From positions 27,022 to 91,021 of the forward strand of contig JBJXGI010000053.1 in the NCBI GenBank assembly GCA_046153645.1: a DNA stretch of 64,000 nt, in the 5' to 3' direction. This document shows, in pieces, positions 1 to 64,000 of the stretch; position 1 is the first letter of the stretch; every line of letters starts with the position of its first letter. The notes below the pieces were generated by a model that did not search any database, had not been told where the DNA came from, and was given only the letters and a program-made list of their open reading frames with translations. The DNA comes from Elusimicrobiota bacterium. GTDB taxonomy: Bacteria > Elusimicrobiota > Elusimicrobia > F11. A program made the position numbers and the translations under genes.

Positions 1-641
1 GTTTTTTCTCTATGAAGAGAATGTACATCATCTAAAAATTCCTGAAGAAGCGCCTCACCAGAAGAGACAGCTGATAAATAGTGTTTTAAATTTTCTTGGT
101 ATAAATTTTCTTCATCCACACCAAAAACAGAGACAAACGACTCTTCCGTTAACCCAATAAAACTGATTCCAGCTATTTTCTTTGTTTTCAAAAAAGCTTC
201 AGCAACCTTTCTTCTTAATTCGAGCGAGAATTTCCTAAAAGAACCAAATTGAAAATAACCTTGAGCGCCCTCGACATAAACACCACCAATTTTCTTTTCG
301 TCATTCCATTGTTTGATAAGAGTTACAATTTTTTTTTGGGTTTCAGTATGCAAATGGATATCCTGAATCAAGACAATTGTATGGGGCTTTTCTTTTAAAC
401 TTAAAGCGGGAAAAAATTGCACAGAAAAATCCTCTCGAGGGACTGTTAAATCAGCTGAATGTGACTGAGAAAAAAATGATCCAAGCACAACATCACTACC
501 ACCTTTTCTCAACCCTAATTTATGATCATTATTCTTAAAAGAATTTAGCGCTGGTTGGCTGGCAAATAGTACCTGAGTACAAAAATAAATACTCAATACC
601 GAAAAAATCAATGTTTTTCGATATATTATTGGCTTAAACAA
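1..641 (-). CDS. 5' part of a third member of the large secreted modular protein family (runs off window start)
   Basis: Not in ORF track. My translation from TTG at 641: MFKPIIYRKTLIFSVLSIYFCTQVLFA (signal-like)...TIVLIQDIHLHTETQKKI...VYVEGAQG...FGVDEENLYQENLKHY, open to base 3. Aligns with IHIQDVHRNAEAQKNI..LEGA..GVDDSAHYKAN of the 2171-aa protein. Confidence 0.85.
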   Translation of the reverse strand, partial: MFKPIIYRKTLIFSVLSIYFCTQVLFASQPALNSFKNNDHKLGLRKGGSDVVLGSFFSQSHSADLTVPREDFSVQFFPALSLKEKPHTIVLIQDIHLHTETQKKIVTLIKQWNDEKKIGGVYVEGAQGYFQFGSFRKFSLELRRKVAEAFLKTKKIAGISFIGLTEESFVSVFGVDEENLYQENLKHYLSAVSSGEALLQEFLDDVHSLHREK

Positions 642-966
642 ATAAGAAAGAAAGGAAGAAATAAACACAACTCAATATAACTTTGCCGGATTGAAATACC
701 ATTAAGATTTTGTAAATTTTCTGTAACATTTTAAAGAACCAGTCGCTTGTTCTGTACGAAAAAATGAGACAGCTGAAGGGATAAAGCAGGACATTAACTA
801 AATTCAGAAAGAAATAACCCACCAGAGAAAATGGGTCTATTTTTCAAGGAGAATCCTTAAAAGCAGGGTCTATTCTGAACCTAAAAAAAACAGCAAGGTT
901 ACCCAATTATTACAACATTCTGATGTTAAACAATTGGATGTATGGGTAAATTATTTATAACAAGTT

Positions 967-2388
967 TCACTTTTCTACACGAATAATACTACCGAATTGG
1001 GGGGTCAATGGGCCTTCTTTGGTTTTCATTTTGATCCAGTAATCACCGGGGGTAACCTTAGCTCCCGCTGAAATGGTGGTTTTGGCTTGCGTGGGTGAAA
1101 TATATTCGAATTTGCCAATAATAATCTGAGAATCATCAACCTCACATTGAATAGATTCGATAAACTCTTTTGATAAATCCTTGCCGTAAAGGGTTAATAG
1201 GGCCTGCCCCTCCGGCTTTAAACTGGGAGAAATGTCCAGATTCCGAACCCAATTGGGGTTTACAACAACAAAAGCGTCTCCTAAGCTACTCAATGTTTCA
1301 CTCGCTAAAACAACGGACAAAGAATAAGACCGGGCTGGAGCGTCTTTAGGAATAGAAAATTTAAAATCGATTCTGCCAGGTGATCGATATGTAAAAGACG
1401 AAGATTGCATTGTTATTCCATCCATCAGAACTTTCAATTGATTCATTGAATCTGGCTGAAAACCACTTCCCTGGAGCATGAAAAGACCATATTCTCCTGG
1501 CCGATAAAATCTTTCGAGAGATTGAATTCTTTGAACCAACCCTGATTGCCCCAAGTTGGGCTTGACCACTCGAATAATGCCAGGGCGATCCCATAAAGTT
1601 TTTGCGCCCATTTTAACTTTAATCCCATAATCCCCACCGGGAGCCCCTCCAATATCAATATCCCCATCAACCACAAAAGGGTAAATCGGGACTAAACTAT
1701 TAACACGAATGGAAGGAGTGGAAGGTTCAACGGTAAAATCGTTGAACATTTTTTCATCTAGATTGGTAAAAATGCGAAAGCGCCCAGAACGACCCGCCTC
1801 ACTCATCTCAGTAAAAATGAGGTTTAAAACTTCTCCAGGTCGAATCACCGCATAAGGATCGGGAGCCTGAAAAACAACTTTGTCATTAATTAAAACCTGA
1901 GGAAAATTGACCGTCGTGGCCGCATGGGGGCTAACATGGAGAACTCCACTAATTTGATTGGGCGTCTTCAAAGCCAAACTTTTAACCTGTATCTCATTAT
2001 TGCCCGACTTTACTTGAATCATCTTTTCAAACTCTTTTGTAAAACCAGAACCGTTGATATCAAATGGAATTTGGCTATCAGGGCCACTCAATGACTGCGC
2101 GTAATAAATTCTGATAATTTCAATATCTTTCGGAATAAGTTCTTTGTGAATTTTTACTGGCGGGGGAGTCTGAACCTGAGATGAAGCCACCGGGTCTTTT
2201 GTTTTTATTTTTTTCACAATTTCTGATGATTTTTGCTGATTAAATTCAGGAAGAGTCTCAACAGGAAGAGGGATTGTTTTACTGACTTCTTCTTTAAGAA
2301 TTTCAGGTTTTCCACATGATCGCAATAGTAACCAGATAACAATCCCAACAACAATGACTCCTGCAACAGTGAAAACTTTTTTATCCAA
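967..2388 (-). CDS. Membrane-anchored hypothetical protein with probable repeated IPT/Ig-like beta domains
   Basis: N-terminal TM helix, Pro/Lys linker, recurring I/LxGSGF / LYGKDL motifs followed by beta-rich segments and G[DS]Y-type motifs. Confidence 0.6.
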   Translation of the reverse strand: MDKKVFTVAGVIVVGIVIWLLLRSCGKPEILKEEVSKTIPLPVETLPEFNQQKSSEIVKKIKTKDPVASSQVQTPPPVKIHKELIPKDIEIIRIYYAQSLSGPDSQIPFDINGSGFTKEFEKMIQVKSGNNEIQVKSLALKTPNQISGVLHVSPHAATTVNFPQVLINDKVVFQAPDPYAVIRPGEVLNLIFTEMSEAGRSGRFRIFTNLDEKMFNDFTVEPSTPSIRVNSLVPIYPFVVDGDIDIGGAPGGDYGIKVKMGAKTLWDRPGIIRVVKPNLGQSGLVQRIQSLERFYRPGEYGLFMLQGSGFQPDSMNQLKVLMDGITMQSSSFTYRSPGRIDFKFSIPKDAPARSYSLSVVLASETLSSLGDAFVVVNPNWVRNLDISPSLKPEGQALLTLYGKDLSKEFIESIQCEVDDSQIIIGKFEYISPTQAKTTISAGAKVTPGDYWIKMKTKEGPLTPQFGSIIRVEK

Positions 2389-2389
2389 A

Positions 2390-2803
2390 CTATTCTCCTA
2401 TTATTTTAATAATGACTCTTTTTTTTCGCTGCCCATCAAATTCAACATAAAAAACTTGCTCCCAAGGACCCAAGTCTAATTCACCTTTTGTAATAGGTAT
2501 CATCGCTTGATGATGAATAATTGTTCGTTTCAAGTGCGCATCCCCATTATCTTCTCCCGTTTGGTGGTGCCTATAGTCTAAACCATAAGGAGCCAGCTTC
2601 TCAACCCAATCAAACAAATCTTTTTTCAGCCCCTCTTCTTCATCATTCACCCAAATTCCAGCAGTAATATGCATCGCTGAAACAAGACAAAAACCTTCTT
2701 TAACCTTTGATTTAGCAACACAAGTTGAAATGTCCGGAGTCATATTTAAGATTCCATATCTCGCTGGAGTGTTAAACCATAAATATTCAGTAAAAGACTT
2801 CAT
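2390..2803 (-). CDS. yjbQ: YjbQ/UPF0047 family protein
   Basis: H(I)TAG, DNGDAHLK and LGPWEQVFYVEFDG motifs. Confidence 0.9.
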   Translation of the reverse strand: MKSFTEYLWFNTPARYGILNMTPDISTCVAKSKVKEGFCLVSAMHITAGIWVNDEEEGLKKDLFDWVEKLAPYGLDYRHHQTGEDNGDAHLKRTIIHHQAMIPITKGELDLGPWEQVFYVEFDGQRKKRVIIKIIGE

Positions 2804-3864
2804 AAAATTTCTTTATTTAACAATTCGATCTTTAGCTGTGCCTCTTGATGAGGAGCTACCACCTCAACTCGAGCTCGATAAAATTTCCCTAACACTTCTT
2901 GAACTCCATTCAGTTTAACAAAGCTTGATATTTCATTGGTTAACATCATTTTTTCTTTATCAAGTTCATCCAATCGATCTAGTAATTTGCCTAACCGATC
3001 AACAGACTCTTTAATACCCGCATCGCTTACGGCGCCAACTGGCTTTTTCTTACCAGAAAAAGCCGGGCAAATTTGAACATAATCACACCACTGACAATGC
3101 CCCAAAGAATCAGGTTTCGGATCAAACTTAGCTTCTGTTATTCCCTTGGCAACCTCAACAACCGTTGTTTTAATTTGTGCCTCTTGCGCCTTAGAATGGG
3201 CGGGAACAATCAATGGCGTCAATGAATTAAGATGGTACAACCCCACCGATTCAACCTCGCGCCCTAAAACTTGAGTCACCGCCATCTGATATAGCGTTAA
3301 TTGCGGATCAATTCTAACACGCGACTTATCAAAAGCTTTTCCTGTTTTGTAATCTAAAATAGATAATTTTTTATTGGGCAATTCATCGATCCGATCAATA
3401 AAACCGGTGACAGGGACACCTTCAATATCAACCGTAAAATTAAGTTCCACTTGTAAAACTTTCTTGAGATCATCTTTGTGTTTGATATAAAAACCACGAA
3501 GGATACGTTCTCCCTCCTGGAAAAACCACCGTTCTTGCGAAGCGGTTTCATATCCTTCTCGAATCCAGGTATTTTTATAATATTCTAAAACCGCTTCAAT
3601 GGGAGGAATCAATGCGGACGTCTTTTCAAATAAAAACTCGAGCCCCCCATGAACGCTTTTGCCAAAAGAAAAAAATGACTTAGGTTTTTCTGGTGTTTTA
3701 TCAATATAGCGAAATTTCCATCGCTGAGGACACGTCTTATACATACTCATGGAGGAATGAGACAAAGCGCGCCCTTTATACCAACTTTCTATTTTAGGAG
3801 CTACCGGAGCCGGAGATACTTTTTTCTCTTCAGCACCGAACCCGTCAAAACTTAACTGACTCAC
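2800..3864 (-). CDS. PD-(D/E)XK nuclease, RecB/AddB-like, with Fe-S staple cysteines
   Basis: LSHSS..Y.TCP, GFIDRID, ILDYKTG, QLTLY, CQWCDYVQIC. Confidence 0.85.
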   Translation of the reverse strand: MSQLSFDGFGAEEKKVSPAPVAPKIESWYKGRALSHSSMSMYKTCPQRWKFRYIDKTPEKPKSFFSFGKSVHGGLEFLFEKTSALIPPIEAVLEYYKNTWIREGYETASQERWFFQEGERILRGFYIKHKDDLKKVLQVELNFTVDIEGVPVTGFIDRIDELPNKKLSILDYKTGKAFDKSRVRIDPQLTLYQMAVTQVLGREVESVGLYHLNSLTPLIVPAHSKAQEAQIKTTVVEVAKGITEAKFDPKPDSLGHCQWCDYVQICPAFSGKKKPVGAVSDAGIKESVDRLGKLLDRLDELDKEKMMLTNEISSFVKLNGVQEVLGKFYRARVEVVAPHQEAQLKIELLNKEIL

Positions 3865-4736
3865 TTGGTTTCCTCAAACTGAAATGATGGAAGTGGTGCT
3901 GGTTGAAACATAATGAGTTCCATGACAGATTTTTCACTCCCACCTGAACTGGCCACAGCTGTTAATACGCGTCCCACGCCTGGGGCATAAGATTCCAAAG
4001 TAAAACCTGATATTCCTTCGATACTAGATTTAACCTGAATACATTTTTCAAAAATTCCCGCCGCCACCGAGACTTTTTGATTTGTATTCATTATTTCATA
4101 AGAAAATAAACGCTTTCCTTGTTTGGTTTTCCATTTTGTTCCCACCTCAAGCGGCCACATGAGGATTGTTTTTCCCGCAACATCCTCATCCGATTGAAAT
4201 TCCAGCAGTTCTGAATCGGTTTTTTGGTATTTAAACGATAATGTTTTAAATTTAGAAGTTCCCCCATAATAAGTTTTATCTATCATGGCCAGAGTGAGAA
4301 AAGAATCAGGAGTCGTGGAAATAGGTTTTATCACCAAATCAACCCGGGCATTTTTCCCCGCCGTTTCAGAATCACCCTCGGACCAGGACGCGCCAGGCAC
4401 CAATGGAAAGTAATCGGGACAATTATTTCTCTGAAGATGAGCCAAACGAGCCCAAGGAACGGAGTCAGGATATTTTTGTAAAACCGCCTCATAAAAAGGT
4501 TTTGCAACGTCACAATCCACGAGCTCTTTTTGACCAATCCAACCGGCATGAAACAGGGCTTCTGGTGCTTTTTTATGATTGGGATATTTTCCTGAAAATT
4601 CCTGGTACGCTTGCCAGGCTTTATAATATTTCCCTTTTGTCTCAAGTTTTTGAGCCCGCTTAAAATCATAAGAAGGCCCACATCCAAAAGAAAAAACCAT
4701 CAAGAAAAGAAGTGATTTATTGTTTATTTTTTCCAT
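3861..4736 (-). CDS. TPR-containing lipoprotein
   Basis: Lipobox-like FSFGC, two TPR-like helical repeats (YQEF..KYP, YEAVLQKYPDS), beta-rich C-terminal domain ending YAPGVG. Confidence 0.65.
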   Translation of the reverse strand: MEKINNKSLLFLMVFSFGCGPSYDFKRAQKLETKGKYYKAWQAYQEFSGKYPNHKKAPEALFHAGWIGQKELVDCDVAKPFYEAVLQKYPDSVPWARLAHLQRNNCPDYFPLVPGASWSEGDSETAGKNARVDLVIKPISTTPDSFLTLAMIDKTYYGGTSKFKTLSFKYQKTDSELLEFQSDEDVAGKTILMWPLEVGTKWKTKQGKRLFSYEIMNTNQKVSVAAGIFEKCIQVKSSIEGISGFTLESYAPGVGRVLTAVASSGGSEKSVMELIMFQPAPLPSFQFEETK

Positions 4737-5149
4737 CGTCTTTGATTATGATAAATCCAAATAAAGATAAGCATAAGAATTATTCCCACGGAATCAAAAA
4801 GAACATCAGACAATGATGGCCCACGCCCGGGGACAAAAGCTTGATGCCATTCATCAGCAAAAGCATATAACAAAGAGGAGAGGAAACTATAGAAATAAAT
4901 CCTTTTAGATTGTATAGGAAACACAGTTATTTTTAAGGCTCGATAAATGAATCCTGTTAAAACAAAAAACTCAAAAACATGAGCCCCTTTTCTTAAGTAA
5001 AAATCCCAATTTCCTAATCCGCTATTAAGACTCGGGATGCTTGAAAACCAAAAAATAAGACCGGCCCAACAAAAAACGGGCAACCAAGCTAGAATCAATA
5101 TCACGATTTTGGAACTCCTACAACTTCGAACAAATGAAATCTTTCCCAA
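4724..5149 (-). CDS. VanZ family membrane protein
   Basis: RKGAHVFEF, YAFADEWHQAFVPGR..S..DVLFD. True start may be a few codons downstream. Confidence 0.85.
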   Translation of the reverse strand: MGKISFVRSCRSSKIVILILAWLPVFCWAGLIFWFSSIPSLNSGLGNWDFYLRKGAHVFEFFVLTGFIYRALKITVFPIQSKRIYFYSFLSSLLYAFADEWHQAFVPGRGPSLSDVLFDSVGIILMLIFIWIYHNQRRWKK

Positions 5150-6735
5150 GGACTATTCGAAAACGTAAAAGGAAGCGCGCCCCACACAGAGGCATAAAAT
5201 CCAGCCGATCCTTTCATATCCATTACTTTAATTGGAAAACGCGTATCATAACTGAAGACTTTCAATCGTTTAAGCGTTAATCCCTTTTTAAAAAAAGAAA
5301 TGAAAGGCATCGTTATTTCTTTTACCAAAACCTGATCCCCCACTTGAAATGATGTGTTTTCGAAACAAGGAGACCATCCTTCTTTTTTTAAATAACTAAC
5401 AGTAAAAGAATCCCCCGTATAAAATGAGCGCGGGCCTGGAACGATCCCCTCAGTTTTTAAATCATGAATCAAACTCCTAGACGTATTGGCTTGCTTATAA
5501 TCAGCATAGGCTAAACTGCCAGTCACCACAAAAGATATGATGACCAAAACAAGAAAACATCTTCTACGCGCGTATAAATCAAAATTGATTTCAATCATCC
5601 GAACCACTAAAAAAACCACTGCCGGAACAACCAACACATAATATCTTCCAGCGACCCATCCCATCACAACAAGCATCATAAGAATAAAAAGGACCAACCA
5701 AACAATTAAAAATAAATCCTTCGGAAAAATAAAATTCTTTCGTTCCATCCACAACCTTATCGAGAAAAGAAGACTGGACACCGCCCATATTGAAAGCAGA
5801 AAAGATTGAACATAATTAAACCCACCCAAAGAGCTAGAGGAAAAAACCGCACACAAAAAAACAATCAAAGACCACATTAATATTTTTTTACCAGAGAAAA
5901 ACCGCCATACGACAAGCGGCACCAAAGTAACACCAGAAAGAAATACAAAAAAAACAAGAATTTTAACCCATCCATAGACTTGCACCATTCGTCCAGATGC
6001 CGCGAATATATGAGGAGCTCCGTATAATTTATAAGTCCAATAATTGTAAGCCGTTAAAATACCCAGACCCAATATCCATGAGACAAAAAGAATCGATGGT
6101 CTTCGAATATTTTTATATTTAAATAAAAACCAAACAAAAGTGAGCGGAAAGATAAGAGTCGCCGGATATTTAGAAAGTGTTGCCAACCCCATAAAAAATC
6201 CGCTGACCAAAGAGAGCCACAAAGAATCTTTTTCAATACTGAGGATAAAAAAACTTAATGCTCCTAAAAAAAAGAAGCCGGCTGTTGAATCAATTAACAA
6301 ACTATAAGAAGAAAGCCAAAAGGCTGGAGTTAACAAACAAAGAACCGTAGCCCATACTGGAAACGAAGTGAGCCTACGCGCCAACATGAGAATAAACAAC
6401 GCGGAAAAACAGTTCAAAAAAACACATCCCAATCGTAAAAACCATTCTTTTTCACCTCCCAATTTGAGCAGAAAAGCAAGGTAGTAATGATGTGCCAAGG
6501 GATTGACCATTCGAACAAAACCATTTTCTTCCCACCCTCTTGTTTGTGGGCCAGCATCATCAGCTGTAAAGTGATAGGGAAGAGAGGGGTGATCTTTTAA
6601 CCAGGTAGCAATTTCGACAAAATAACTATCATCGACAAAATATGCTCTATTTAAAAAAGGAGCCGCCAAAAAAAAAGGCAGTAGAAAAATAAAAAAATAT
6701 ACAAATTGTTTTTTTCTAGGTTCTGAAATGGACAT
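5101..6735 (-). CDS. ArnT/PMT-like (GT-C fold) integral membrane glycosyltransferase
   Basis: About 12 TM segments, DD motif after TM1, LATLSKYP, RYY motifs. Confidence 0.75.
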   Translation of the reverse strand: MSISEPRKKQFVYFFIFLLPFFLAAPFLNRAYFVDDSYFVEIATWLKDHPSLPYHFTADDAGPQTRGWEENGFVRMVNPLAHHYYLAFLLKLGGEKEWFLRLGCVFLNCFSALFILMLARRLTSFPVWATVLCLLTPAFWLSSYSLLIDSTAGFFFLGALSFFILSIEKDSLWLSLVSGFFMGLATLSKYPATLIFPLTFVWFLFKYKNIRRPSILFVSWILGLGILTAYNYWTYKLYGAPHIFAASGRMVQVYGWVKILVFFVFLSGVTLVPLVVWRFFSGKKILMWSLIVFLCAVFSSSSLGGFNYVQSFLLSIWAVSSLLFSIRLWMERKNFIFPKDLFLIVWLVLFILMMLVVMGWVAGRYYVLVVPAVVFLVVRMIEINFDLYARRRCFLVLVIISFVVTGSLAYADYKQANTSRSLIHDLKTEGIVPGPRSFYTGDSFTVSYLKKEGWSPCFENTSFQVGDQVLVKEITMPFISFFKKGLTLKRLKVFSYDTRFPIKVMDMKGSAGFYASVWGALPFTFSNSPWERFHLFEVVGVPKS

Positions 6736-7519
6736 GAAATTTATGACCCGCTTTTAATTGAAAAAAATTTGCCGCATGCCCATTCCTCAAGGCGATCTCA
6801 AGAAATCCACTTGAACCAACAACGATTAAAGGTTTGCCTTCTTCAACACTGGAATAAGTTTGAGAAACTCCACGAATGGTATTTTTATCAGCTATTTCAA
6901 ACCATATTTTTGAGTTCTCAGAAAAATCTTTTAACTCAGAAGCTTTTAAATTTGTAACCAAATTACCGAAATGATCAACCAATAAAACTTCTGCAACCCA
7001 TCGGGACCCTGCTTTTAAAACAGGCGGAAAAGGAATCGTCTCCCATTGTGATATAGAACGTCCCAACGTATTGATAGCCTCACCTTTTAAGAGTTTTGCC
7101 ACAAAAGGAGCCATAATATCTCGTCCATGGAAAGTGGCGCTGATCGGATAAGAAGAAATCATATCTGGTATTAATTCCATGACAAATGTAGGGCGATCAT
7201 TTTTAAACACCCAACTTAAAAGACCATTGTCTGGCCCTACAAAAACCCTGTTGGCCGCCTCCGCGCAAATTATTTTTCGATTGGATCCAACCCCAGGGTC
7301 AACAACGGCTAAGAAAATAGATTTTTCAGGAAAAAAACCATACGTCTCCATTAATTGAAAAGCCCCAAAACGAACGTCCTGAGGAGGAACATCATGTGAG
7401 ATATCAACAATCTGGACATCAGGATCAGCGGAGAGAAGAATTCCTTTCATCGTTCCAATAAAATGATCCGCTAATCCAAAATCACTTAACAAACAAACAA
7501 TTGGAGTGGAAGACCCCAC
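6716..7519 (-). CDS. SAM hydroxide adenosyltransferase (DUF62 family)
   Basis: LSDFG, VVDPGVGS.R, GPDNGLL, TFHGRDI, DHFGN motifs. Confidence 0.9.
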   Translation of the reverse strand: MGSSTPIVCLLSDFGLADHFIGTMKGILLSADPDVQIVDISHDVPPQDVRFGAFQLMETYGFFPEKSIFLAVVDPGVGSNRKIICAEAANRVFVGPDNGLLSWVFKNDRPTFVMELIPDMISSYPISATFHGRDIMAPFVAKLLKGEAINTLGRSISQWETIPFPPVLKAGSRWVAEVLLVDHFGNLVTNLKASELKDFSENSKIWFEIADKNTIRGVSQTYSSVEEGKPLIVVGSSGFLEIALRNGHAANFFQLKAGHKFHVHFRT

Positions 7520-7520
7520 C

Positions 7521-8216
7521 TTATCTCATCCCCCAAATCTTATGCTGCTGCGTCATGACAAAGACTTTTTCTAAATATTGTTTTGAAATAGAAAACGCAC
7601 GCGCAATAAATTCAGCTGTTGCAGGTTCAATATCTGGAAATTGGGCGGTGGCTGGCTGTAAAATAAGAAGTGGAGAAACAGGCGTTTTTTTAATGATATT
7701 CACGGCCTGTTCTACTTCTTGCAAAAGTGATTTTTTCTCTAAAACCACCTTTACAAAAGCTTTTTCACCGGCCACTTTTAAAAATTTCTCATGCTGCTCC
7801 CAGTGATCCTCATGGGTCGCACTGGGTAATTTCATATCCATAGAAATAACATTCACATAGGAGTAAATAGCTTCAAGCGCATCGACATGGATTCCCGCCG
7901 TTTCTAAATAAATCTTAAATCCCTGCTCTTTCAATAAAGGCAGCAATTCTTTAAGGAAAACAATATGCGTCAACGGCTCGCCTCCGGTCATGCTCACCGT
8001 TTTTATCCCTGTTTTAACGGAGACTCTCTTAATCTCAAGAAAAACTTCTTCAACAGACATTCGCGAATGTCCAGAGACGGTTAAACTTTCGGGAGTATCA
8101 CAATAATTGCATCTTAAAGGACAACCAGCCAACCGGGTAAAAATTTGGCGCTCTCCCGTAAATGGACCCTCTCCTTGAATCGAAGCATATATTTCACTGA
8201 CAAAAGTTGTCGTCAT
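7521..8216 (-). CDS. queE: 7-carboxy-7-deazaguanine synthase (radical SAM)
   Basis: EIYASIQGEG, CPLRCNYCDT, TGGEP, QQHK; adjacent to queC. Confidence 0.92.
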   Translation of the reverse strand: MTTTFVSEIYASIQGEGPFTGERQIFTRLAGCPLRCNYCDTPESLTVSGHSRMSVEEVFLEIKRVSVKTGIKTVSMTGGEPLTHIVFLKELLPLLKEQGFKIYLETAGIHVDALEAIYSYVNVISMDMKLPSATHEDHWEQHEKFLKVAGEKAFVKVVLEKKSLLQEVEQAVNIIKKTPVSPLLILQPATAQFPDIEPATAEFIARAFSISKQYLEKVFVMTQQHKIWGMR

Positions 8217-8884
8217 AAAAGACCCGCTTCCTGCAATCCTTTATTTCTAAACAAACAAGAATCACAAAGACCACAAGGTTTTTTGTCACCTTTATAACAA
8301 GACCAAGTTTTTTCAATTGGCATTTTCAACTTAACACCCAGACGAATAATATCCGCCTTTGATAATTTAAGCAGTGGCGCTACAATTTTAATTTTGATCT
8401 TTTTCTCTGTCCCTAAACGAGAACCCAAATTTGCTACCGATTCAAAAGATTGAATATATTTGGGTCGACAATCAGGGTATCCCGAATAATCCACAGCATT
8501 AGCACCAATAACGATTTTAGATGCATTGATTTGATCCGCCCAAGAAAGAGCAAAACTCAAAAAAATCGTATTTCTAGCAGGGACATAAGTCGACGGCAAA
8601 TGTGTCGTTGTTATTTTTTTAAGCGTCTGATGATGAGGAAGCTTTTCTTGAGCATTTGTCAAAGAAGACCCACTCCAAGGAAGAGCAAAACGAACAACAT
8701 GCAACGGAACATTGGTAAGCCGAGCTAATTTTTTGGCACTTTTTAATTCTTTGTTATGTCTTTGACCATAGTCGAAACTGAGCGCGTGACAATCCCATCC
8801 CCGTTTTTTAGCCCACCACAAACAAACAGCACTATCAAGACCACCCGACAACAAAACAACAGCTTTGTTTTTTCTAATACTCAT
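8213..8884 (-). CDS. queC: 7-cyano-7-deazaguanine synthase
   Basis: SGGLDS, YGQRH, TYVPARN, YPDCRP, TWSCY..PCGLCDSC. Confidence 0.96.
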   Translation of the reverse strand: MSIRKNKAVVLLSGGLDSAVCLWWAKKRGWDCHALSFDYGQRHNKELKSAKKLARLTNVPLHVVRFALPWSGSSLTNAQEKLPHHQTLKKITTTHLPSTYVPARNTIFLSFALSWADQINASKIVIGANAVDYSGYPDCRPKYIQSFESVANLGSRLGTEKKIKIKIVAPLLKLSKADIIRLGVKLKMPIEKTWSCYKGDKKPCGLCDSCLFRNKGLQEAGLL

Positions 8885-8888
8885 AAAA

Positions 8889-9695
8889 TTAAAGATTTTC
8901 GAGAGAAAACCGGCGTGTGGAAATCGTATCGGTATTTAAAAATTGTTTGGCTAATTTTGAGAACCCCTTTGGATTATCGCTAACAAAATACTCGATTTTT
9001 CCTTTTTTAGAATTGGAATTTAAAATACGCATTTTTTCTAACTTCCGACGAACTTCTTTGGCTGTTTCTTCGGCAGAATCAATTAACTTTATGCGGGGGC
9101 CTGATATTTTTTGCAACATCGGTTTCAACAATGGATAATGCGTACAGCCTAAAACCAGCGTATCAATTTTATGTTTTAATATTTCTTTAAGATAAGTTTT
9201 TCCAATATTTTCTGTTATTGAATCGGTGAGCCACCCTTCTTCAACGAGAGGAACAAACAAAGGACAAGCCTGTTCCCATACATGCGCTTTCGGTGAATAG
9301 TGTCGAATATTTTTTAGATAGGCATGACTACCAACTGTAGCGGAAGTTCCAATAACACCGATTTTCAAATGTGCGCTTGCTAAAGCGGCAGCCCGAGCCC
9401 CGGGCTCGATAACCCCTAAAACGGGGATGGGAAGGTTTTTTAATGATTTAAGCGCCAAAGAACTCGCCGTATTACACGCGACAACAATTAACTTAACTCG
9501 CTTTTGCATAAGAAAAAACGCAATTTGCAAAGCGTAACGACGAATGGTTTCCGGCGATTTGTTTCCATAAGGCACTCGAGCCGTATCACCGACATAAATC
9601 ATATCTTCAGAAGGCAAAAGTTTGGCAATTTCTTTTATTACTGTTAAACCACCCAATCCAGAATCAAATACGCCAATAGGCAACTGGGAACTCAT
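8889..9695 (-). CDS. murI: Glutamate racemase
   Basis: FDSGLGGL, PYG, ACNTAS, LGCTHYP. Confidence 0.96.
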   Translation of the reverse strand: MSSQLPIGVFDSGLGGLTVIKEIAKLLPSEDMIYVGDTARVPYGNKSPETIRRYALQIAFFLMQKRVKLIVVACNTASSLALKSLKNLPIPVLGVIEPGARAAALASAHLKIGVIGTSATVGSHAYLKNIRHYSPKAHVWEQACPLFVPLVEEGWLTDSITENIGKTYLKEILKHKIDTLVLGCTHYPLLKPMLQKISGPRIKLIDSAEETAKEVRRKLEKMRILNSNSKKGKIEYFVSDNPKGFSKLAKQFLNTDTISTRRFSLENL

Positions 9696-11071
9696 TTTTT
9701 CTCCACACGTTTAAGATAGGCCATAATACCAGCCCGAATTCCATTCGCCAACTGATTTCGATAACGAGAAGATCTCAATTTAAGCTCAGAAAGAGGGTGC
9801 GATAAATATTCTAACTCAATCAGGACGCTTGGCATTTGCGCCCCTCTTAACACAAAAAAATCAGCCTCTTTCACGTCTGCCATTTCAACTTTAGACACAT
9901 TCTTAATATTTCTAACGATAATTGACGCTATTTCAGATGATTCGTTTAAAAAGTTATTTATTGCCATGGAAGAAAGTAACCAATCCAGTTTATTTGACCC
10001 CTTTGCTTGCCCATGTGTTTCTAAATCAACAACAGAATTCTCTAAACGAGCCACAGATTGAGCGGCTTTGTCTGTTGCGTCTGTGGATAAAAAATAAACT
10101 TCAAAACCAGAATTCTTAGGTGACAAAGAAGAATTACAATGAATAGAAATAAACAAGTCCGCATGCGCTTGATTTGCTGCCCGGGTTCGTTCCCCTAACG
10201 GGATAAACTTGTCATTTCTTCGAGTCATCATCACCTTGATGCCATCTTCTTTTTTAAATAGTTTTTCCAATAGTTTCGCCATTTCCAGATTAATATCTTT
10301 TTCTAATGTTCCTCTCGTACCGATGGCGCCAGAGTCTAACCCTCCATGTCCGGCATCAATGACAATAATCCGTTCTCGTTTCGAAGGCTGATTGCGAATT
10401 CGCTCTTGAGCTGACTTTAATGGAACAACCTTGCGCGGCATTTCTTCTTTGGGTTTAGTTTTTACATTTTCTATGGGGGGCACAGGTTTTGGTGTTATAA
10501 CCGGAGGCATAACAGGAGAAGTTGGAATTTTATTAATAACCTTCACTTCTTTTTTAACGACCCCTTCTTTTTTTACATACTCATTTTTCTTGTTCACAGG
10601 AGGCACTTCGCGCTTCATAACAGGAATGGGTTTTGTTTCGACATTCTTCGTGGGAACAATTCTATAGGGGACGTCGATCACGAGAACCCTTCGACCATTT
10701 TCATAAAACACATCGGTTGAGAGGGCACGTTCCCCAGTATAAATATCCATATCAATGGAATGTTTTTTTTGACGGATACGAATTTCTTTAATGACTCGGT
10801 CTCCCTCTAAGATTTGAGATCCATTCGAGGTGGTATTTAAAAAACGCAACCACACACGTTTATCACTTTTCTCTAAAAGGGCATGGTCTAAATTATCAAT
10901 CAAAGGAACTCTGATTTGGTAACGATCGGGCAATTTTTCAACTTTGGGTGTTTTCAAGAAAAATGGGGATAAAGGAAAACGAGTGGCAGGCAATTCAGAA
11001 AAAGCCAGTTGAGAGTGAGTAAACATCAACGCAACAATCAAAAACAGACGGGTCAAAAAACGCGAATTCAT
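9692..11071 (-). CDS. N-acetylmuramoyl-L-alanine amidase (Amidase_3)
   Basis: IDAGHGG.D.GA, LEKD, SIHCN, PSVLIE. Start moved to ATG 11071 (MNSRF..., signal peptide) to avoid overlapping the HNH gene. Confidence 0.88.
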   Translation of the reverse strand: MNSRFLTRLFLIVALMFTHSQLAFSELPATRFPLSPFFLKTPKVEKLPDRYQIRVPLIDNLDHALLEKSDKRVWLRFLNTTSNGSQILEGDRVIKEIRIRQKKHSIDMDIYTGERALSTDVFYENGRRVLVIDVPYRIVPTKNVETKPIPVMKREVPPVNKKNEYVKKEGVVKKEVKVINKIPTSPVMPPVITPKPVPPIENVKTKPKEEMPRKVVPLKSAQERIRNQPSKRERIIVIDAGHGGLDSGAIGTRGTLEKDINLEMAKLLEKLFKKEDGIKVMMTRRNDKFIPLGERTRAANQAHADLFISIHCNSSLSPKNSGFEVYFLSTDATDKAAQSVARLENSVVDLETHGQAKGSNKLDWLLSSMAINNFLNESSEIASIIVRNIKNVSKVEMADVKEADFFVLRGAQMPSVLIELEYLSHPLSELKLRSSRYRNQLANGIRAGIMAYLKRVEKK

Positions 11072-11087
11072 GAATGCAGTTTTAATC

Positions 11088-11687
11088 TTACTGATGCTCG
11101 AGTTCAGTATTCCAGTAAACATTATCAATAAATCTTTGCCATGAAGCCTTTACTTTGAGACCGGGTCTAAAACATAAAGCGGCAGCGCCAGTCCATTCTG
11201 GCTTGGTTGCCTGAACCAGTAATTTCATTCCGGCTTCATCTGGCAAACGACTTCCTTTCTTTAAATTACAAGGAATACACGTGGTGACAACATTTGACCA
11301 ATCTGTTTTCCCTCCACGAGAACGAGGAATAACGTGTTCCAAGTTTAAATCAATGGTTGTAAATTTATGGCCACAATAGGCGCACTTATAATTGTAATGC
11401 TCATAAATATTTCGCCTTGTGAATTTCACTTCAGATTTAGGTAACCCATCAAAATGGCGAAGAGTGACAACATCAGGAATGGCAATTTTAAATGAAGGGG
11501 TTTGGATAAATCCGGTTTTATCATCTGCCATTAAAGAGGAAATTTCACGCCAGTCTTCGAAGGTATAAGTTCGATATTCCTCATCAACAACTCGCGCATG
11601 ATCTAAATAAATTAGACTTAACGCGCGACGCCAAGAAATGATTTGAACCGCGAAAAAGCTGCGGTTAAGAACCAACACATCACTCAT
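11088..11687 (-). CDS. HNH endonuclease
   Basis: VLVLN, TRRNI, CAYCG, EHVIPRSRGG, WSNVVTTCIPCN. Confidence 0.9.
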   Translation of the reverse strand: MSDVLVLNRSFFAVQIISWRRALSLIYLDHARVVDEEYRTYTFEDWREISSLMADDKTGFIQTPSFKIAIPDVVTLRHFDGLPKSEVKFTRRNIYEHYNYKCAYCGHKFTTIDLNLEHVIPRSRGGKTDWSNVVTTCIPCNLKKGSRLPDEAGMKLLVQATKPEWTGAAALCFRPGLKVKASWQRFIDNVYWNTELEHQ

Positions 11688-11711
11688 AATATCCCTTACA
11701 AGGGAACGGGG

Positions 11712-11951
11712 TCAGCTCTCGAGGGTGTCTCTTGTTACTGGCTCAACCTTTAACCCTTGGTCTTTTAACCATTGAATGGCTTGAGAAAGTACTTTTTCTT
11801 CTCCCTCAAGTTCCAAAACGATTTCACCGATTTTTTCTGTAATTCGCGCGCGTCTTAAATTAAAAACCACGTCGTATTTTTCAGTCATTTTATGAATGAC
11901 CGGTTCTTTAATCAGATTTTGCGGAAATGTGAGTTGAAGTGCTTGTTTCAT
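11712..11951 (-). CDS. Stand-alone NIL domain protein
   Basis: LTFP..LIKEPVI, FNL..A.I...GEIVLELEG; matches the MetN C-terminal NIL domain pattern. Confidence 0.8.
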   Translation of the reverse strand: MKQALQLTFPQNLIKEPVIHKMTEKYDVVFNLRRARITEKIGEIVLELEGEEKVLSQAIQWLKDQGLKVEPVTRDTLES

Positions 11952-11994
11952 AGATCAAGTATGCTTCTAAAACGAGCTGGTTTCAATGCGAGAA

Positions 11995-12273
11995 TTAACA
12001 ACCGCCGGCAATCGCGGGGATAATGGAAACTTCAGCCCCTTCTTCAACCTTCGTATTGGGTCCATCTTTGAATCGAATATCTTCGCCATTAACAAAAATA
12101 TTCACAAACCGACGAATTTGACCTGACTCATCACAAATTCTTTCTTTGAGCCCCGGATAACTCTTTTCGAGACCGGCCAATAATTCTTGGACTGTTTTGC
12201 CTTGAATTTCAACAACGGCTTGGTCCTGGGTTAATTTTCTTAAAGGGGCTGGAATTCGTACTTTAGCGGGCAT
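11995..12273 (-). CDS. MoaD/ThiS/CysO ubiquitin-like sulfur carrier protein
   Basis: VRIP.PLR, FVNIFVNGEDIRF, C-terminal IIPAIAGG plus one extra Cys. Confidence 0.9.
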   Translation of the reverse strand: MPAKVRIPAPLRKLTQDQAVVEIQGKTVQELLAGLEKSYPGLKERICDESGQIRRFVNIFVNGEDIRFKDGPNTKVEEGAEVSIIPAIAGGC

Positions 12274-12293
12274 GGGATTCTCCTTGTTTCAAA

Positions 12294-13556
12294 TTAAACA
12301 GCGGCAACTGGCGAAACTTTATCTTGCAGCCGATGATACAGTTCTTTAAAGTTTTCTAATCTTGCTGGAATGATATGAGGCTGACTTACTTTTCCCTGAA
12401 TGGCATCAAGTGTTTTTAAACCATTACCGGTCACATAAACCACAGTCACATCATCAGATTTGATGCTACCAGTTTGAACCAAGTGTTTCAAGGAAGCAAC
12501 GGTGACTCCCCCTGCGGTTTCCGTGAAAATTCCCTGCGTACTGGCTAAGAGTTTAATACCTTCAACAATTTCATCGTCAGTAACACTGACTCCTTGCCCA
12601 CCAGTCTTCATAACCAACTTAGCTGCATAAGGACCATCAGCGGGATTACCAATGGCTAAGGATTTGGCAATGGTATTGGGGCGAACAGGTTTTATTAAGT
12701 CAGTTCGATCTTGAATGGCCGTTGAAATAGGACCACAACCAGACGCCTGTGAACAATGCAATTTCGTTTCATGATGAGGAATTAACTCTAAATCTTGAAA
12801 TTCCTGTAACCCTTTATAAATTTTCGTTAAAAGAGAACCTGAAGCGGCGGGAACAACGACATGATCCGGGGCTTTCCACCCTAATTGTTCAGCAACTTCA
12901 AAACCCAATGTTTTCGATCCTTCTGCGTAATAGGGCCGAATATTAACGTTAACAAAGGCCCACTTGAAGGCATCAGCCACTTCCGAACAAAGACGGTTTA
13001 CCTCGTCATAAGTGCCATCAATTCCAATAATAATAGGATCATAAACTCCCGCACCCAATACTTTGCCTTCTTCCAAATTAGCAGGAATAAAAACAAATCT
13101 TTTTAGATTGGCAACAGCCCCATAAGCAGAAACAGCACCAGCCAAATTACCAGTTGAAGCACAGGCGACTGTTGAAAAACCCAATTCCCGGGCGCGAGTG
13201 AGCGCCACACTAACCACTCGATCTTTAAATGAAAAAGTGGGGTTTACGGAGTCGTTTTTAATGTAGAGGTTTTTGAGCCCTAAAAGAGCACCAAGATTTT
13301 TGGCATGGAGAAGAGGGGTATAACCTTCTTGCAAAGTAATAACATCTCTTGTCTCAACAGGAAGAAGATCCCAATATCGCCACAAGGAACGCGGCCCTGC
13401 TTCAATTGATTTTCGTGATACATTTTTTTTAATCAGGTCGTAATTATAATCGACCTCTAAAGGACCAAAACATAACTCACAAACATGAATTGCTTTAGCG
13501 GGATATAATTCACCGCACTCTTTGCATTTAAGACCTTTAATTTTGGAATCTGCCAT
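12294..13556 (-). CDS. thrC: Threonine synthase-like PLP enzyme (possibly O-phosphohomoserine sulfhydrylase)
   Basis: N-terminal CxxC..CxxC, EGYTPL, NPTFSFKDR (PLP Lys), ASTGN, EGSKT, TGNGLK. Confidence 0.8.
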   Translation of the reverse strand: MADSKIKGLKCKECGELYPAKAIHVCELCFGPLEVDYNYDLIKKNVSRKSIEAGPRSLWRYWDLLPVETRDVITLQEGYTPLLHAKNLGALLGLKNLYIKNDSVNPTFSFKDRVVSVALTRARELGFSTVACASTGNLAGAVSAYGAVANLKRFVFIPANLEEGKVLGAGVYDPIIIGIDGTYDEVNRLCSEVADAFKWAFVNVNIRPYYAEGSKTLGFEVAEQLGWKAPDHVVVPAASGSLLTKIYKGLQEFQDLELIPHHETKLHCSQASGCGPISTAIQDRTDLIKPVRPNTIAKSLAIGNPADGPYAAKLVMKTGGQGVSVTDDEIVEGIKLLASTQGIFTETAGGVTVASLKHLVQTGSIKSDDVTVVYVTGNGLKTLDAIQGKVSQPHIIPARLENFKELYHRLQDKVSPVAAV

Positions 13557-13573
13557 AAATCATTCTTCCTGAA

Positions 13574-13608
13574 ATAAAAAACCCTAGAGGACATTTCACC
13601 CTAGGGTT
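13574..13608 (-). terminator. Intrinsic terminator of the riboswitch expression platform
   Basis: Minus strand AACCCTAGGGTGAAATGTCCTCTAGGGTTTTTTATT: hairpin plus U tract just upstream of the thrC start. Confidence 0.75.
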
Positions 13609-13617
13609 CAATAAATC

Positions 13618-13726
13618 CTCTTATCGGTCCCGAAAATTCGGGTACAGGCTTTGGCACGCATTTGAGTTTTTCAAACCGTTGCCGTGGTTTCATCGGGCCA
13701 TGCCCCTCCGCCACTCTTGATAAGGG
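13618..13726 (-). ncRNA. SAM-I (S-box) riboswitch
   Basis: Minus strand CTTATCAAGAGTGGCGGAGGG..TGGCCCGATGAAACC.CGGCAAC...GTGCCAA..CC...GATAAG matches the S-box consensus, including the P1 CTTATC/GATAAG pairing. Confidence 0.9.
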
Positions 13727-13778
13727 TGCTACTAAAAGACACCAAATCTTACTAAATTTTCCTAAAAAAATTCAGCGA

Positions 13779-15635
13779 TTATTCAACTGTAACACTCTTG
13801 GCCAAATTACGAGGCTGGTCAACGTCACATCCCAAATAACCAGCAATATAATAGGCAAGAATTTGAAGAGGAACCACATTGACCAAGGGGCTTAAATCCT
13901 CCGGCACATCAGGAACGTAAATAACATCTGACGCTTTACTATCAATTAACTTATCTCCCTTGGTAACAATAGAAATGACTTCTGCTCCACGACTTTTGGC
14001 CTCTTCAATATTGGAAACCATTTTGTCATAAACACTAGATTTAGTGGCAATGGCAACCACCGGAAGATTTTCGTCAATCAAAGCAATGGGGCCATGTTTC
14101 ATTTCACCCGCAGGATATCCTTCCGCATGAATATAAGAAATCTCTTTTAGTTTAAGCGCCCCTTCAAGAGCAATCGGATAGTTCAAATGGCGGCCTAAAT
14201 ACAAAAAATCTTTTCGTCTAAAATATTTTTTGGCGATTTTCGCAACGGCTTCTTCACATTCCAAGGTCTCTGTAATCCACTGCGACAAGTGAGTGAGATT
14301 TTTTTCTTTTTCTTTGATCTCACTGGCAGGCATCACTTTTTTAAGATTCGCAAAATAAAGTGCCAACAAATGAAGAGCAACCAATTGCCCCATAAACGCT
14401 TTTGTTGAAGCCACACCAATCTCAGGGCCACAATGTGTCAAAAGAAAACCATGCGCGTCACGGGTTATTGTTGACCCAACTACATTAGCAATCCCGACAA
14501 CATGGGCTCCTTTCTTTTTAGCCAAGCGAACGGCGGCCAAAGTATCGGCTGTTTCACCAGACTGAGAAATAGCCACCACGAGCGTATTCGGTTCAATAAC
14601 AGGATCTCGGTACCTAAACTCAGAAGCAATTTCAACCTGACAAGGCACGCCGGAATATTTTTCGATTAAATAAGAACCAATGAGTGCCGAGTGCCATGAG
14701 GTACCACAAGCCACAAATCGAACTCGGCTAATCTTATTGGCTGCCTCATCCGTTAAGCCAAGTTCCGTCAAATTGATTTTCCCGGTTTGAAGGTCCATGT
14801 GTCCCATCAAAGTATTTTCAACAATGCGGGGTTGCTCATGGATTTCTTTCATCATGAAATGTTTATAACCGGCTTTTTCAGCTTGCACCGGGTCCCAAGC
14901 AATTTTAACCGCAGACCGTTGGATGGGCTTTCCAGAGGAGTCAAAATATAAAATTCCCTCTTTCGCCATCACAACAACGTCACCATCTTCAAGAAAAATG
15001 ACATCGCGGGTGTAAGATAAAATTGCAGGAACATCGGAGGCTAAAAAGTTTTCGCCATTTCCCAAACCAATAATAAGAGGGCAATCTCTTCTGGCGCCAA
15101 TAATAACATCCGGGAGGTCAGAACAAACAATACCGAGGGCAAAGGTCCCTTTAATTTCTTTTAAAGAAGTCAAAACAACACTCAAAAAATCTTCTTTACT
15201 TATTTTTCCACCTTTATGTTTGGAGAGATGAAACCCAATGAGCTGCGCCACCGCTTCTGTATCTGTTTGAGATTTAAAAACGATTCCTTCTTTAGATAAT
15301 TTCTCTTTGAGCTGAAGATAATTTTCAATGATCCCGTTATGAACAACAATAACTCTCTCCGATTGATCAGCATGAGGATGAGCATTCACTTCAGTGGGGG
15401 CTCCATGAGTGGCCCAACGAGTGTGTCCAATTCCCAAATGGCCACTTAATGGTTGTTTTTGAAGCAAGGCATCTAACTCAGATAATTTTCCTACAGAACG
15501 CCGTCTTTCAAAAGCGCCATTTGAAAAAACAGCGATTCCAGCAGAATCATAACCTCTGTACTCAAGCTTTCTCAAACCCTCTAATAAAACAGGCGTAGCC
15601 TCTGATTTACCAACATAACCTAAAATTCCACACAT
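13779..15635 (-). CDS. glmS: Glutamine--fructose-6-phosphate aminotransferase
   Basis: MCGI start, HTRWATHG, SQSGET, C-terminal PRNLAKSVTVE. Confidence 0.98.
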   Translation of the reverse strand: MCGILGYVGKSEATPVLLEGLRKLEYRGYDSAGIAVFSNGAFERRRSVGKLSELDALLQKQPLSGHLGIGHTRWATHGAPTEVNAHPHADQSERVIVVHNGIIENYLQLKEKLSKEGIVFKSQTDTEAVAQLIGFHLSKHKGGKISKEDFLSVVLTSLKEIKGTFALGIVCSDLPDVIIGARRDCPLIIGLGNGENFLASDVPAILSYTRDVIFLEDGDVVVMAKEGILYFDSSGKPIQRSAVKIAWDPVQAEKAGYKHFMMKEIHEQPRIVENTLMGHMDLQTGKINLTELGLTDEAANKISRVRFVACGTSWHSALIGSYLIEKYSGVPCQVEIASEFRYRDPVIEPNTLVVAISQSGETADTLAAVRLAKKKGAHVVGIANVVGSTITRDAHGFLLTHCGPEIGVASTKAFMGQLVALHLLALYFANLKKVMPASEIKEKEKNLTHLSQWITETLECEEAVAKIAKKYFRRKDFLYLGRHLNYPIALEGALKLKEISYIHAEGYPAGEMKHGPIALIDENLPVVAIATKSSVYDKMVSNIEEAKSRGAEVISIVTKGDKLIDSKASDVIYVPDVPEDLSPLVNVVPLQILAYYIAGYLGCDVDQPRNLAKSVTVE

Positions 15636-15636
15636 A

Positions 15637-16356
15637 TTATTTCATCCTCTTTTTCATTTCAAAAACCGCTTGTTGCATTCCAACCACAACAGATCTAGCT
15701 ACAATTGAAAAACCAATATTTAACTCATTAAACGAAAAACTTTTTACCAAAGCAGAAACATTATCGTAGTTAATCCCATGACCCGCATTCACCAAAAGCC
15801 CCAGGCGCTGAGCTAAAAAACCAGTTGTTCTAATACGCGCTAATTCAAAAGCGATATTTTTCTGAGATCCTTTTTCAAAAACAGCCGCGTATTTTCCCGT
15901 ATGTATTTCAATGGCATCAGCCATAAGAACTGAAGCCAACTGAATAGATTCTATCTCGGGCTCAACAAACAAAGAAACTTTAATTTTTTTCTGCTGCAAC
16001 TTTCGGATAACCAAATTCAATCGAGCCTGATATTTGGAAAGGTTTAACCCCCCTTCTGTTGTTAATTCTTCTCTATGCTCGGGGACTAAACAAACCCAAT
16101 CAGGACGCACTTTGAGTGCAAAATCTACAATTGCGGGCGCCAATGACATTTCCAAATTAAACGGGACCTTCAAATGTTTTGAAAAAAAGATGACATCACA
16201 ATCTTGAATATGACGGCGATCTTCCCTTAAGTGCGCGGTTATGCCCGTCGCCCCGCCCTTCACTGCTTCTTTTGCTAAAAAAACGGGATCCGGAAATGAT
16301 TCGTGACGTGCCTGGCGAAGGGTCGCAATATGGTCAATATTCACACCTAACTTCAT
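15637..16356 (-). CDS. pdxJ: Pyridoxine 5'-phosphate synthase
   Basis: LGVNIDHIATLRQAR, HLREDRRHI, TTEGGL, NAGHG. Confidence 0.96.
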   Translation of the reverse strand: MKLGVNIDHIATLRQARHESFPDPVFLAKEAVKGGATGITAHLREDRRHIQDCDVIFFSKHLKVPFNLEMSLAPAIVDFALKVRPDWVCLVPEHREELTTEGGLNLSKYQARLNLVIRKLQQKKIKVSLFVEPEIESIQLASVLMADAIEIHTGKYAAVFEKGSQKNIAFELARIRTTGFLAQRLGLLVNAGHGINYDNVSALVKSFSFNELNIGFSIVARSVVVGMQQAVFEMKKRMK

Positions 16357-17726
16357 GCGTAAACTTTCATAGCCTCTTCAATTTTTTCCGTTATTTCAGA
16401 ACCGTAACGATGCAATTGCATCTTATCAGGCCCCTCAATCATGATTCTCAGTAAGGGCTCCGTTCCTGAATAACGCACAAGAACTCTTCCCTGAGAACCC
16501 AGTTCACTCTCAATTTTTTTAATACATGAATGCGCCGCGGGTAGTTCATTAAGAGGAACACGTTTTTTAACCTTTAAATTCATTAACACTTGGGGATATT
16601 TCTTAATAAGTTCAGAAACATGAGAAAAAGGAAGTTTTGTTTTCTTGAAATATTTTAGTACTTGAAGGGCTGTCAAAAGCCCATCTCCCGTGGGAAGGTA
16701 CTGCCCCATAATAATGTGGCCCGATTGTTCTCCCCCTAATATCGCTCCGGATTTTTGCATGGCCATAGAAACAAATCGATCACCGACAGAAACTTCTTCG
16801 CAAGAAATTTTTTGAGCGGCCAATGCCTTTTTAAGGCCTAAATTAGCCATCACTGTAATTACAACTTTATTCTTAACAAGAGCTTTTGATTCCTTCAAAT
16901 GCCCAGCGAGAAAAGCAATAATATGATCGCCATCCAACGAATGCCCTTTTTCATCAACGAAAATAACTCGATCGGCATCTCCATCAAATGCAATTCCTAA
17001 GTGACAATGTTCTTTACGAACCAATATTTCTAAATCAGAGGTATGCTGAGAACCGCATCCAACATTAATATTTCTTCCATTGGGCCTAGCATGAATGACA
17101 TGCAAATCTGCTCCTAAACGTCCCAAGATACGCGGGGCTAACAAAAAACTAGCTCCATTCGAACAATCCAAAGCAATTTTCAAACCATTCAATTTGATTC
17201 CTTCTAAGGTATCAATAAGAAAGGATTCATACACTTCTCTTAATTGTTCCACTTTTATCAACTTATCTTTCGAACTTTTAAGTGGAGGAGTCGGTTTTTT
17301 ATGCCATTGAAAAAGAAGAGATTCAACCGTTTCTTCCCAAACATCAGGCCACTTTCGAGCTGACGCATTAAAAAATTTGATTCCATTAAATTCAGGCGGG
17401 TTATGGGAAGCAGAAATCACAATACCAGAATGGAATTTCTGAGAGCGAACCAAGTGCGCAGCTCCAGGGGTACTTATTACACCAACAGAAAAAACATCAA
17501 TTCCTTTTTGCTGTAACCCTTTTGCGATCATTTTTTCAATCCACTGACCTGACAAACGAGTATCCCGTGCAATAAGAATCTTAGGCCGACCTTTCTTGAC
17601 ATGGTCCCTTAACACTTCTCCTGCAGCAAGACCAATATAATAAACGTCTTTTTTACTTAATGGCGATTTACCCGCAATTCCGCGAATACCATCAGTTCCA
17701 AATAATTTTGGGGCTTTATTAGACAA
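16353..17726 (-). CDS. glmM: Phosphoglucosamine mutase
   Basis: FGTDGIRG, ISASHNP, DGDADR, GGEQSGH, RYSGTEP. Start placed at in-frame TTG 17726 (AAAGGA upstream) rather than 17870. Confidence 0.93.
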   Translation of the reverse strand: MSNKAPKLFGTDGIRGIAGKSPLSKKDVYYIGLAAGEVLRDHVKKGRPKILIARDTRLSGQWIEKMIAKGLQQKGIDVFSVGVISTPGAAHLVRSQKFHSGIVISASHNPPEFNGIKFFNASARKWPDVWEETVESLLFQWHKKPTPPLKSSKDKLIKVEQLREVYESFLIDTLEGIKLNGLKIALDCSNGASFLLAPRILGRLGADLHVIHARPNGRNINVGCGSQHTSDLEILVRKEHCHLGIAFDGDADRVIFVDEKGHSLDGDHIIAFLAGHLKESKALVKNKVVITVMANLGLKKALAAQKISCEEVSVGDRFVSMAMQKSGAILGGEQSGHIIMGQYLPTGDGLLTALQVLKYFKKTKLPFSHVSELIKKYPQVLMNLKVKKRVPLNELPAAHSCIKKIESELGSQGRVLVRYSGTEPLLRIMIEGPDKMQLHRYGSEITEKIEEAMKVYA

Positions 17727-17848
17727 GAGAATGAAATTCCTTTTGATTGAGTTAACATCAGATATGCATCGATAAGGGATTATACCAGAAAAACCAAATT
17801 CCTCCGAGGAGAATTGATAAAAAGAGTCTTTAAACACCAGGGCAGACG

Positions 17849-19069
17849 TTAAGGCAAATGAGCCAGCCATCGATCAGCGGAAACAACCCATTGAATGAAG
17901 CCATCTGTCTTAATTTTTTTGCAAACACCCTGTTTATGAAGAAGTTGAATTGATACTGAAACCCCAAGTTTTTTTTGAAAATAAGAAAGCGATGGGGAGA
18001 CGTCTTCTTCTGACGTTTTACATTCAATCAAACAAAGTATTTTTTTATCTTTAACCAAACAAAAGTCCACCTCGCGCTTCTCTTTGTCTCGGAGGTAGTG
18101 GAGGGAAATTTTTCCTTCTCCCATTGCTTCCCATGTTTTGACTGCTTTAAGGAGATGAAGAGCCACGACATTTTCAAAGCGATAGCCCGTCTCAGGAATT
18201 TCCACCCAATCGTAAAGATAGACTTTCGTTTCTTTTCTGAGTGAACGTGCCAACGTCCCTGTGTATGGAGTGACGCGGAAAAGGTAAAAGAAACGATCGA
18301 GAAGAAGTAGCCAATCACGAACCGTTTCAAATGCAACACCAATGTCTTCTTTTAAAGCGTTAATAGAAAGAGGGCTTCCAACACGCTCTGGAACAAGATG
18401 CGAGAGCATTTCGAGGAGCGAAAGGTCTTTGATGTGAACCATACTTCGGATGTCCTCTCTCAAAAGAAGACTCTTTCTCTCTTGAAACCATCGATTGTAA
18501 AAACTTGTTGTCCCACGCAAAAACGGCTCAGGGAAACCACTGTACTGAAAAAGATCATCATATTTTGATCGAACAGACCCCGTTGACTCCGGAACGTCTA
18601 CCAGCATCTCTTTGAACTCCTTGAGAGTGGTCCGTTTTTCATGTAGCTCTCCTAAACTCAAAGGGAAAAGTGGGATACTGAAATAACGCCCCAACAGACT
18701 GTCTCCGCCTTTTTTAAAAAGTTCAAGGCGACCGCTTCCTGTTACCAAAAAGCGAAACTCAGTCTTAAAATCATCATATGCCCCTTTCAAATAATTTTTC
18801 CATCGACTGTATTTGTGGATTTCATCAAACACAACCAAAAACGGTCTTTTGGGATCCCGGTTCTCTTTTTGAAAAAAATAAGGATCTTTGAGCAGCTTCT
18901 TTTGATTGATCACATTATCCCAGTTAAAGTAGATACCTTGACCGAAATGGTTTCGATAATCTTGAGCCAGTGTCGTCTTCCCCACCTGACGTGGCCCGCT
19001 TAGGAATGCCATCTTATTGAAAGCTTCAACTGTCTCTTTTAAAAGAGGGAGAGTGGTTCGTTTAATCAT
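17849..19069 (-). CDS. AAA_14 ATPase with DUF4143 and C-terminal PD-(D/E)XK-like motif
   Basis: GPRQVGKTTL, FDEIHK, VTGS, GFPEP, FEN, REVDF..IECK. Second Met (19069) preferred because it fits a leaderless promoter. Confidence 0.9.
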   Translation of the reverse strand: MIKRTTLPLLKETVEAFNKMAFLSGPRQVGKTTLAQDYRNHFGQGIYFNWDNVINQKKLLKDPYFFQKENRDPKRPFLVVFDEIHKYSRWKNYLKGAYDDFKTEFRFLVTGSGRLELFKKGGDSLLGRYFSIPLFPLSLGELHEKRTTLKEFKEMLVDVPESTGSVRSKYDDLFQYSGFPEPFLRGTTSFYNRWFQERKSLLLREDIRSMVHIKDLSLLEMLSHLVPERVGSPLSINALKEDIGVAFETVRDWLLLLDRFFYLFRVTPYTGTLARSLRKETKVYLYDWVEIPETGYRFENVVALHLLKAVKTWEAMGEGKISLHYLRDKEKREVDFCLVKDKKILCLIECKTSEEDVSPSLSYFQKKLGVSVSIQLLHKQGVCKKIKTDGFIQWVVSADRWLAHLP

Positions 19070-19075
19070 GAGCAT

Positions 19076-19125
19076 ATTTTAGACCTAAGTCTAATAAAGT
19101 CAAGACTTTTTTAGACTTGAGTCGA
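19076..19125 (-). promoter_or_regulatory. Sigma70-like leaderless promoter with overlapping imperfect inverted repeat
   Basis: TTGACT (19103-19098)-16 bp-TAAAAT (19081-19076), ATG 6 nt further; arms TAGACCTAAGTCTAA / TTAGACTTGAGTCGA straddle the -35. Confidence 0.6.
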
Positions 19126-19126
19126 A

Positions 19127-22100
19127 TTAAGCGCCAACAGCCACAACTCGCGCCAACCCAATAACAAACCCGAGATTTCGAACTGGAAACTCTGACATGG
19201 CTGACAGCAATTCTTCTAGAGAAAGGTATTTGATGTGGTACAGAATGGAGGACTGAGTGGGTCCTGATGCCATCAGTTGCAACAACAGATCTCTTGATAT
19301 CACAAAATCCGGCAACAGTTGATTGCTTGCTTGTAAGGCGGTCATCGTTTGCTCAAAGACGATTTTGTTTATTTTTCCTTTTGAGAAAAGGCCCTTTTGT
19401 GGCATCAGTTTAATCTGCCACTGAAGGTTTTTTCTCAGGAGTTTCTCAAATTCTTTTTGATCATTTTCATCTATGACGAATTCGAAATTCATGGAACGAT
19501 TTAGATACTGCTTTAACTTTTTACTTCTTAAATCTTTAGCCCGAAGCACCATTTGAACCGCCTTTCCTTTCAAATGTCGCTTGTTTATGGTGTTTTCGTC
19601 TGGTGATCTTGCCACCTTTTCTGCCAACTCCAAGGCCTCTTCTGGTTCCAATTTACGCTCTTTATCTTTTAAGGTGTTTTCTAATTCCCGCACCAATAAT
19701 TCCAATTTTTCCGGGTCAGATTGGCTTATCGCTTGGCGCGCCAAAGGATTATCCAAGCCCATTTTGACAACTTGTCCCGTGAGGCTATTTAAAATGTCGC
19801 CGGCCCGCTTAGATTGAATTAAATCCGCTTGCTCTGAAATTCCCCACTTCTTAGCCACATCCGTCAAAACCGCCTCTACAACCAGTACGACCACATTGGC
19901 AAACAGAAAATAGAAGGAAACAAAGAGAACAACATAATCGACGAGAGAATGAGAAAAGAAAATAAGTGCGGGGATATAAACGAGAAGTGAAATAATAACC
20001 ATGAAAATATTTACGTAGATGCCGTACATGGCAGGCGGCCCGCGTGTTTCCCACGGCATTTTTCCGGTGAACATACCTCGAATTATTTTCAAGGTACCAT
20101 AATCGAGTCGTTTTCCTTCAGTCGGCCCACCAATCAAGTGCCCGCCTTCATGAGAGGTGATTCCACCGAAAAAAACTGTTCGGACAAGCCAATTTAACCA
20201 CATGAGATTATTTCTTTTCGCCCAGTTGGAATTAAAAATATTGGCGAAGAGGGAAGGGGTTTCTGATGTTAAAGTTGCGGGTGATAAAAGCGTCTGATTC
20301 TGTCTTCGGAATATTTCCAGATAAAGGGAGATTCTTTCAAGAATCAATGCTAAGTCAGAGTTAATTCGATCGTAACCGATTCGTTGCGCAATAATTTTGA
20401 TGAGGTCAAAACTTGTTACCACCTGCCCTCGATGCGCGGAGAGAAACGCCTCGCGTACCAATTCGCGAATGAACAATCGACGAAGAAATGGCGGAAGGTT
20501 AAAACGATTTTGGAGATAAACTTCCTCTACCACATCAAATGGCACATTAATATTTTTAATATCAAACGCTGTCGATGGGAACTCCAAACGAAATACTGTT
20601 TTCCCATTCTGAGAGAGAAGATCAAAATGGGCACCCAACCATTCCGATATCATTTCGATCTGATTTAGTGCAACGCCATTTTCCCCAGAAAGATTAAAAT
20701 ATTTTTTATCTTCACCTCTAATGGTTGTAAACCGCCAAGCAGTCAATATTGAAAAAATGTCAGCTGCAGATAAATCGGTCTTATGACCTAGTTGAGTAAG
20801 AATGCGAATGGATTTCCAAATTTTTGGCTCTTCTCTATTATAGTGAACAACTTCATCCGTATCACCCGTACCTTCTTGCAGCCGAAGGCGTAACGATCTT
20901 ATGATGACAGGAATCTGTTTTCGAATTTTTTCAGGATCGATGACACCGGGATTTGAAATTTCTAATGCCAAGGTTCCCAATTTATAATTTTTGAAAATTC
21001 TAATTTTGATCTCGCTGGTGGACCACTTAGGATTTGATCGCGCCCATGCATCGTGAGCATTTTTTAGAATTTCGCGGACGCTATGCATAAGTAAATATAT
21101 GGCCCAAGGATCGTGAGCCGTCACATGGGCTTTTTGGTTTATGAAATCTCCGAGCTTTTTATCACCATATTCAGCACTTAAAATATAATCTTTATCTTCA
21201 GAAGATCCTTCCCACACCAGAACCATTTCGTCTTTGGAGTCGTTTTGTGAATTGCCAAACGTCAGTGGCCGCTGTCCTATTTTCCACGCTCTCTTATTAA
21301 AATCACGGTGCGCCCTAACGCCACTCCACCAAGAAATTGCCGCTGCTTTTTTGATCTCTTTCCATCCCACTGTCAGCCAGTCTCTTTCCTCATCATCTTT
21401 GGGGTCGTGTTTTTCGACAAACCCCTCTTTCGCATGTTCCCCCGCTTCCCAAATTGGCGCGAAACGGATGGAAATGAATTTTTTTCTTAATGTCCACACA
21501 GCCAATGGAATGGTGAAGGCAAATGAATAAAAAACAGAACTATGATAAGTTGCGATAAAAAGAAATGTAGCATTAAAAATAAAATGAATTACTCCAAAGA
21601 AGATATAACCAGAAGTGTAGGTAGACTGAAGTGTAGCTGGAGATTTTATTATTTCCCCCTGATATTTTCCTTTTAGAGCGGTTTCATTTTTATCTCCATA
21701 TTGCTGCTCAATCAATAGTTGATTTAAATTTGGGAATAAATTGCGAACAGCCAACACAACGGGATTCCTGGTCTGTTGATATAAAGGTAATGTTACAGGT
21801 GTAATTTTCTCCAGTCTTCTCCCTGGAAATAAATTATTTTTATCTATAGGAAGGTGAGAAGCATTAAAATCAAAGAATCCATGAAGAACATACCCAGTCC
21901 AATTAATTTTAAATTGAGAAATTTTATTTGGCTGGCCCTGAGTTAAAGTAATTGAATTGGCTTGGGATGAACAATTACCAAGACCCTGAAGAACGAATCC
22001 GAAAAATTGAGCCGGAGTTAAATGTTCAGCTAAAACAATGCTTTCGGCATCCCAAATAAAAGGAAGTTCTTCACCGTTTATTTTAATGGTCCCATAATTA

Positions 22101-25100
22101 GCTCTGTAAAGCTGCATATGGACAATTCCGCGTTCGGCAAGGCGTTTATACAACAAACCATTATCGTTATTAATTTTCTCAAGAACGCGGTGCAACTCAG
22201 AAGTTTTTCGAAGATTTTCTCGCTCAGGCGCATTTGCAGCCAGATATTCCTTTGTAAATGGTTGATATTTTGAAAATTGATTGTTTATGTTCTCTATTGA
22301 ACTTGTAATCAAATCTCTAGGCGGCAATCCCAATACAACCATTCCTGCCGATCTATCTTGTGGCGTAGTGTCACCAGGCAATTCATAAAGGCACAAAGGA
22401 GGAGGCGTAAGAAACCCCTTTTTTAAAAGTGCTTGCCCTCCTAAAAATTCCGCAACAGCGTCTTCGAAATTCAACCCATATAAAGGATTAAAGTGATATT
22501 CCTCTGTGTAATAAATCCCACTGGGAGTGAAGTTCTCATCTCCAGGCTGAAAATGAGCTGGGACTAGACCCTCTCGTCTTAACCTTTCGGCAGGATCAAA
22601 AATGATAGCTGCGTTTTCTAAAGTACCGCCTTTCACTTTGATCGTCTTGAGAGGGAACCCATTAATCATGACAACGTCTGGAAGATCAATTTCTAAACTA
22701 CGTTCAAACTTATTGCTGTCGCCTTTGTGGGAATTGCGCCGGTCATAATCAACTCCAAGTTTTAATTTTGAAAATGGAGTTTTCACAATTTTTTCTATTT
22801 TGTCTTTCAGCCAAGGGTAAATTGCAATCAATTGTGCATAAACATCCGTTGTTTCATGCAAAATAAACTCGCGACTTTTGTCATTTTGTGGCAATGGTGG
22901 CTGTTCCGCGGTGGGAACATTAGTTATATCTACCGACACTAAATCGACTACGCCGTTCAAAACAGCGCTAATTTGTGGAATGATGGAAAAGTCAATCGCA
23001 TTCAGCAATTCCTCTGCTGCTTCGTTTCCTCTCAAAAGTGTGGATTGCATGCGCCTTTTTAATTCATCTCTGGGTTCTTTATTCCTAATAGCTTCAAGCC
23101 ATGCCCCTGCAATTTCATTAAGTCGTGGCAAGGAAGACTCACCAACACCCACATGTTTTATGGCCATCATCAACTGATTCAAAGCATCGAGAGCGTTAGG
23201 GTTTATGGAATCGGGTGCCAAGGGTTTATAAGGTTCTTTTTTCTTTCGACTAAACAAATCCCAAATGGCTAAATACGCCCCCTCTTTCAAGGCCGATTTT
23301 GAACCGGATGTGGCTGCACTTAATAAAAACATACCTACGTTGTAAGACATGTGAACCAAAATAGCAGAGACCAAACTGTTTGATTCGACATAGGTCAGAA
23401 CAATTAAAGTTGTGCCTCCAGTTTGAAGGCCCAGACGAGCGATGAAGGCAGTAACAAAATTTATATTTTTTTCGACAGCATCTTTTTTCGCCAAACTAAA
23501 ACTTCGCGGAATGTGGAATGCAAAAAACGTAAAACCCATAAGAATGGGACTTAAACCCCATATCCCTATTAAAAGCTCACGAAAAATCAACTCTTCCAGA
23601 AAAGGTAAAAAAATAAAAATGCTACCCACAGAAAAAATAACCACCCTTCGTTCATAAACAACTTTCACAAATTCACCAGTCCGATCAAACCAGGCTGACA
23701 AAACCCCCCGCGGAAATTTAATGGCCACTTTTCCGGCAAACCCAGAAAATTTTTTAACAAGTTCATAAAGCGCGAAAATACTGGCTTGCGAGGAAGGGAT
23801 GGGCGCTTCCGCCAAAAACAGTTTTTCTCCTTCAAACAATTGGTCGAGCGGAGTTTTTTCTTGCGCGAACACAGTGAGATAGGACGACCCATTTTCTGAA
23901 TTGACCTTCGTGATTTTAGGAGTAAAAGAAATAACCGTGTAACCTGCTTCGCTTAAACGTTGGTCGATGCCGGCCGAATGGAAACCACCCGTAACCAAAA
24001 CTGCGTTTTGGTAATTTCCAAAACCCAAATCACAATGATCAATTGATTTTTTTAGTTTTGGAGATTTGTTTGTTATTTGATATTTGGTATTTGAGTTTTC
24101 AATGATCTTTAGAAAATTACTTGCCATTTTTTCATCTCGAATTTCCGCTTGCTTATAAAAATTCTCAAAAGACTCTAAGGCAAACCCCTCCCCGCCTTCC
24201 CTCCCCACCGAAAAACGTGGGGAGGAATTTATATATTCTCCCCATTCTTCTTTTGTTAGTGAAAAGTCCACTAATTTTTTAGTTAAAGATAATGCGTGTG
24301 ATTCTTTAATCAATTGTTTTTCAACGTCTGTGTTAGCGAGTGAGGAATAAATTGATTCCTCCATTTTTTCAATACTTTTGAATAAATCATCTGCGTTAAT
24401 TTGGTCGCTTAAAAGCACATACTGAAGATACGAATTCATCGCAGGATAGCGGGACAACGCAATTTCTTTTTTATCGCAGAGATTTTTCAAACGAGCGTAA
24501 AAATCGGCATGAGAAATATTTCCCAAACGATAAGCCACACTGGTCGCAATCAGAGATTGAGACTCAAAAGTGCCTAGCTTAGCCAAGAGCTGTGAGAGAA
24601 GTTGACCTCGCTCCCTTTCAACGGCAGCGAAATTAAGGCGGGATTCCAAATGAATCGCTTTCAAGAATATTTGAATCTGAAAATGCTCATTAAAACCCTT
24701 ATCCGTGTCGTCGCCCCGGCGGAGGCCGGGGTCCAGGTCGTTAACCGGCTTTTTAGAAAAAAGTTTAAAGCTGGAAAGAAACTCCACATATTTCCCCAAA
24801 GACAAAGTATCGCCACGGTACAATTCGACCTGGCAATCAAAATCGTAAAGAGCTGCATTAAAAATTGTTTTCTTCTTTTGAGCAAGTTCGGTTCTTAGCT
24901 CATTTAACTGCTGCTTATTCTTTTCAATATGAGAGGCCGATTGCCGGTAAGCTTCTACATTTGCCTTATAATGAGCGGAATCATCAACCCCGATAAATCG
25001 AGGAAGGGTTTGCCCCGAACGCAGTTGAAGAGTGAAACCCGTATAAATCGGCCCAGAGACTTTATTTTCCCGAAGCAAATAGTTGGCCACTTTTCTAGTT

Positions 25101-25642
25101 GCCTCTGGTGGAAACACCCTGAAAGGGTTTAAATCGATGGGGTTAAACGCGCCTTCCAACGCAATGAGATCAACCTGATTACCATCAATAAGTCCTTGAA
25201 TGGTTTTGCCGATATTTTTTTGGGCTTCGGCGTTTCGATGGACATCTTGGATGTGAATGACGATTCGTCCATTTTTTCCCTCACCCTGACCCTCTCCCCG
25301 ACGGGGAGAGGGAAGAGTGATTTCTTGAATTGTTCCGTATTGGGTTGATAAGTTTTGAAACAGAGAAGAGAGTTGGGGTGCAATATCCTTTGGAACCGAT
25401 TCTTCAAATTGGCGTGGCAAAGACGCTTGAACATGAGGAAGTTGCTGCAAGATCGAGTGAGAATTTTCCAGAGCAACATTTGAAGGCAATTGCGCTAATT
25501 GGATTGACTTTTTGTTGTCAACAGAACGTCGACGCTCTGCCCAAACAGACTTCTTTGGGTTATGGGCAAATGCACAATTTGTGGCGAAATAAATAATGGC
25601 CAACGCAGTGGAAATCGATCGAATAAAAACTCGCTTTTTCAT
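19127..25642 (-). CDS. 2171-aa secreted/membrane multidomain protein (conserved N-domain, CPBP/CAAX module, kinase-like, GHKL ATPase, HExxH module)
   Basis: Signal peptide to AFA; IQDVH..EGA..GVDD..RDEKMA..GGFH; EELIFR..FAFH..HMSYN; IKVKG..HMQLYRAN..WDAE; EILKNAHDA..SNPG..GENGVAL..TVFRLEFP; HEGGH..RGPPA. Confidence 0.85.
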   Translation of the reverse strand: MKKRVFIRSISTALAIIYFATNCAFAHNPKKSVWAERRRSVDNKKSIQLAQLPSNVALENSHSILQQLPHVQASLPRQFEESVPKDIAPQLSSLFQNLSTQYGTIQEITLPSPRRGEGQGEGKNGRIVIHIQDVHRNAEAQKNIGKTIQGLIDGNQVDLIALEGAFNPIDLNPFRVFPPEATRKVANYLLRENKVSGPIYTGFTLQLRSGQTLPRFIGVDDSAHYKANVEAYRQSASHIEKNKQQLNELRTELAQKKKTIFNAALYDFDCQVELYRGDTLSLGKYVEFLSSFKLFSKKPVNDLDPGLRRGDDTDKGFNEHFQIQIFLKAIHLESRLNFAAVERERGQLLSQLLAKLGTFESQSLIATSVAYRLGNISHADFYARLKNLCDKKEIALSRYPAMNSYLQYVLLSDQINADDLFKSIEKMEESIYSSLANTDVEKQLIKESHALSLTKKLVDFSLTKEEWGEYINSSPRFSVGREGGEGFALESFENFYKQAEIRDEKMASNFLKIIENSNTKYQITNKSPKLKKSIDHCDLGFGNYQNAVLVTGGFHSAGIDQRLSEAGYTVISFTPKITKVNSENGSSYLTVFAQEKTPLDQLFEGEKLFLAEAPIPSSQASIFALYELVKKFSGFAGKVAIKFPRGVLSAWFDRTGEFVKVVYERRVVIFSVGSIFIFLPFLEELIFRELLIGIWGLSPILMGFTFFAFHIPRSFSLAKKDAVEKNINFVTAFIARLGLQTGGTTLIVLTYVESNSLVSAILVHMSYNVGMFLLSAATSGSKSALKEGAYLAIWDLFSRKKKEPYKPLAPDSINPNALDALNQLMMAIKHVGVGESSLPRLNEIAGAWLEAIRNKEPRDELKRRMQSTLLRGNEAAEELLNAIDFSIIPQISAVLNGVVDLVSVDITNVPTAEQPPLPQNDKSREFILHETTDVYAQLIAIYPWLKDKIEKIVKTPFSKLKLGVDYDRRNSHKGDSNKFERSLEIDLPDVVMINGFPLKTIKVKGGTLENAAIIFDPAERLRREGLVPAHFQPGDENFTPSGIYYTEEYHFNPLYGLNFEDAVAEFLGGQALLKKGFLTPPPLCLYELPGDTTPQDRSAGMVVLGLPPRDLITSSIENINNQFSKYQPFTKEYLAANAPERENLRKTSELHRVLEKINNDNGLLYKRLAERGIVHMQLYRANYGTIKINGEELPFIWDAESIVLAEHLTPAQFFGFVLQGLGNCSSQANSITLTQGQPNKISQFKINWTGYVLHGFFDFNASHLPIDKNNLFPGRRLEKITPVTLPLYQQTRNPVVLAVRNLFPNLNQLLIEQQYGDKNETALKGKYQGEIIKSPATLQSTYTSGYIFFGVIHFIFNATFLFIATYHSSVFYSFAFTIPLAVWTLRKKFISIRFAPIWEAGEHAKEGFVEKHDPKDDEERDWLTVGWKEIKKAAAISWWSGVRAHRDFNKRAWKIGQRPLTFGNSQNDSKDEMVLVWEGSSEDKDYILSAEYGDKKLGDFINQKAHVTAHDPWAIYLLMHSVREILKNAHDAWARSNPKWSTSEIKIRIFKNYKLGTLALEISNPGVIDPEKIRKQIPVIIRSLRLRLQEGTGDTDEVVHYNREEPKIWKSIRILTQLGHKTDLSAADIFSILTAWRFTTIRGEDKKYFNLSGENGVALNQIEMISEWLGAHFDLLSQNGKTVFRLEFPSTAFDIKNINVPFDVVEEVYLQNRFNLPPFLRRLFIRELVREAFLSAHRGQVVTSFDLIKIIAQRIGYDRINSDLALILERISLYLEIFRRQNQTLLSPATLTSETPSLFANIFNSNWAKRNNLMWLNWLVRTVFFGGITSHEGGHLIGGPTEGKRLDYGTLKIIRGMFTGKMPWETRGPPAMYGIYVNIFMVIISLLVYIPALIFFSHSLVDYVVLFVSFYFLFANVVVLVVEAVLTDVAKKWGISEQADLIQSKRAGDILNSLTGQVVKMGLDNPLARQAISQSDPEKLELLVRELENTLKDKERKLEPEEALELAEKVARSPDENTINKRHLKGKAVQMVLRAKDLRSKKLKQYLNRSMNFEFVIDENDQKEFEKLLRKNLQWQIKLMPQKGLFSKGKINKIVFEQTMTALQASNQLLPDFVISRDLLLQLMASGPTQSSILYHIKYLSLEELLSAMSEFPVRNLGFVIGLARVVAVGA
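24014..24100. repeat. Degenerate heptamer-like arrays in inverted orientation, in frame
   Basis: ATTTCCAAAACCCAAATCACAAT ... ATTTGATATTTGGTATTTGAG; encodes NSNTKYQITNK...DLGFGNYQ. Confidence 0.5.
24185..24225. repeat. In-frame GC-rich palindromic element (boxC-like)
   Basis: CCCCTCCCCGCCTTC-CCTCCCCAC-8nt-GTGGGGAGG hairpin; encodes SSPRFSVGREGGEG. Confidence 0.7.
24709..24736. repeat. In-frame palindromic element resembling the GTCATTCCCGCGnAnGCGGGAATCCAG REP/RPE-type family
   Basis: CGTCG-CCCCGGC-GGAG-GCCGGGG-TCCAG; encodes LDPGLRRGD. Confidence 0.7.
25008..25030. repeat. Degenerate REP-like element, in frame
   Basis: GTTTGCCCCGAACGCAGTTGAAG resembles the TGnCCTGAGCGnAGTCGAAG repeat type; encodes LQLRSGQT. 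Confidence 0.4.
25278..25312. repeat. In-frame boxC-like palindromic element
   Basis: CCCTCACCCTGA-CCCTCTCCCC-GAC-GGGGAGAGGG; encodes PSPRRGEGQGEG. Confidence 0.8.
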
Positions 25643-25690
25643 ATTAAAGCAAGTATAAAAAACTGGCCTTAAGATTATCTTAATTTCAAA

Positions 25691-26830
25691 TTAATTTTGG
25701 TGAGGACGATGTAAATGATTTGTTACATAAGGAATGTTGAGGTAATAACGGGCGTACCGATTTTCGCCTTTTTTTATCAATGCATTTTTCATGACCAAGC
25801 CAACCAAATCGCGCGTTGTTGTGGCGGCAGATGCTTTGGTGATAGCGATGTATTTTTTAGCGCTCAATCCACCTGCAAATCCTTCGGGTCCTTCCCGGAA
25901 GAGGCGCATGACCGCTTTTTCCTGCCGTTCATTCAGTTGACCTCTCAAACGATCCAGAAATTTCATTTTTTCAATCATAAATTCTACGTGGCCTGCAGTA
26001 CGCTTTTGCGCTTCAAGAGCTGTCGTAGAAAACCAAGAGAGCCAGCGCGTCATTTCATTTTTTTTATTCGCTTCTTCCAAGACATCGTAGTAAGCATTTC
26101 GTTTACTTAATATTGTTGTAGCTAAGACTGTCAATGTTGCCGCCCCAAGACTTTGCGACAATATCTTTTCAGAAATGGCCCGAGCAAGACGGCCATTACC
26201 ATCCTCAAAAGGATGAATAGAAACAAAATAAAGATGAGCTATTCCAGATCTTGTCAATGCGGGGAGAGGGTCTCGTCCCGTAGGCCCTGTGCGGTTAAAC
26301 CACTCAATGAAACGTTTCATTTCAGCGGGCACATGTGATGAAGGTGGTGCTTCAAAATGGATTTTCGGTGAATGAAGGGCACCTGAAACAACTTGCATGG
26401 GTTCAAGATAAGACCTATAAGAACCAATATTTTTCAGGTCTCTTCGACCTTTCATCAACATTCGATGCCATCGGGAAAGTGTTTGATGTGTTAATGGAGT
26501 TGAAAAACCACGGTAAAGATCGACCATCATTTCGGCAATTCCTTGTTCTGCCGGTTCTATAGGATTTTTATCAGCCGCAAGACCCAGTTGCCGACAAATG
26601 GAAGACTGAACACTTTTTCTGTTAAGAATTTCCCCTTCAATCTCGGAGGTCGTGACGGCTTCTGTACTCATGATTTCGACAGTGAATTGCTCTTTGTCAC
26701 TTAAGGAAAGATATTTGGTTATACCGACAATAGAACCAGCACCCAATAAAAAAAGCTCTTCTGCCTTGGTAAGGAGCTGTTTTTTCCAGGTAAATTTGGG
26801 CCAATCAGATTGTTGCCAGTTCCATTTCAT
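25691..26830 (-). CDS. Fic family protein (DUF4172-Fic-wHTH)
   Basis: N-terminal WNWQ..DWP.F.W, canonical HPFEDGNGRLAR, C-terminal S.ATTTRDL..LV HTH. Confidence 0.92.
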   Translation of the reverse strand: MKWNWQQSDWPKFTWKKQLLTKAEELFLLGAGSIVGITKYLSLSDKEQFTVEIMSTEAVTTSEIEGEILNRKSVQSSICRQLGLAADKNPIEPAEQGIAEMMVDLYRGFSTPLTHQTLSRWHRMLMKGRRDLKNIGSYRSYLEPMQVVSGALHSPKIHFEAPPSSHVPAEMKRFIEWFNRTGPTGRDPLPALTRSGIAHLYFVSIHPFEDGNGRLARAISEKILSQSLGAATLTVLATTILSKRNAYYDVLEEANKKNEMTRWLSWFSTTALEAQKRTAGHVEFMIEKMKFLDRLRGQLNERQEKAVMRLFREGPEGFAGGLSAKKYIAITKASAATTTRDLVGLVMKNALIKKGENRYARYYLNIPYVTNHLHRPHQN

Positions 26831-26859
26831 GAGCGATAGACTCCTTTTCTATCACTCAT
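26829..26859. promoter_or_regulatory. Inverted repeat over the Fic RBS/start, probable autoregulatory operator
   Basis: ATGAGCGATAGA-7nt-TCTATCACTCAT (11/12 complementary) enclosing the AAGGAG RBS. Confidence 0.55.
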
Positions 26860-26899
26860 ATTACATGATTTTTTGATTGATAGACTTTTCGAACAGAAA

Positions 26900-27670
26900 T
26901 TAAACAGTCTCTTTACTTCGAAGAAGATGAATAAGCTCTTCACGCAATTCATCGGGGTCCATTTGCGTTTTCAGCTTGCCATCTATAGCTAAAGAGACGG
27001 CTCCTGTTTCTTCTGATACACAGATAGACCAGCAATCGCTGACCTCTGAAATTCCGACCGCAGCTCGGTGACGAGTCCCCAACCACTTCGATAAACTGGC
27101 ATCTTGAGAAACAGGGAAAATACATCCTGCTGCGACAATTCGATTGGACTGAACAATAACGCCCCCGTCATGAAGAGCGGCTGGCGGCTGAAAAATAGTT
27201 AACAATAATTCCCGGGTAATTTCTGCGTTCAGTAAAGTGCCGGTTTCTAAATAATCACGAAGCCCCGTATTTCTCTCAATAGCAATAAGCATGCCCATTT
27301 GGCGACGAGAAGCTTCTTTGACGGCCGCCACAATTTCATTCACCACCGTCAATTCCTGCTGCATAGAAAATCGACTTGACGTTTTTGTCCCCAACTGAGC
27401 CAACGCAGAGCGCAATTCAGGCTGAAAAACCACTGCCAAAATAACAAAGCCTGCAATCCAAAATTTCTCTAACAACCAATTTAGCGAAGGCAAACCAACA
27501 AACTGAGATAAGGCGGTAAGGCCAGCCAAAACAATCAAACCAACCGCAATTTGAACAGCTCTCGTGCCCTTAATAAGAATGAGGAACTTATAAATTAAAA
27601 AACCCACAAGGCTGATATCAACCACGTGAATAAGATATTTTTTCCAAATAAAAATAAAAGATTCAATCAT
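26900..27670 (-). CDS. dacA: Diadenylate cyclase CdaA/DacA
   Basis: Three TM helices, VFQPELR, LHDGG (DGA-like), GTRHRAA, VSEETG. Confidence 0.92.
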   Translation of the reverse strand: MIESFIFIWKKYLIHVVDISLVGFLIYKFLILIKGTRAVQIAVGLIVLAGLTALSQFVGLPSLNWLLEKFWIAGFVILAVVFQPELRSALAQLGTKTSSRFSMQQELTVVNEIVAAVKEASRRQMGMLIAIERNTGLRDYLETGTLLNAEITRELLLTIFQPPAALHDGGVIVQSNRIVAAGCIFPVSQDASLSKWLGTRHRAAVGISEVSDCWSICVSEETGAVSLAIDGKLKTQMDPDELREELIHLLRSKETV

Positions 27671-27709
27671 AAAAAAAGGCGTTCCTTATCATTATGATAA
27701 AGAACGCCT
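27671..27709 (-). terminator. Intrinsic terminator after ftsH
   Basis: Minus strand AGGCGTTCTTTATCAT-A-ATGATAAGGAACGCCT followed by a T tract running directly into the dacA ATG. Confidence 0.7.
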
Positions 27710-27739
27710 GATATAAAATCAACTAATAAAAGAATTTAG

Positions 27740-29560
27740 TTAAATTGCAGCAGGAGCAACGGGCTCAGGAGGAAAACCAATAAGTTCATTGATTTCATCC
27801 CCATTAAGAACTTCTTTCTCTATCAAAGCTAACGATAATTTTTCTAATTTGTCTCGATTACTTTCGAGTAAATTTTTCACTTTTTCATAAGCAGTTGTTA
27901 GAATTCTCTTCACTTCCATGTCAATTTGCTGAGAAGTATTTTCAGAGAAACCGCGATCATTTCCAATATCTCTGCCTAAAAACACCTCCGCTTCAGGTTT
28001 TTTATAAGTGATGGGCCCAATCGAATCAGACATTCCAAACTCACAAACCATTTTAGACGCAAGACTGGTGGCTTTTTGCAAATCGTCTTGAGCCCCGGTT
28101 GTGATTTCTGAGAAAGTAATTTGTTCTGCTACTCTTCCCCCCATTAGAACAAGAATTCGATTATACAGCTCTGTTTTTGAGGTAAGATATTTATCTTGAG
28201 TAGGAAGCTGCATTGTATATCCCAACGCCATCCCACGAGAAATAATAGAAACTTTATGAACAGGATCCGTACCAGGGAGCAACTTAGCAACCAAAGTGTG
28301 ACCACTTTCATGAAAGGCCACAATTTTTCTTTCGTTTTCTGACAAGAGTCTTGATTTTCTTTCAGGGCCAGCCATAACACGGTCAATGGCGGATTCTAAA
28401 TCTTTCATTTCCACCTGATTGCGATCATAACGAGCGGCCAAAAGAGCGGACTCATTAATCACATTGGCTAAATCAGCACCAACAAAACCAGGTGTTCGTC
28501 GAGCAATCACACTCCAATCGACAACAGGAGAAATTTTCACATTTCGAGCATGAACTTTTAAGATATCTTCACGCCCTTTAAGGTCTGGTGGTGGCACCAT
28601 AACATGACGATCAAATCTCCCAGGGCGAAGTAAAGCAGGATCTAAAACATCAGGACGATTGGTGGCTGCAATTAAAATAACCCCTTCACGACTCTCAAAC
28701 CCATCCATTTCAACCAAAATCTGATTTAGAGTTTGCTCTCTTTCATCATGTCCCCCACCAATACCCGCAAATCGGTGCCGACCAACAGCATCTAACTCAT
28801 CAACAAACAATAAGCAGGGAGCATTTTTCTTTCCTTGATCAAATAAATCCCTCACACGAGAAGCGCCCACCCCAACAAACATTTCCACAAATTCTGAACC
28901 GCTAGCAGAGAAAAAAGGCACATTGGCTTCTCCAGCCACAGCCTTGGCCAACATGGTTTTCCCTGTTCCGGGCGAACCATACAAAAGAACCCCTTTTGGC
29001 ACCTTTCCACCTAATTTTTGATATTTGGCAGGATCTTTCAAGAAATCGATAATTTCTTTTAGTTCTTCTTTGGCTTCATCAACGCCCGCCACATCTTTAA
29101 ATAAAACTTTATTTCGTTTATTGGTTTGGTTTTTCGCTTTGGTCCGACCGAAAGCCATCGCCTGGCGACCTCCGTTTTGCATTTGTCGAACCACAATAAA
29201 CCACCACAAAAAGAAGAATACAACGATCCACAATAAATTAGACACAATGGCAGTAACCCAACTCTTATCTTGCATACCCGAATAACTTTTAACACCATAC
29301 TCTTCTAGCTGATCAACAAGTTTGTTATCAAGTAATGGCAGTGTTTCGAATTTCTTATCCCCTGAATCAGATTTGAAAGTTCCTTCAATAACTTTGTCGG
29401 TGACTTGGACGTCGAGAATTTTTTTATCTCGTAGAAGCTGCTTGAATTCAGAATAGGGCAGTTTTTCTTTAGGTGTGGTTTTAGAAGATTGCACGACGAA
29501 AAGCACCGCTAAAATAACAATGCCCCAGAGAATAATCGCACGAAAATCAAATTTCTTCAT
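27740..29560 (-). CDS. ftsH: ATP-dependent zinc metalloprotease FtsH
   Basis: Two TMs, [27 protein letters not shown]. Confidence 0.98.
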
Positions 29561-29565
29561 TTTAT

Positions 29566-30603
29566 TTAGTTCTTATCCTTTGTTTGTTTAGTTTGTTGAC
29601 TTCGATGGATTTGACCAATCCAAAATATAGAAGCGGAAGAAAATCCTTGAGATTTTGACAGCCTCTCCACTATCCAACCTTTTCTCAGTGTCCATCTTCG
29701 AGCATTTGAAGGGGGTCGAGCCATCCATTGACGCAGGTTTTCAAGCGCATCAAAAGTCAGAATATTCTCACCAATTAAAGCTCTTAAGAAGCGCCGTTGC
29801 TCAGCGGCAGAATAGCTTAATAGCCCCTTGAAATCAAGCAACCAACCCGATTTAACTTCTTTGAGCAAAATCTTGCTCATCTCATACACTTTGTCTGCCC
29901 AGTACAACTCTTCATCTCGTAAAAGGTTCGATAAATTATTTATTCGCGAAGAAAAACCGGGATTGCGATTTTCGAATTCCGGAATAACCGATTGACGGAG
30001 CCAATTTCTTAAAAAAGCTTCATTTTTATTGGATTTATCCAATCGAAATGAATAATGGTTCTTTTTAGAAAACTCCAAAATCTCTTTTTTTGAAACGTTT
30101 AAAAACGGACGAAACAGCAGCTTATCAGTGTGTCCTATCTTTCTTAGGGGTGGAATACCGCTTAAACCGTGTGGACCGCAGCCTCTAATAAGATTCATAA
30201 GAACCGTTTCGGCCTGATCGTTGAGCGTATGCGCGGTCATAATACCCATACAACCAAAACGAGTGGCCATTTTCTCAAGACACAGATAGCGTTTAAGCCT
30301 GGCTTTTTCTTCGATACCTGTCTTGGTTCCTTTCAGAGGTGCCTGTGCAACAACAACTTTAAAGCCCAACTTTTTTGCCAACGCACGAACCGATTTTTCA
30401 TCTAAATCAGAAGCTGAACCTCGCAAATGATGGTTCACATGCCCCAATATAAAGGTATAGGGAAATTTATCGTTTATCTTTTTTAAAGCAGCCGCCAGGA
30501 CAACAGAATCAACCCCTCCTGAGCAAGCCAAAAGAATTTTGTCACTGGGCTTAAAAAGAGAGTGGTTGTCTTGAAAAAAATCAAGGAGTGTATCAGTAAT
30601 CAA
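29566..30603 (-). CDS. tilS: tRNA(Ile)-lysidine synthetase
   Basis: [27 protein letters not shown]...RN.LR; upstream of ftsH. Confidence 0.93.
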
Positions 30604-30616
30604 AAAGCGCTCACTT

Positions 30617-31375
30617 TTAAGGTTTTAGAGTGGCTTGGAATTGCCCCATACTTCGCTGAGCAAGATAGGTGAACAAAACAAGCGCTCGGGTAGATTCAAT
30701 ATCTTGAAACAAACCCGAACGAGAATTTTTCATTTGAGGTAAAGATGGGTCAGAATCGTCATTTACCGGGGCATCGGGAAAAAGTAAATAAGGATCACTT
30801 GAATTGGCATGCGCTTGACTCACAATGGTTACCGTGCGATCCTCTTTCTCACGGATTAGTTGAGCCACATTTTCTAAGATAGGAAGCGACTCATCCCGAA
30901 AAGTTTGAAGACCTGGCAAGAATAATTGGTCGTGAAACAAAACCACCTTTAACCCACTTTTATCATCTTGAATTTGGACAATATTACTCGTACTGGTGGA
31001 CCGATTACGCATTCTTTCAACGAGGGATTTACGAGCGGCAATAATATCATTGGCATCGGTTTTAAATTCATCACGATTCTTTTTTGATTTAAGAAGAGAG
31101 TCCCAAGTTGGATCTTTTGGCTTATCTCCTTCACCGCCTTGCATTTCCCACTCCGAAATTCTTTTTTCAGTGCTAACAACATATTCCTTGGCCACCGCAT
31201 TTTCCGGACTGATCCGCTCAACTTGTTTAAAAAGATCAAGTGCCCGAACATATTGTTTATCTCCGTAAAGCCGTAGAGCTTCTTGAAGCAAAACTTTGAC
31301 TCGGGGGTCTTCTTGCGTATAAGAAAATGTAACAAATGATAAAACAACTGCTAATAAAAAAATTATTCTCGTCAT
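30617..31375 (-). CDS. Secreted TPR protein with degenerate OmpA/MotB-like C-terminal domain
   Basis: Signal peptide, one TPR, then GLKVVL..LFLPG...L..VA.LI segment resembling the MotB/OmpA C-domain. Confidence 0.5.
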   Translation of the reverse strand: MTRIIFLLAVVLSFVTFSYTQEDPRVKVLLQEALRLYGDKQYVRALDLFKQVERISPENAVAKEYVVSTEKRISEWEMQGGEGDKPKDPTWDSLLKSKKNRDEFKTDANDIIAARKSLVERMRNRSTSTSNIVQIQDDKSGLKVVLFHDQLFLPGLQTFRDESLPILENVAQLIREKEDRTVTIVSQAHANSSDPYLLFPDAPVNDDSDPSLPQMKNSRSGLFQDIESTRALVLFTYLAQRSMGQFQATLKP

Positions 31376-32286
31376 TTTGTAATCTCCAAAACAATCTGAG
31401 TCACATCACCTCTATCGGCGGGCATTGAAACACGAACATTAAAGGAATCTTCAGATTTCAAAAGATGGGTTTCTAATATTTTTTTCCATAAGCGGGCCCG
31501 TCTTTGTGCTAAATCTAATTCTTTATCATAAATAGTAATTGCAAAAGGAGCACCTTCATACTTTCTTAATTCGTTCATAAGCTGGTCAACCAAAACTTGC
31601 AGCGCAGGGTTCATAACGGCCTGCCCTTCATTATAAATCCGCTTATTACTAAACTCAAAAATCACGTTGCTTCCTTTTACATATCGAAGAGCCGGCATCC
31701 AGATAGGTTCTCCAACCAAAGTGCGAGTTGTATCGGCAGCTTCCTTAATAATAAGCATCGATGAATAAATCTCATCGGTTCTCAGCATAAATTCACCACG
31801 ATTCATTCCATCCCATTGAACAGGGTCTGTGGGAATCGTATTGCCTTCAATTTTTTTCAATAAATTATTGTTTTGGTCAACAACAATGAAAGCCCATTCT
31901 TCGTTTTCTCCACGAGGAGGAGCCGCATTAGGGCTACGGTCAACAATGATCGGCTGAGAAGGGGGCGGATACGCCTGAACAAAGAAAGGAGGTTTTGGAA
32001 AATCAACCATCGACGCTTGAAAAGTTTTAGGACTACGAACGTCCATCAAAGCCACTTGACTCTCTTCATCTAAATAATTTATTTCTTCAGATAAAATAAA
32101 ATCGGTTTGCCCTAAACGAGAAAAAGGAATGACATCTTTTAATAGAACATCCGTAGTGGGGCTCACTCGTTCAATATTCACTTTGTCTCTTACTTCCCCT
32201 TTTACCGTCATATCTAAAGATTGAGAAAAGGCCCATCCCGACTGAAAAACCATCAAACCTATGCTTAAAATTTTTCTTTTATTCAT
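31372..32286 (-). CDS. Secreted hypothetical protein (FlgD-like WDG motif and OmpA-like C-domain)
   Basis: Signal peptide; W.FIVVD...KKIEG...VQWDG; LAQRRA. Confidence 0.45.
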   Translation of the reverse strand: MNKRKILSIGLMVFQSGWAFSQSLDMTVKGEVRDKVNIERVSPTTDVLLKDVIPFSRLGQTDFILSEEINYLDEESQVALMDVRSPKTFQASMVDFPKPPFFVQAYPPPSQPIIVDRSPNAAPPRGENEEWAFIVVDQNNNLLKKIEGNTIPTDPVQWDGMNRGEFMLRTDEIYSSMLIIKEAADTTRTLVGEPIWMPALRYVKGSNVIFEFSNKRIYNEGQAVMNPALQVLVDQLMNELRKYEGAPFAITIYDKELDLAQRRARLWKKILETHLLKSEDSFNVRVSMPADRGDVTQIVLEITK

Positions 32287-32295
32287 ACTGTTCCT

Positions 32296-33588
32296 TTAAT
32301 GTAACGAAAAATTAAATGTTATTTGCCCAACTTCTTCACGATTTTCAGCATCTTGTAACGCGATAAACTTCCATAACCGTAATGCTTTCATGGCCTCGTC
32401 ATCTAATTTCGGATATCCCGAAGTTCGGCGAACCCGCATTATGCTTTTCACAAAACCACTGGCATCAACAGTAAATTCAATAACAACAGCAGATTCAATG
32501 CCTTGCGCCTGGGCCCACTCTGGATATTCCGGGACCACCTGTTTTTCAATTTTTCGATCTTTTAATGGTCCTGTAATAACAAAAGCCGATTGTTGTTTTT
32601 TTCGAGGTGAAACTTCTGCGATTTTAGGAGCTACTGCAGAAGCAACAGAACCACCCAATTTAGACCCCGTGCCACCTTGAACACCACCTATCACTCCGCC
32701 TTGAAATTTCCCTGCATCAACCTTGGTCCCAGTTCCGCCGGAAACTCCTCCTGGGACACCCATTCGTGAACCCCCAGTATTAATTTGACTCGGCGCTGCA
32801 TCACGGGCAATAATTTGATCTCTCAAGCCTAATTTTGGTCCCTCTCCCATCGCTGGAGCAGCAACATTCCCAATACGCCCTTTGTCGGATTTTTGTGTGA
32901 TAGGAGCGGAAAAATTTTCAACTGAGCCTTTAGACGCTGTTTTAATAGCAATTGTGGGGACATTCCCGGCCCCTATAAGTCCTGGACCCTCCCCACCAAT
33001 CGATTTCAAACTATCTTTGGTCGAAACAGCGAAGTTTCCTTTACTTTTTAACACAGAATCTCGATTATCATCCACCCCAAATTTTTTTGCTGACAACGGC
33101 GCAATCCCCACAGGAGCAGAATTGAGCGCGATTTTTTTATCTTCAATCATCTTCGGCGCCGCATCGGTTATAAATCCGGCTTTTGATTGTATTTTAGGCG
33201 CTAAGGTTTCTGCCAAATTTTGCTTTGGTTGCAACTGAATTGCTTTTGGCGCATCAATTAATTCTTTAGGTGGTTCCACTGCTTTCGGTGGAGGAGGTGG
33301 CGGTGGAGGCTCTTTTTTTACCATCGCTTTAATCCGTTCCATGACAGATTGTTTTTCAACAACTGGTGGCGGAGGTGGGACCACTGGCTTAGGCGCTTCA
33401 GGATCAATAATGTCAACAGAAACCAAGCGCTCTTTTTTTTCACTTACTTCAGATTTTTTCTGCGTGTTAAACTTCATGAAAAATAAAGGAAAATGAATCA
33501 AAAGTGACATAACAAGACACAAAATATCAAACCGAAATGATGGTTCATGTGAATTCCAACTTGATTGAGCCATCACCAAAGAAGACAT
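32296..33588 (-). CDS. TonB-like energy transducer
   Basis: TM with S.LIH, Pro-rich and Gly-rich linker, C-terminal PEYP..A..GIE..V..F.VD..G..SGY..LD..A..W.F. Confidence 0.85.
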   Translation of the reverse strand: MSSLVMAQSSWNSHEPSFRFDILCLVMSLLIHFPLFFMKFNTQKKSEVSEKKERLVSVDIIDPEAPKPVVPPPPPVVEKQSVMERIKAMVKKEPPPPPPPPKAVEPPKELIDAPKAIQLQPKQNLAETLAPKIQSKAGFITDAAPKMIEDKKIALNSAPVGIAPLSAKKFGVDDNRDSVLKSKGNFAVSTKDSLKSIGGEGPGLIGAGNVPTIAIKTASKGSVENFSAPITQKSDKGRIGNVAAPAMGEGPKLGLRDQIIARDAAPSQINTGGSRMGVPGGVSGGTGTKVDAGKFQGGVIGGVQGGTGSKLGGSVASAVAPKIAEVSPRKKQQSAFVITGPLKDRKIEKQVVPEYPEWAQAQGIESAVVIEFTVDASGFVKSIMRVRRTSGYPKLDDEAMKALRLWKFIALQDAENREEVGQITFNFSLH

Positions 33589-34008
33589 TTAATTCTCCAC
33601 CTTCTTTTGCTCTGTTCCAATAGAAATACTTTGGGCACCTGCTTTTTTACATAGAGAAATAAGCTCCGTTAAATGAGCGTAAGCGGCATCTTTATCGACC
33701 CTTAAAATAACTAAAATTTCAGGATCTTTTTTCAACTCTTTTTGTAACTGCGGAATAAAATCATCAATTTGATCAATAATATTAGAGTTAATCGCAAGCC
33801 GGCCATCAGGGGCGTAAGTAACACTGATATTGGCATCTTTACTTTCTATCGTCGAAGCGCGCGGCAACTTTACGGGTAAATCAGCCACATCTAACATAGG
33901 AGAAGTCACCATTAAAATAATCAAAAGAACCAAACACAAGTCAATCACAGGAACAATATTGACGCCTGAAATAGTTGGTTCTTCCTGTAAAATATCTTTT
34001 AAGTTCAT
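33589..34008 (-). CDS. exbD: ExbD/TolR family protein
   Basis: NIVPVIDLCLVLLIILMV; LP.A; RVDK.A.Y. Confidence 0.88.
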   Translation of the reverse strand: MNLKDILQEEPTISGVNIVPVIDLCLVLLIILMVTSPMLDVADLPVKLPRASTIESKDANISVTYAPDGRLAINSNIIDQIDDFIPQLQKELKKDPEILVILRVDKDAAYAHLTELISLCKKAGAQSISIGTEQKKVEN

Positions 34009-34013
34009 GTTTT

Positions 34014-34448
34014 TTATCCTTCTTTTGATCCTTTCAACAAAGACACTTTTTGAGCGCCACTTTGTTTGGCAAGGTCTAATATTCGGACCACATCACCCAC
34101 CAAAATAGCATCTTCAGCTGAAACAATGACAGGACGCTCTGGTTCATCGGAAAGTTTAATGGCAATTTGTTCAGCAAGGAGTTGATCACTCTCAATAGAA
34201 TTACCATTAAGTGTTATTCCGGAAACAGAAATATTAATTAATAACGGATCAGGACTTTTCGCGTTTGATTCAAGTTTACTCTTTGAGACCTTTTCCAATT
34301 TAGGGGCCTGAACTTTAATCATTGATGACATGACCATCGGAGAAAGTACCATGAGAATAATTAACAACACCAAAGATAAATCAGCCAGTGGGACGACATT
34401 AATCTTATCTGTTTCTGACTCGTCTTCTTCTGGCATCATCCCAGACAT
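34014..34448 (-). CDS. exbD: ExbD/TolR family protein (second copy)
   Basis: INVVPLADLSLVLLIILMV; D.AKQSGA.KVSL. Confidence 0.88.
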   Translation of the reverse strand: MSGMMPEEDESETDKINVVPLADLSLVLLIILMVLSPMVMSSMIKVQAPKLEKVSKSKLESNAKSPDPLLINISVSGITLNGNSIESDQLLAEQIAIKLSDEPERPVIVSAEDAILVGDVVRILDLAKQSGAQKVSLLKGSKEG

Positions 34449-34451
34449 TTT

Positions 34452-35075
34452 TTATTTCTCCCGTGATGGTGATGTAATAAAAATCATTTCCTGACCAAAA
34501 ATATCAATACTGGAAAGGGCCCCTTTCATCCAGATATTAAACCAGTTGTAAATCACCGCAGCTAAAATGGCCACTGCAATTCCCGCTGCGGTGGCCACAA
34601 GTGCTTCAGAAATACCAGCGGCCACAATGGTGGGGCCACCAGAACCTGACATAGCTAAATCTTTAAATGATCGAATAACTCCCATAACCGTTCCCCACAA
34701 TCCCACAAGAGGACAAATAAAACTCAGTGTTCCAAAAATCCATAAACGTTTTTGTAAAAGTGCCTGAATTTTTTGATGGTAAAACAAAACCAAACTTTCT
34801 CTTTCATTGCGTGGCATTGAAATGGCTTCAATTTGAGAAACCAACGCTTCAGCAATAATTCCTTTTCCCTTGGAAGCCTCTTTTTTTGCTTCCGCATAAT
34901 TCCCTGCTCGAAGAAAAGTGCGAATGCGGTCTACCATCCCGCCGTTGACTCTTCCATTGCCCATGAAAAAAACCCATCTCTCAATTGTAATAGCACAGCA
35001 AATGATGGATAAAACCAACATAATTGGGATGACCAAACTAATCTTAATAAGCTCTATAATAGACATGTCATGCAT
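34452..35075 (-). CDS. exbB: MotA/TolQ/ExbB proton channel
   Basis: PLVGLWGTVMG, GISEALVATAAG. Confidence 0.9.
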   Translation of the reverse strand: MHDMSIIELIKISLVIPIMLVLSIICCAITIERWVFFMGNGRVNGGMVDRIRTFLRAGNYAEAKKEASKGKGIIAEALVSQIEAISMPRNERESLVLFYHQKIQALLQKRLWIFGTLSFICPLVGLWGTVMGVIRSFKDLAMSGSGGPTIVAAGISEALVATAAGIAVAILAAVIYNWFNIWMKGALSSIDIFGQEMIFITSPSREK

Positions 35076-35096
35076 GACATTTCCCTCCTCGTAAAA

Positions 35097-38000
35097 TTAT
35101 TGTTGTAACACTCGTTTTAACTCTTCCACACGCGATTTTGCATTTGACAACGCTGTTTCATCACTGGCATTGATAACCACATCTCCATATGTATCCAGCG
35201 CTTTTTGAGCTTGCCCTAGCCCAATATAAATCTCAGCTAAACGACTTATCCCTGCAATTCGATAAGGATCGTTTTTAGGGTCAACAGAAAGTAACTTTTC
35301 ATATGATTTTTGTTCCAAATCAACTTGGCCAGATTTACTGTAAATAGAAGCAACAGAATAAACAGCTTCCGCATATTGGGGATGATTTACAGGAACTTGT
35401 TCATAATATTTTATCGCTTCCGCCGCCAAGCCATTTTTCTCTTTCATTTGCCCAATCTGTAGATTAAGACTCGCTTTTTTAATCGGATCACTCGTATTCT
35501 GTGCTAGTTTTTCAAAAGCTTGCTCAGATTCCTCCATTCTTCCAATCTTAGCGTAGGCCAATGGAATGTTTTCAGCTGCCGTTGCCGCCTCAGGCGCATC
35601 AGGATACTTTTTCACTAAATCTTGAAATGTTAAAGCCGCCTCTTCGAATCGATTCAGGTTGAATAAGCTAACACCCAATCGAAACTGGGCTGTCGGCGCT
35701 GAATTATCATTGGGAAATTGAATGACGAAATTGCGGTAAGCACCCGTAGCCTCGTCATATTTTTGATCGAGATAAAAGCATTCTCCGCGGTAAAAAGCTG
35801 ATTGTGCCGCCAAACTTGACGCGGGGAAATCAATGAGGATTTTTTCGAAATAAATAAGTGCTGCTTTATAATCCTTATCATTATAGGCTTTGGCTCCTTT
35901 TTCCCAATACAAATCAGCCAACACCTGAGATTTAGCCTGCCCCATGGTTAGTTTTTCAATCTCTAACTCTGATTTTCCGGCTTGAACATAAGACATTTGA
36001 AGAAAATCTTGAACGCTGATGGCTTCCTCAGCATTCGGGTAAAGCGCTAAAAATTCCTGATACCGTGGAATGGCTGATTTATAATCGCCCGCATTGTAAT
36101 AAGAGTGCGCAAGCTGTAAACGCGCTCCTTTAATTTTGTCACTTGCGGGATATTTAACAATATAAGTCTGATAGGCCTTTACCGCAGCGGTGGTATTTCC
36201 TAAATCAAACAATGTTCTTGCCGTTTGAAATTGAGCTTTTTCTGATAATGAATTTTGAGGATAGACATCAACAAGCTTTTCCCAAACATTCACGGCATCG
36301 GTATAATATTCTAAACGAGAAAGCGCCTGACCTTCTTGGTACAACGCTTGAGGAATTTTGGGGTCTTTTGGATAATCTTTTTGGAAAGATCGGTAATAAC
36401 CGATGGCTTGCTCATATTTTTTTTGATTGTAATAAACATTGGCGGATTGTAATGTCGCCAAAGACATCCAATCCTCTCTGTTTTTTTGTTTTGCCAAAGA
36501 AGCGAATTGTTGAAGTGTTTGTAACCCCGCATCCATTTTATTGTTTTGAGCCTTGGCGACGGCCAAACCAAGATAAGCATAAGGTGTTAACGTATCATTG
36601 GGCGCTTTTGACAAAAATTGTTGGTAACGACTTTCTGCCAAATTAAAATTCCCCAATGATAAATGACCTTCTGTGATCCAAAACTCTACTTCAGGATATT
36701 TTTCCCTTAAATCTGATGGCAATTCCGCCCAATAGTGATTGACATGAGTTACTAATTCCTGCCAACGCTGCGCTTTTACATAAGACAATGCCATTAAATG
36801 AAGGGCCCGAGCAGCATAAGCTGACTTGGGAAATTGATCGACAACCGTTTGAAATGAAGCCAGCGCCTCAGCAGACTTGTTTAATTTATCGTAGCAGAAG
36901 CCTTGCACCAAAAGAATTTTCGGGGTTAGTTCAACATCTCTAAAATTCCCTAACCCTTCCTCCGCTTGAGCCAAGGCTTCTTGATGTTTGCCCAAAGCAG
37001 CCAGTGCCCACATAAGTTGATAATTTTCATCGGGAGAACGATCTCGAGCGCGACCTTTCTTTTTGATATTGTTTACTAAGTCTTGGACGCGGTCTAATTG
37101 AACCCAAGACTCAATAACTAAATGTTTGATTTTATCCATCATCGAAGGCCGAAGATCTAACTTTGTCATCGGCTCTAAACGATTGAGAACAGCTTGGTAT
37201 TGTTTCTTATGAATATCAGTACAAGCAATCCTAAATTGCGCTTCAGCCCCTAATGTCCCATTGGGATATTCGACTAAGCCTCGTTGAAAACTTTGCGCTG
37301 CCAGAGGAAAATCTTTTTGTTGATAATAAGTTTCAGCCACTTCAAAAGATCCGCGTTGAGCCCAAACCGTACCAGGAAATTTCTGAGTTAACCTTTGAAA
37401 ATTTAAAAGCGCCTTGGACATTTGACCTAATCGACGATAAGAAATTCCTGAAAAGTAAATATTTTTAGAATCTTCTTGATCCCGTTCAAAAAAACCAAGA
37501 GATCGCTGATACTGCTCATTTTGGAATAACATAATGCCAATGGGATAGAGAGCCCGGCCATATGTTTTGTAATAATCATTTTCAAGAAGCAGAATATCCA
37601 TATGAGCTTGGGCACTGGAACGGTTCCCTTGTGCTAAAGCCGCCATGGCCATGCCTAAAATGGCCTCATTTTTTAAGGACTGATGCCCTTCTTGTCGAAT
37701 TCGAGAAAACTGATCATAAGCTTCCCCATAAAGGCCCATATAGAAATAACTTTCAGCCAAACGGTATTGAAAACTAGAAAACTGATATTGATCGGCCATA
37801 GGAATATCTGTTAGTTGAAGGTAAATTTGAGCTGCTTCGCGGTAATTCTCAGTTTTAAATAGGATATCGGCCACTGTGGCTCTGGCCTTAATTGAAACCA
37901 CTCCATCGGGCGACTGTTGTTCCAGAAGAGGATTTAAAGAACGATAAAAAGTTTTTGGGTCTTGAGATCGGAAAGAAATTTCATCTTTGGTGGATTTTCT

Positions 38001-38120
38001 ATTTGGTTTAAAACGAGCTGCTTGAGTGCTTGCGCCAAAACCAAATAAAACAACAAAAAACAAAAATAAATAGGAATGTAATTTCATGGGTATATAACTT
38101 TTTTGATTGAATAATTTCAC
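35097..38120 (-). CDS. Large periplasmic TPR protein
   Basis: Signal peptide and many TPR_6-like repeats (..F...YP.S..A..A). Confidence 0.85.
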   Translation of the reverse strand: MKLFNQKSYIPMKLHSYLFLFFVVLFGFGASTQAARFKPNRKSTKDEISFRSQDPKTFYRSLNPLLEQQSPDGVVSIKARATVADILFKTENYREAAQIYLQLTDIPMADQYQFSSFQYRLAESYFYMGLYGEAYDQFSRIRQEGHQSLKNEAILGMAMAALAQGNRSSAQAHMDILLLENDYYKTYGRALYPIGIMLFQNEQYQRSLGFFERDQEDSKNIYFSGISYRRLGQMSKALLNFQRLTQKFPGTVWAQRGSFEVAETYYQQKDFPLAAQSFQRGLVEYPNGTLGAEAQFRIACTDIHKKQYQAVLNRLEPMTKLDLRPSMMDKIKHLVIESWVQLDRVQDLVNNIKKKGRARDRSPDENYQLMWALAALGKHQEALAQAEEGLGNFRDVELTPKILLVQGFCYDKLNKSAEALASFQTVVDQFPKSAYAARALHLMALSYVKAQRWQELVTHVNHYWAELPSDLREKYPEVEFWITEGHLSLGNFNLAESRYQQFLSKAPNDTLTPYAYLGLAVAKAQNNKMDAGLQTLQQFASLAKQKNREDWMSLATLQSANVYYNQKKYEQAIGYYRSFQKDYPKDPKIPQALYQEGQALSRLEYYTDAVNVWEKLVDVYPQNSLSEKAQFQTARTLFDLGNTTAAVKAYQTYIVKYPASDKIKGARLQLAHSYYNAGDYKSAIPRYQEFLALYPNAEEAISVQDFLQMSYVQAGKSELEIEKLTMGQAKSQVLADLYWEKGAKAYNDKDYKAALIYFEKILIDFPASSLAAQSAFYRGECFYLDQKYDEATGAYRNFVIQFPNDNSAPTAQFRLGVSLFNLNRFEEAALTFQDLVKKYPDAPEAATAAENIPLAYAKIGRMEESEQAFEKLAQNTSDPIKKASLNLQIGQMKEKNGLAAEAIKYYEQVPVNHPQYAEAVYSVASIYSKSGQVDLEQKSYEKLLSVDPKNDPYRIAGISRLAEIYIGLGQAQKALDTYGDVVINASDETALSNAKSRVEELKRVLQQ

Positions 38121-38359
38121 TTTTAATATATTTGGCGTGCCATTTTCACACGACTTACCTTCGCCCAGTATAACAGAAGGAAATTCAATTTTGCCAGATC
38201 AAATTAATTATTGGTATTGGTGAGAGGTCAAAAACAAATGACAAAAGCAAGACACCTCTAAATATGATAATTAATATGCCTTCTGAATTTGGTAGGGAGT
38301 TCAATTTAGCAGTTTTGCATTCAGAAGATCCAGAATAATTATTTTCAGAGGAGAAAAAA

Positions 38360-39304
38360 ATGTCAATTTTAGCCGTTGGGTCTATTGGGCTTGACACCAT
38401 TCAAACCCCTTTTGGGCAAGTGACTGACGCCTTAGGCGGATCTGCAACTTTTTTTTCTATAGCAGCAAGCTTTTTTTCCCCCGTTAATTTAGTGGCCATT
38501 GTAGGGTCTGATTTTCCTCAAGAGACATTAAACTATCTTGAATCACGAGGCATCTCAACAGAAGGAATTGAGAAAGCCAATGGAAAAACTTTTCGATGGA
38601 AAGGCCTTTATGAAAACGACATGAACGCGGCTAAAACATTATCGACCGATCTCAATGTTTTTCAAACCTTTCAACCAAAGATTCCTATACATCTCAAAAA
38701 AAGCCCTTTCGTATTTCTTGCCAATATCGATCCAGAACTTCAGCTTAATGTTTTAGAACAAATGGAAAAACCAAAACTCATTGGCTGCGACACCATGAAT
38801 TTATGGATCCAATCTAAACCAAAAGAGCTCAATGAACTCTTGAAAAAGGTGGACATCCTTTTATTAAATGATGGGGAAGCCCGCCAACTCACAGGAATCA
38901 CAAATCTGGTCAAAGCCAGTTATGATTTGATTAAACGAGGACCTAAAATCGTGGTTATCAAAAAAGGTGAACACGGAGCTATTTTGGCCACCAAAGATTT
39001 CTTTTTTGTTGCCCCTGCTTTTCCTGTTGAAGATGTTTTTGACCCCACGGGTGCCGGAGATTGTTTTGCCGGAGGGTTTTTCGCCTCGCTTATTACATCG
39101 GAGCACTTTTGGAATGAAAGCTCTCTTCGCAGCTCAGTTATCTTTGGAACTGTTTTGGCTTCCTATAATGTTGAGTCGTTTAGTTTTGACCGCCTTAAAA
39201 AATTATCCAAAGAAGAAATTTATCATCGTTACACAAAGTTCAAACAATTTACCCATTTTGAGCCAGCGGATATGTCAACCACATTCCCTCCGCTGAGCGT
39301 ATAA
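38360..39304 (+). CDS. PfkB family carbohydrate kinase
   Basis: [24 protein letters not shown]. Confidence 0.9.
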
Positions 39305-39339
39305 ACTTTAAAATTCAAATTAATAATCAGGAGATACCA

Positions 39340-39942
39340 ATGCCAAAACTAGTTTTGGTCCGACATGGACAATCACAATGGAATTTAGAAAACCGTTTTA
39401 CCGGGTGGGTGGATGTTGATTTAACCGCTCAAGGCGAGCAAGAAGCCAAAAGAGCCGGAGAACAATTAAAAGATTTTAAATTTGACAAAGCCTTTACTTC
39501 CGATTTAAAACGTGCTCAAAAAACATTGCAACTGATACTAGAAGTGATCAAACAATCAAATATTCCTATTGAAAAAGACAAAGCCTTGAACGAGCGCCAT
39601 TATGGTGATTTGCAAGGATTGGACAAAGCTGAAACCGCGAAAAAATATGGAGATGAACAAGTCCACATTTGGCGCCGCAGTTATGATGTCCCCCCGCCTA
39701 ACGGCGAAAGCCTCAAAGATACCGCCGCCCGCACATTACCCTACTTTCGCAATATCATTGTTTCGGAACTTAAATCAGGCAAAAACATCATCGTGGCGGC
39801 TCACGGCAATAGTTTACGTTCTATTATTATGGAATTGGACAAACTTTCGGAAAAACAAGTACTGGAACTGAATTTAGGAACCGCCGTCCCTGTCATCTAT
39901 GAGTTTGACTTAAAGAATGGCGGTTTTAAAAAAGAAAAATAA
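39340..39942 (+). CDS. gpmA: 2,3-bisphosphoglycerate-dependent phosphoglycerate mutase
   Basis: [30 protein letters not shown]. Confidence 0.95.
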
Positions 39943-39986
39943 CCCTGTCTAAGGATTTTTCACCTCAAACAGGGTTACAAAAAAAG
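39940..39986. terminator. Hairpin between convergent genes, probable terminator
   Basis: TAACCCTGT...ACAGGGTTA flanked by A tracts. Confidence 0.5.
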
Positions 39987-39994
39987 TTTATTTT

Positions 39995-40333
39995 TTAAGG
40001 TAAATGGTTACAACACAACTGGCTTTGTTGCGCTCCATATGGGGTCAGCGTACCATTTGGGCCCGACCACGTAGTTTCCTCGCCATTCCCACAATCAGAT
40101 TGTGATTTGAAGATATATTCACATTCACATTTGGTTGTAGGAGGTAAACCTGTTTCCCTATTGACTGGACAATCAGGATCATCTACCAGACCATCTTCAT
40201 CGTAATCATTTGTATATTCGGAATTAATACCACATGTTAGTTCTGGACATTCTGGCTTTACAGTGGGAGCGTTAGAAAAACCCACAGCCACAAAACCGAA
40301 AGAAAGAACTAAAAACAACAATTCTTTTTTCAT
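39995..40333 (-). CDS. Small secreted cysteine-rich protein
   Basis: ATG 40333 with GGAGGT RBS; signal peptide; 8 Cys and a DYDEDGLVD motif in the mature part. Confidence 0.7.
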   Translation of the reverse strand: MKKELLFLVLSFGFVAVGFSNAPTVKPECPELTCGINSEYTNDYDEDGLVDDPDCPVNRETGLPPTTKCECEYIFKSQSDCGNGEETTWSGPNGTLTPYGAQQSQLCCNHLP

Positions 40334-40457
40334 ATTCAATACCTCCTCAATTTCCCCAAACATAAGAAGTATAAGTGGAAAATCGCCTTAATTTCAAATT
40401 AAGAATTGACGAAATCCATTTTGAGTTGATTTATAGATATAAAAAAAAGCCAAAATT

Positions 40458-41225
40458 TTACGGGGCAGACGTTTTTAATAGCCGTTGAATGACCTCTTCA
40501 AAATCTGCAATAGGACGGGCGCCGGAAAGTTTAACGCCGTTAATTAGAAAGCCTGGGGTCCCGCTGATGCCTAATGATTTTGCTTCTGCTTTATCAGCGT
40601 TAATTCGAGTCATAACAGACTGAGACTCTAAATCGGCCTCTAATTTTTTCATATCCAAGTTAAGTTCTTTGGCAATTTTTTTAAATATTTTTTCTTTTTC
40701 TTCTTTTAATTTACCTTGGTTTCTAAACACTTCATCGTAAAACTGATAGGCTTTTTCTGCGCTTTGCAGACCAATCGCTTCAAAATATTGAGCTGCTGGA
40801 AGAGCAAGCGGATGAAAATCCAAAGGGAAATGTTTAAACACGAGTCTCACTTTATCTCCATAAATTTTTCTAATTTCTTCAACGGTCTCAAAGCCTTTTT
40901 TGCAATAAGGACATTGAAAATCAGAATACTCAACAATGGTAATCGGAGCGTTTATATGACCGCGAATGGCACGGTCTGATTCAATGACAGGATTTTTAGG
41001 GTTTTTAAAATTTTCTTCTTTTTCTCGCTCCTCTGCTAACTTGCGAGCGTCAACATTGGCCTTAGTAAAAACATCCATGAATTTCTCTGGATTATCTTGG
41101 ATGGTTTTAAAAACAATATCCGGGTTTTTTAGAATGGCATTTTTTATCTGCGAATTTGAAACACAACCAGAATATAATACTCCGCTCATAAAAACAGAAC
41201 AAATTAACACCTGTCTATAAAACAT
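40458..41225 (-). CDS. DsbA-family thioredoxin lipoprotein
   Basis: Lipobox YSGC, EYSDFQCPYC, cis-Pro GTP. Confidence 0.88.
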   Translation of the reverse strand: MFYRQVLICSVFMSGVLYSGCVSNSQIKNAILKNPDIVFKTIQDNPEKFMDVFTKANVDARKLAEEREKEENFKNPKNPVIESDRAIRGHINAPITIVEYSDFQCPYCKKGFETVEEIRKIYGDKVRLVFKHFPLDFHPLALPAAQYFEAIGLQSAEKAYQFYDEVFRNQGKLKEEKEKIFKKIAKELNLDMKKLEADLESQSVMTRINADKAEAKSLGISGTPGFLINGVKLSGARPIADFEEVIQRLLKTSAP

Positions 41226-41253
41226 AGGTTCTCCTGTAAAAAAAATACGTATT

Positions 41254-41862
41254 TCATTGCGCGGGTTTTATGCTAACAACATTTGAAATGGGATATTCAA
41301 AGGGGCCAAGGCCCGGCAACTCAACTTTATAAGAAGTAGCTGTTTTTTCTAATAATATTCCAGGAACAACCCGTCCGCCTTTTAATTCAAGATTGACCAT
41401 TGTCCCAAGATAAGGAGATACCGCCTCTTGCCGCTTTCTTTTTGATTTTGTCACCGGTTTAGAAGCGGGCGCATTAACAAAAACTGAGGAGTCAGACTGT
41501 GCCACCACTTTTTTGCGTTTTCTTTTGCGTTTTACTTTAGCTGACACAGAAGTAACCAAAGGAGCTTCTTCAACTTTAACTTCTTGAACTGTAGAAGAAG
41601 CAATGACAACTTCAGTTTCAACTGCTGGGTCCGCAATTACCAATGGGAGAACTACGTCTTTTTCCTCAACAATCGTATTAAGGGAAGTCAAAGGAACCAC
41701 AGCAGAATCTGATGACTTAAAAAAACCCATCCAATCAGACACACTTTGCCGCAAATCAGAAAAAAAAGATTTTTTCTCCCCAGAGCCCCCTCTTAAAGGA
41801 CCCAAGGCGAGACCAGCGCCAACCACTCCTACCAATAATAAATGACCAATCGTTATTCTCAT
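41254..41862 (-). CDS. Hypothetical membrane-anchored protein with Lys-rich linker and small C-terminal beta domain
   Basis: N-terminal hydrophobic helix, KRKRKRKK run, LELKGG..V.G.L C-domain. Confidence 0.55.
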   Translation of the reverse strand: MRITIGHLLLVGVVGAGLALGPLRGGSGEKKSFFSDLRQSVSDWMGFFKSSDSAVVPLTSLNTIVEEKDVVLPLVIADPAVETEVVIASSTVQEVKVEEAPLVTSVSAKVKRKRKRKKVVAQSDSSVFVNAPASKPVTKSKRKRQEAVSPYLGTMVNLELKGGRVVPGILLEKTATSYKVELPGLGPFEYPISNVVSIKPAQ

Positions 41863-41919
41863 ATTAAACTCACGTTAGAACAACTTGCGTCAAACACACT
41901 CAAAAATCAAGTCGATTTT

Positions 41920-43620
41920 TTAATTTTCATTAAATTCAGAGGCGGGAGCGCCATAGGCACTCAGTTGTGGAGATAGTCTTGAAAATAAATTAATTTTTCC
42001 GGATAGAACTTCTTCAACCGCTGAAATAACATGAACAGATTCTAACTGCGCCTGAAGAGCCTTTAAAGCAATGGGCAAATGCTCCAGTTGTTTCATATCG
42101 TGAATCAACAATTCTTGGTGAGGGGGCACATAAAATTGAAACATTCTTGACTTATAAAAACGATACAAAAGAGACAAATCCCCCATCGGCATATCAACTC
42201 CGATATAAGATTTTAAAACGCCATCTACATTTTTTTGCCTTGGGACAAAAACGATACGCCCTCCATATTCACGTAGCACTCTTCTCGTTGCAGGCATTAC
42301 ACACCATTGACGCATTGCATTGTAGGCGGGATGCTGCCCTTTATTTTCTTCAAGATATTTCCCAATCGCGGGCTCAACCGCGCGAGAAAGAGCTGGGAAT
42401 GAGTTCTCGTGCGTCTCTGTTAATATATGAATATCGGGATTTCCGAAGGTAAGGCCTGTACCACCTTTTTGTTTTTCAGGATTGGCCACTGTCTCAATGA
42501 CATCAACATATCCCTTCTCAAAAGTATCAAGCGCATAAGCCAATGATTTGGGATTAATAATTTCGACCGTATGACGGTCCATATCGTTGATCCGTATAAT
42601 ATTCAAAAAAGACGCGCCTCGAGACTCCAGGTAAAAAAAGGCATCCAGCTCCATGGGTTTAATAGGGCGACCCGATTCGGTATACGTCGTAAAACCACCC
42701 GTCCGAGCCGCTTGAATAAGCGCGTATAAGTGCCCCACCGCATCTTCCGACCAATTGTCTTCAATTGTTGAGACAACGCCTTCAGATGAAACGTTTAACC
42801 CGCGAGGCAATTCCTGTTCAATGGTAACAAGGTTCTGTGGATTAAAACCATAAAACTGAAATGTTTCCCTAAGAGACTTGTCATGCAAAAGACTTACGTC
42901 ATTTCTTCGGCTTACAAAAAATAAAATTTTTTGGTTTTTAATGGCTTTTTTATAAAGAGCCACGGCACTTTTTTTTGACACCCTGCCAGATTCAACCTCA
43001 TCTGTCACAATCCGACGAAGAGCAGCTCGAATTAATATAGGTTGCATCGGACCAAAAGAAGAATTCAAAATAAAATCGACCGCTTCACTCTTTTGTTGAG
43101 CAGCTGTTTCTCTCACTTTTTTTAATTGCAAGGTTGTTTCTTTGATAATTTGACTGGCGGTATCATCTTTCGAAGAAAGTGTTTGAGACAAAAACTGTTC
43201 TACAAAAGGAATTAATTTTAAAGAATAAAATGGTCCTTGCCTGAATCGAGACGCTTCTCCTGCTTGAAATAAAACATGAACTACTTTTCCCTCTAAAATC
43301 GCTCGATTGGCTTCTTCGGTGGCAGGTTTTGATAAATCAACACGGTCTGCTTTGACTATTCCAACCAATCCCTCCAAGGGAGCATCAGAATCAAACAAAG
43401 GATTAGAACCATGCGAACGAATGAAAACTTCAAGCTCTGTCTTTTTGCCTCTCTCCAACAAACGACCTAAGGTTTTCAATTCATGTTCAGATAAACCAGA
43501 CTCAAGCTCAGAAAGTGCCGCTTGTTCAAAATTTTCTTTTGACAAAAAAGCTTCAATTCCCATTCTTTTTGATCTAAAACCCTGCCATCTTTTTAATGGT
43601 ATCGGACAATCCCAATTCAT
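41920..43620 (-). CDS. Divergent UDPGP/UAP-like nucleotidyltransferase (tentative)
   Basis: ILEGKVVHVLFQAGEASRF resembles the GKVAVLLLAGG.GTRL loop; also EQ..P, GH, NDMD, KGG. Start could be 43563. Confidence 0.5.
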   Translation of the reverse strand: MNWDCPIPLKRWQGFRSKRMGIEAFLSKENFEQAALSELESGLSEHELKTLGRLLERGKKTELEVFIRSHGSNPLFDSDAPLEGLVGIVKADRVDLSKPATEEANRAILEGKVVHVLFQAGEASRFRQGPFYSLKLIPFVEQFLSQTLSSKDDTASQIIKETTLQLKKVRETAAQQKSEAVDFILNSSFGPMQPILIRAALRRIVTDEVESGRVSKKSAVALYKKAIKNQKILFFVSRRNDVSLLHDKSLRETFQFYGFNPQNLVTIEQELPRGLNVSSEGVVSTIEDNWSEDAVGHLYALIQAARTGGFTTYTESGRPIKPMELDAFFYLESRGASFLNIIRINDMDRHTVEIINPKSLAYALDTFEKGYVDVIETVANPEKQKGGTGLTFGNPDIHILTETHENSFPALSRAVEPAIGKYLEENKGQHPAYNAMRQWCVMPATRRVLREYGGRIVFVPRQKNVDGVLKSYIGVDMPMGDLSLLYRFYKSRMFQFYVPPHQELLIHDMKQLEHLPIALKALQAQLESVHVISAVEEVLSGKINLFSRLSPQLSAYGAPASEFNEN

Positions 43621-43656
43621 TGAAATTCCTTATTTATTATTCGCATAAAAATCATA

Positions 43657-44127
43657 CTAAGAGGAAAGAGATTTATTGCCTAGTTCAACCGATTGAAACA
43701 TTTTCACAACAGAATCAAGAACTCGCTTTAGCGAAAAAAGGATTTCCCTCTCTGCCAAAGCCAATACCGGCTGAGTTAATACAGGTTGAGATTTTAGAGA
43801 TTGGTCAATAAGATTTAAACAATTGATTTCAATATCATGAAACTGGCGACTTATATGCGCGTCCACATGATTTTCATTTTCGTCAAAGAGTAAAAACATT
43901 TGCTCAAAATAAACAAATGACTGATAAATCACTTTATTCGGGGTTGCAAGAAAGAGGCGGCTTTCTTTCAAAAAAGACCTCAATTCTTGGACAAACAAAC
44001 AATCCGCTGAAGATCTCAATAAATCCTGAAAAGAAGAATAAGCTTCGTCGTTTTCTTCAACCAAGGATTTTTTATAAGCAGAACATAAGAGAGCTAATTT
44101 TTGATATTTTTTCTTTCTAAAAAACAT
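43657..44127 (-). CDS. Hypothetical protein
   Basis: In-frame ATG 44127 (MFFRKKK) avoids overlap with the upstream gene; helical, no family recognised. Confidence 0.5.
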   Translation of the reverse strand: MFFRKKKYQKLALLCSAYKKSLVEENDEAYSSFQDLLRSSADCLFVQELRSFLKESRLFLATPNKVIYQSFVYFEQMFLLFDENENHVDAHISRQFHDIEINCLNLIDQSLKSQPVLTQPVLALAEREILFSLKRVLDSVVKMFQSVELGNKSLSS

Positions 44128-44131
44128 CAAC

Positions 44132-44653
44132 TCAACAAGAAACCCTGTTTTTAAGGGAAGGAAAACGAAGGGAGGCCAACAAAAAACTCCCAAATAAAAT
44201 AGAAGAAAAAACGAAATCGCCAACCATCGTATTTCTAAAAAACGGAATAGCCGCGACAAAACATTGAGCAAGACCACTTAATGTGAGTGGATATAAACCG
44301 CCAGACATCCACACGCCGAAATTAGAAATGATAAAAAAAAGAACTGACGTTGCCATACTGGAAAAAACCCATCGAGAAAATATTAAAGATTCTTTTAACC
44401 AAAAACCTACAAACACAATTGAAACATATGACAAATAGACAAATCCGATCCCAGGGTAAAAGCCTAAAAACAAATCACTGATAAAAACGGCCAATAAGGG
44501 AACAAGAAAAGCATGCTTTTTTTGTTCAAATTGAGCGCCCGCAAACAGAGCCATTGCACCAACGGGTGTAAAATTCCAGGGATGGGGAATGAGTCTCGAA
44601 AGAGCAGCCAGGCCAATCATGCCAACAATGGTTAAAAATCGGAACTGAAACAT
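44132..44653 (-). CDS. DUF6580 / ECF S-component-like membrane protein
   Basis: SRLIPHPWNFTPVGAMALF, SD, SNFGVW, AIPFF.N; about 5 TMs. Confidence 0.75.
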   Translation of the reverse strand: MFQFRFLTIVGMIGLAALSRLIPHPWNFTPVGAMALFAGAQFEQKKHAFLVPLLAVFISDLFLGFYPGIGFVYLSYVSIVFVGFWLKESLIFSRWVFSSMATSVLFFIISNFGVWMSGGLYPLTLSGLAQCFVAAIPFFRNTMVGDFVFSSILFGSFLLASLRFPSLKNRVSC

Positions 44654-44713
44654 AAGAAAACTCCTCGTTTAAAATATGGTTAAAGTAACAGAAAAATGAT
44701 CACTTATTCTACT

Positions 44714-45223
44714 CTATTTAAGAAAGTCTTTGATCACACCCCACCTATTCTTTTTTTCTTCCAAAGACATCATGGCATTGGCCGGACTGCTTGAAGGAAG
44801 ACAAAATACGGGAACAAAAATTTTACCTGCGTGCGCTTTTTGAAACACAGAAAACGCAAACTTTCCATTAATAAAAATGGCTCTAAGAGATGGGTATTTA
44901 TTTAACAAATCCGGCACTGGATTGGGCGCTACATTGCGAATCGAACTATCCAATGCTCCCGGCCTTTCACAGGACTCAATAACATCCCAAAGCGCAATAT
45001 GATGTTTTTTAATAAGTGCCAATTTCAATTCATATGAATCTGGTTTTGGGAGATGAAAAAGAGCGGGAATAATGGACCAAAAATGATTTCCACTAAAACC
45101 ATAATACTCTTGTTTCCGCAGGGCTTCTGGCCCAGGCATAGAACCCAAAATAAGAACTTGAGAGCTTTCATGAATGAAAGGTTTAAAACTATGACAATAA
45201 TCTTTACTTTTTTTTATTTTCAT
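44714..45223 (-). CDS. UDG superfamily DNA glycosylase (hypoxanthine/Mug-like)
   Basis: ILGSMPG, YY...N.FW, LWDV, LDS.I, NG, LPSSSPAN. Confidence 0.88.
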   Translation of the reverse strand: MKIKKSKDYCHSFKPFIHESSQVLILGSMPGPEALRKQEYYGFSGNHFWSIIPALFHLPKPDSYELKLALIKKHHIALWDVIESCERPGALDSSIRNVAPNPVPDLLNKYPSLRAIFINGKFAFSVFQKAHAGKIFVPVFCLPSSSPANAMMSLEEKKNRWGVIKDFLK

Positions 45224-45287
45224 AAAAATATAATGAACATTGAAATACTAATATAAGATATTCCATCTTTTACTTTAAGGAGTCTTT

Positions 45288-45803
45288 ATGAAACAAATAT
45301 TCTTCATGAGTTTATTTAGTTTTTTTCTCTTTCAATCAGCCTTTGCTAAAACAGGAGTTGCCAATATGATCGGAACTTCTCCCGAATCAAAAGTTACTGG
45401 TTCCATAAAATTTGAAGAAACCAAACAAGGACTTAAAATCGAAGCTTTGATTCAAAATGTGCCTACTGGTGATAAAGGCTTCCATATTCATGAGTTTGGA
45501 GATTGTGGCGATTTGGGTAAAAAAGCGGGCGGTCACTATAATCCTCAGAATCATGCACATGGGAATGCCATTAAAAATGGGGTTCATAAAGCACATGCCG
45601 GTGATTTGGGCAACATCACCATTAATAGTGATGGAACCGGAACACTGACAACCACCATCAAAAACCTCTCTCTCAGTGGAGGAAAGTTTTCGGTGGGAGG
45701 AAGAGCCGTTATTCTTCATGAAAAAACCGATGACTTTAGCCAACCCACCGGAAATGCGGGAGCGAGAATTGGCTGTGCTCCTATTATTATTACTGGCAAC
45801 TAG
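45288..45803 (+). CDS. sodC: Cu/Zn superoxide dismutase
   Basis: Signal peptide, GFHIHE.G.C, GGHYNP, H.GDLGNI, GNAGARIGC. Confidence 0.95.
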   Translation: MKQIFFMSLFSFFLFQSAFAKTGVANMIGTSPESKVTGSIKFEETKQGLKIEALIQNVPTGDKGFHIHEFGDCGDLGKKAGGHYNPQNHAHGNAIKNGVHKAHAGDLGNITINSDGTGTLTTTIKNLSLSGGKFSVGGRAVILHEKTDDFSQPTGNAGARIGCAPIIITGN

Positions 45804-46690
45804 TTTAAATGTCGGCTGAGGCAACCTTTTAAATCTGGAAAATCAAACTTAAAACCATTGGCTTCTAATTTAGCGGGTTTAATGCGGTTACTGGCAAGAA
45901 AGAGGGCCTCTGCCATCTCGCCAAAAGCCAATTTGGCGGCAAAAGCTGGCATGGGGAATAATGTGGGTCGAGACAAAACATACCCCATTGCTTCTGTAAA
46001 TTCTTTGTTTGTCACAGGCTGCGGTGCAACCACATTAACCGGCCCCTGAATAGCAGGGGTATTTATGGTATGAACGATGGCTTTGGCTGCATCAGCAATA
46101 TCAATCCAACTCCAGTATTGTTTCCCACTTCCAATAACCCCACCCAGTCCCAACTTAAATGGAAGTTTCATGTTCTTTAAAGCCCCATGCCCGGCCCCCA
46201 AAATAACCCCAAACCTCATATTGGCAACTCGAATATTTTTTTCTTTGAGTGGAGAGGTTGCATTTTCCCATTCTTGGCAGACGTCCGCCAAAAACCCTTC
46301 ACCTTTAGATGATTCTTCAGTTAATACGTCTTCACCCCGATCACCATAAAATCCAATAGCAGAAGCACAAATGAAAAGAGTGGGCGGTTTTGGAAGCGCG
46401 AGAACGGCTGAGACCAGCTGCTGGGTATATTTAACTCGACTGTCTCGAATCTTTTTTTTGAAGTCGTCATTCCAGCGACTATTAACAATGTTTTCTCCAG
46501 AGAGGTGAACCACAGCATCAAATTGTTCAGCCGGAGGAACCATAAATTGCCCATAACGTGAATCCCATAAAACATCATTTCCAACGGATGCAGCTCGCAT
46601 GAGTCGAATAGGCGTATGCCCATTTTTTCTTAATTCATTTAACACATGAGATCCAACAAATCCTGTTGAGCCACTGACCAATACTTTCAT
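45800..46690 (-). CDS. TIGR01777 family NAD-dependent epimerase
   Basis: SGSTGFVG, ASAIGFYG, FLA.VC..WE, G.G.Q..SWI. Confidence 0.9.
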   Translation of the reverse strand: MKVLVSGSTGFVGSHVLNELRKNGHTPIRLMRAASVGNDVLWDSRYGQFMVPPAEQFDAVVHLSGENIVNSRWNDDFKKKIRDSRVKYTQQLVSAVLALPKPPTLFICASAIGFYGDRGEDVLTEESSKGEGFLADVCQEWENATSPLKEKNIRVANMRFGVILGAGHGALKNMKLPFKLGLGGVIGSGKQYWSWIDIADAAKAIVHTINTPAIQGPVNVVAPQPVTNKEFTEAMGYVLSRPTLFPMPAFAAKLAFGEMAEALFLASNRIKPAKLEANGFKFDFPDLKGCLSRHLN

Positions 46691-46776
46691 GAGAAACCTC
46701 CAACAATATTTTGCTTAAAATAGCATAACCGCTGGTGCTACAGTAAGTCTTCCATAGAAATAATTTATTATTTTTA

Positions 46777-46803
46777 TTGGCACTCTCGCATAAAGAGTGC
46801 TAA
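46777..46803 (+). promoter_or_regulatory. CIRCE element (HrcA operator)
   Basis: TTGGCACTC-N9-GAGTGCTAA, 37 nt upstream of clpB. Confidence 0.92.
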
Positions 46804-46840
46804 CATTACAATCAATACACGTCACATAGGGAGGAAAAGC

Positions 46841-49426
46841 ATGTTACGGTTCGATAAATTAACCATGAAGGCACAAGAAGCAGTTGAACAGGCTATTCAG
46901 CTTGCTAAAAATAATTCTCAGCAACAAGTTGAGGTTGAACATTTATTATTGGGATTGTTGAAAGTCGAAGACAGCATTACAATTCCCCTTCTCCAAAAAA
47001 TAGGCGTTAATACCACATCTTTAAAAACTGACCTTACCTCTATTATTGAGGCCAAACCCAAAGTACAAGGCGGAAATGCCCAGGAATATTTTTCAGGAAG
47101 ACTAAATCAACTGTTCACAAAAGCTCAAAATGAAGCCCTTAATCTTAAAGACGAATTTATTAGTACAGAACATCTTTTATTGGCCGCTTTGGAAGATACA
47201 GATAATCAACTACTTAGTGTTTTTAGGAAAAATGCCGTTAAAAAAGATCAAATTCTTCTGGCGCTCAAAGAAATTAGAGGCGCTCAAAGAGTAACCGATC
47301 AAAACCCTGAAGACAAATATCAGGTTTTGGAAAAATACGGAAAAGATTTAACCGAACTGGCACGCGCGGGGAAACTAGATCCTGTTATTGGCCGCGATAA
47401 CGAAATTCGTCGAGCCATTCAAGTTCTTTCTCGACGCACCAAAAATAACCCTGTTCTCATTGGAGATCCCGGAACCGGAAAAACAGCCATCGCCGAAGGT
47501 TTGGCCAAAAGAATTTCAGATGGGGATGTTCCTTCCACTTTAAAAAATAAGAAAATTTTTTCATTGGATATTGGCTCTATGATTGCTGGGGCCAAGTACC
47601 GCGGCGAATTTGAGGATCGTTTAAAAGCCGTCTTAAAAGAAATTGAATCTCGTGGTGGAGAAATCATTCTCTTTATTGATGAACTTCATACGATTGTGGG
47701 TGCTGGCGCCACGGAAGGGGCGATGGACGCCTCCAACATGCTCAAGCCCGCTTTGGCTCGTGGCCAACTGCGTTGCATTGGCGCTACCACACTTGATGAA
47801 TACCGCAAGTACGTTGAAAAAGACAAAGCCTTAGAACGCCGGTTTCAACCTATTTTTATTGGGGAACCCACTTTAGAAGACACCATTGCAATCTTGCGCG
47901 GGCTCAAAGAGCGTTACGAAATTTATCATGGTGTCAGAATCAAAGATTCGGCTTTAGTCGCCGCCGCAACTCTATCAGACCGATATATTTCTGATCGCTT
48001 TTTGCCTGATAAAGCCATCGACTTAATTGATGAAGCCACTTCCAAATTAAGAATCGAAATTGACAGCATGCCAACTGAACTCGATGAGTTAACACGAAAA
48101 ATGACTCAGCTTGAAATTGAACGGCAAGCACTTCTAAAAGAACAAGATATTGCGTCTAAAGAAAGACTAAAAAAGTTAGAAGAAGAATTAGACAACCTAA
48201 AAGAATCTTCCAAAGAAATGAAACTAAGATGGAGTTCCGAAAAAGAAAGCATCGACCGAATTCGCAAAACCAAAGAGGCCATTGAAAAAGCCAAACTTGA
48301 CAGCTCCCGCTACGAAAAAGAGGGTCAGCTCGATAAAGTAGCTGAAATTCGTTACGGCACTCTCAGAGAACTTGAAGCCACATTATCCAAAGAAGAAAAG
48401 AAAATATCTGAACTTCAAAAAAAGCAAAAAATGCTTAAAGAAGAAGTGGATGAAGAAGATATTGCCGAAGTAGTTTCCAAATGGACGGGGATTCCTTTAT
48501 CTAAACTCATGGAAGGCGAAGTTGAAAAATTAATCAAGATGGAAGAGTGTCTTAACGAAAAAATCATCGGCCAAGACGAAGCGGTAGCCATGATTTCAAA
48601 TGCGGTCCGGCGTTCTCGCTCAGGCCTTTCTGATCCCAACCGCCCGATTGGTTCATTTATTTTCATGGGACCCACCGGTGTTGGCAAAACACATTTGGCC
48701 AAAACATTGGCGTGGTTTTTATTTGATGATGAAAACGCCATGATCCGCATAGACATGTCGGAATACATGGAAAAGCATTCAGTTAGTCGATTAATCGGAG
48801 CGCCTCCTGGATACGTGGGTTATGAAGAAGGCGGGCAACTGACCGAAAAAGTGCGAAGACGTCCTTACGCCGTTATTTTATTTGATGAAATTGAAAAAGC
48901 ACATGGCGATGTATTTAACATCCTTCTTCAAATCCTTGAAGATGGCAGGCTTACCGACGGACAAGGACGAATTGTTAATTTCAAAAATACAGTCATTATT
49001 TTAACGTCAAATATTGGAAGTGCTCACTTTACGACTATAAAGTCTAAAGAAGAATTGCGCGCGCTTGTTTTTGGAGATCTCAAAAGGAACTTTAGACCTG
49101 AACTCATTAATAGAATTGACGAAATTATTATCTTCAATAAATTAACTCAAGAAAACATCGTTAAAATTGTTGATATTCAATTAGAAGATTTGAAGAGAAA
49201 ATTAGAGAAAAGACATATCGAACTTCACGTTGATAAAGCAGCCAAAGAAAAAATTGCAACCCTGGGATATGATGCCGATTTTGGGGCCCGGCCTTTAAGA
49301 AGATACATTCAAAAAGAAATTCAAGATACTTTGGCGCTTAAGCTATTGAAAGGTGAATACAAAGACGGGGATAAAATCAATATTGAAATAACGAAATCAG
49401 GATCTTTTAGTTTTAATAAAAAATGA
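46841..49426 (+). CDS. clpB: ATP-dependent chaperone ClpB
   Basis: Two AAA modules ([16 protein letters not shown]), coiled-coil M domain, [17 protein letters not shown]. Confidence 0.97.
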
Positions 49427-49489
49427 AATATAGCTACCAAAAAATGTTTTTAATACGAGTTAACGGACCCCTGAAAGCTTAACGCCCAT

Positions 49490-49540
49490 GCAAAACTTTA
49501 TATAGAAAGTTTTGCTTCAACGCAAAACTTTCTATATACT
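49490..49540 (+). promoter_or_regulatory. Leaderless promoter embedded in a perfect 17-bp inverted repeat
   Basis: TATATAGAAAGTTTTGC-TTCAAC-GCAAAACTTTCTATATA (49499-49538); TTGCTT-17-TATACT with ATG 6 nt later; extra half-site at 49490. Confidence 0.75.
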
Positions 49541-49546
49541 TATTAC

Positions 49547-50713
49547 ATGCTAAAAGACCGCTACTTAAGTGCTCCTATTGTTGAAGATCTTAAAAACAAG
49601 ATGGTATTCATTGGCGGCCCCCGCCAAGTAGGAAAAACAACTCTCAGTGAAACTCTTATTGCCCATCATTACGCCAAAACCGTTTATTTGAACTGGGATC
49701 AACGCCAAGACCGACAAAAAATGATGGCTTCCGAATGGCCTGGGGATGCCAAGTTAATTATTTTAGATGAGGTTCATAAATATAAAAAATGGAAACAGTT
49801 AATCAAAGGCGCCTACGATACTCACAAACATCACTTTTCTTTTATTGTCACTGGAAGCGCGCGACTTAACCTCTATCGAAAAGGCGGGGATTCGCTTCAA
49901 GGACGATATCATTATTATGTCTTACATCCGTTCAGCTTAGCCGAACTATCCAACATTTACCAAAAACAAACCCCCTTTTCTGAACTCAACTTTAGGTCAC
50001 CACTCCCTGAATTAAAAACACTCAATCAATTCGGTGGATTCCCAGAACCTTTATTGAAGCAAAATGAACGCGATTTAAGGCGTTGGCATAACGAACGGAT
50101 AGATCGTCTTTTTAAAGAAGACATCCGTGACACCAGTAATATCAAAGATATTGAAACGATGAAATTGTTAGGGGATCTTCTCCCTGCTCGATCAGGGTCA
50201 CTTTTGTCTATCAACTCTCTAAGAGAAGATTTAGAAGTCAGTCACCGATCCGTTTCGAATTGGTTGAATATTTTGGAATCTTTTTATTATGCCTTTCGAA
50301 TTTACCCCTATACAAGAAGTGAAATTCGCTCTCTCAAGAAAGAATCTAAACTCTATTTATGGGACTGGTCAGAAATCTCAGAGGAAGGCCCTCGTTTTGA
50401 AAACCTTATTGCTTCTCATTTGTTGAAATTTTCTGACTATTTACATGATCGAGAAGGCTATAAAACAAAACTATACTTTTTAAGAGATCTCTCAAAACGA
50501 GAGGTTGATTTTATTCTTACTATTGATGGGAAACCTTGGTTTGCTGTCGAAGCAAAAACACAAGACAAAACCCCTTCCCCTCATCTTAAGTATTTCAAAA
50601 ACCAATTTAAAATTCCTTTTAGTTACCAAGTCATTCAAAAAACAGGCACTGATGTTTTTAAAGATGACATTCGAGTCATATCCGCTGACAAATTTTTATC
50701 TGCTTTGGCTTAA
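49547..50713 (+). CDS. AAA_14 ATPase with DUF4143 (paralog of 17849-19069)
   Basis: GPRQVGKTTL, LDEVHKY, VTGS, KGGDSLQGRY, GFPEP, FEN, REVDF..VEAK. Confidence 0.9.
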   Translation: MLKDRYLSAPIVEDLKNKMVFIGGPRQVGKTTLSETLIAHHYAKTVYLNWDQRQDRQKMMASEWPGDAKLIILDEVHKYKKWKQLIKGAYDTHKHHFSFIVTGSARLNLYRKGGDSLQGRYHYYVLHPFSLAELSNIYQKQTPFSELNFRSPLPELKTLNQFGGFPEPLLKQNERDLRRWHNERIDRLFKEDIRDTSNIKDIETMKLLGDLLPARSGSLLSINSLREDLEVSHRSVSNWLNILESFYYAFRIYPYTRSEIRSLKKESKLYLWDWSEISEEGPRFENLIASHLLKFSDYLHDREGYKTKLYFLRDLSKREVDFILTIDGKPWFAVEAKTQDKTPSPHLKYFKNQFKIPFSYQVIQKTGTDVFKDDIRVISADKFLSALA

Positions 50714-53700
50714 GCGGCCACTAATACACTTCGGAAGAAGTCAACCAAAGAATTGACTTGTAAAACATCCAACGGCGGGAACAGAATAATTTGGTTGTTA
50801 CGTGACAATCCAACCGCTAATTGAAACCCATGAATAAAGATGAGCGGATACTGACCCTGAAATGAAGCAAGCTCTTCTTTCGAAATAGTGGCGTCTTTAA
50901 ATTTATTATTCTCAACACGAACATCAAAAATAATTTCTGATTGATCTTCTAAGAGTTTGTATTTTCTTAACAACGTTAAAGCCTTCTTCACTTCATCTTC
51001 CGTTTCTGTTGAATCAACAACGATATCAGTAGAAACATGAAGCCCTGCTTCCATCAAACGTGCCATAACGGCAACACGAGTTACCTTTTCAGATTTTTCT
51101 CCTTTCAACAACAATAAATGCTTATTTGATACCTTTGTTTCAGATCTCCGCTCTCCGACTTGAATTCCTTTGGCTATGATGAGTGCCATTAACATTTCCA
51201 CCAATTCTTCTATTTCTTCTTGATTGAACTTCTTTTTATTTTCCTCTTTTATCTTTGCTGTAAGCCCCTGTACCAAACTTCCTTCAAAATCAGAATCTTT
51301 GACCCACTGAGATAGCTGCGCTATCAATGCAGCCTCATTATCAAATTGAGCTTGACCTGTTTGTCCGACACCAAATGGTTTTATTTCACCTAACACATCA
51401 CTAATATTATTATTCACAAGACCTGCACCCAATTGAGAAAGCCATTCACTCCCCTTCTCTCCCCTCTCCCGTGGCAACGGGAGAGGGTTAGGGTGAGGGA
51501 TCAATCCAGCTACCTCTACCAAAACCAACACCACCACCAAACCCACAACCAAAGGCGCATAAATAACACTTAAGACAATCCCCACCAGAGCCCCAGCCTG
51601 AACTCCATAAGCCACAGTTTCTCTTTTAGAAACATAGGCATGTGTCAGTTCATGAATGGGAACAAGGAATATGTTTAGGAAAAAATGTGTGCCAAACCGA
51701 ACAATAAAGCGGGGATGAGTGAGAAGACGAAAAAGAAAGGGATTCACTACAAATTGCGCAGGCGTTGTTTCTGTTTTTGGTTTGAATTCGAGAAAGTCAA
51801 TTCCTCTAGATGAAACAGCGTCAAAACCATATAACTTTAGCTTGCCATTTAGCTGTGTAGATGGCTCGCCAGCCAGCTCTGTGGCTGGAGGCCCCGTTTC
51901 TCCTGTTCCTCCTAAATATTTTTCTATCCTGATAAACGAAAAAACAGTCAACCAGAGAAAACCGAAGAAACTCAAAACAATCAGTGACACTGTTTTTATA
52001 AGCCCAGCTGTTTCTCCCTCACCGAGTAATCCAACAATGAGTCCAGTGATAGAAACAGGAGCAATCACAGCCAGTGTAAGTGAGGCATTTCTCAGGTTGA
52101 TGGGGTTTGTAACAACTTCAGAACCAGTATCGTTAACATCAAGCTCATAGAATATCTCCAACTCTTTAACTGCTTTAAATATAGACCTCCATGCTACCTC
52201 TTGATCAACTATACGTTGATTCATCTCATTTATGGACTCAGGAACGTCTTGTGGTCCAATAGCAATCGCTGGATTATTTTCATCTAAACCATATTTTTGA
52301 AAAAGAGTAGCAGTTATTATGCCGGAAGGTATTTTCTGGGAGTGAAAATCCCCAATAGGATAGTACAATCTGCTTCCTGCTGGAGCGCTTCTAGAAAGAC
52401 GAGACCGAACGTGAACCAATTCGTCCATTGGCGTAATACGATCTCTCAAAGGGGTTCGGTATTTCCGAAAAATCTGTTCTCCAGAAAGTCCATCTGTCAC
52501 TGGAACCGTATATTCAATAGTGTCACCAACTTCACCAAGAAGAACAAAACTATTGGATTGGAATGAATGTTTATGTGATCCATCAAAAACTTCTGGAGTT
52601 CTCGGTAGAGAAGGATCCCACACATGAAATCTAAGACCTCCAGAATTTTCCCATCGAGTTTGACCTGTAATAACTAATTGCAAAAAACCCTGAGGATGTA
52701 ATTTAACGAGAGTTTTCCCTGCGTATAGCGTATGAATCTCTGAAATGAGCATTTTGACCAATTTTTTTAACTCATTCTTATTAATTTCTATCGGAGAATA
52801 CCGATTGTTCTTTATACTCTCGTCCTGAGAGGTTACGATTTGTTGGTACAATATTTCCAAATCAGAATCCCTTTTATCAGGCCCAAGCCCCTGCAAAGGT
52901 TCCCCCATGTAATCTTGCCAGGCGCGTTTCATTTCTTCACGTGTATAAGACTCAATGGCTCTCTCACCCATTCCATTAGTAAAAGTTTCCAATTCATCTT
53001 TCTTTCGCCCATGATCAGCAATGGCCTGAGAATTTAATTGTTTCATGGCAACTTCATAGGCTTTATCATCTGCGACAAAACCGTCTGCTAACTCTTTTAA
53101 TCTAACCTTATCGGGAACTGGTTTTGATAATTCTTTGTGTAATTCTTTTAGGCGTGCTGATTGTTTATTGGCATATTCTATTTGTACTTTGTTTCTTTTT
53201 TCTCCCATAGCAAGTCGATACCGCAATTTCTCATCAACACTATTAAAATGAAGGGTGCTATCATCTAACCACAAATCATCTTTCCCTAAATTCATATCTC
53301 TTATCAACTCACTCACTTCCAAAGCACCATCACCATCACCAATCCCACGATTTAAAAGATGCATTCTCCAATTTTTACCTCTCATTTCCGGGGGGAGATT
53401 GCGCCGTAAAAATTCAGCCATTTTTTTTGCTTGAGCCAATTGTTTACCCGGAATAAATTGAGCGATGACTTTTAGTAAAGCAGCATTTAATTGTTCTCTT
53501 AAAAAACTTAACTCAATAGATGATCGATAAGGATCCGACATGCCCTCCAAATGAAAAGGCATTGGCATTCGCTTTAAGACATTATTCTTTTCTCTATAAT
53601 ACGCCATCCATATAGGGTCGTTTCCGTCAATCAGCTTTCTTATTCTTTCATACTCCCGAGATAATGTTTGAGAAAAGGCTTCCCTCACAGACGAGAAATT

Positions 53701-56700
53701 TTCTTGTTTCCATGTGCTTGCCAACCAATGAGATGCCAACATGTGCGCCATATCGCCTTCTTTTTCTTCAGTTGAACCATATCTCATTAGCGCTTTGAGA
53801 AATGCATCTTGAACATTCATCCCCAACTTTAAATAATTTCCCCATTCCGGTATTTTGTTTCCAAATAAATCGGTTAAAGAAAGGATTTGAAACGGATTGA
53901 TCGAAGAAGCCGCTGCTAGCCTGACTGTCCCACCTAAAAATTCTCTACGCGACGTAGCTTTTTTGTGTAATTCTTCCTCTGAGTGTTCGCTTTTATTGCC
54001 TTTGGCGTGATTCCAAGCGCCAACAAACATGCCAAAAACCACTAATGCCCATCCACCCATATTGGACCAAAATGAATGTGAGGAAAAAGCGAGCAGGAGA
54101 AAGCCCAACAAAGAAAAAGGAATGCCCTTATACCCTAACCAAGCCGTTTTTGTGGCAGCTTTGGATACTTGAAGATCTCTAATCTTGAATAAACCATCAG
54201 GAGTAAGAACACCTTTTTCAAAATGCCGCTTCTGAAAATAACGGAGAGAATGACGCACAAATAGATAGGTATAGATGAAAAGTGAACCGACAAAAATAAT
54301 ACCGAGAAGCGACATGACCCACGGTGGTGCCGTTGCTAAGTGACCATTCAAATAAAGGAATTTAAATAATCCTAAAACAGCGCTGGGGAGAACAACATAT
54401 AACCCCATTTGCCGAATCGCGCCTTCAAAAAATCCAACAACAGCCAATTGTCCACTTGTTCCCACTCCAAAAAATTTGACTGCTCGCATGACAAAGCGAT
54501 TGAATTTGTCATTGATAGAACCAGGGGCAGAAGGGTTCGATGTATTACTAAACTCAGAACCAGCATCACTATCTGTATCGGTATCCGAAAAATAAACAAT
54601 CCCTAATGCAGCAGGATTAATTTCATTTGTTTGGAGCCACTTATGTAACGCAGCCCCCCCTCCCCTACCCGAATACCCCAATTGGGCGGCAACAGCGGCG
54701 AAGTACGGTCTTTTGTTTTGACTTTTAATGTCTTCCACGGCTGTGCGAATTTTTAAAAGCGAATCTTCCAATGAAACAGTTCTATCAAGAATATGTCCTT
54801 CTTCTCGATAGTCCACCACTCCTAATGCGGTAAGATTAATCCCATTATGTTGTGCCCATCGTTGTAAAGCACTTGCCGCACTAGTGGCCCCATATCCTAA
54901 AGCAATACCTGCCGCCGTAAAATTAGGACTTTTTCCCTCAGAAATAAGCTTGGCAACGATATCTCGAATTTCTTTTTCTTTTTCTTCTTTGGTTTCTTCA
55001 ATAACACCCAAAGATGCCAGGTCAACATCATTTCGTTTGGCCCATTCTCTCATGCCAGTAGCATCAGAAAATCCGGCCTTTTTTTTCACAGCAACGGCAT
55101 TGGGTATTCCATTGGCTTTTTTAATTTCTCGGACAGCCTTCTTGATCTGTTTAATTCGTGTTGTTTTGTCTAATTTTACTATTACACCTAAGGCCGCCAA
55201 ATCCACGTTATGACGTTCCGCCCAATCCGACAATGTTTTCTGTCCTTTTAATCCGATTTTAAAAGCGACTGTTCTGACATTTGGCGTATTTCCTTCTTTA
55301 ATTATGTCTTCAACTGCTTTTTTAATCAGTTCAATTCGTTTTTGGTTATCAACTGGTTGAGAGACAGGATCTCTTTCTACTCCCAAAGAAGCGAGATCAA
55401 TGCCTTCTGATTTCGCCATTGTCGCCAAACTCGTTGTTACACCAATTCTCTCTTGAACCGCGGCACGAGTTGGTTTCTTCTCTTCTTTAACCAGCTCTGC
55501 AACAGCTTCCACTATTTCTTTTTTTCTTGCTTCAACATCAAACTTTTGAGGAATAACACCAAGACTGACGGGGTCCACTTTTGCGTTTGTAAACCAACCA
55601 GACAAGCTATGTCGCTTTAATCCTAGTTTTTGGGCCACGTTGCCTAAATTTGGTTCCCCTTTCTCTAGTTTAATTTTATCTACCGCATTTAAAATTTGTG
55701 ATTTACGGTCATCCACATCCACTCGCGCGGCCCCTTCGACGATAATATCCCATGAAGATAAATCGACATTGAGACTCTTCGCGAAATTTATGACTGTAGC
55801 GTAGACAACTCTAATTTCTGCTCCCACCGTTGTTGGACTCACACTCTTTTTTTCGTCTCTAAGTTTGATAACGGCCCTATGAATTTGAATGATTCTTTGC
55901 CCAATCCAATCACGAGTCTCCTCAATAATATTTTTACCATTGTTGGCACTCCGCCAAGCCTCTTCCCAATCAAAAATTTGCCGGAGTGAATATTTTTGCT
56001 CCTCTAGTTCTTTTTGAACTCTTCGTTCAGTTGCAGTCATATCTGCTGTTTTATTTTCAGTATAAATTTCACTTAAGCGACGAGCCTTATAACTGTCCCG
56101 GTATTCATTAATAGCTCTTCTCAGATAATTGAATTCCCCCAAAACCTGCTCATAATCCCAACCATCAACCCCAGCTAACTGTGTTGGTCGATCCATGACA
56201 AAATTAACTTGATCGGTTGTAAGGAAAGCAGAGTTATCGTCATCCCAAGCTTTTTTAATGGCATCAAATTGATTTTTATCCTCCACATTAAGAAACTCAT
56301 AATAATGACTTAAAATAGCTATATTCAATTCAAACATTCGATATCGACGAAGAGAATAAATGGTGGTCCGGGGAATAATAGAGGTCTCACTAATATTAAA
56401 ATCAGTTGGGCGGAGCGACTCAATATAAAACAATGATTCCAATTTACTGGGATCTAACTGCGCCTCTTCTTTTTCATCTGTCTTACGGTTTTTTTGACTC
56501 CTTCTTTTTTGCGGCTGACGAAAGGTATATCGAGCCAAAGGAATTTTAACAAAGACAGGATCCACAACCCGAACTTTGGCATAAACCGCGGCATGATAAG
56601 GTTTCGATGTAAATTCTTCTACGTTTTTTGCTGCTTTGGACCCTAACGTTGATTTGAGACTGTCTTTTGCACTCGAATTTAATTCATTTTTAATCAAATG

Positions 56701-59700
56701 AGGTATGTAAACGGGTTCATATCCCATCTCTTTAAGTATGTCATCTAAATTAGAATTACCAATAGGGGCATGCTCGGGTGAGGTTAAAATAAGAAGAGGA
56801 AATTGATCCAAATTTTCATTGTTAAGCGGAATCTCTTTTACTGGAGGAAGTACAAGCAAGTTATCGATCTCTCTCAAAGCGTCTCGTAAATCTTGAGGCT
56901 CTAATTGATCAAGAACAAAACTTGCTGCTATAACTGGGACTTGATGCGGACTGTCAAAAAAGCCATCAACAATTTTGGGAGTATTAATTTCGTCCAAAAC
57001 TTGTTTTGTCGGAGATCCCATACGACTGATGTCAGCACGCACACGCAAAGGATTGGGCGCCTGGCCATAAATATTAGGGTCTTTTTCCAAATCAATAATT
57101 TGGATTGAATGAGGATCACCATTCTCGTTTGTTTCCTTTAACGCGTGATAAACCCGCCATAAAACACTTAAATTGGCACCGATATCGAGAACGGTTTTAT
57201 TTGTTTTGATGTGATCAATAACCCACCGCGCAACCCAAAGATTCGCTTGAAAAGCAGGGGTTTTGGCTTCAATATCTATATTCACCGCCGTCGCTTTTCT
57301 ATTCGCCCAAGAAATAGCTTCCAAAATACTGCTATTTTGATAGGACAAAAGACGCTGATGAATGGTCTTTAAAAAAATGACATCTTGAAAATTAAATTCA
57401 TTTTTCTCTTCATCAATAGAACGAAGAACTCGCAGAACGCGCTGGACGTCCGGCCACGGGACAACTCGCAAACGGCGACTTCGTAATGAAGCTTCCAACC
57501 GATGAAGGTCCGTAACAATAACTTGAAATTCTCCCAAATCAATGCCATCAACTTTCTTTTTCCATTCTTGAACGACCTTTTGAAATTCGATGTCAATATT
57601 TTCTAGATCACTGAAGGTCAGTTCTGTTTCTTTACCAATAGCATAAACCTTTGATGCAATATCCAATCCCATCCAATGAATTATTTTTCCAGAAAAAACA
57701 AATCGCTCATAAGCGGATTTAAGCTCTTTTTCTTTATCGGATCGAAGTAATTGAACACGACTTTCTTCTTCTGGGAATAATTGAAGAACATCATCTGGCC
57801 CAACATAAAATATTTTTTTACTGGGAAGATGAGTGATCCGGTAAACCCATTTCGGAAAATTTCCAAAAGCGTCCGCACCCACAACAACTCCTATCTCATT
57901 AACTAGATTTGCAGTCTTAATAGTCGTGGGGCAATAAATGAGATCGGAAATATTCCAATCATTTGTTTGAGATTTCCAATCTATGGCGGTTGGATTTACA
58001 TCTTTCAGTAATTTTTGATCTCTAAAATCTGACTTAAATTCTTTCGCTACTTTTACCTTGGATTTACTAAGAGAAAACCACCCTTCTTTTCCTCTATTGC
58101 GCTGAATGCGAGCGATAATATTATAGAGACTGTGACCAGAACCGGCAGAAAACCAAATGGGGACAAGAAAAAGAACCACAACCAAAAAAATTTTAAAAAC
58201 AGGAGAGAAAAGAAGAAGCTCAATAAAAATTGAATAGGGCGGAGAAAGATTATGAAGCATTGTCGTCATCAAAGCCAGTACATCCATCACATGAACGGCC
58301 GAAACAATTCCCAATATAAGCCCCATAACAGCTCCACCATAAATGAGAGGAAGACCAATCCATTTTTGTTGCCAAGACCGTTTAGAATGATCCTCTAAAA
58401 AACCAGGAAGAAGTTGACTCACCACCTCAGTAACAAAAGGAGCAATAAAAAATTGAGTTAGTTTTCCTTGAGGATCAAAACCTAATTTTTCTGCAAATTT
58501 TTCAGTGGAATCTAAAGTGAGACTTTCAGGATTAACTGGGTTCAATCTATTTCTAAACCCCGGAAGGTTTTCTAATTCGGCTTCCACGCTATCGATTTCT
58601 TCTTGACTTCCGATTCCGCCATCGGTGAAAAGTCTTAAGCGAAACTCTAAATCTTCTAACCTTTTTATTGTTGTTTGATCGATGGTTTCGATACCAAACA
58701 ATCCTTTTTCTTTGTCTGGTAAACCATCCAGAAAATCTTGATCGTATTGTGATACTAAATCTACAATCTCTACTTTGTGTCTTTTAACTCCTATTCGGTG
58801 TATTCGGTCTATCGCTTGTAAGCGGTTTCTTATTCCGTTGTGACCGAACAGAATCGCCATATCTGCTGGCAATGTTAAACCTGCCGCCATAGAATCGTAG
58901 GTTCCTATAATTATTCTTGTATTCGCGTCTTCTCTAAATAGTCGGTAAGACTCAGCATTTTCATCTGCTTGCCCACCCATATAAATTCTGGCTCCAAACT
59001 CTTTATATCTCTTAGCTAGTATTTCTGCATCTTCACGGTGTTCTACAAAGATCACAACTTTGTTCGTTGATTTTTCTTTAAGTTTTTCTCTCAATATCGA
59101 ATCCAATAGTTTTGATTTCGGAGACTCGGCATCACTTACTTTTTTTAAGATTCTTTTATACTGGTCTCGTTTTTTTCCGGGATCTTCATCACTATCAAAC
59201 GATTCTTTTAATTCCTGCATTTGATCTCGCGATGCTTTAAAAGTGAATGCTTTAAATTCTTTGGCAGGTAACGTATTTAACTGGTCTTCTATTGGAATAT
59301 TCGGATCGGCTGTTTCAAAGAGCATGTCTTTGGTTAAGCGAATCATATTATCAATCAGTAACTCTTGAAGCATTTCTCTGGCACCAGCGTCGTTCAGGTC
59401 AATATTACTCACATCAATGCCCAATGTTTCTAGCATATGTTTGGCTTGCTCTAAATTTCCAAACGGAGTCCCGCTTAACAATAAAGTAATGAGATTCTGC
59501 GAGATGAGCTTCGCCCCTTGCACTTGTTGGGATTCATTGCTTGATGTGACACGATCACTTTCATCAACCGCAGCAAAGCCAAATTGGTCCTTTAAGTTTC
59601 GAATGATTTCTAGATTGTTTTTTAACAAATCGGCATCGACTTGATTTTTTTCACTGGCTTTATACCCTGCTAGATATCTTAATAACTCGATGTTCACTGT

Positions 59701-62700
59701 TGTACTGACGTTACGATCTTTCAGATCTTGAACTCTTTCTTCTTGTTTCCCTTCCAACTTAGAAAAAGGTTTATTTAAGAATTTATCGGATTCTCTGACC
59801 CAATTCTCTGTTAACGCATTGGGAGAAAACACCAGTGCTGGTTTACTAAGTATTAATGTTAACGCCAAAACAATGAGACTTTTTCCCAATCCTTGTTCTA
59901 GAGCCAGTAACACATTCTTCCCTTGATAGCGTGTTAAAATTTCATGCAGCACCCATTTCTGATAGAAATATAAAGTATAGGGGTCTCCTTCTTTTTCTTT
60001 AAAGATGGGGTTAATTTTCCTTACTTCTTCAAACTTATCTAAGATTCGTTGATAGATTTTCTTTAATGCAGCTTTCTTTTCTTTTTCAACAAGTCCTTTT
60101 AAATAATCAAAACCCGCTTGTTCATTCTTTGTAAAGTAACGCAGAAAGTTTTTCTCTAAGTTAAGGGAGAGAAGGTCTTGGTCGAGTTCTGAGTGGTCTT
60201 CAGCGTAATCGCTTAGGGCTTCATTAAGGGCACTGGTTTGTTGGATGTTTAACGTTTGGATGGGACCGATTTTGTTATTTTCGGTATCTAAAACTTGGAA
60301 TTGAAAAGTGTTTAATTGACCTATGAGGATTAAGGGGAGTTTAAGGGTCCATTCGCCTTTTTCTGACACAACCGCTTGTAAACGCAGAGGACCAAAAACA
60401 TTGATTTGGGCATTGGGCGGGGCCCGGCCTTTCAGAGTGACCAGTGTTTCTGATGTTTCAAATATTTCTTCTTTTTCAATGGTAGGAGAAACAGAATCGA
60501 TGTCTAAGGTGAGCGTATCGTCTAATTCATATCGAACATCGTCTCCCGCTCTTTTCCCACTCAAACCACGAATGGCACTTTGAACCAATGCATTGATTTG
60601 AGCAGGGTTTAAATGGGGGAATTTTCTCCTTACAATTTGAATAAAGAGTCGTGAGTTATTGGATTTAAGCAACCACAAGATATCTAGCAATTCGTGTTCT
60701 TCTAAAGCTTTTATGTCGGACCTTGTGGTGGGGCGAAGTCGCAAGTTCAGCCACTGGGCGATGATGGGGGCGTCTTCGGGATTGAAGGACCACACACCCT
60801 TAAAACCCAGTTGAAAAATAACACTAATATTTTTTTTCTTACCCCCTTTCATGGACACCTCTCCTATCACTTCCAAGGTTCCATTCGGTAGCAAGCGACG
60901 AGTAAAACCATCTTTCCCATCAAATTCGAGAAACTTCTTGATTTTTAAAACCAAATCATAAGTTACTCCAATAAAAACCAACTTATCATCTACTTTTAAA
61001 CCTTTTGCTGCCACTGTTACCGCTCGATCTTTCACCTCAGGATCTTGTAACAACAAAATATTATCCTTAGTAAGGTTTTTTGCAAAAAAATGATTAGTAA
61101 GAATCGCAACTTCTGTCGAATCTTTGGCATCATACGACCACACACCTTGGAGACCCAATTTGAATAAAACAGAAATATTCTTTTTTTGTCCTCCTAGAAG
61201 GGGAACCTTCGCCGTTACTTCCAAGGTTCCATCCGGTAACAAGCGACGGGTAAAACCATCTTTTCCTTTAAATTCGAGCATCTCCCTTATTATTAAAGCA
61301 ATATCCTGAGGATTTCCAATAAAAACCAACTTTTCATTGGCTTTCAGCCCTAACGATGTCACTTTCACCGTTCGAACTTTTTCCTCAGGCGATTGTGGCA
61401 ACAAAATATTTTGTTTCGTGAGTTTAACTCCCAAGAAATGATTGGTAAGAATCGCAACCTCTATCGAGTCGTTAGAATCAAACGACCAGATTCTTTCGGA
61501 ACTTAACTGAAATAGAACAGAAATGCGCTTCTTTTCTCCTCCTCGAAGAGGCACCTCTGCCGTTATCTCCAAGGTTCCATCTGGTAACAAACGACGGGAC
61601 AAACTATCTTTTCCTTTGAATTCAAGCATCTTGTTTATTTTTAAAGTATTCTCACGAACGCTCCCAATAAAAACCAACCCATCACCATCTCTAAGCCCTG
61701 ATTCCATGACCATCACGGCTTGATCTTTTGCCGTAACCTTTTGTAACAATAAAATATTCTCTTTTGTGAGATTACCTCCTAAAAAATGATTTGCAAGAAT
61801 GGCAACTCCTGTCGAGTCTTTGTCATCAAATGAACAGACTCCCTTCGCTCCTAATTGAAATAAAACAGAAATAATCTTCTTTTTTCCTTCTCGAAGAGGC
61901 ACCTCTGCCGTTACTTCTAAGGTTCCATCAGCAAACAAACGACGAGTAAACCTATCGTTTTCTTTAAATTCGAGCATCTGTTGTATTTGGCGGACATTTT
62001 TAGAACGATCCCCAATAAAAATTAATTCATTAGCTACTTTTAAGCCTAATTTTTTTACTGCTATTGTTCGACCCTCCGCCTCAGGCTTTTGTAACAATAA
62101 AATATTCTTTTTGTTAAGTTTGTCACCCAAAGCATAATTCGTTAATATCGTCACATTCTCAACATCTCTCTTATTAAAAGACCACACATTTTTTTCCCCA
62201 AGTTGAAAAACAACAGTCACTGTTATAGTCCGACCTCCGCTAATCGGTACCTCACCTGTCACTTCCATCGCCCCATTTGGTAAAAGTTTACGATTCAATT
62301 TATCTTTTGCCTCCGATTCAATCATTTTTGTTATTTTCGAAACATTGACACTGGGATCACCAATAAAAATTAACTCTCCATCCATTTGAAGTCCTGACTT
62401 TGAAATACGAATTTTATTTTTATTGGCTTTTTCAGCATTATCTTCTATTAGAGCTGCCAAAGGCAGCAAATGTCCCAGTTTCCCCAACCAACTCTCATTT
62501 GAAAACGCTCGCAAGAACAAAACAAGCGCGTTATGACTTGAATGAAGAATCGCCGAATCAAAATATGAATTTGAAGTCATAAAGCTGCCAAACACAAACG
62601 GACTCCCGAGGATTATCCCCACGAAGAAAAGTTTAAAGAACTTACTACTCAGAAAAGGTGTGTTGGGATGGAATAAAGAAAACACAACCGCACTCACGCC

Positions 62701-64000
62701 CCATACCAGATAGGATACCCACGGAGAGCCGGGGAATAACCATAGACTGAGCGGAATCATGAGCTGAAACACCATTTCCCAATTCACACCGAAGATTAAA
62801 TACAGCTTTTCTGTGATAGAGAGTTTGGGTTTAACTTCATCTTGTATGGCATCGGTCTTATTGAAAACGTTCACGTGAAATTGAATGAAACGTTTGCCAA
62901 CTTTCCAGAAAAAGTTATTTTCGTTTAGGATGCGCGCTGACAAGCTGCCGTATATTTTGACCGCGATGGCTTTACTATTTACAGTGGTAGGATTAACAAA
63001 TAACTTTTCTGCTTTAAATAATTTATCGAGCGGTGTTTTTTCTCGAGAAAAAACCGTGAGATACTCACTCCCTTTTTCGGTTTCCACTTTCGATATTTTT
63101 GGGGATACCACAATATAGGGGACGTTGTTTTCTCTTAAGAGCTTTGTCACGTGAGGAGTGTGGAAGCCGCCAACGACCAAAACCTTCGGTTTTGGAATTT
63201 TCAAATTCCAAATATCAAATTCCAAGCTATTTATTTTTTTGGCATTTGACTTTTGAATATTGTTTGAATTTTGTGATTTGTCATTTAGAATTTCAATTTT
63301 CGATAATAAATTGAACACCATCTTCTCACTGCGAATATCCGCTTCTCGGTAGAACTGTTCGAACGGGGCAAGTTCCAGTCCCCTCTCCCTTTTAGGGAGA
63401 GGGTTAGGGTGAGGGGTAAGGTGCGAGGAAGAGCTCAAAAGCCCCTCCTCACCCTGACCCTCTCCTCCCGAAAGGGAGGAGAGGGGAACCGTTGGAATTA
63501 ATGGATTGGAGTGTTTTTTGTATTCTTCCCACTCATTTGGTGTTAGAGAAAAATCAACGAGCTTTTCTGTTAACGTTAATTGGCGACTTAAGTTTATTAA
63601 CTCTTTTTCTTCGTTCGTTTTGGCTAGTCTTTCGACTATTTCTTCTTCTAAACTTCTGACGCTTTTCAGTAAGGGTTCAGCTTTTATTCCATCAGACAAG
63701 AGCACGTAACGAATGTAGTTATTGAAAGACGGGGTTTTATCTAAAGAAATTCCTTTTTCGTTACAAAGGTTTTTTAAACCTTGATAATAAGACCCAAAAC
63801 TTAAATTCCCCATTCGGTAGGCCACGCTTTCTTTCATGAGCTCTGATATTTCTTTTTCAGATAATCGTTCCGTGAGTTTTTCAATAACGATTCGGCGTTC
63901 GGTTTCGACTTGTTTGAAGTTAAGTGATTTTTCGAGGTGGTAGGCTTCTAAGAATGTTCCTACTTCCTGCTTTGACCCTCTCCCGTAAAACGGGAGAGGG
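50710..64000 (-). CDS. Giant (>4400 aa) multidomain protein, 5' end beyond window
   Basis: Frame stays open from 63837 to the window end (PLPFYGRG..FLEAYHLEKSLNF..), homologous to the 2171-aa protein. Contains 5x116-aa repeats, Ig-like domain, SF2 helicase, SAM methyltransferase-like domain, 7 HTH-like repeats, cupin-like domain, HExxH module and several TM modules. Confidence 0.88.
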   Translation of the reverse strand, partial: PLPFYGRGSKQEVGTFLEAYHLEKSLNFKQVETERRIVIEKLTERLSEKEISELMKESVAYRMGNLSFGSYYQGLKNLCNEKGISLDKTPSFNNYIRYVLLSDGIKAEPLLKSVRSLEEEIVERLAKTNEEKELINLSRQLTLTEKLVDFSLTPNEWEEYKKHSNPLIPTVPLSSLSGGEGQGEEGLLSSSSHLTPHPNPLPKRERGLELAPFEQFYREADIRSEKMVFNLLSKIEILNDKSQNSNNIQKSNAKKINSLEFDIWNLKIPKPKVLVVGGFHTPHVTKLLRENNVPYIVVSPKISKVETEKGSEYLTVFSREKTPLDKLFKAEKLFVNPTTVNSKAIAVKIYGSLSARILNENNFFWKVGKRFIQFHVNVFNKTDAIQDEVKPKLSITEKLYLIFGVNWEMVFQLMIPLSLWLFPGSPWVSYLVWGVSAVVFSLFHPNTPFLSSKFFKLFFVGIILGSPFVFGSFMTSNSYFDSAILHSSHNALVLFLRAFSNESWLGKLGHLLPLAALIEDNAEKANKNKIRISKSGLQMDGELIFIGDPSVNVSKITKMIESEAKDKLNRKLLPNGAMEVTGEVPISGGRTITVTVVFQLGEKNVWSFNKRDVENVTILTNYALGDKLNKKNILLLQKPEAEGRTIAVKKLGLKVANELIFIGDRSKNVRQIQQMLEFKENDRFTRRLFADGTLEVTAEVPLREGKKKIISVLFQLGAKGVCSFDDKDSTGVAILANHFLGGNLTKENILLLQKVTAKDQAVMVMESGLRDGDGLVFIGSVRENTLKINKMLEFKGKDSLSRRLLPDGTLEITAEVPLRGGEKKRISVLFQLSSERIWSFDSNDSIEVAILTNHFLGVKLTKQNILLPQSPEEKVRTVKVTSLGLKANEKLVFIGNPQDIALIIREMLEFKGKDGFTRRLLPDGTLEVTAKVPLLGGQKKNISVLFKLGLQGVWSYDAKDSTEVAILTNHFFAKNLTKDNILLLQDPEVKDRAVTVAAKGLKVDDKLVFIGVTYDLVLKIKKFLEFDGKDGFTRRLLPNGTLEVIGEVSMKGGKKKNISVIFQLGFKGVWSFNPEDAPIIAQWLNLRLRPTTRSDIKALEEHELLDILWLLKSNNSRLFIQIVRRKFPHLNPAQINALVQSAIRGLSGKRAGDDVRYELDDTLTLDIDSVSPTIEKEEIFETSETLVTLKGRAPPNAQINVFGPLRLQAVVSEKGEWTLKLPLILIGQLNTFQFQVLDTENNKIGPIQTLNIQQTSALNEALSDYAEDHSELDQDLLSLNLEKNFLRYFTKNEQAGFDYLKGLVEKEKKAALKKIYQRILDKFEEVRKINPIFKEKEGDPYTLYFYQKWVLHEILTRYQGKNVLLALEQGLGKSLIVLALTLILSKPALVFSPNALTENWVRESDKFLNKPFSKLEGKQEERVQDLKDRNVSTTVNIELLRYLAGYKASEKNQVDADLLKNNLEIIRNLKDQFGFAAVDESDRVTSSNESQQVQGAKLISQNLITLLLSGTPFGNLEQAKHMLETLGIDVSNIDLNDAGAREMLQELLIDNMIRLTKDMLFETADPNIPIEDQLNTLPAKEFKAFTFKASRDQMQELKESFDSDEDPGKKRDQYKRILKKVSDAESPKSKLLDSILREKLKEKSTNKVVIFVEHREDAEILAKRYKEFGARIYMGGQADENAESYRLFREDANTRIIIGTYDSMAAGLTLPADMAILFGHNGIRNRLQAIDRIHRIGVKRHKVEIVDLVSQYDQDFLDGLPDKEKGLFGIETIDQTTIKRLEDLEFRLRLFTDGGIGSQEEIDSVEAELENLPGFRNRLNPVNPESLTLDSTEKFAEKLGFDPQGKLTQFFIAPFVTEVVSQLLPGFLEDHSKRSWQQKWIGLPLIYGGAVMGLILGIVSAVHVMDVLALMTTMLHNLSPPYSIFIELLLFSPVFKIFLVVVLFLVPIWFSAGSGHSLYNIIARIQRNRGKEGWFSLSKSKVKVAKEFKSDFRDQKLLKDVNPTAIDWKSQTNDWNISDLIYCPTTIKTANLVNEIGVVVGADAFGNFPKWVYRITHLPSKKIFYVGPDDVLQLFPEEESRVQLLRSDKEKELKSAYERFVFSGKIIHWMGLDIASKVYAIGKETELTFSDLENIDIEFQKVVQEWKKKVDGIDLGEFQVIVTDLHRLEASLRSRRLRVVPWPDVQRVLRVLRSIDEEKNEFNFQDVIFLKTIHQRLLSYQNSSILEAISWANRKATAVNIDIEAKTPAFQANLWVARWVIDHIKTNKTVLDIGANLSVLWRVYHALKETNENGDPHSIQIIDLEKDPNIYGQAPNPLRVRADISRMGSPTKQVLDEINTPKIVDGFFDSPHQVPVIAASFVLDQLEPQDLRDALREIDNLLVLPPVKEIPLNNENLDQFPLLILTSPEHAPIGNSNLDDILKEMGYEPVYIPHLIKNELNSSAKDSLKSTLGSKAAKNVEEFTSKPYHAAVYAKVRVVDPVFVKIPLARYTFRQPQKRRSQKNRKTDEKEEAQLDPSKLESLFYIESLRPTDFNISETSIIPRTTIYSLRRYRMFELNIAILSHYYEFLNVEDKNQFDAIKKAWDDDNSAFLTTDQVNFVMDRPTQLAGVDGWDYEQVLGEFNYLRRAINEYRDSYKARRLSEIYTENKTADMTATERRVQKELEEQKYSLRQIFDWEEAWRSANNGKNIIEETRDWIGQRIIQIHRAVIKLRDEKKSVSPTTVGAEIRVVYATVINFAKSLNVDLSSWDIIVEGAARVDVDDRKSQILNAVDKIKLEKGEPNLGNVAQKLGLKRHSLSGWFTNAKVDPVSLGVIPQKFDVEARKKEIVEAVAELVKEEKKPTRAAVQERIGVTTSLATMAKSEGIDLASLGVERDPVSQPVDNQKRIELIKKAVEDIIKEGNTPNVRTVAFKIGLKGQKTLSDWAERHNVDLAALGVIVKLDKTTRIKQIKKAVREIKKANGIPNAVAVKKKAGFSDATGMREWAKRNDVDLASLGVIEETKEEKEKEIRDIVAKLISEGKSPNFTAAGIALGYGATSAASALQRWAQHNGINLTALGVVDYREEGHILDRTVSLEDSLLKIRTAVEDIKSQNKRPYFAAVAAQLGYSGRGGGAALHKWLQTNEINPAALGIVYFSDTDTDSDAGSEFSNTSNPSAPGSINDKFNRFVMRAVKFFGVGTSGQLAVVGFFEGAIRQMGLYVVLPSAVLGLFKFLYLNGHLATAPPWVMSLLGIIFVGSLFIYTYLFVRHSLRYFQKRHFEKGVLTPDGLFKIRDLQVSKAATKTAWLGYKGIPFSLLGFLLLAFSSHSFWSNMGGWALVVFGMFVGAWNHAKGNKSEHSEEELHKKATSRREFLGGTVRLAAASSINPFQILSLTDLFGNKIPEWGNYLKLGMNVQDAFLKALMRYGSTEEKEGDMAHMLASHWLASTWKQENFSSVREAFSQTLSREYERIRKLIDGNDPIWMAYYREKNNVLKRMPMPFHLEGMSDPYRSSIELSFLREQLNAALLKVIAQFIPGKQLAQAKKMAEFLRRNLPPEMRGKNWRMHLLNRGIGDGDGALEVSELIRDMNLGKDDLWLDDSTLHFNSVDEKLRYRLAMGEKRNKVQIEYANKQSARLKELHKELSKPVPDKVRLKELADGFVADDKAYEVAMKQLNSQAIADHGRKKDELETFTNGMGERAIESYTREEMKRAWQDYMGEPLQGLGPDKRDSDLEILYQQIVTSQDESIKNNRYSPIEINKNELKKLVKMLISEIHTLYAGKTLVKLHPQGFLQLVITGQTRWENSGGLRFHVWDPSLPRTPEVFDGSHKHSFQSNSFVLLGEVGDTIEYTVPVTDGLSGEQIFRKYRTPLRDRITPMDELVHVRSRLSRSAPAGSRLYYPIGDFHSQKIPSGIITATLFQKYGLDENNPAIAIGPQDVPESINEMNQRIVDQEVAWRSIFKAVKELEIFYELDVNDTGSEVVTNPINLRNASLTLAVIAPVSITGLIVGLLGEGETAGLIKTVSLIVLSFFGFLWLTVFSFIRIEKYLGGTGETGPPATELAGEPSTQLNGKLKLYGFDAVSSRGIDFLEFKPKTETTPAQFVVNPFLFRLLTHPRFIVRFGTHFFLNIFLVPIHELTHAYVSKRETVAYGVQAGALVGIVLSVIYAPLVVGLVVVLVLVEVAGLIPHPNPLPLPRERGEKGSEWLSQLGAGLVNNNISDVLGEIKPFGVGQTGQAQFDNEAALIAQLSQWVKDSDFEGSLVQGLTAKIKEENKKKFNQEEIEELVEMLMALIIAKGIQVGERRSETKVSNKHLLLLKGEKSEKVTRVAVMARLMEAGLHVSTDIVVDSTETEDEVKKALTLLRKYKLLEDQSEIIFDVRVENNKFKDATISKEELASFQGQYPLIFIHGFQLAVGLSRNNQIILFPPLDVLQVNSLVDFFRSVLVAA
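51461..51499. repeat. In-frame boxC-like palindromic element
   Basis: C-CCCTCTCCCGT-GGCA-ACGGGAGAGGG-TTAGGGTGAGGG; encodes PHPNPLPLPRERG. Confidence 0.8.
54592..55900 (-). repeat. Seven tandem ~55-60 aa HTH-like protein repeats
   Basis: Consensus R...I..AV..I...G..PN...VA..IG....L..WA....VDLA.LGV repeated 7 times. Confidence 0.75.
60740..62430 (-). repeat. Five tandem 348-bp (116-aa) repeats
   Basis: FIG codons (CCAATAAA on +) start at 60968, 61316, 61664, 62012 and 62360, an exact 348-bp period; DNA similarity is visible (CCAAGGTTCCAT, CGACG). Confidence 0.9.
63196..63295. repeat. Degenerate heptamer arrays in inverted orientation, in frame
   Basis: TCAAATT CCAAATA TCAAATT CCA ... TTTGGCA TTTGACT TTTGAAT ... 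TTGTGAT TTGTCAT TTAGAAT. Confidence 0.6.
63380..63486. repeat. Two inverted boxC-like palindromic elements, in frame
   Basis: CCCTCTCCC-TTTTA-GGGAGAGGG-TTAGGGTGAGGGG (63381-63416) and CCTCACCCTGA-CCCTCTCCTCCC-GAAA-GGGAGGAGAGGG (63447-63485). Confidence 0.85.
63976..64000. repeat. In-frame boxC-like palindromic element (truncated by window end)
   Basis: CCCTCTCCCGT-AAA-ACGGGAGAGGG; encodes PLPFYGRG. Confidence 0.8.

Follow-up and report, generated by a model that had tools for sequence, protein, structure and literature searches.

Giant proteins of Elusimicrobiota and Omnitrophota combine a predicted TIKI-fold head, protease-like membrane linkers and cytoplasmic-type cargo behind a signal peptide

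Elusimicrobiota and Omnitrophota encode a large family of giant proteins in which a constant N-terminal head, modeled as a TIKI-superfamily fold, precedes variable cytoplasmic-type domains that are separated by protease-like membrane modules and closed by a tail. The family was recognized in 64,000 nt of Elusimicrobiota DNA (herein referred to as the window; GCA_046153645.1, contig JBJXGI010000053.1, positions 27,022–91,021, forward), and the 48 head-bearing ORFs of the genome containing the window (the host genome) account for 12% of its DNA. Signal peptide, cysteine loss and hairpin orientation clash for a protein residing in the producer's own membrane. We hypothesize, with a confidence that falls a little short of even, that these are exported, self-processing polyproteins whose cargo would act in the cytosol of a host or prey cell.

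Results

Family members and distribution

Both ORFs described in an earlier note on this DNA, made from the sequence alone, are present at 2171 aa (P0001) and >4400 aa (P0002; 4429 aa are visible, the 5′ end being unassembled where the contig stops at window base 64000), and the note's two-member view was incomplete, a third member starting at 668 on the minus strand having been overlooked (table 1). The N-terminal alignment of P0001 and P0002 was borne out with every quoted motif found (35% identity over 511 columns, E 1e-63); outside the head, BLAST between the two gave no segment better than E 0.37. The claimed export signal was seen on P0001 alone, the start of P0002 being absent. An assembly chimera, which would have undone the claim, gained no support in the P0001 region, where contigs from three other runs (one study) tile 17500–27000, mostly at ≥99% identity and without joints, in pieces none of which spans the whole gene.

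The 25 kb between P0001 and P0002 hold unrelated genes (encoding Fic, CdaA, FtsH, a TilS-type PP-loop protein, TonB/ExbBD, a TPR protein, PfkB, a DsbA-like protein and ClpB), and the supposed single 45-kb locus gives way to a dispersed, co-regulated family spanning two phyla. The proposed combination of constant N-terminal domain, swappable cytoplasmic-type cargo and export signal is confirmed at family level, with an architecture that is not fixed. The head profile matches 9,608 clusters, and heads occur in 82 of 301 Elusimicrobiota and 149 of 251 Omnitrophota genomes. Members here span 1–10 kaa and are present in dozens of copies, and stand-alone heads measure about 510–610 aa; the longest family frame in the host genome is 10,179 aa, and Omnitrophota head-led frames reach 14,309 and 16,184 aa among the matches listed, with six candidates scored per genome. 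Two Omnitrophota head-led frames carry SecA-like domains. No cultured Endomicrobium was named among the matches listed (80 of 254, 120 of 132 and 120 of 442).

Table 1. Features of the three family members in the window
Feature	Protein	Position	Strand	Basis
Family member 1, complete, 2171 aa	P0001	19127..25642	-	ORF
Expanded variant of family promoter element	P0001	25652..25727	-	sequence
Sec-type signal peptide (residues 1-26), cleavage predicted after AFA	P0001	25565..25642	-	sequence
Leader motif W-x-E-R-R just after signal peptide	P0001	25526..25564	-	conservation
TIKI-fold hydrolase-like head with large helical insertion	P0001	23804..25333	-	AlphaFold2 pLDDT 85.5
CPBP/Rce1-like module 1, EExxFR (683), FxxH (707-710), HxxxN (764)	P0001	23318..23644	-	Pfam PF02517 E 1.4e-6
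Kinase-fold, SelO/MchC-like cargo	P0001	21668..22870	-	Atlas 0.95-0.97 (language-model features)
Degenerate CPBP-like module 2	P0001	21263..21604	-	two predicted helices, E..FxxxH..HxxxN by eye, no Pfam match
GHKL ATPase domain cargo, N-box ExxKNAxDA	P0001	20543..21100	-	HATPase_c E 4.6e-4, below cut-off
M50/site-2-protease-like module, HEGGH 1831, GPP 1868, distal Asp ~1940	P0001	19808..20206	-	motifs
Tail: two helices, Rossmannoid alpha/beta domain, terminal helix ending Ala	P0001	19130..19729	-	AlphaFold2 pLDDT 82.9
Family member 2, >4429 aa	P0002	50710..64000	-	ORF
C-terminal part of TIKI head; Arg and GGFH His present, D-H-E half unassembled	P0002	62965..63999	-	alignment
CPBP-like module 1, single Glu, FxxFH, HxxHN	P0002	62509..62817	-	helices and motifs
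Five repeats of ~116 aa	P0002	60700..62421	-	four computed, fifth by eye
SNF2-type SF2 ATPase cargo, motifs intact	P0002	58780..59976	-	Pfam PF00176, PF00271
CPBP-like module 2	P0002	58105..58437	-	helices and motifs
Probable class I methyltransferase cargo	P0002	56740..57222	-	motif by eye; best Pfam E 0.012
HTH-domain array cargo	P0002	54670..55902	-	KfrA_N E 2e-7
CPBP-like module 3	P0002	53995..54492	-	helices and motifs
Twin-arginine-like SRREFL after module 3	P0002	53875-53952	-	weak reading
Third membrane-module type, GPP ... HExxH-x(5-9)-E	P0002	51499..52080	-	motifs
Tail domain ending LVAA	P0002	50713..51297	-	profile comparison
Family member 3, N-terminus at 668, 2119 aa, runs left out of window	third member	3..728	-	ORF and promoter element
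Canonical promoter element	third member	688-728	-	leave-one-out score 32.2

The head is predicted to adopt a TIKI fold

By sequence, the head matched nothing in Pfam, in the PDB (single sequence and profile) or in NCBIfam below E 0.016, and the sole sequence-level link to the TIKI superfamily was one head-only protein (Pfam ChaN, E 0.002). The notion that it belongs to no characterized family holds for curated families and gives way at the level of the fold, which is assignable. In a structure search (VIA) of 48,161 chains with the predicted model, the top five hits and the seventh were TIKI members (EreC, Z 8.7; Bcr136, 8.6; ChaN, 8.5; Bcr135, 8.4; HopBA1, 7.9; seventh, 7.1), the Z values being moderate (best match: rmsd 4.3 over 165 aligned residues) and the first unrelated chain scoring 7.4; PMT and RRSP gave Z 6.6 and 5.6, and Foldseek returned nothing at E ≤ 0.001. 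The model shares with the superfamily members compared (EreA/B/C, Bcr135/136, ChaN PF04187, TraB/PrgY PF01963, HopBA1, PMT C2 and RRSP) a parallel β-sheet core flanked by helices and the succession of acid-x-His, Glu 28 residues on, Arg and a distal His. The putative catalytic set (D133, H135, E163, R502, H555) is invariant in 127 sequences and equally so in 34 Omnitrophota-type sequences; its equivalence to that of RRSP (E3900/H3902/E3930/R4001/H4030; in Bcr135, H85/E113; PMC6254334) rests on spacing and strand position. The head differs in a helical insertion of ~270 residues, in Asp for the first Glu and in leading presumptive polyproteins. On this modeled structure we assign the head to the TIKI-superfamily hydrolase fold, with a putative hydrolase activity.

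Protease-like modules separate the cargoes

Three unrelated types of intramembrane-protease-like module occupy the same slot between cargoes. Module 1 of P0001 is complete for the CPBP/Rce1 motifs (EExxxR, FxxxH, HxxxN) and scores above the Pfam cut-off, whereas the other CPBP-like modules of the window proteins have a single Glu, the His and HxxxN, often lack the Arg and have no Pfam match. Family-wide, the CPBP-like modules mostly carry one Glu (a preceding E in 16 of 152), and some reach the cut-off. The M50-like module of P0001 lacks a canonical NxxPxxxxDG and a Pfam match, while a paralogue matches Pfam M50 (PF02163, E 1e-6); eight copies of the third type alternate with cargo in the 10,179-aa paralogue. 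These modules resemble CPBP/Rce1 and M50/site-2 proteases in motifs, helix pattern and, for some copies, Pfam scores above cut-off, and differ in being repeated within one chain as cargo separators, many copies being degenerate.

Because jackhmmer/HMM iteration (116 modules in 83 of 246 proteins) missed visible modules, we counted motifs in predicted membrane clusters: E..FxxxH..HxxxN occurs in 112 of 507 clusters (11 when shuffled) and HExxH in 26 (1.7 when shuffled). P[LMF][SAT], a candidate cleavage site that is not strong, is found after 26 of 152 modules (mean 10.4 and maximum 22 when shuffled); the linker motif R[SA]ExR is not enriched among the 246 mostly Elusimicrobiota members (10 vs. 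8–19 shuffled). Internal twin-arginine signals were set aside, since their excess (12 vs. 2–6 shuffled) shrank to 2 vs. 0–2 in controls once a hydrophobic region was required.

The earlier note had P0001 and P0002 reconverging on an HExxH membrane module and a similar tail. An HExxH does lie in a membrane module of each, 341 and 314 residues from the ends, in two different module types without mutual similarity. The tails are probably distant homologues by profile–profile comparison (84%, E 8e-6, 105 columns, one sequence being common to both profiles) and lack a direct BLAST match. We assign the tail, profiled from 42 members, to no family, because its best structural match (VIA, Z 6.5) is generic and Foldseek returned nothing at E ≤ 0.001; a head–tail complex prediction scored 0.01 and gave no answer on an interface.

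Cargo resembles working housekeeping enzymes and regulators

The cargoes named in the earlier note fared unevenly. The SF2 helicase is supported by SNF2 (E 2e-8) and Helicase_C (E 8e-8) matches, with Walker A/B and motifs III and VI intact by eye, and the HTH array by KfrA_N. The methyltransferase has the motif and a marginal Pfam score; the GHKL domain, which we take to be CheA-like in appearance, falls under the curated cut-off. Language-model features point to the kinase-like cargo (SelO annotates 35% of the members of its SelO/MchC cluster), which has no Pfam or PDB sequence match and of which another family member has two homologous copies. The five repeats of P0002 gave no usable Atlas match and no Pfam match below E 0.05.

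Across the family, cargo includes sigma-70 regions, SNF2, AAA+, SecA-like, HTH, ADK, PPDK and GAPDH domains, which speaks against the toxin-like effectors originally envisaged; extracellular-type domains (β-propellers, M23, LysM) occur in some members. A cargo PGI has intact catalytic motifs and is ~50% identical to the stand-alone PGI of the same genome. Sigma domains lie membrane-tethered between near-identical CPBP modules, the modules being 77–93% identical and the cargoes 40%. In Omnitrophota, head-only genes adjoin genes for headless proteins that have a signal peptide but no membrane helix. The enzymes on these proteins are PPDK, FBPase, aldolase/PFK/GAPDH, PGK or GPI, and several of the proteins end in AA.

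Signal peptide, promoter and the topology conflict

The −3/−1 rule is satisfied in 141 of 177 members, and the W..R[RKQ] leader is present in 177 of 246. Upstream of P0001, TGTAACA/TTTAC and TTAA-type boxes at ~11-bp period are followed by a TATACT −10 hexamer 9 nt before the ATG, without a Shine–Dalgarno sequence (element score 18.6 in-sample, only 9.0 leave-one-out). The four-box element is common to 64 of 72 relatives and is also found ahead of barrel-type genes and of two further giant exported proteins. Its four direct repeats at 11-bp period are presumably OmpR/PhoB-like, by analogy, and the host genome has three OmpR-family regulators; transcription is predicted to begin at the start codon. 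A pho regulon gained no support, no phosphate-uptake gene being recognized among 62 matches, several of which have no assigned ORF.

The paradox of exported proteins with cytoplasmic-type cargo holds up, and both the topology in the membrane and the depletion of cysteine make it sharper. Helices were predicted with a custom script based on a hydrophobicity scale. A 4970-aa Endomicrobiaceae member carries ADK, PGM and PGI after the head and before its first predicted helix at 2310, and among 15 post-head windows with a Pfam match (from 35 of 59 Endomicrobia windows, partly chosen for few early helices, orthologues included), 12 were preceded by no predicted helix, two by two and one by a single marginal helix. 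In about a dozen of the 59 windows one helix is predicted a short way past the head. Of 39 first modules, 27 resemble internal ones in lacking an extra helix after the head and 12 have an extra hydrophobic segment; the single helices and extra segments would allow an ordinary head-out, cargo-in topology.

The cysteine content beyond the head is 0.114%, whereas cytoplasmic-type ORFs of the host genome have 0.838% and its signal-bearing ORFs 0.401%. This sevenfold purge spares catalytic and zinc residues (the ADK Zn-lid, deaminase Zn and GAPDH active site). Compared with matched homologues across 9,676 columns, the family has 17.3 Cys to their 44.7, with fewer in 17 of the 27 genes and more in three. 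In 302 of 374 helical hairpins the outer flanks contain more K+R than the short connecting loop, and in 41 they contain fewer (control polytopic proteins: 88 vs. 86 of 191), an orientation that places nearly all large domains on the cytosolic side. In hydrophobicity the helices fall only a little below ordinary membrane helices (median −1.24 vs. −1.61), and this near-ordinary value leads one to expect insertion into the producer's membrane by SecYEG.

Export machinery and neighboring genes

Each of five genomes has only one SecY, giving no sign of accessory Sec, and secretin and PDZ counts do not separate the head-bearing from the head-less among the five tested, ordinary secretins being present in a head-less genome too. 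A GspC-PDZ/barrel operon adjoining Omnitrophota head-only genes has no homologue in the host genome, where the conserved upstream partner gene of Endomicrobia loci was likewise not found. As for type IX secretion, PorV-like genes occur in three of five genomes and are absent from the Omnitrophota one, and the tail is Rossmannoid, not Ig-like. Among 669 neighbors no immunity-type gene is conserved and only AAA_14/DUF4143-type genes recur, downstream within the lineage, in a test that would miss highly variable immunity genes.

Discussion

Delivery to a host or prey cell, as the earlier note suggested, fits the export signal and lacks a machine among those searched. We favor it because cargo enzymes often follow the head without a membrane crossing, cysteines are lost, hairpins are oriented toward a cytosol, head-only genes adjoin headless exported enzymes, PGI is intact and duplicated, and protease-like motifs are enriched, with three unrelated modules filling the same slot. 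It is weakened by the failure to find an export machine or a strong shared cleavage site, by CPBP-like modules that mostly have one Glu rather than EE, and by the fewest candidates lying in the smallest Endomicrobiaceae genomes; to our knowledge, no host or prey of this lineage is known. Precedents exist, in that Chlamydia is reported to secrete a housekeeping PGM (PMC9251005) and RNA of an Omnitrophota predator was detected in dead prey cells (PMC13153191).

It is possible, if somewhat doubtful, that the family constitutes an undescribed inter-cell delivery system of both phyla, in which the chain leaves through Sec, is licensed or cut by the TIKI head as a protease (on its own chain or on others, in cis or trans), and installs working housekeeping enzymes, sigma factors and membrane proteins in a recipient cell's cytosol and membrane. 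In the exported-polyprotein reading that we favor, one transcription factor would bind the four direct repeats and switch on dozens of leaderless genes together, and each product would enter Sec by its cleavable signal peptide and cross the oxidizing compartment unfolded, which would account for the loss of nonfunctional cysteines. A handover machine might recognize the tail with its terminal Ala or the W-x-E-R-R leader. Head and large domains would end in a cytosol other than the producer's, with the two- and four-helix modules inserting into the recipient membrane from inside; the TIKI head, which is also encoded on its own beside headless cargo genes, together with the CPBP-, M50- and HExxH-type linkers would cut the chain or license its export, and released sigma factors, ATPases, kinases and sugar-phosphate enzymes may redirect host or prey expression and carbon flow.

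The signal peptides, the depletion of cysteine and the lack of membrane crossings would fit equally well if the proteins were exported but retained, as a multi-enzyme coat of periplasm, surface or vesicles that processes sugars and lysed-cell debris, as West-Roberts et al. 2023 view the Omnitrophota giants (10.1101/2023.11.21.568195). The extracellular-type cargoes and the sharing of the promoter element with other giant exported proteins and barrel-type genes also suit such a coat, which we nevertheless consider rather unlikely: much of the cargo (from sigma-70 to GAPDH) needs DNA, RNA polymerase, ATP or NAD, and the hairpin charge bias is opposite to what cargo on the outside predicts. That positive-inside bias would instead suit a sensor or scaffold in the producer's own membrane, a one-chain version of regulated intramembrane proteolysis with a periplasmic head, an odd number of helices (some missed by the predictor) and cargo held in the producer cytoplasm until the linkers are cut. 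The tethered sigma domains and the single helix after the head in some members agree with this arrangement, which requires no new machine and in which the genome's Tat system (it has its own TatC) could serve internal twin-arginine motifs; however, members and headless partners without any helix between signal peptide and enzyme, a cysteine loss left unexplained and cargo that duplicates stand-alone enzymes make it unlikely.

An improbable further explanation is that only the head (and tail) matter, the middle being a fast-evolving, tolerated dump of decaying duplicates and palindromic repeats. Indeed, in-frame REP-like palindromes are enriched, with 14 across the 319 kb of family genes and seven across 2.01 Mb of remaining ORFs; some members are broken, some tails are orphaned, and most cargo segments of P0001 and P0002 have no homologue among 246 members. 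Against this, frames of 1,000–16,000 codons are kept open with catalytic motifs intact, the cargo PGI is 91% identical between two genomes where the stand-alone PGI is 87% identical, and the same architectures recur as orthologues in Endomicrobia.

Giant multi-enzyme proteins have been reported as a phenomenon, with cleavage suggested, the N-terminus called mostly unannotated and C39/S8 peptidases invoked for the Omnitrophota giants (10.1101/2023.11.21.568195; 10.64898/2026.06.07.730766); "Tiki" and "CAAX" occur in the main text of neither, nor "M50" in that of the former. The present family resembles the Archaeovorins (West-Roberts et al. 2023) and multi-enzyme metabolic clusters (Nielsen and Lui 2026) in signal peptide and membrane helices, shares glycolytic enzymes, methyltransferases, NUDIX, HATPase, HEAT and divergent SecA-DEAD cargo with Omnitrophota giants, and differs in its defined head, linkers, tail and promoter. 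Archaeovorins have at least 30,000 aa with GT, MTase, GH, NUDIX, HEAT and SecA-DEAD domains, against 2,171 and >4,429 aa here, and the cargo types overlap. The chlamydial secretion of glycogen enzymes likewise gives housekeeping sugar-phosphate enzymes an export signal but concerns single enzymes with a type III signal bound for the vacuole lumen, with no polyprotein, head or tail (PMC9251005).

MARTX and polymorphic toxins (CDI, Rhs, MafB) combine constant ends, a variable effector string and a built-in protease. The MARTX effector RRSP has the fold predicted for the head; as the earlier note had stated for RTX, Rhs and hemagglutinin, Pfam scans of P0001, P0002 and 76 post-head segments found no RTX/MARTX repeats, C80/CPD, Rhs or hemagglutinin. 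Unlike MARTX, which leaves by type I export, the family has a Sec signal peptide and multi-helix protease-like linkers; unlike both toxin groups it comprises dozens of dispersed, co-regulated paralogues; and unlike polymorphic toxin systems it has a central variable part, a conserved tail and no conserved immunity neighbor. As a whole, the chassis belongs to none of the systems compared, whereas its single parts have known folds, and no description of head or chassis was found in the openly accessible literature searched.

Published work lists the domains of Omnitrophota and Elusimicrobiota giants and arrived at no common chassis; a defined head with putative catalytic residues and expressible stand-alone copies, together with linkers, tail and promoter, makes giant-protein function testable. 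Even without delivery, an uncurated hydrolase family of 9,600 clusters and so large a conflict in topology call for explanation. If delivery is true, proteins would pass from cell to cell by a new route in these two phyla, both widespread and uncultured, and a phage-like takeover kit would fill roughly an eighth of a bacterial genome (the 12% given above) and underlie the giant-protein phenomenon.

Two giant genes and their setting

Both giant ORFs claimed for 19127..64000 are real; they lie on the right end of a contig in a genome of 2.63 Mb that is 99.7% complete and whose genes have their closest named relatives in Elusimicrobiota. As regards a possible assembly chimera, the first gene is covered without joints, mostly at ≥99%, by contigs that come from three further runs within a single study, and none spans it. 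The two proteins align over the head and first membrane module (35%, 511 columns, E = 1e-63) and nowhere else; the reconvergence on a HExxH module described in the earlier note is superficial, each protein ending in a different HExxH type, and the tails are probably distant homologues. That reading was largely right in observation, and its interpretation is partly supported and strengthened. Genes between the family members in the window are housekeeping genes unrelated to the family.

Head N-termini of 276–278 aa end two contigs, and two contigs start at roughly the matching point (C81, C83 and C24 are involved); the missing start of the second gene may be C81 or C83. The family genes (319 kb) contain 14 REP-like palindromes and all other ORFs (2.01 Mb) only 7; a further 18 lie elsewhere. 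AAA_14-type genes adjoin four family members in this genome, and the 3′ end of the Fic/DUF4172 gene overlaps the promoter element of the first giant. The split members and orphan tails suggest birth-and-death turnover or assembly errors.

Coordinates of features in the window and on other contigs (C) of the same genome (G000)
Feature	Position	Remark
First giant gene (P0001)	19127..25642 (-)	2171 aa
Second giant gene (P0002)	50710..>64000 (-)	>4429 aa visible
Third family member	668	N-terminal start
AAA_14+DUF4143 genes	17849-19075, 49547-50713	flanking the giants downstream
Fic/DUF4172 gene	25691-26830	upstream of first giant
TPR (1007 aa), ExbB, two ExbD, TonB-C (430 aa), two unknowns	30617-38120	operon running on into TilS, FtsH, CdaA; one unknown with weak MotB/OmpA match (E 5e-4)
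In-frame REP-like palindromic repeats	24206, 25297, 51480, 63396, 63465 (also 24028, 24076, 63219)	both giant genes
Pile-up of foreign contigs	25273-25314	
Internal twin-arginine-like motif	53875-53952	
Contig break	64000	repeat-like stretch within head of second gene
Non-family genes with family promoter element	C87:10613-30481, C79:12501-38693, C11:22419-23420, C79:49686-51662	
Split members and orphan tails	C23:17662-20207, C80:20564-28466, C16:6151-6573, C90:11244-11960	

A conserved head with interchangeable linkers

By sequence the head has no match in PDB, Pfam or NCBIfam, and a Foldseek search with its confident AlphaFold2 model (127 sequences, pLDDT 85.5) likewise returned none. In exhaustive structural alignment the five best matches were, in order, EreC, Bcr136, ChaN, Bcr135 and HopBA1 (Z 8.7–7.9), followed by a TraB-type chain, then PMT and RRSP; the scores are moderate, yet the top matches agree specifically on a predicted TIKI fold. 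D133, H135, E163, R502 and H555 are invariant, and the putative catalytic residues match the RRSP set in order and in a His-to-Glu spacing of 28 (PMC6254334).

Searching this genome with a head profile yields 48 ORFs (including some cut by contig ends, and two that are halves of one broken gene), amounting to 106,369 residues and 12% of the DNA; among clusters at 50% identity it matched 9,608, of which 6,550 at E ≤ 1e-30. The head occurs in 82/301 Elusimicrobiota genomes, with an uneven spread among families (own family, 2/2; f4, 6/6; f15, relatives of whose proteins are annotated as Endomicrobiaceae, 50/79; f2, 0/91; f3, 0/26; f8, 0/29), and in 149/251 Omnitrophota genomes, with up to 43 matches per genome and frames of up to 16,184 aa. 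By pattern, 530 relatives were assigned to Omnitrophota, some of them annotated to other taxa. One head is common to Elusimicrobia, Endomicrobia and Omnitrophota, and stand-alone head genes (509–613 aa) are present in both phyla. Annotated cargo of the head-bearing proteins P0207, P0335 and P0249 comprises an MFS transporter, a Clp-type AAA+ ATPase and a CPBP protease.

Among 507 membrane clusters between cargoes, E..FxxxH..HxxxN occurs in 112 (shuffled, 11) and HExxH in 26 (shuffled, 1.7). Three recurrent linker types (CPBP-like, M50-like and HExxH-x(5-9)-E) are interchangeable. One paralogue reads head-CPBP-sigma-CPBP-sigma-CPBP-sigma-CPBP-tail, its internal modules 77–93% identical and its sigma cargoes 40%, and another carries eight copies of the third type. 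Alanine is the last residue in 59/73 complete members versus 105/974 long ORFs; the tail is modeled as a Rossmannoid domain, for which structural search gave no specific match.

A shared promoter element

Most starts are preceded, at 61–63 nt, by a 41-base element of four boxes with an 11-bp period, which we take to resemble OmpR/PhoB-type sites; this genome has three such regulators. Family genes make up 22 of the top 24 genome-wide matches (in-sample), the other two being a barrel-type gene and one that encodes an exported protein of 6,623 aa. Out of sample, 64/72 upstream regions of relatives score ≥13 versus 0/72 shuffles; P0001 has an expanded, lower-scoring variant. The four non-family genes with the element encode two giant exported proteins and two barrel-type proteins, one matching PorV. 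A −10-like hexamer lies 5–8 nt before the start in 24/44 members (127/1,042 ORFs), and Shine-Dalgarno-like words are few (3/44 versus 320/1,042). Together with the shared element, these features suggest that the transcripts are leaderless and controlled by a single regulator.

Conflicting evidence on the cargo's compartment

The leader satisfies the signal-peptidase rule in 141/177 members. Pfam was applied to 35 of 59 post-head windows, picked partly for few early helices and including orthologues; 15 had a match, which in 12 cases no helix preceded. In one Endomicrobiaceae protein of 4,970 aa, ADK, PGM and PGI come after the head and ahead of any predicted helix. Roughly a dozen of the 59 windows have a single helix shortly after the head, at a place where close relatives have two. 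Omnitrophota head-only genes adjoin headless, helix-free signal-peptide proteins with PPDK, FBPase, aldolase/PFK/GAPDH, PGK or GPI. Cysteine, whose exclusion from exported proteins is documented (PMC2823432), makes up 0.114% of residues after the head versus 0.838% and 0.401% in controls; in matched homologues the cysteine count is 17.3 in the family versus 44.7 (27 genes, among them a fragment of a family gene and a small number of exported proteins, most pairs crossing lineages), with zinc-binding and catalytic cysteines retained. The signal-peptide, helix and cysteine data thus argue that cargo leaves the producer cytoplasm. Membrane hairpins, called by our own script from a hydrophobicity scale, take one orientation in 302/374 cases and the opposite in 41 (control, 88 versus 86 of 191); their flanks are acid-depleted, K+R being no higher than background. 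This orientation argues that cargo faces a cytosol.

The PGI carried as cargo is intact and conserved, and it duplicates a stand-alone gene. In two genomes, G043 (loci L137, L234) and G059 (L143, L233), the gene immediately upstream of a head-bearing giant is the stand-alone pgi, and the G043 giant carries a second PGI. Internal twin-arginine-like motifs, some with full hydrophobic and cleavage regions, follow membrane modules or the head directly in the window and in P0073, P0085, P0111 and P0133; their enrichment is not robust, and we set them aside as signals.

Omnitrophota giants with the same cargo are known, and the extracellular prediction for their glycolytic domains was noted as odd (West-Roberts et al. 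2023; Nielsen and Lui 2026); the main text of neither mentions Tiki or CAAX, and the available parts of Seymour 2023 (PMC10066038), PMC11573180, PMC12057145, PMC11257099 and PMC8939145 name no chassis of this kind. The present analysis tested the single head across three lineages, the three linker types, the leaderless regulon out of sample, and the combination of signal-peptide, cysteine and hairpin findings.

Where the cargo may end up

Small exported proteins (160–190 aa) lie directly upstream of Endomicrobia head genes at five loci (L159, L183, L190, L195, L208), and in 15–16 loci the upstream genes include one for a repeat protein of 449 aa and one for a protein of 132 aa. A conserved Omnitrophota operon (L321, L326, L327, L332) encodes PKD/Ig, GspC-like PDZ, and TPR plus probable outer-membrane barrel proteins, a stand-alone head and headless Ala-ended cargo; its PDZ domain might recognise tails that end in Ala. 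Homologues of this operon were not found in this genome, and SecY, secretin, PDZ and PorV-type genes in the genomes compared revealed no export or delivery machine.

That cargo is exported but retained outside is rather unlikely; it agrees with the export data and leaves the cytosol-facing hairpins unexplained. A protein of the producer's own membrane would suit those hairpins, and the family helices are hydrophobic enough for SecYEG insertion, which counts against delivery, as do the failure to find a machine, the lack of a clear cleavage site across the modules and the reliance of the topology on our own script; the export data oppose this placement, which we consider unlikely. A fast-evolving reservoir appears improbable. 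Delivery of cargo into another cell is our tentative reading, at somewhat under even chances: were the final membrane that of another cell, the export evidence and the cytosol-facing hairpins would both hold.
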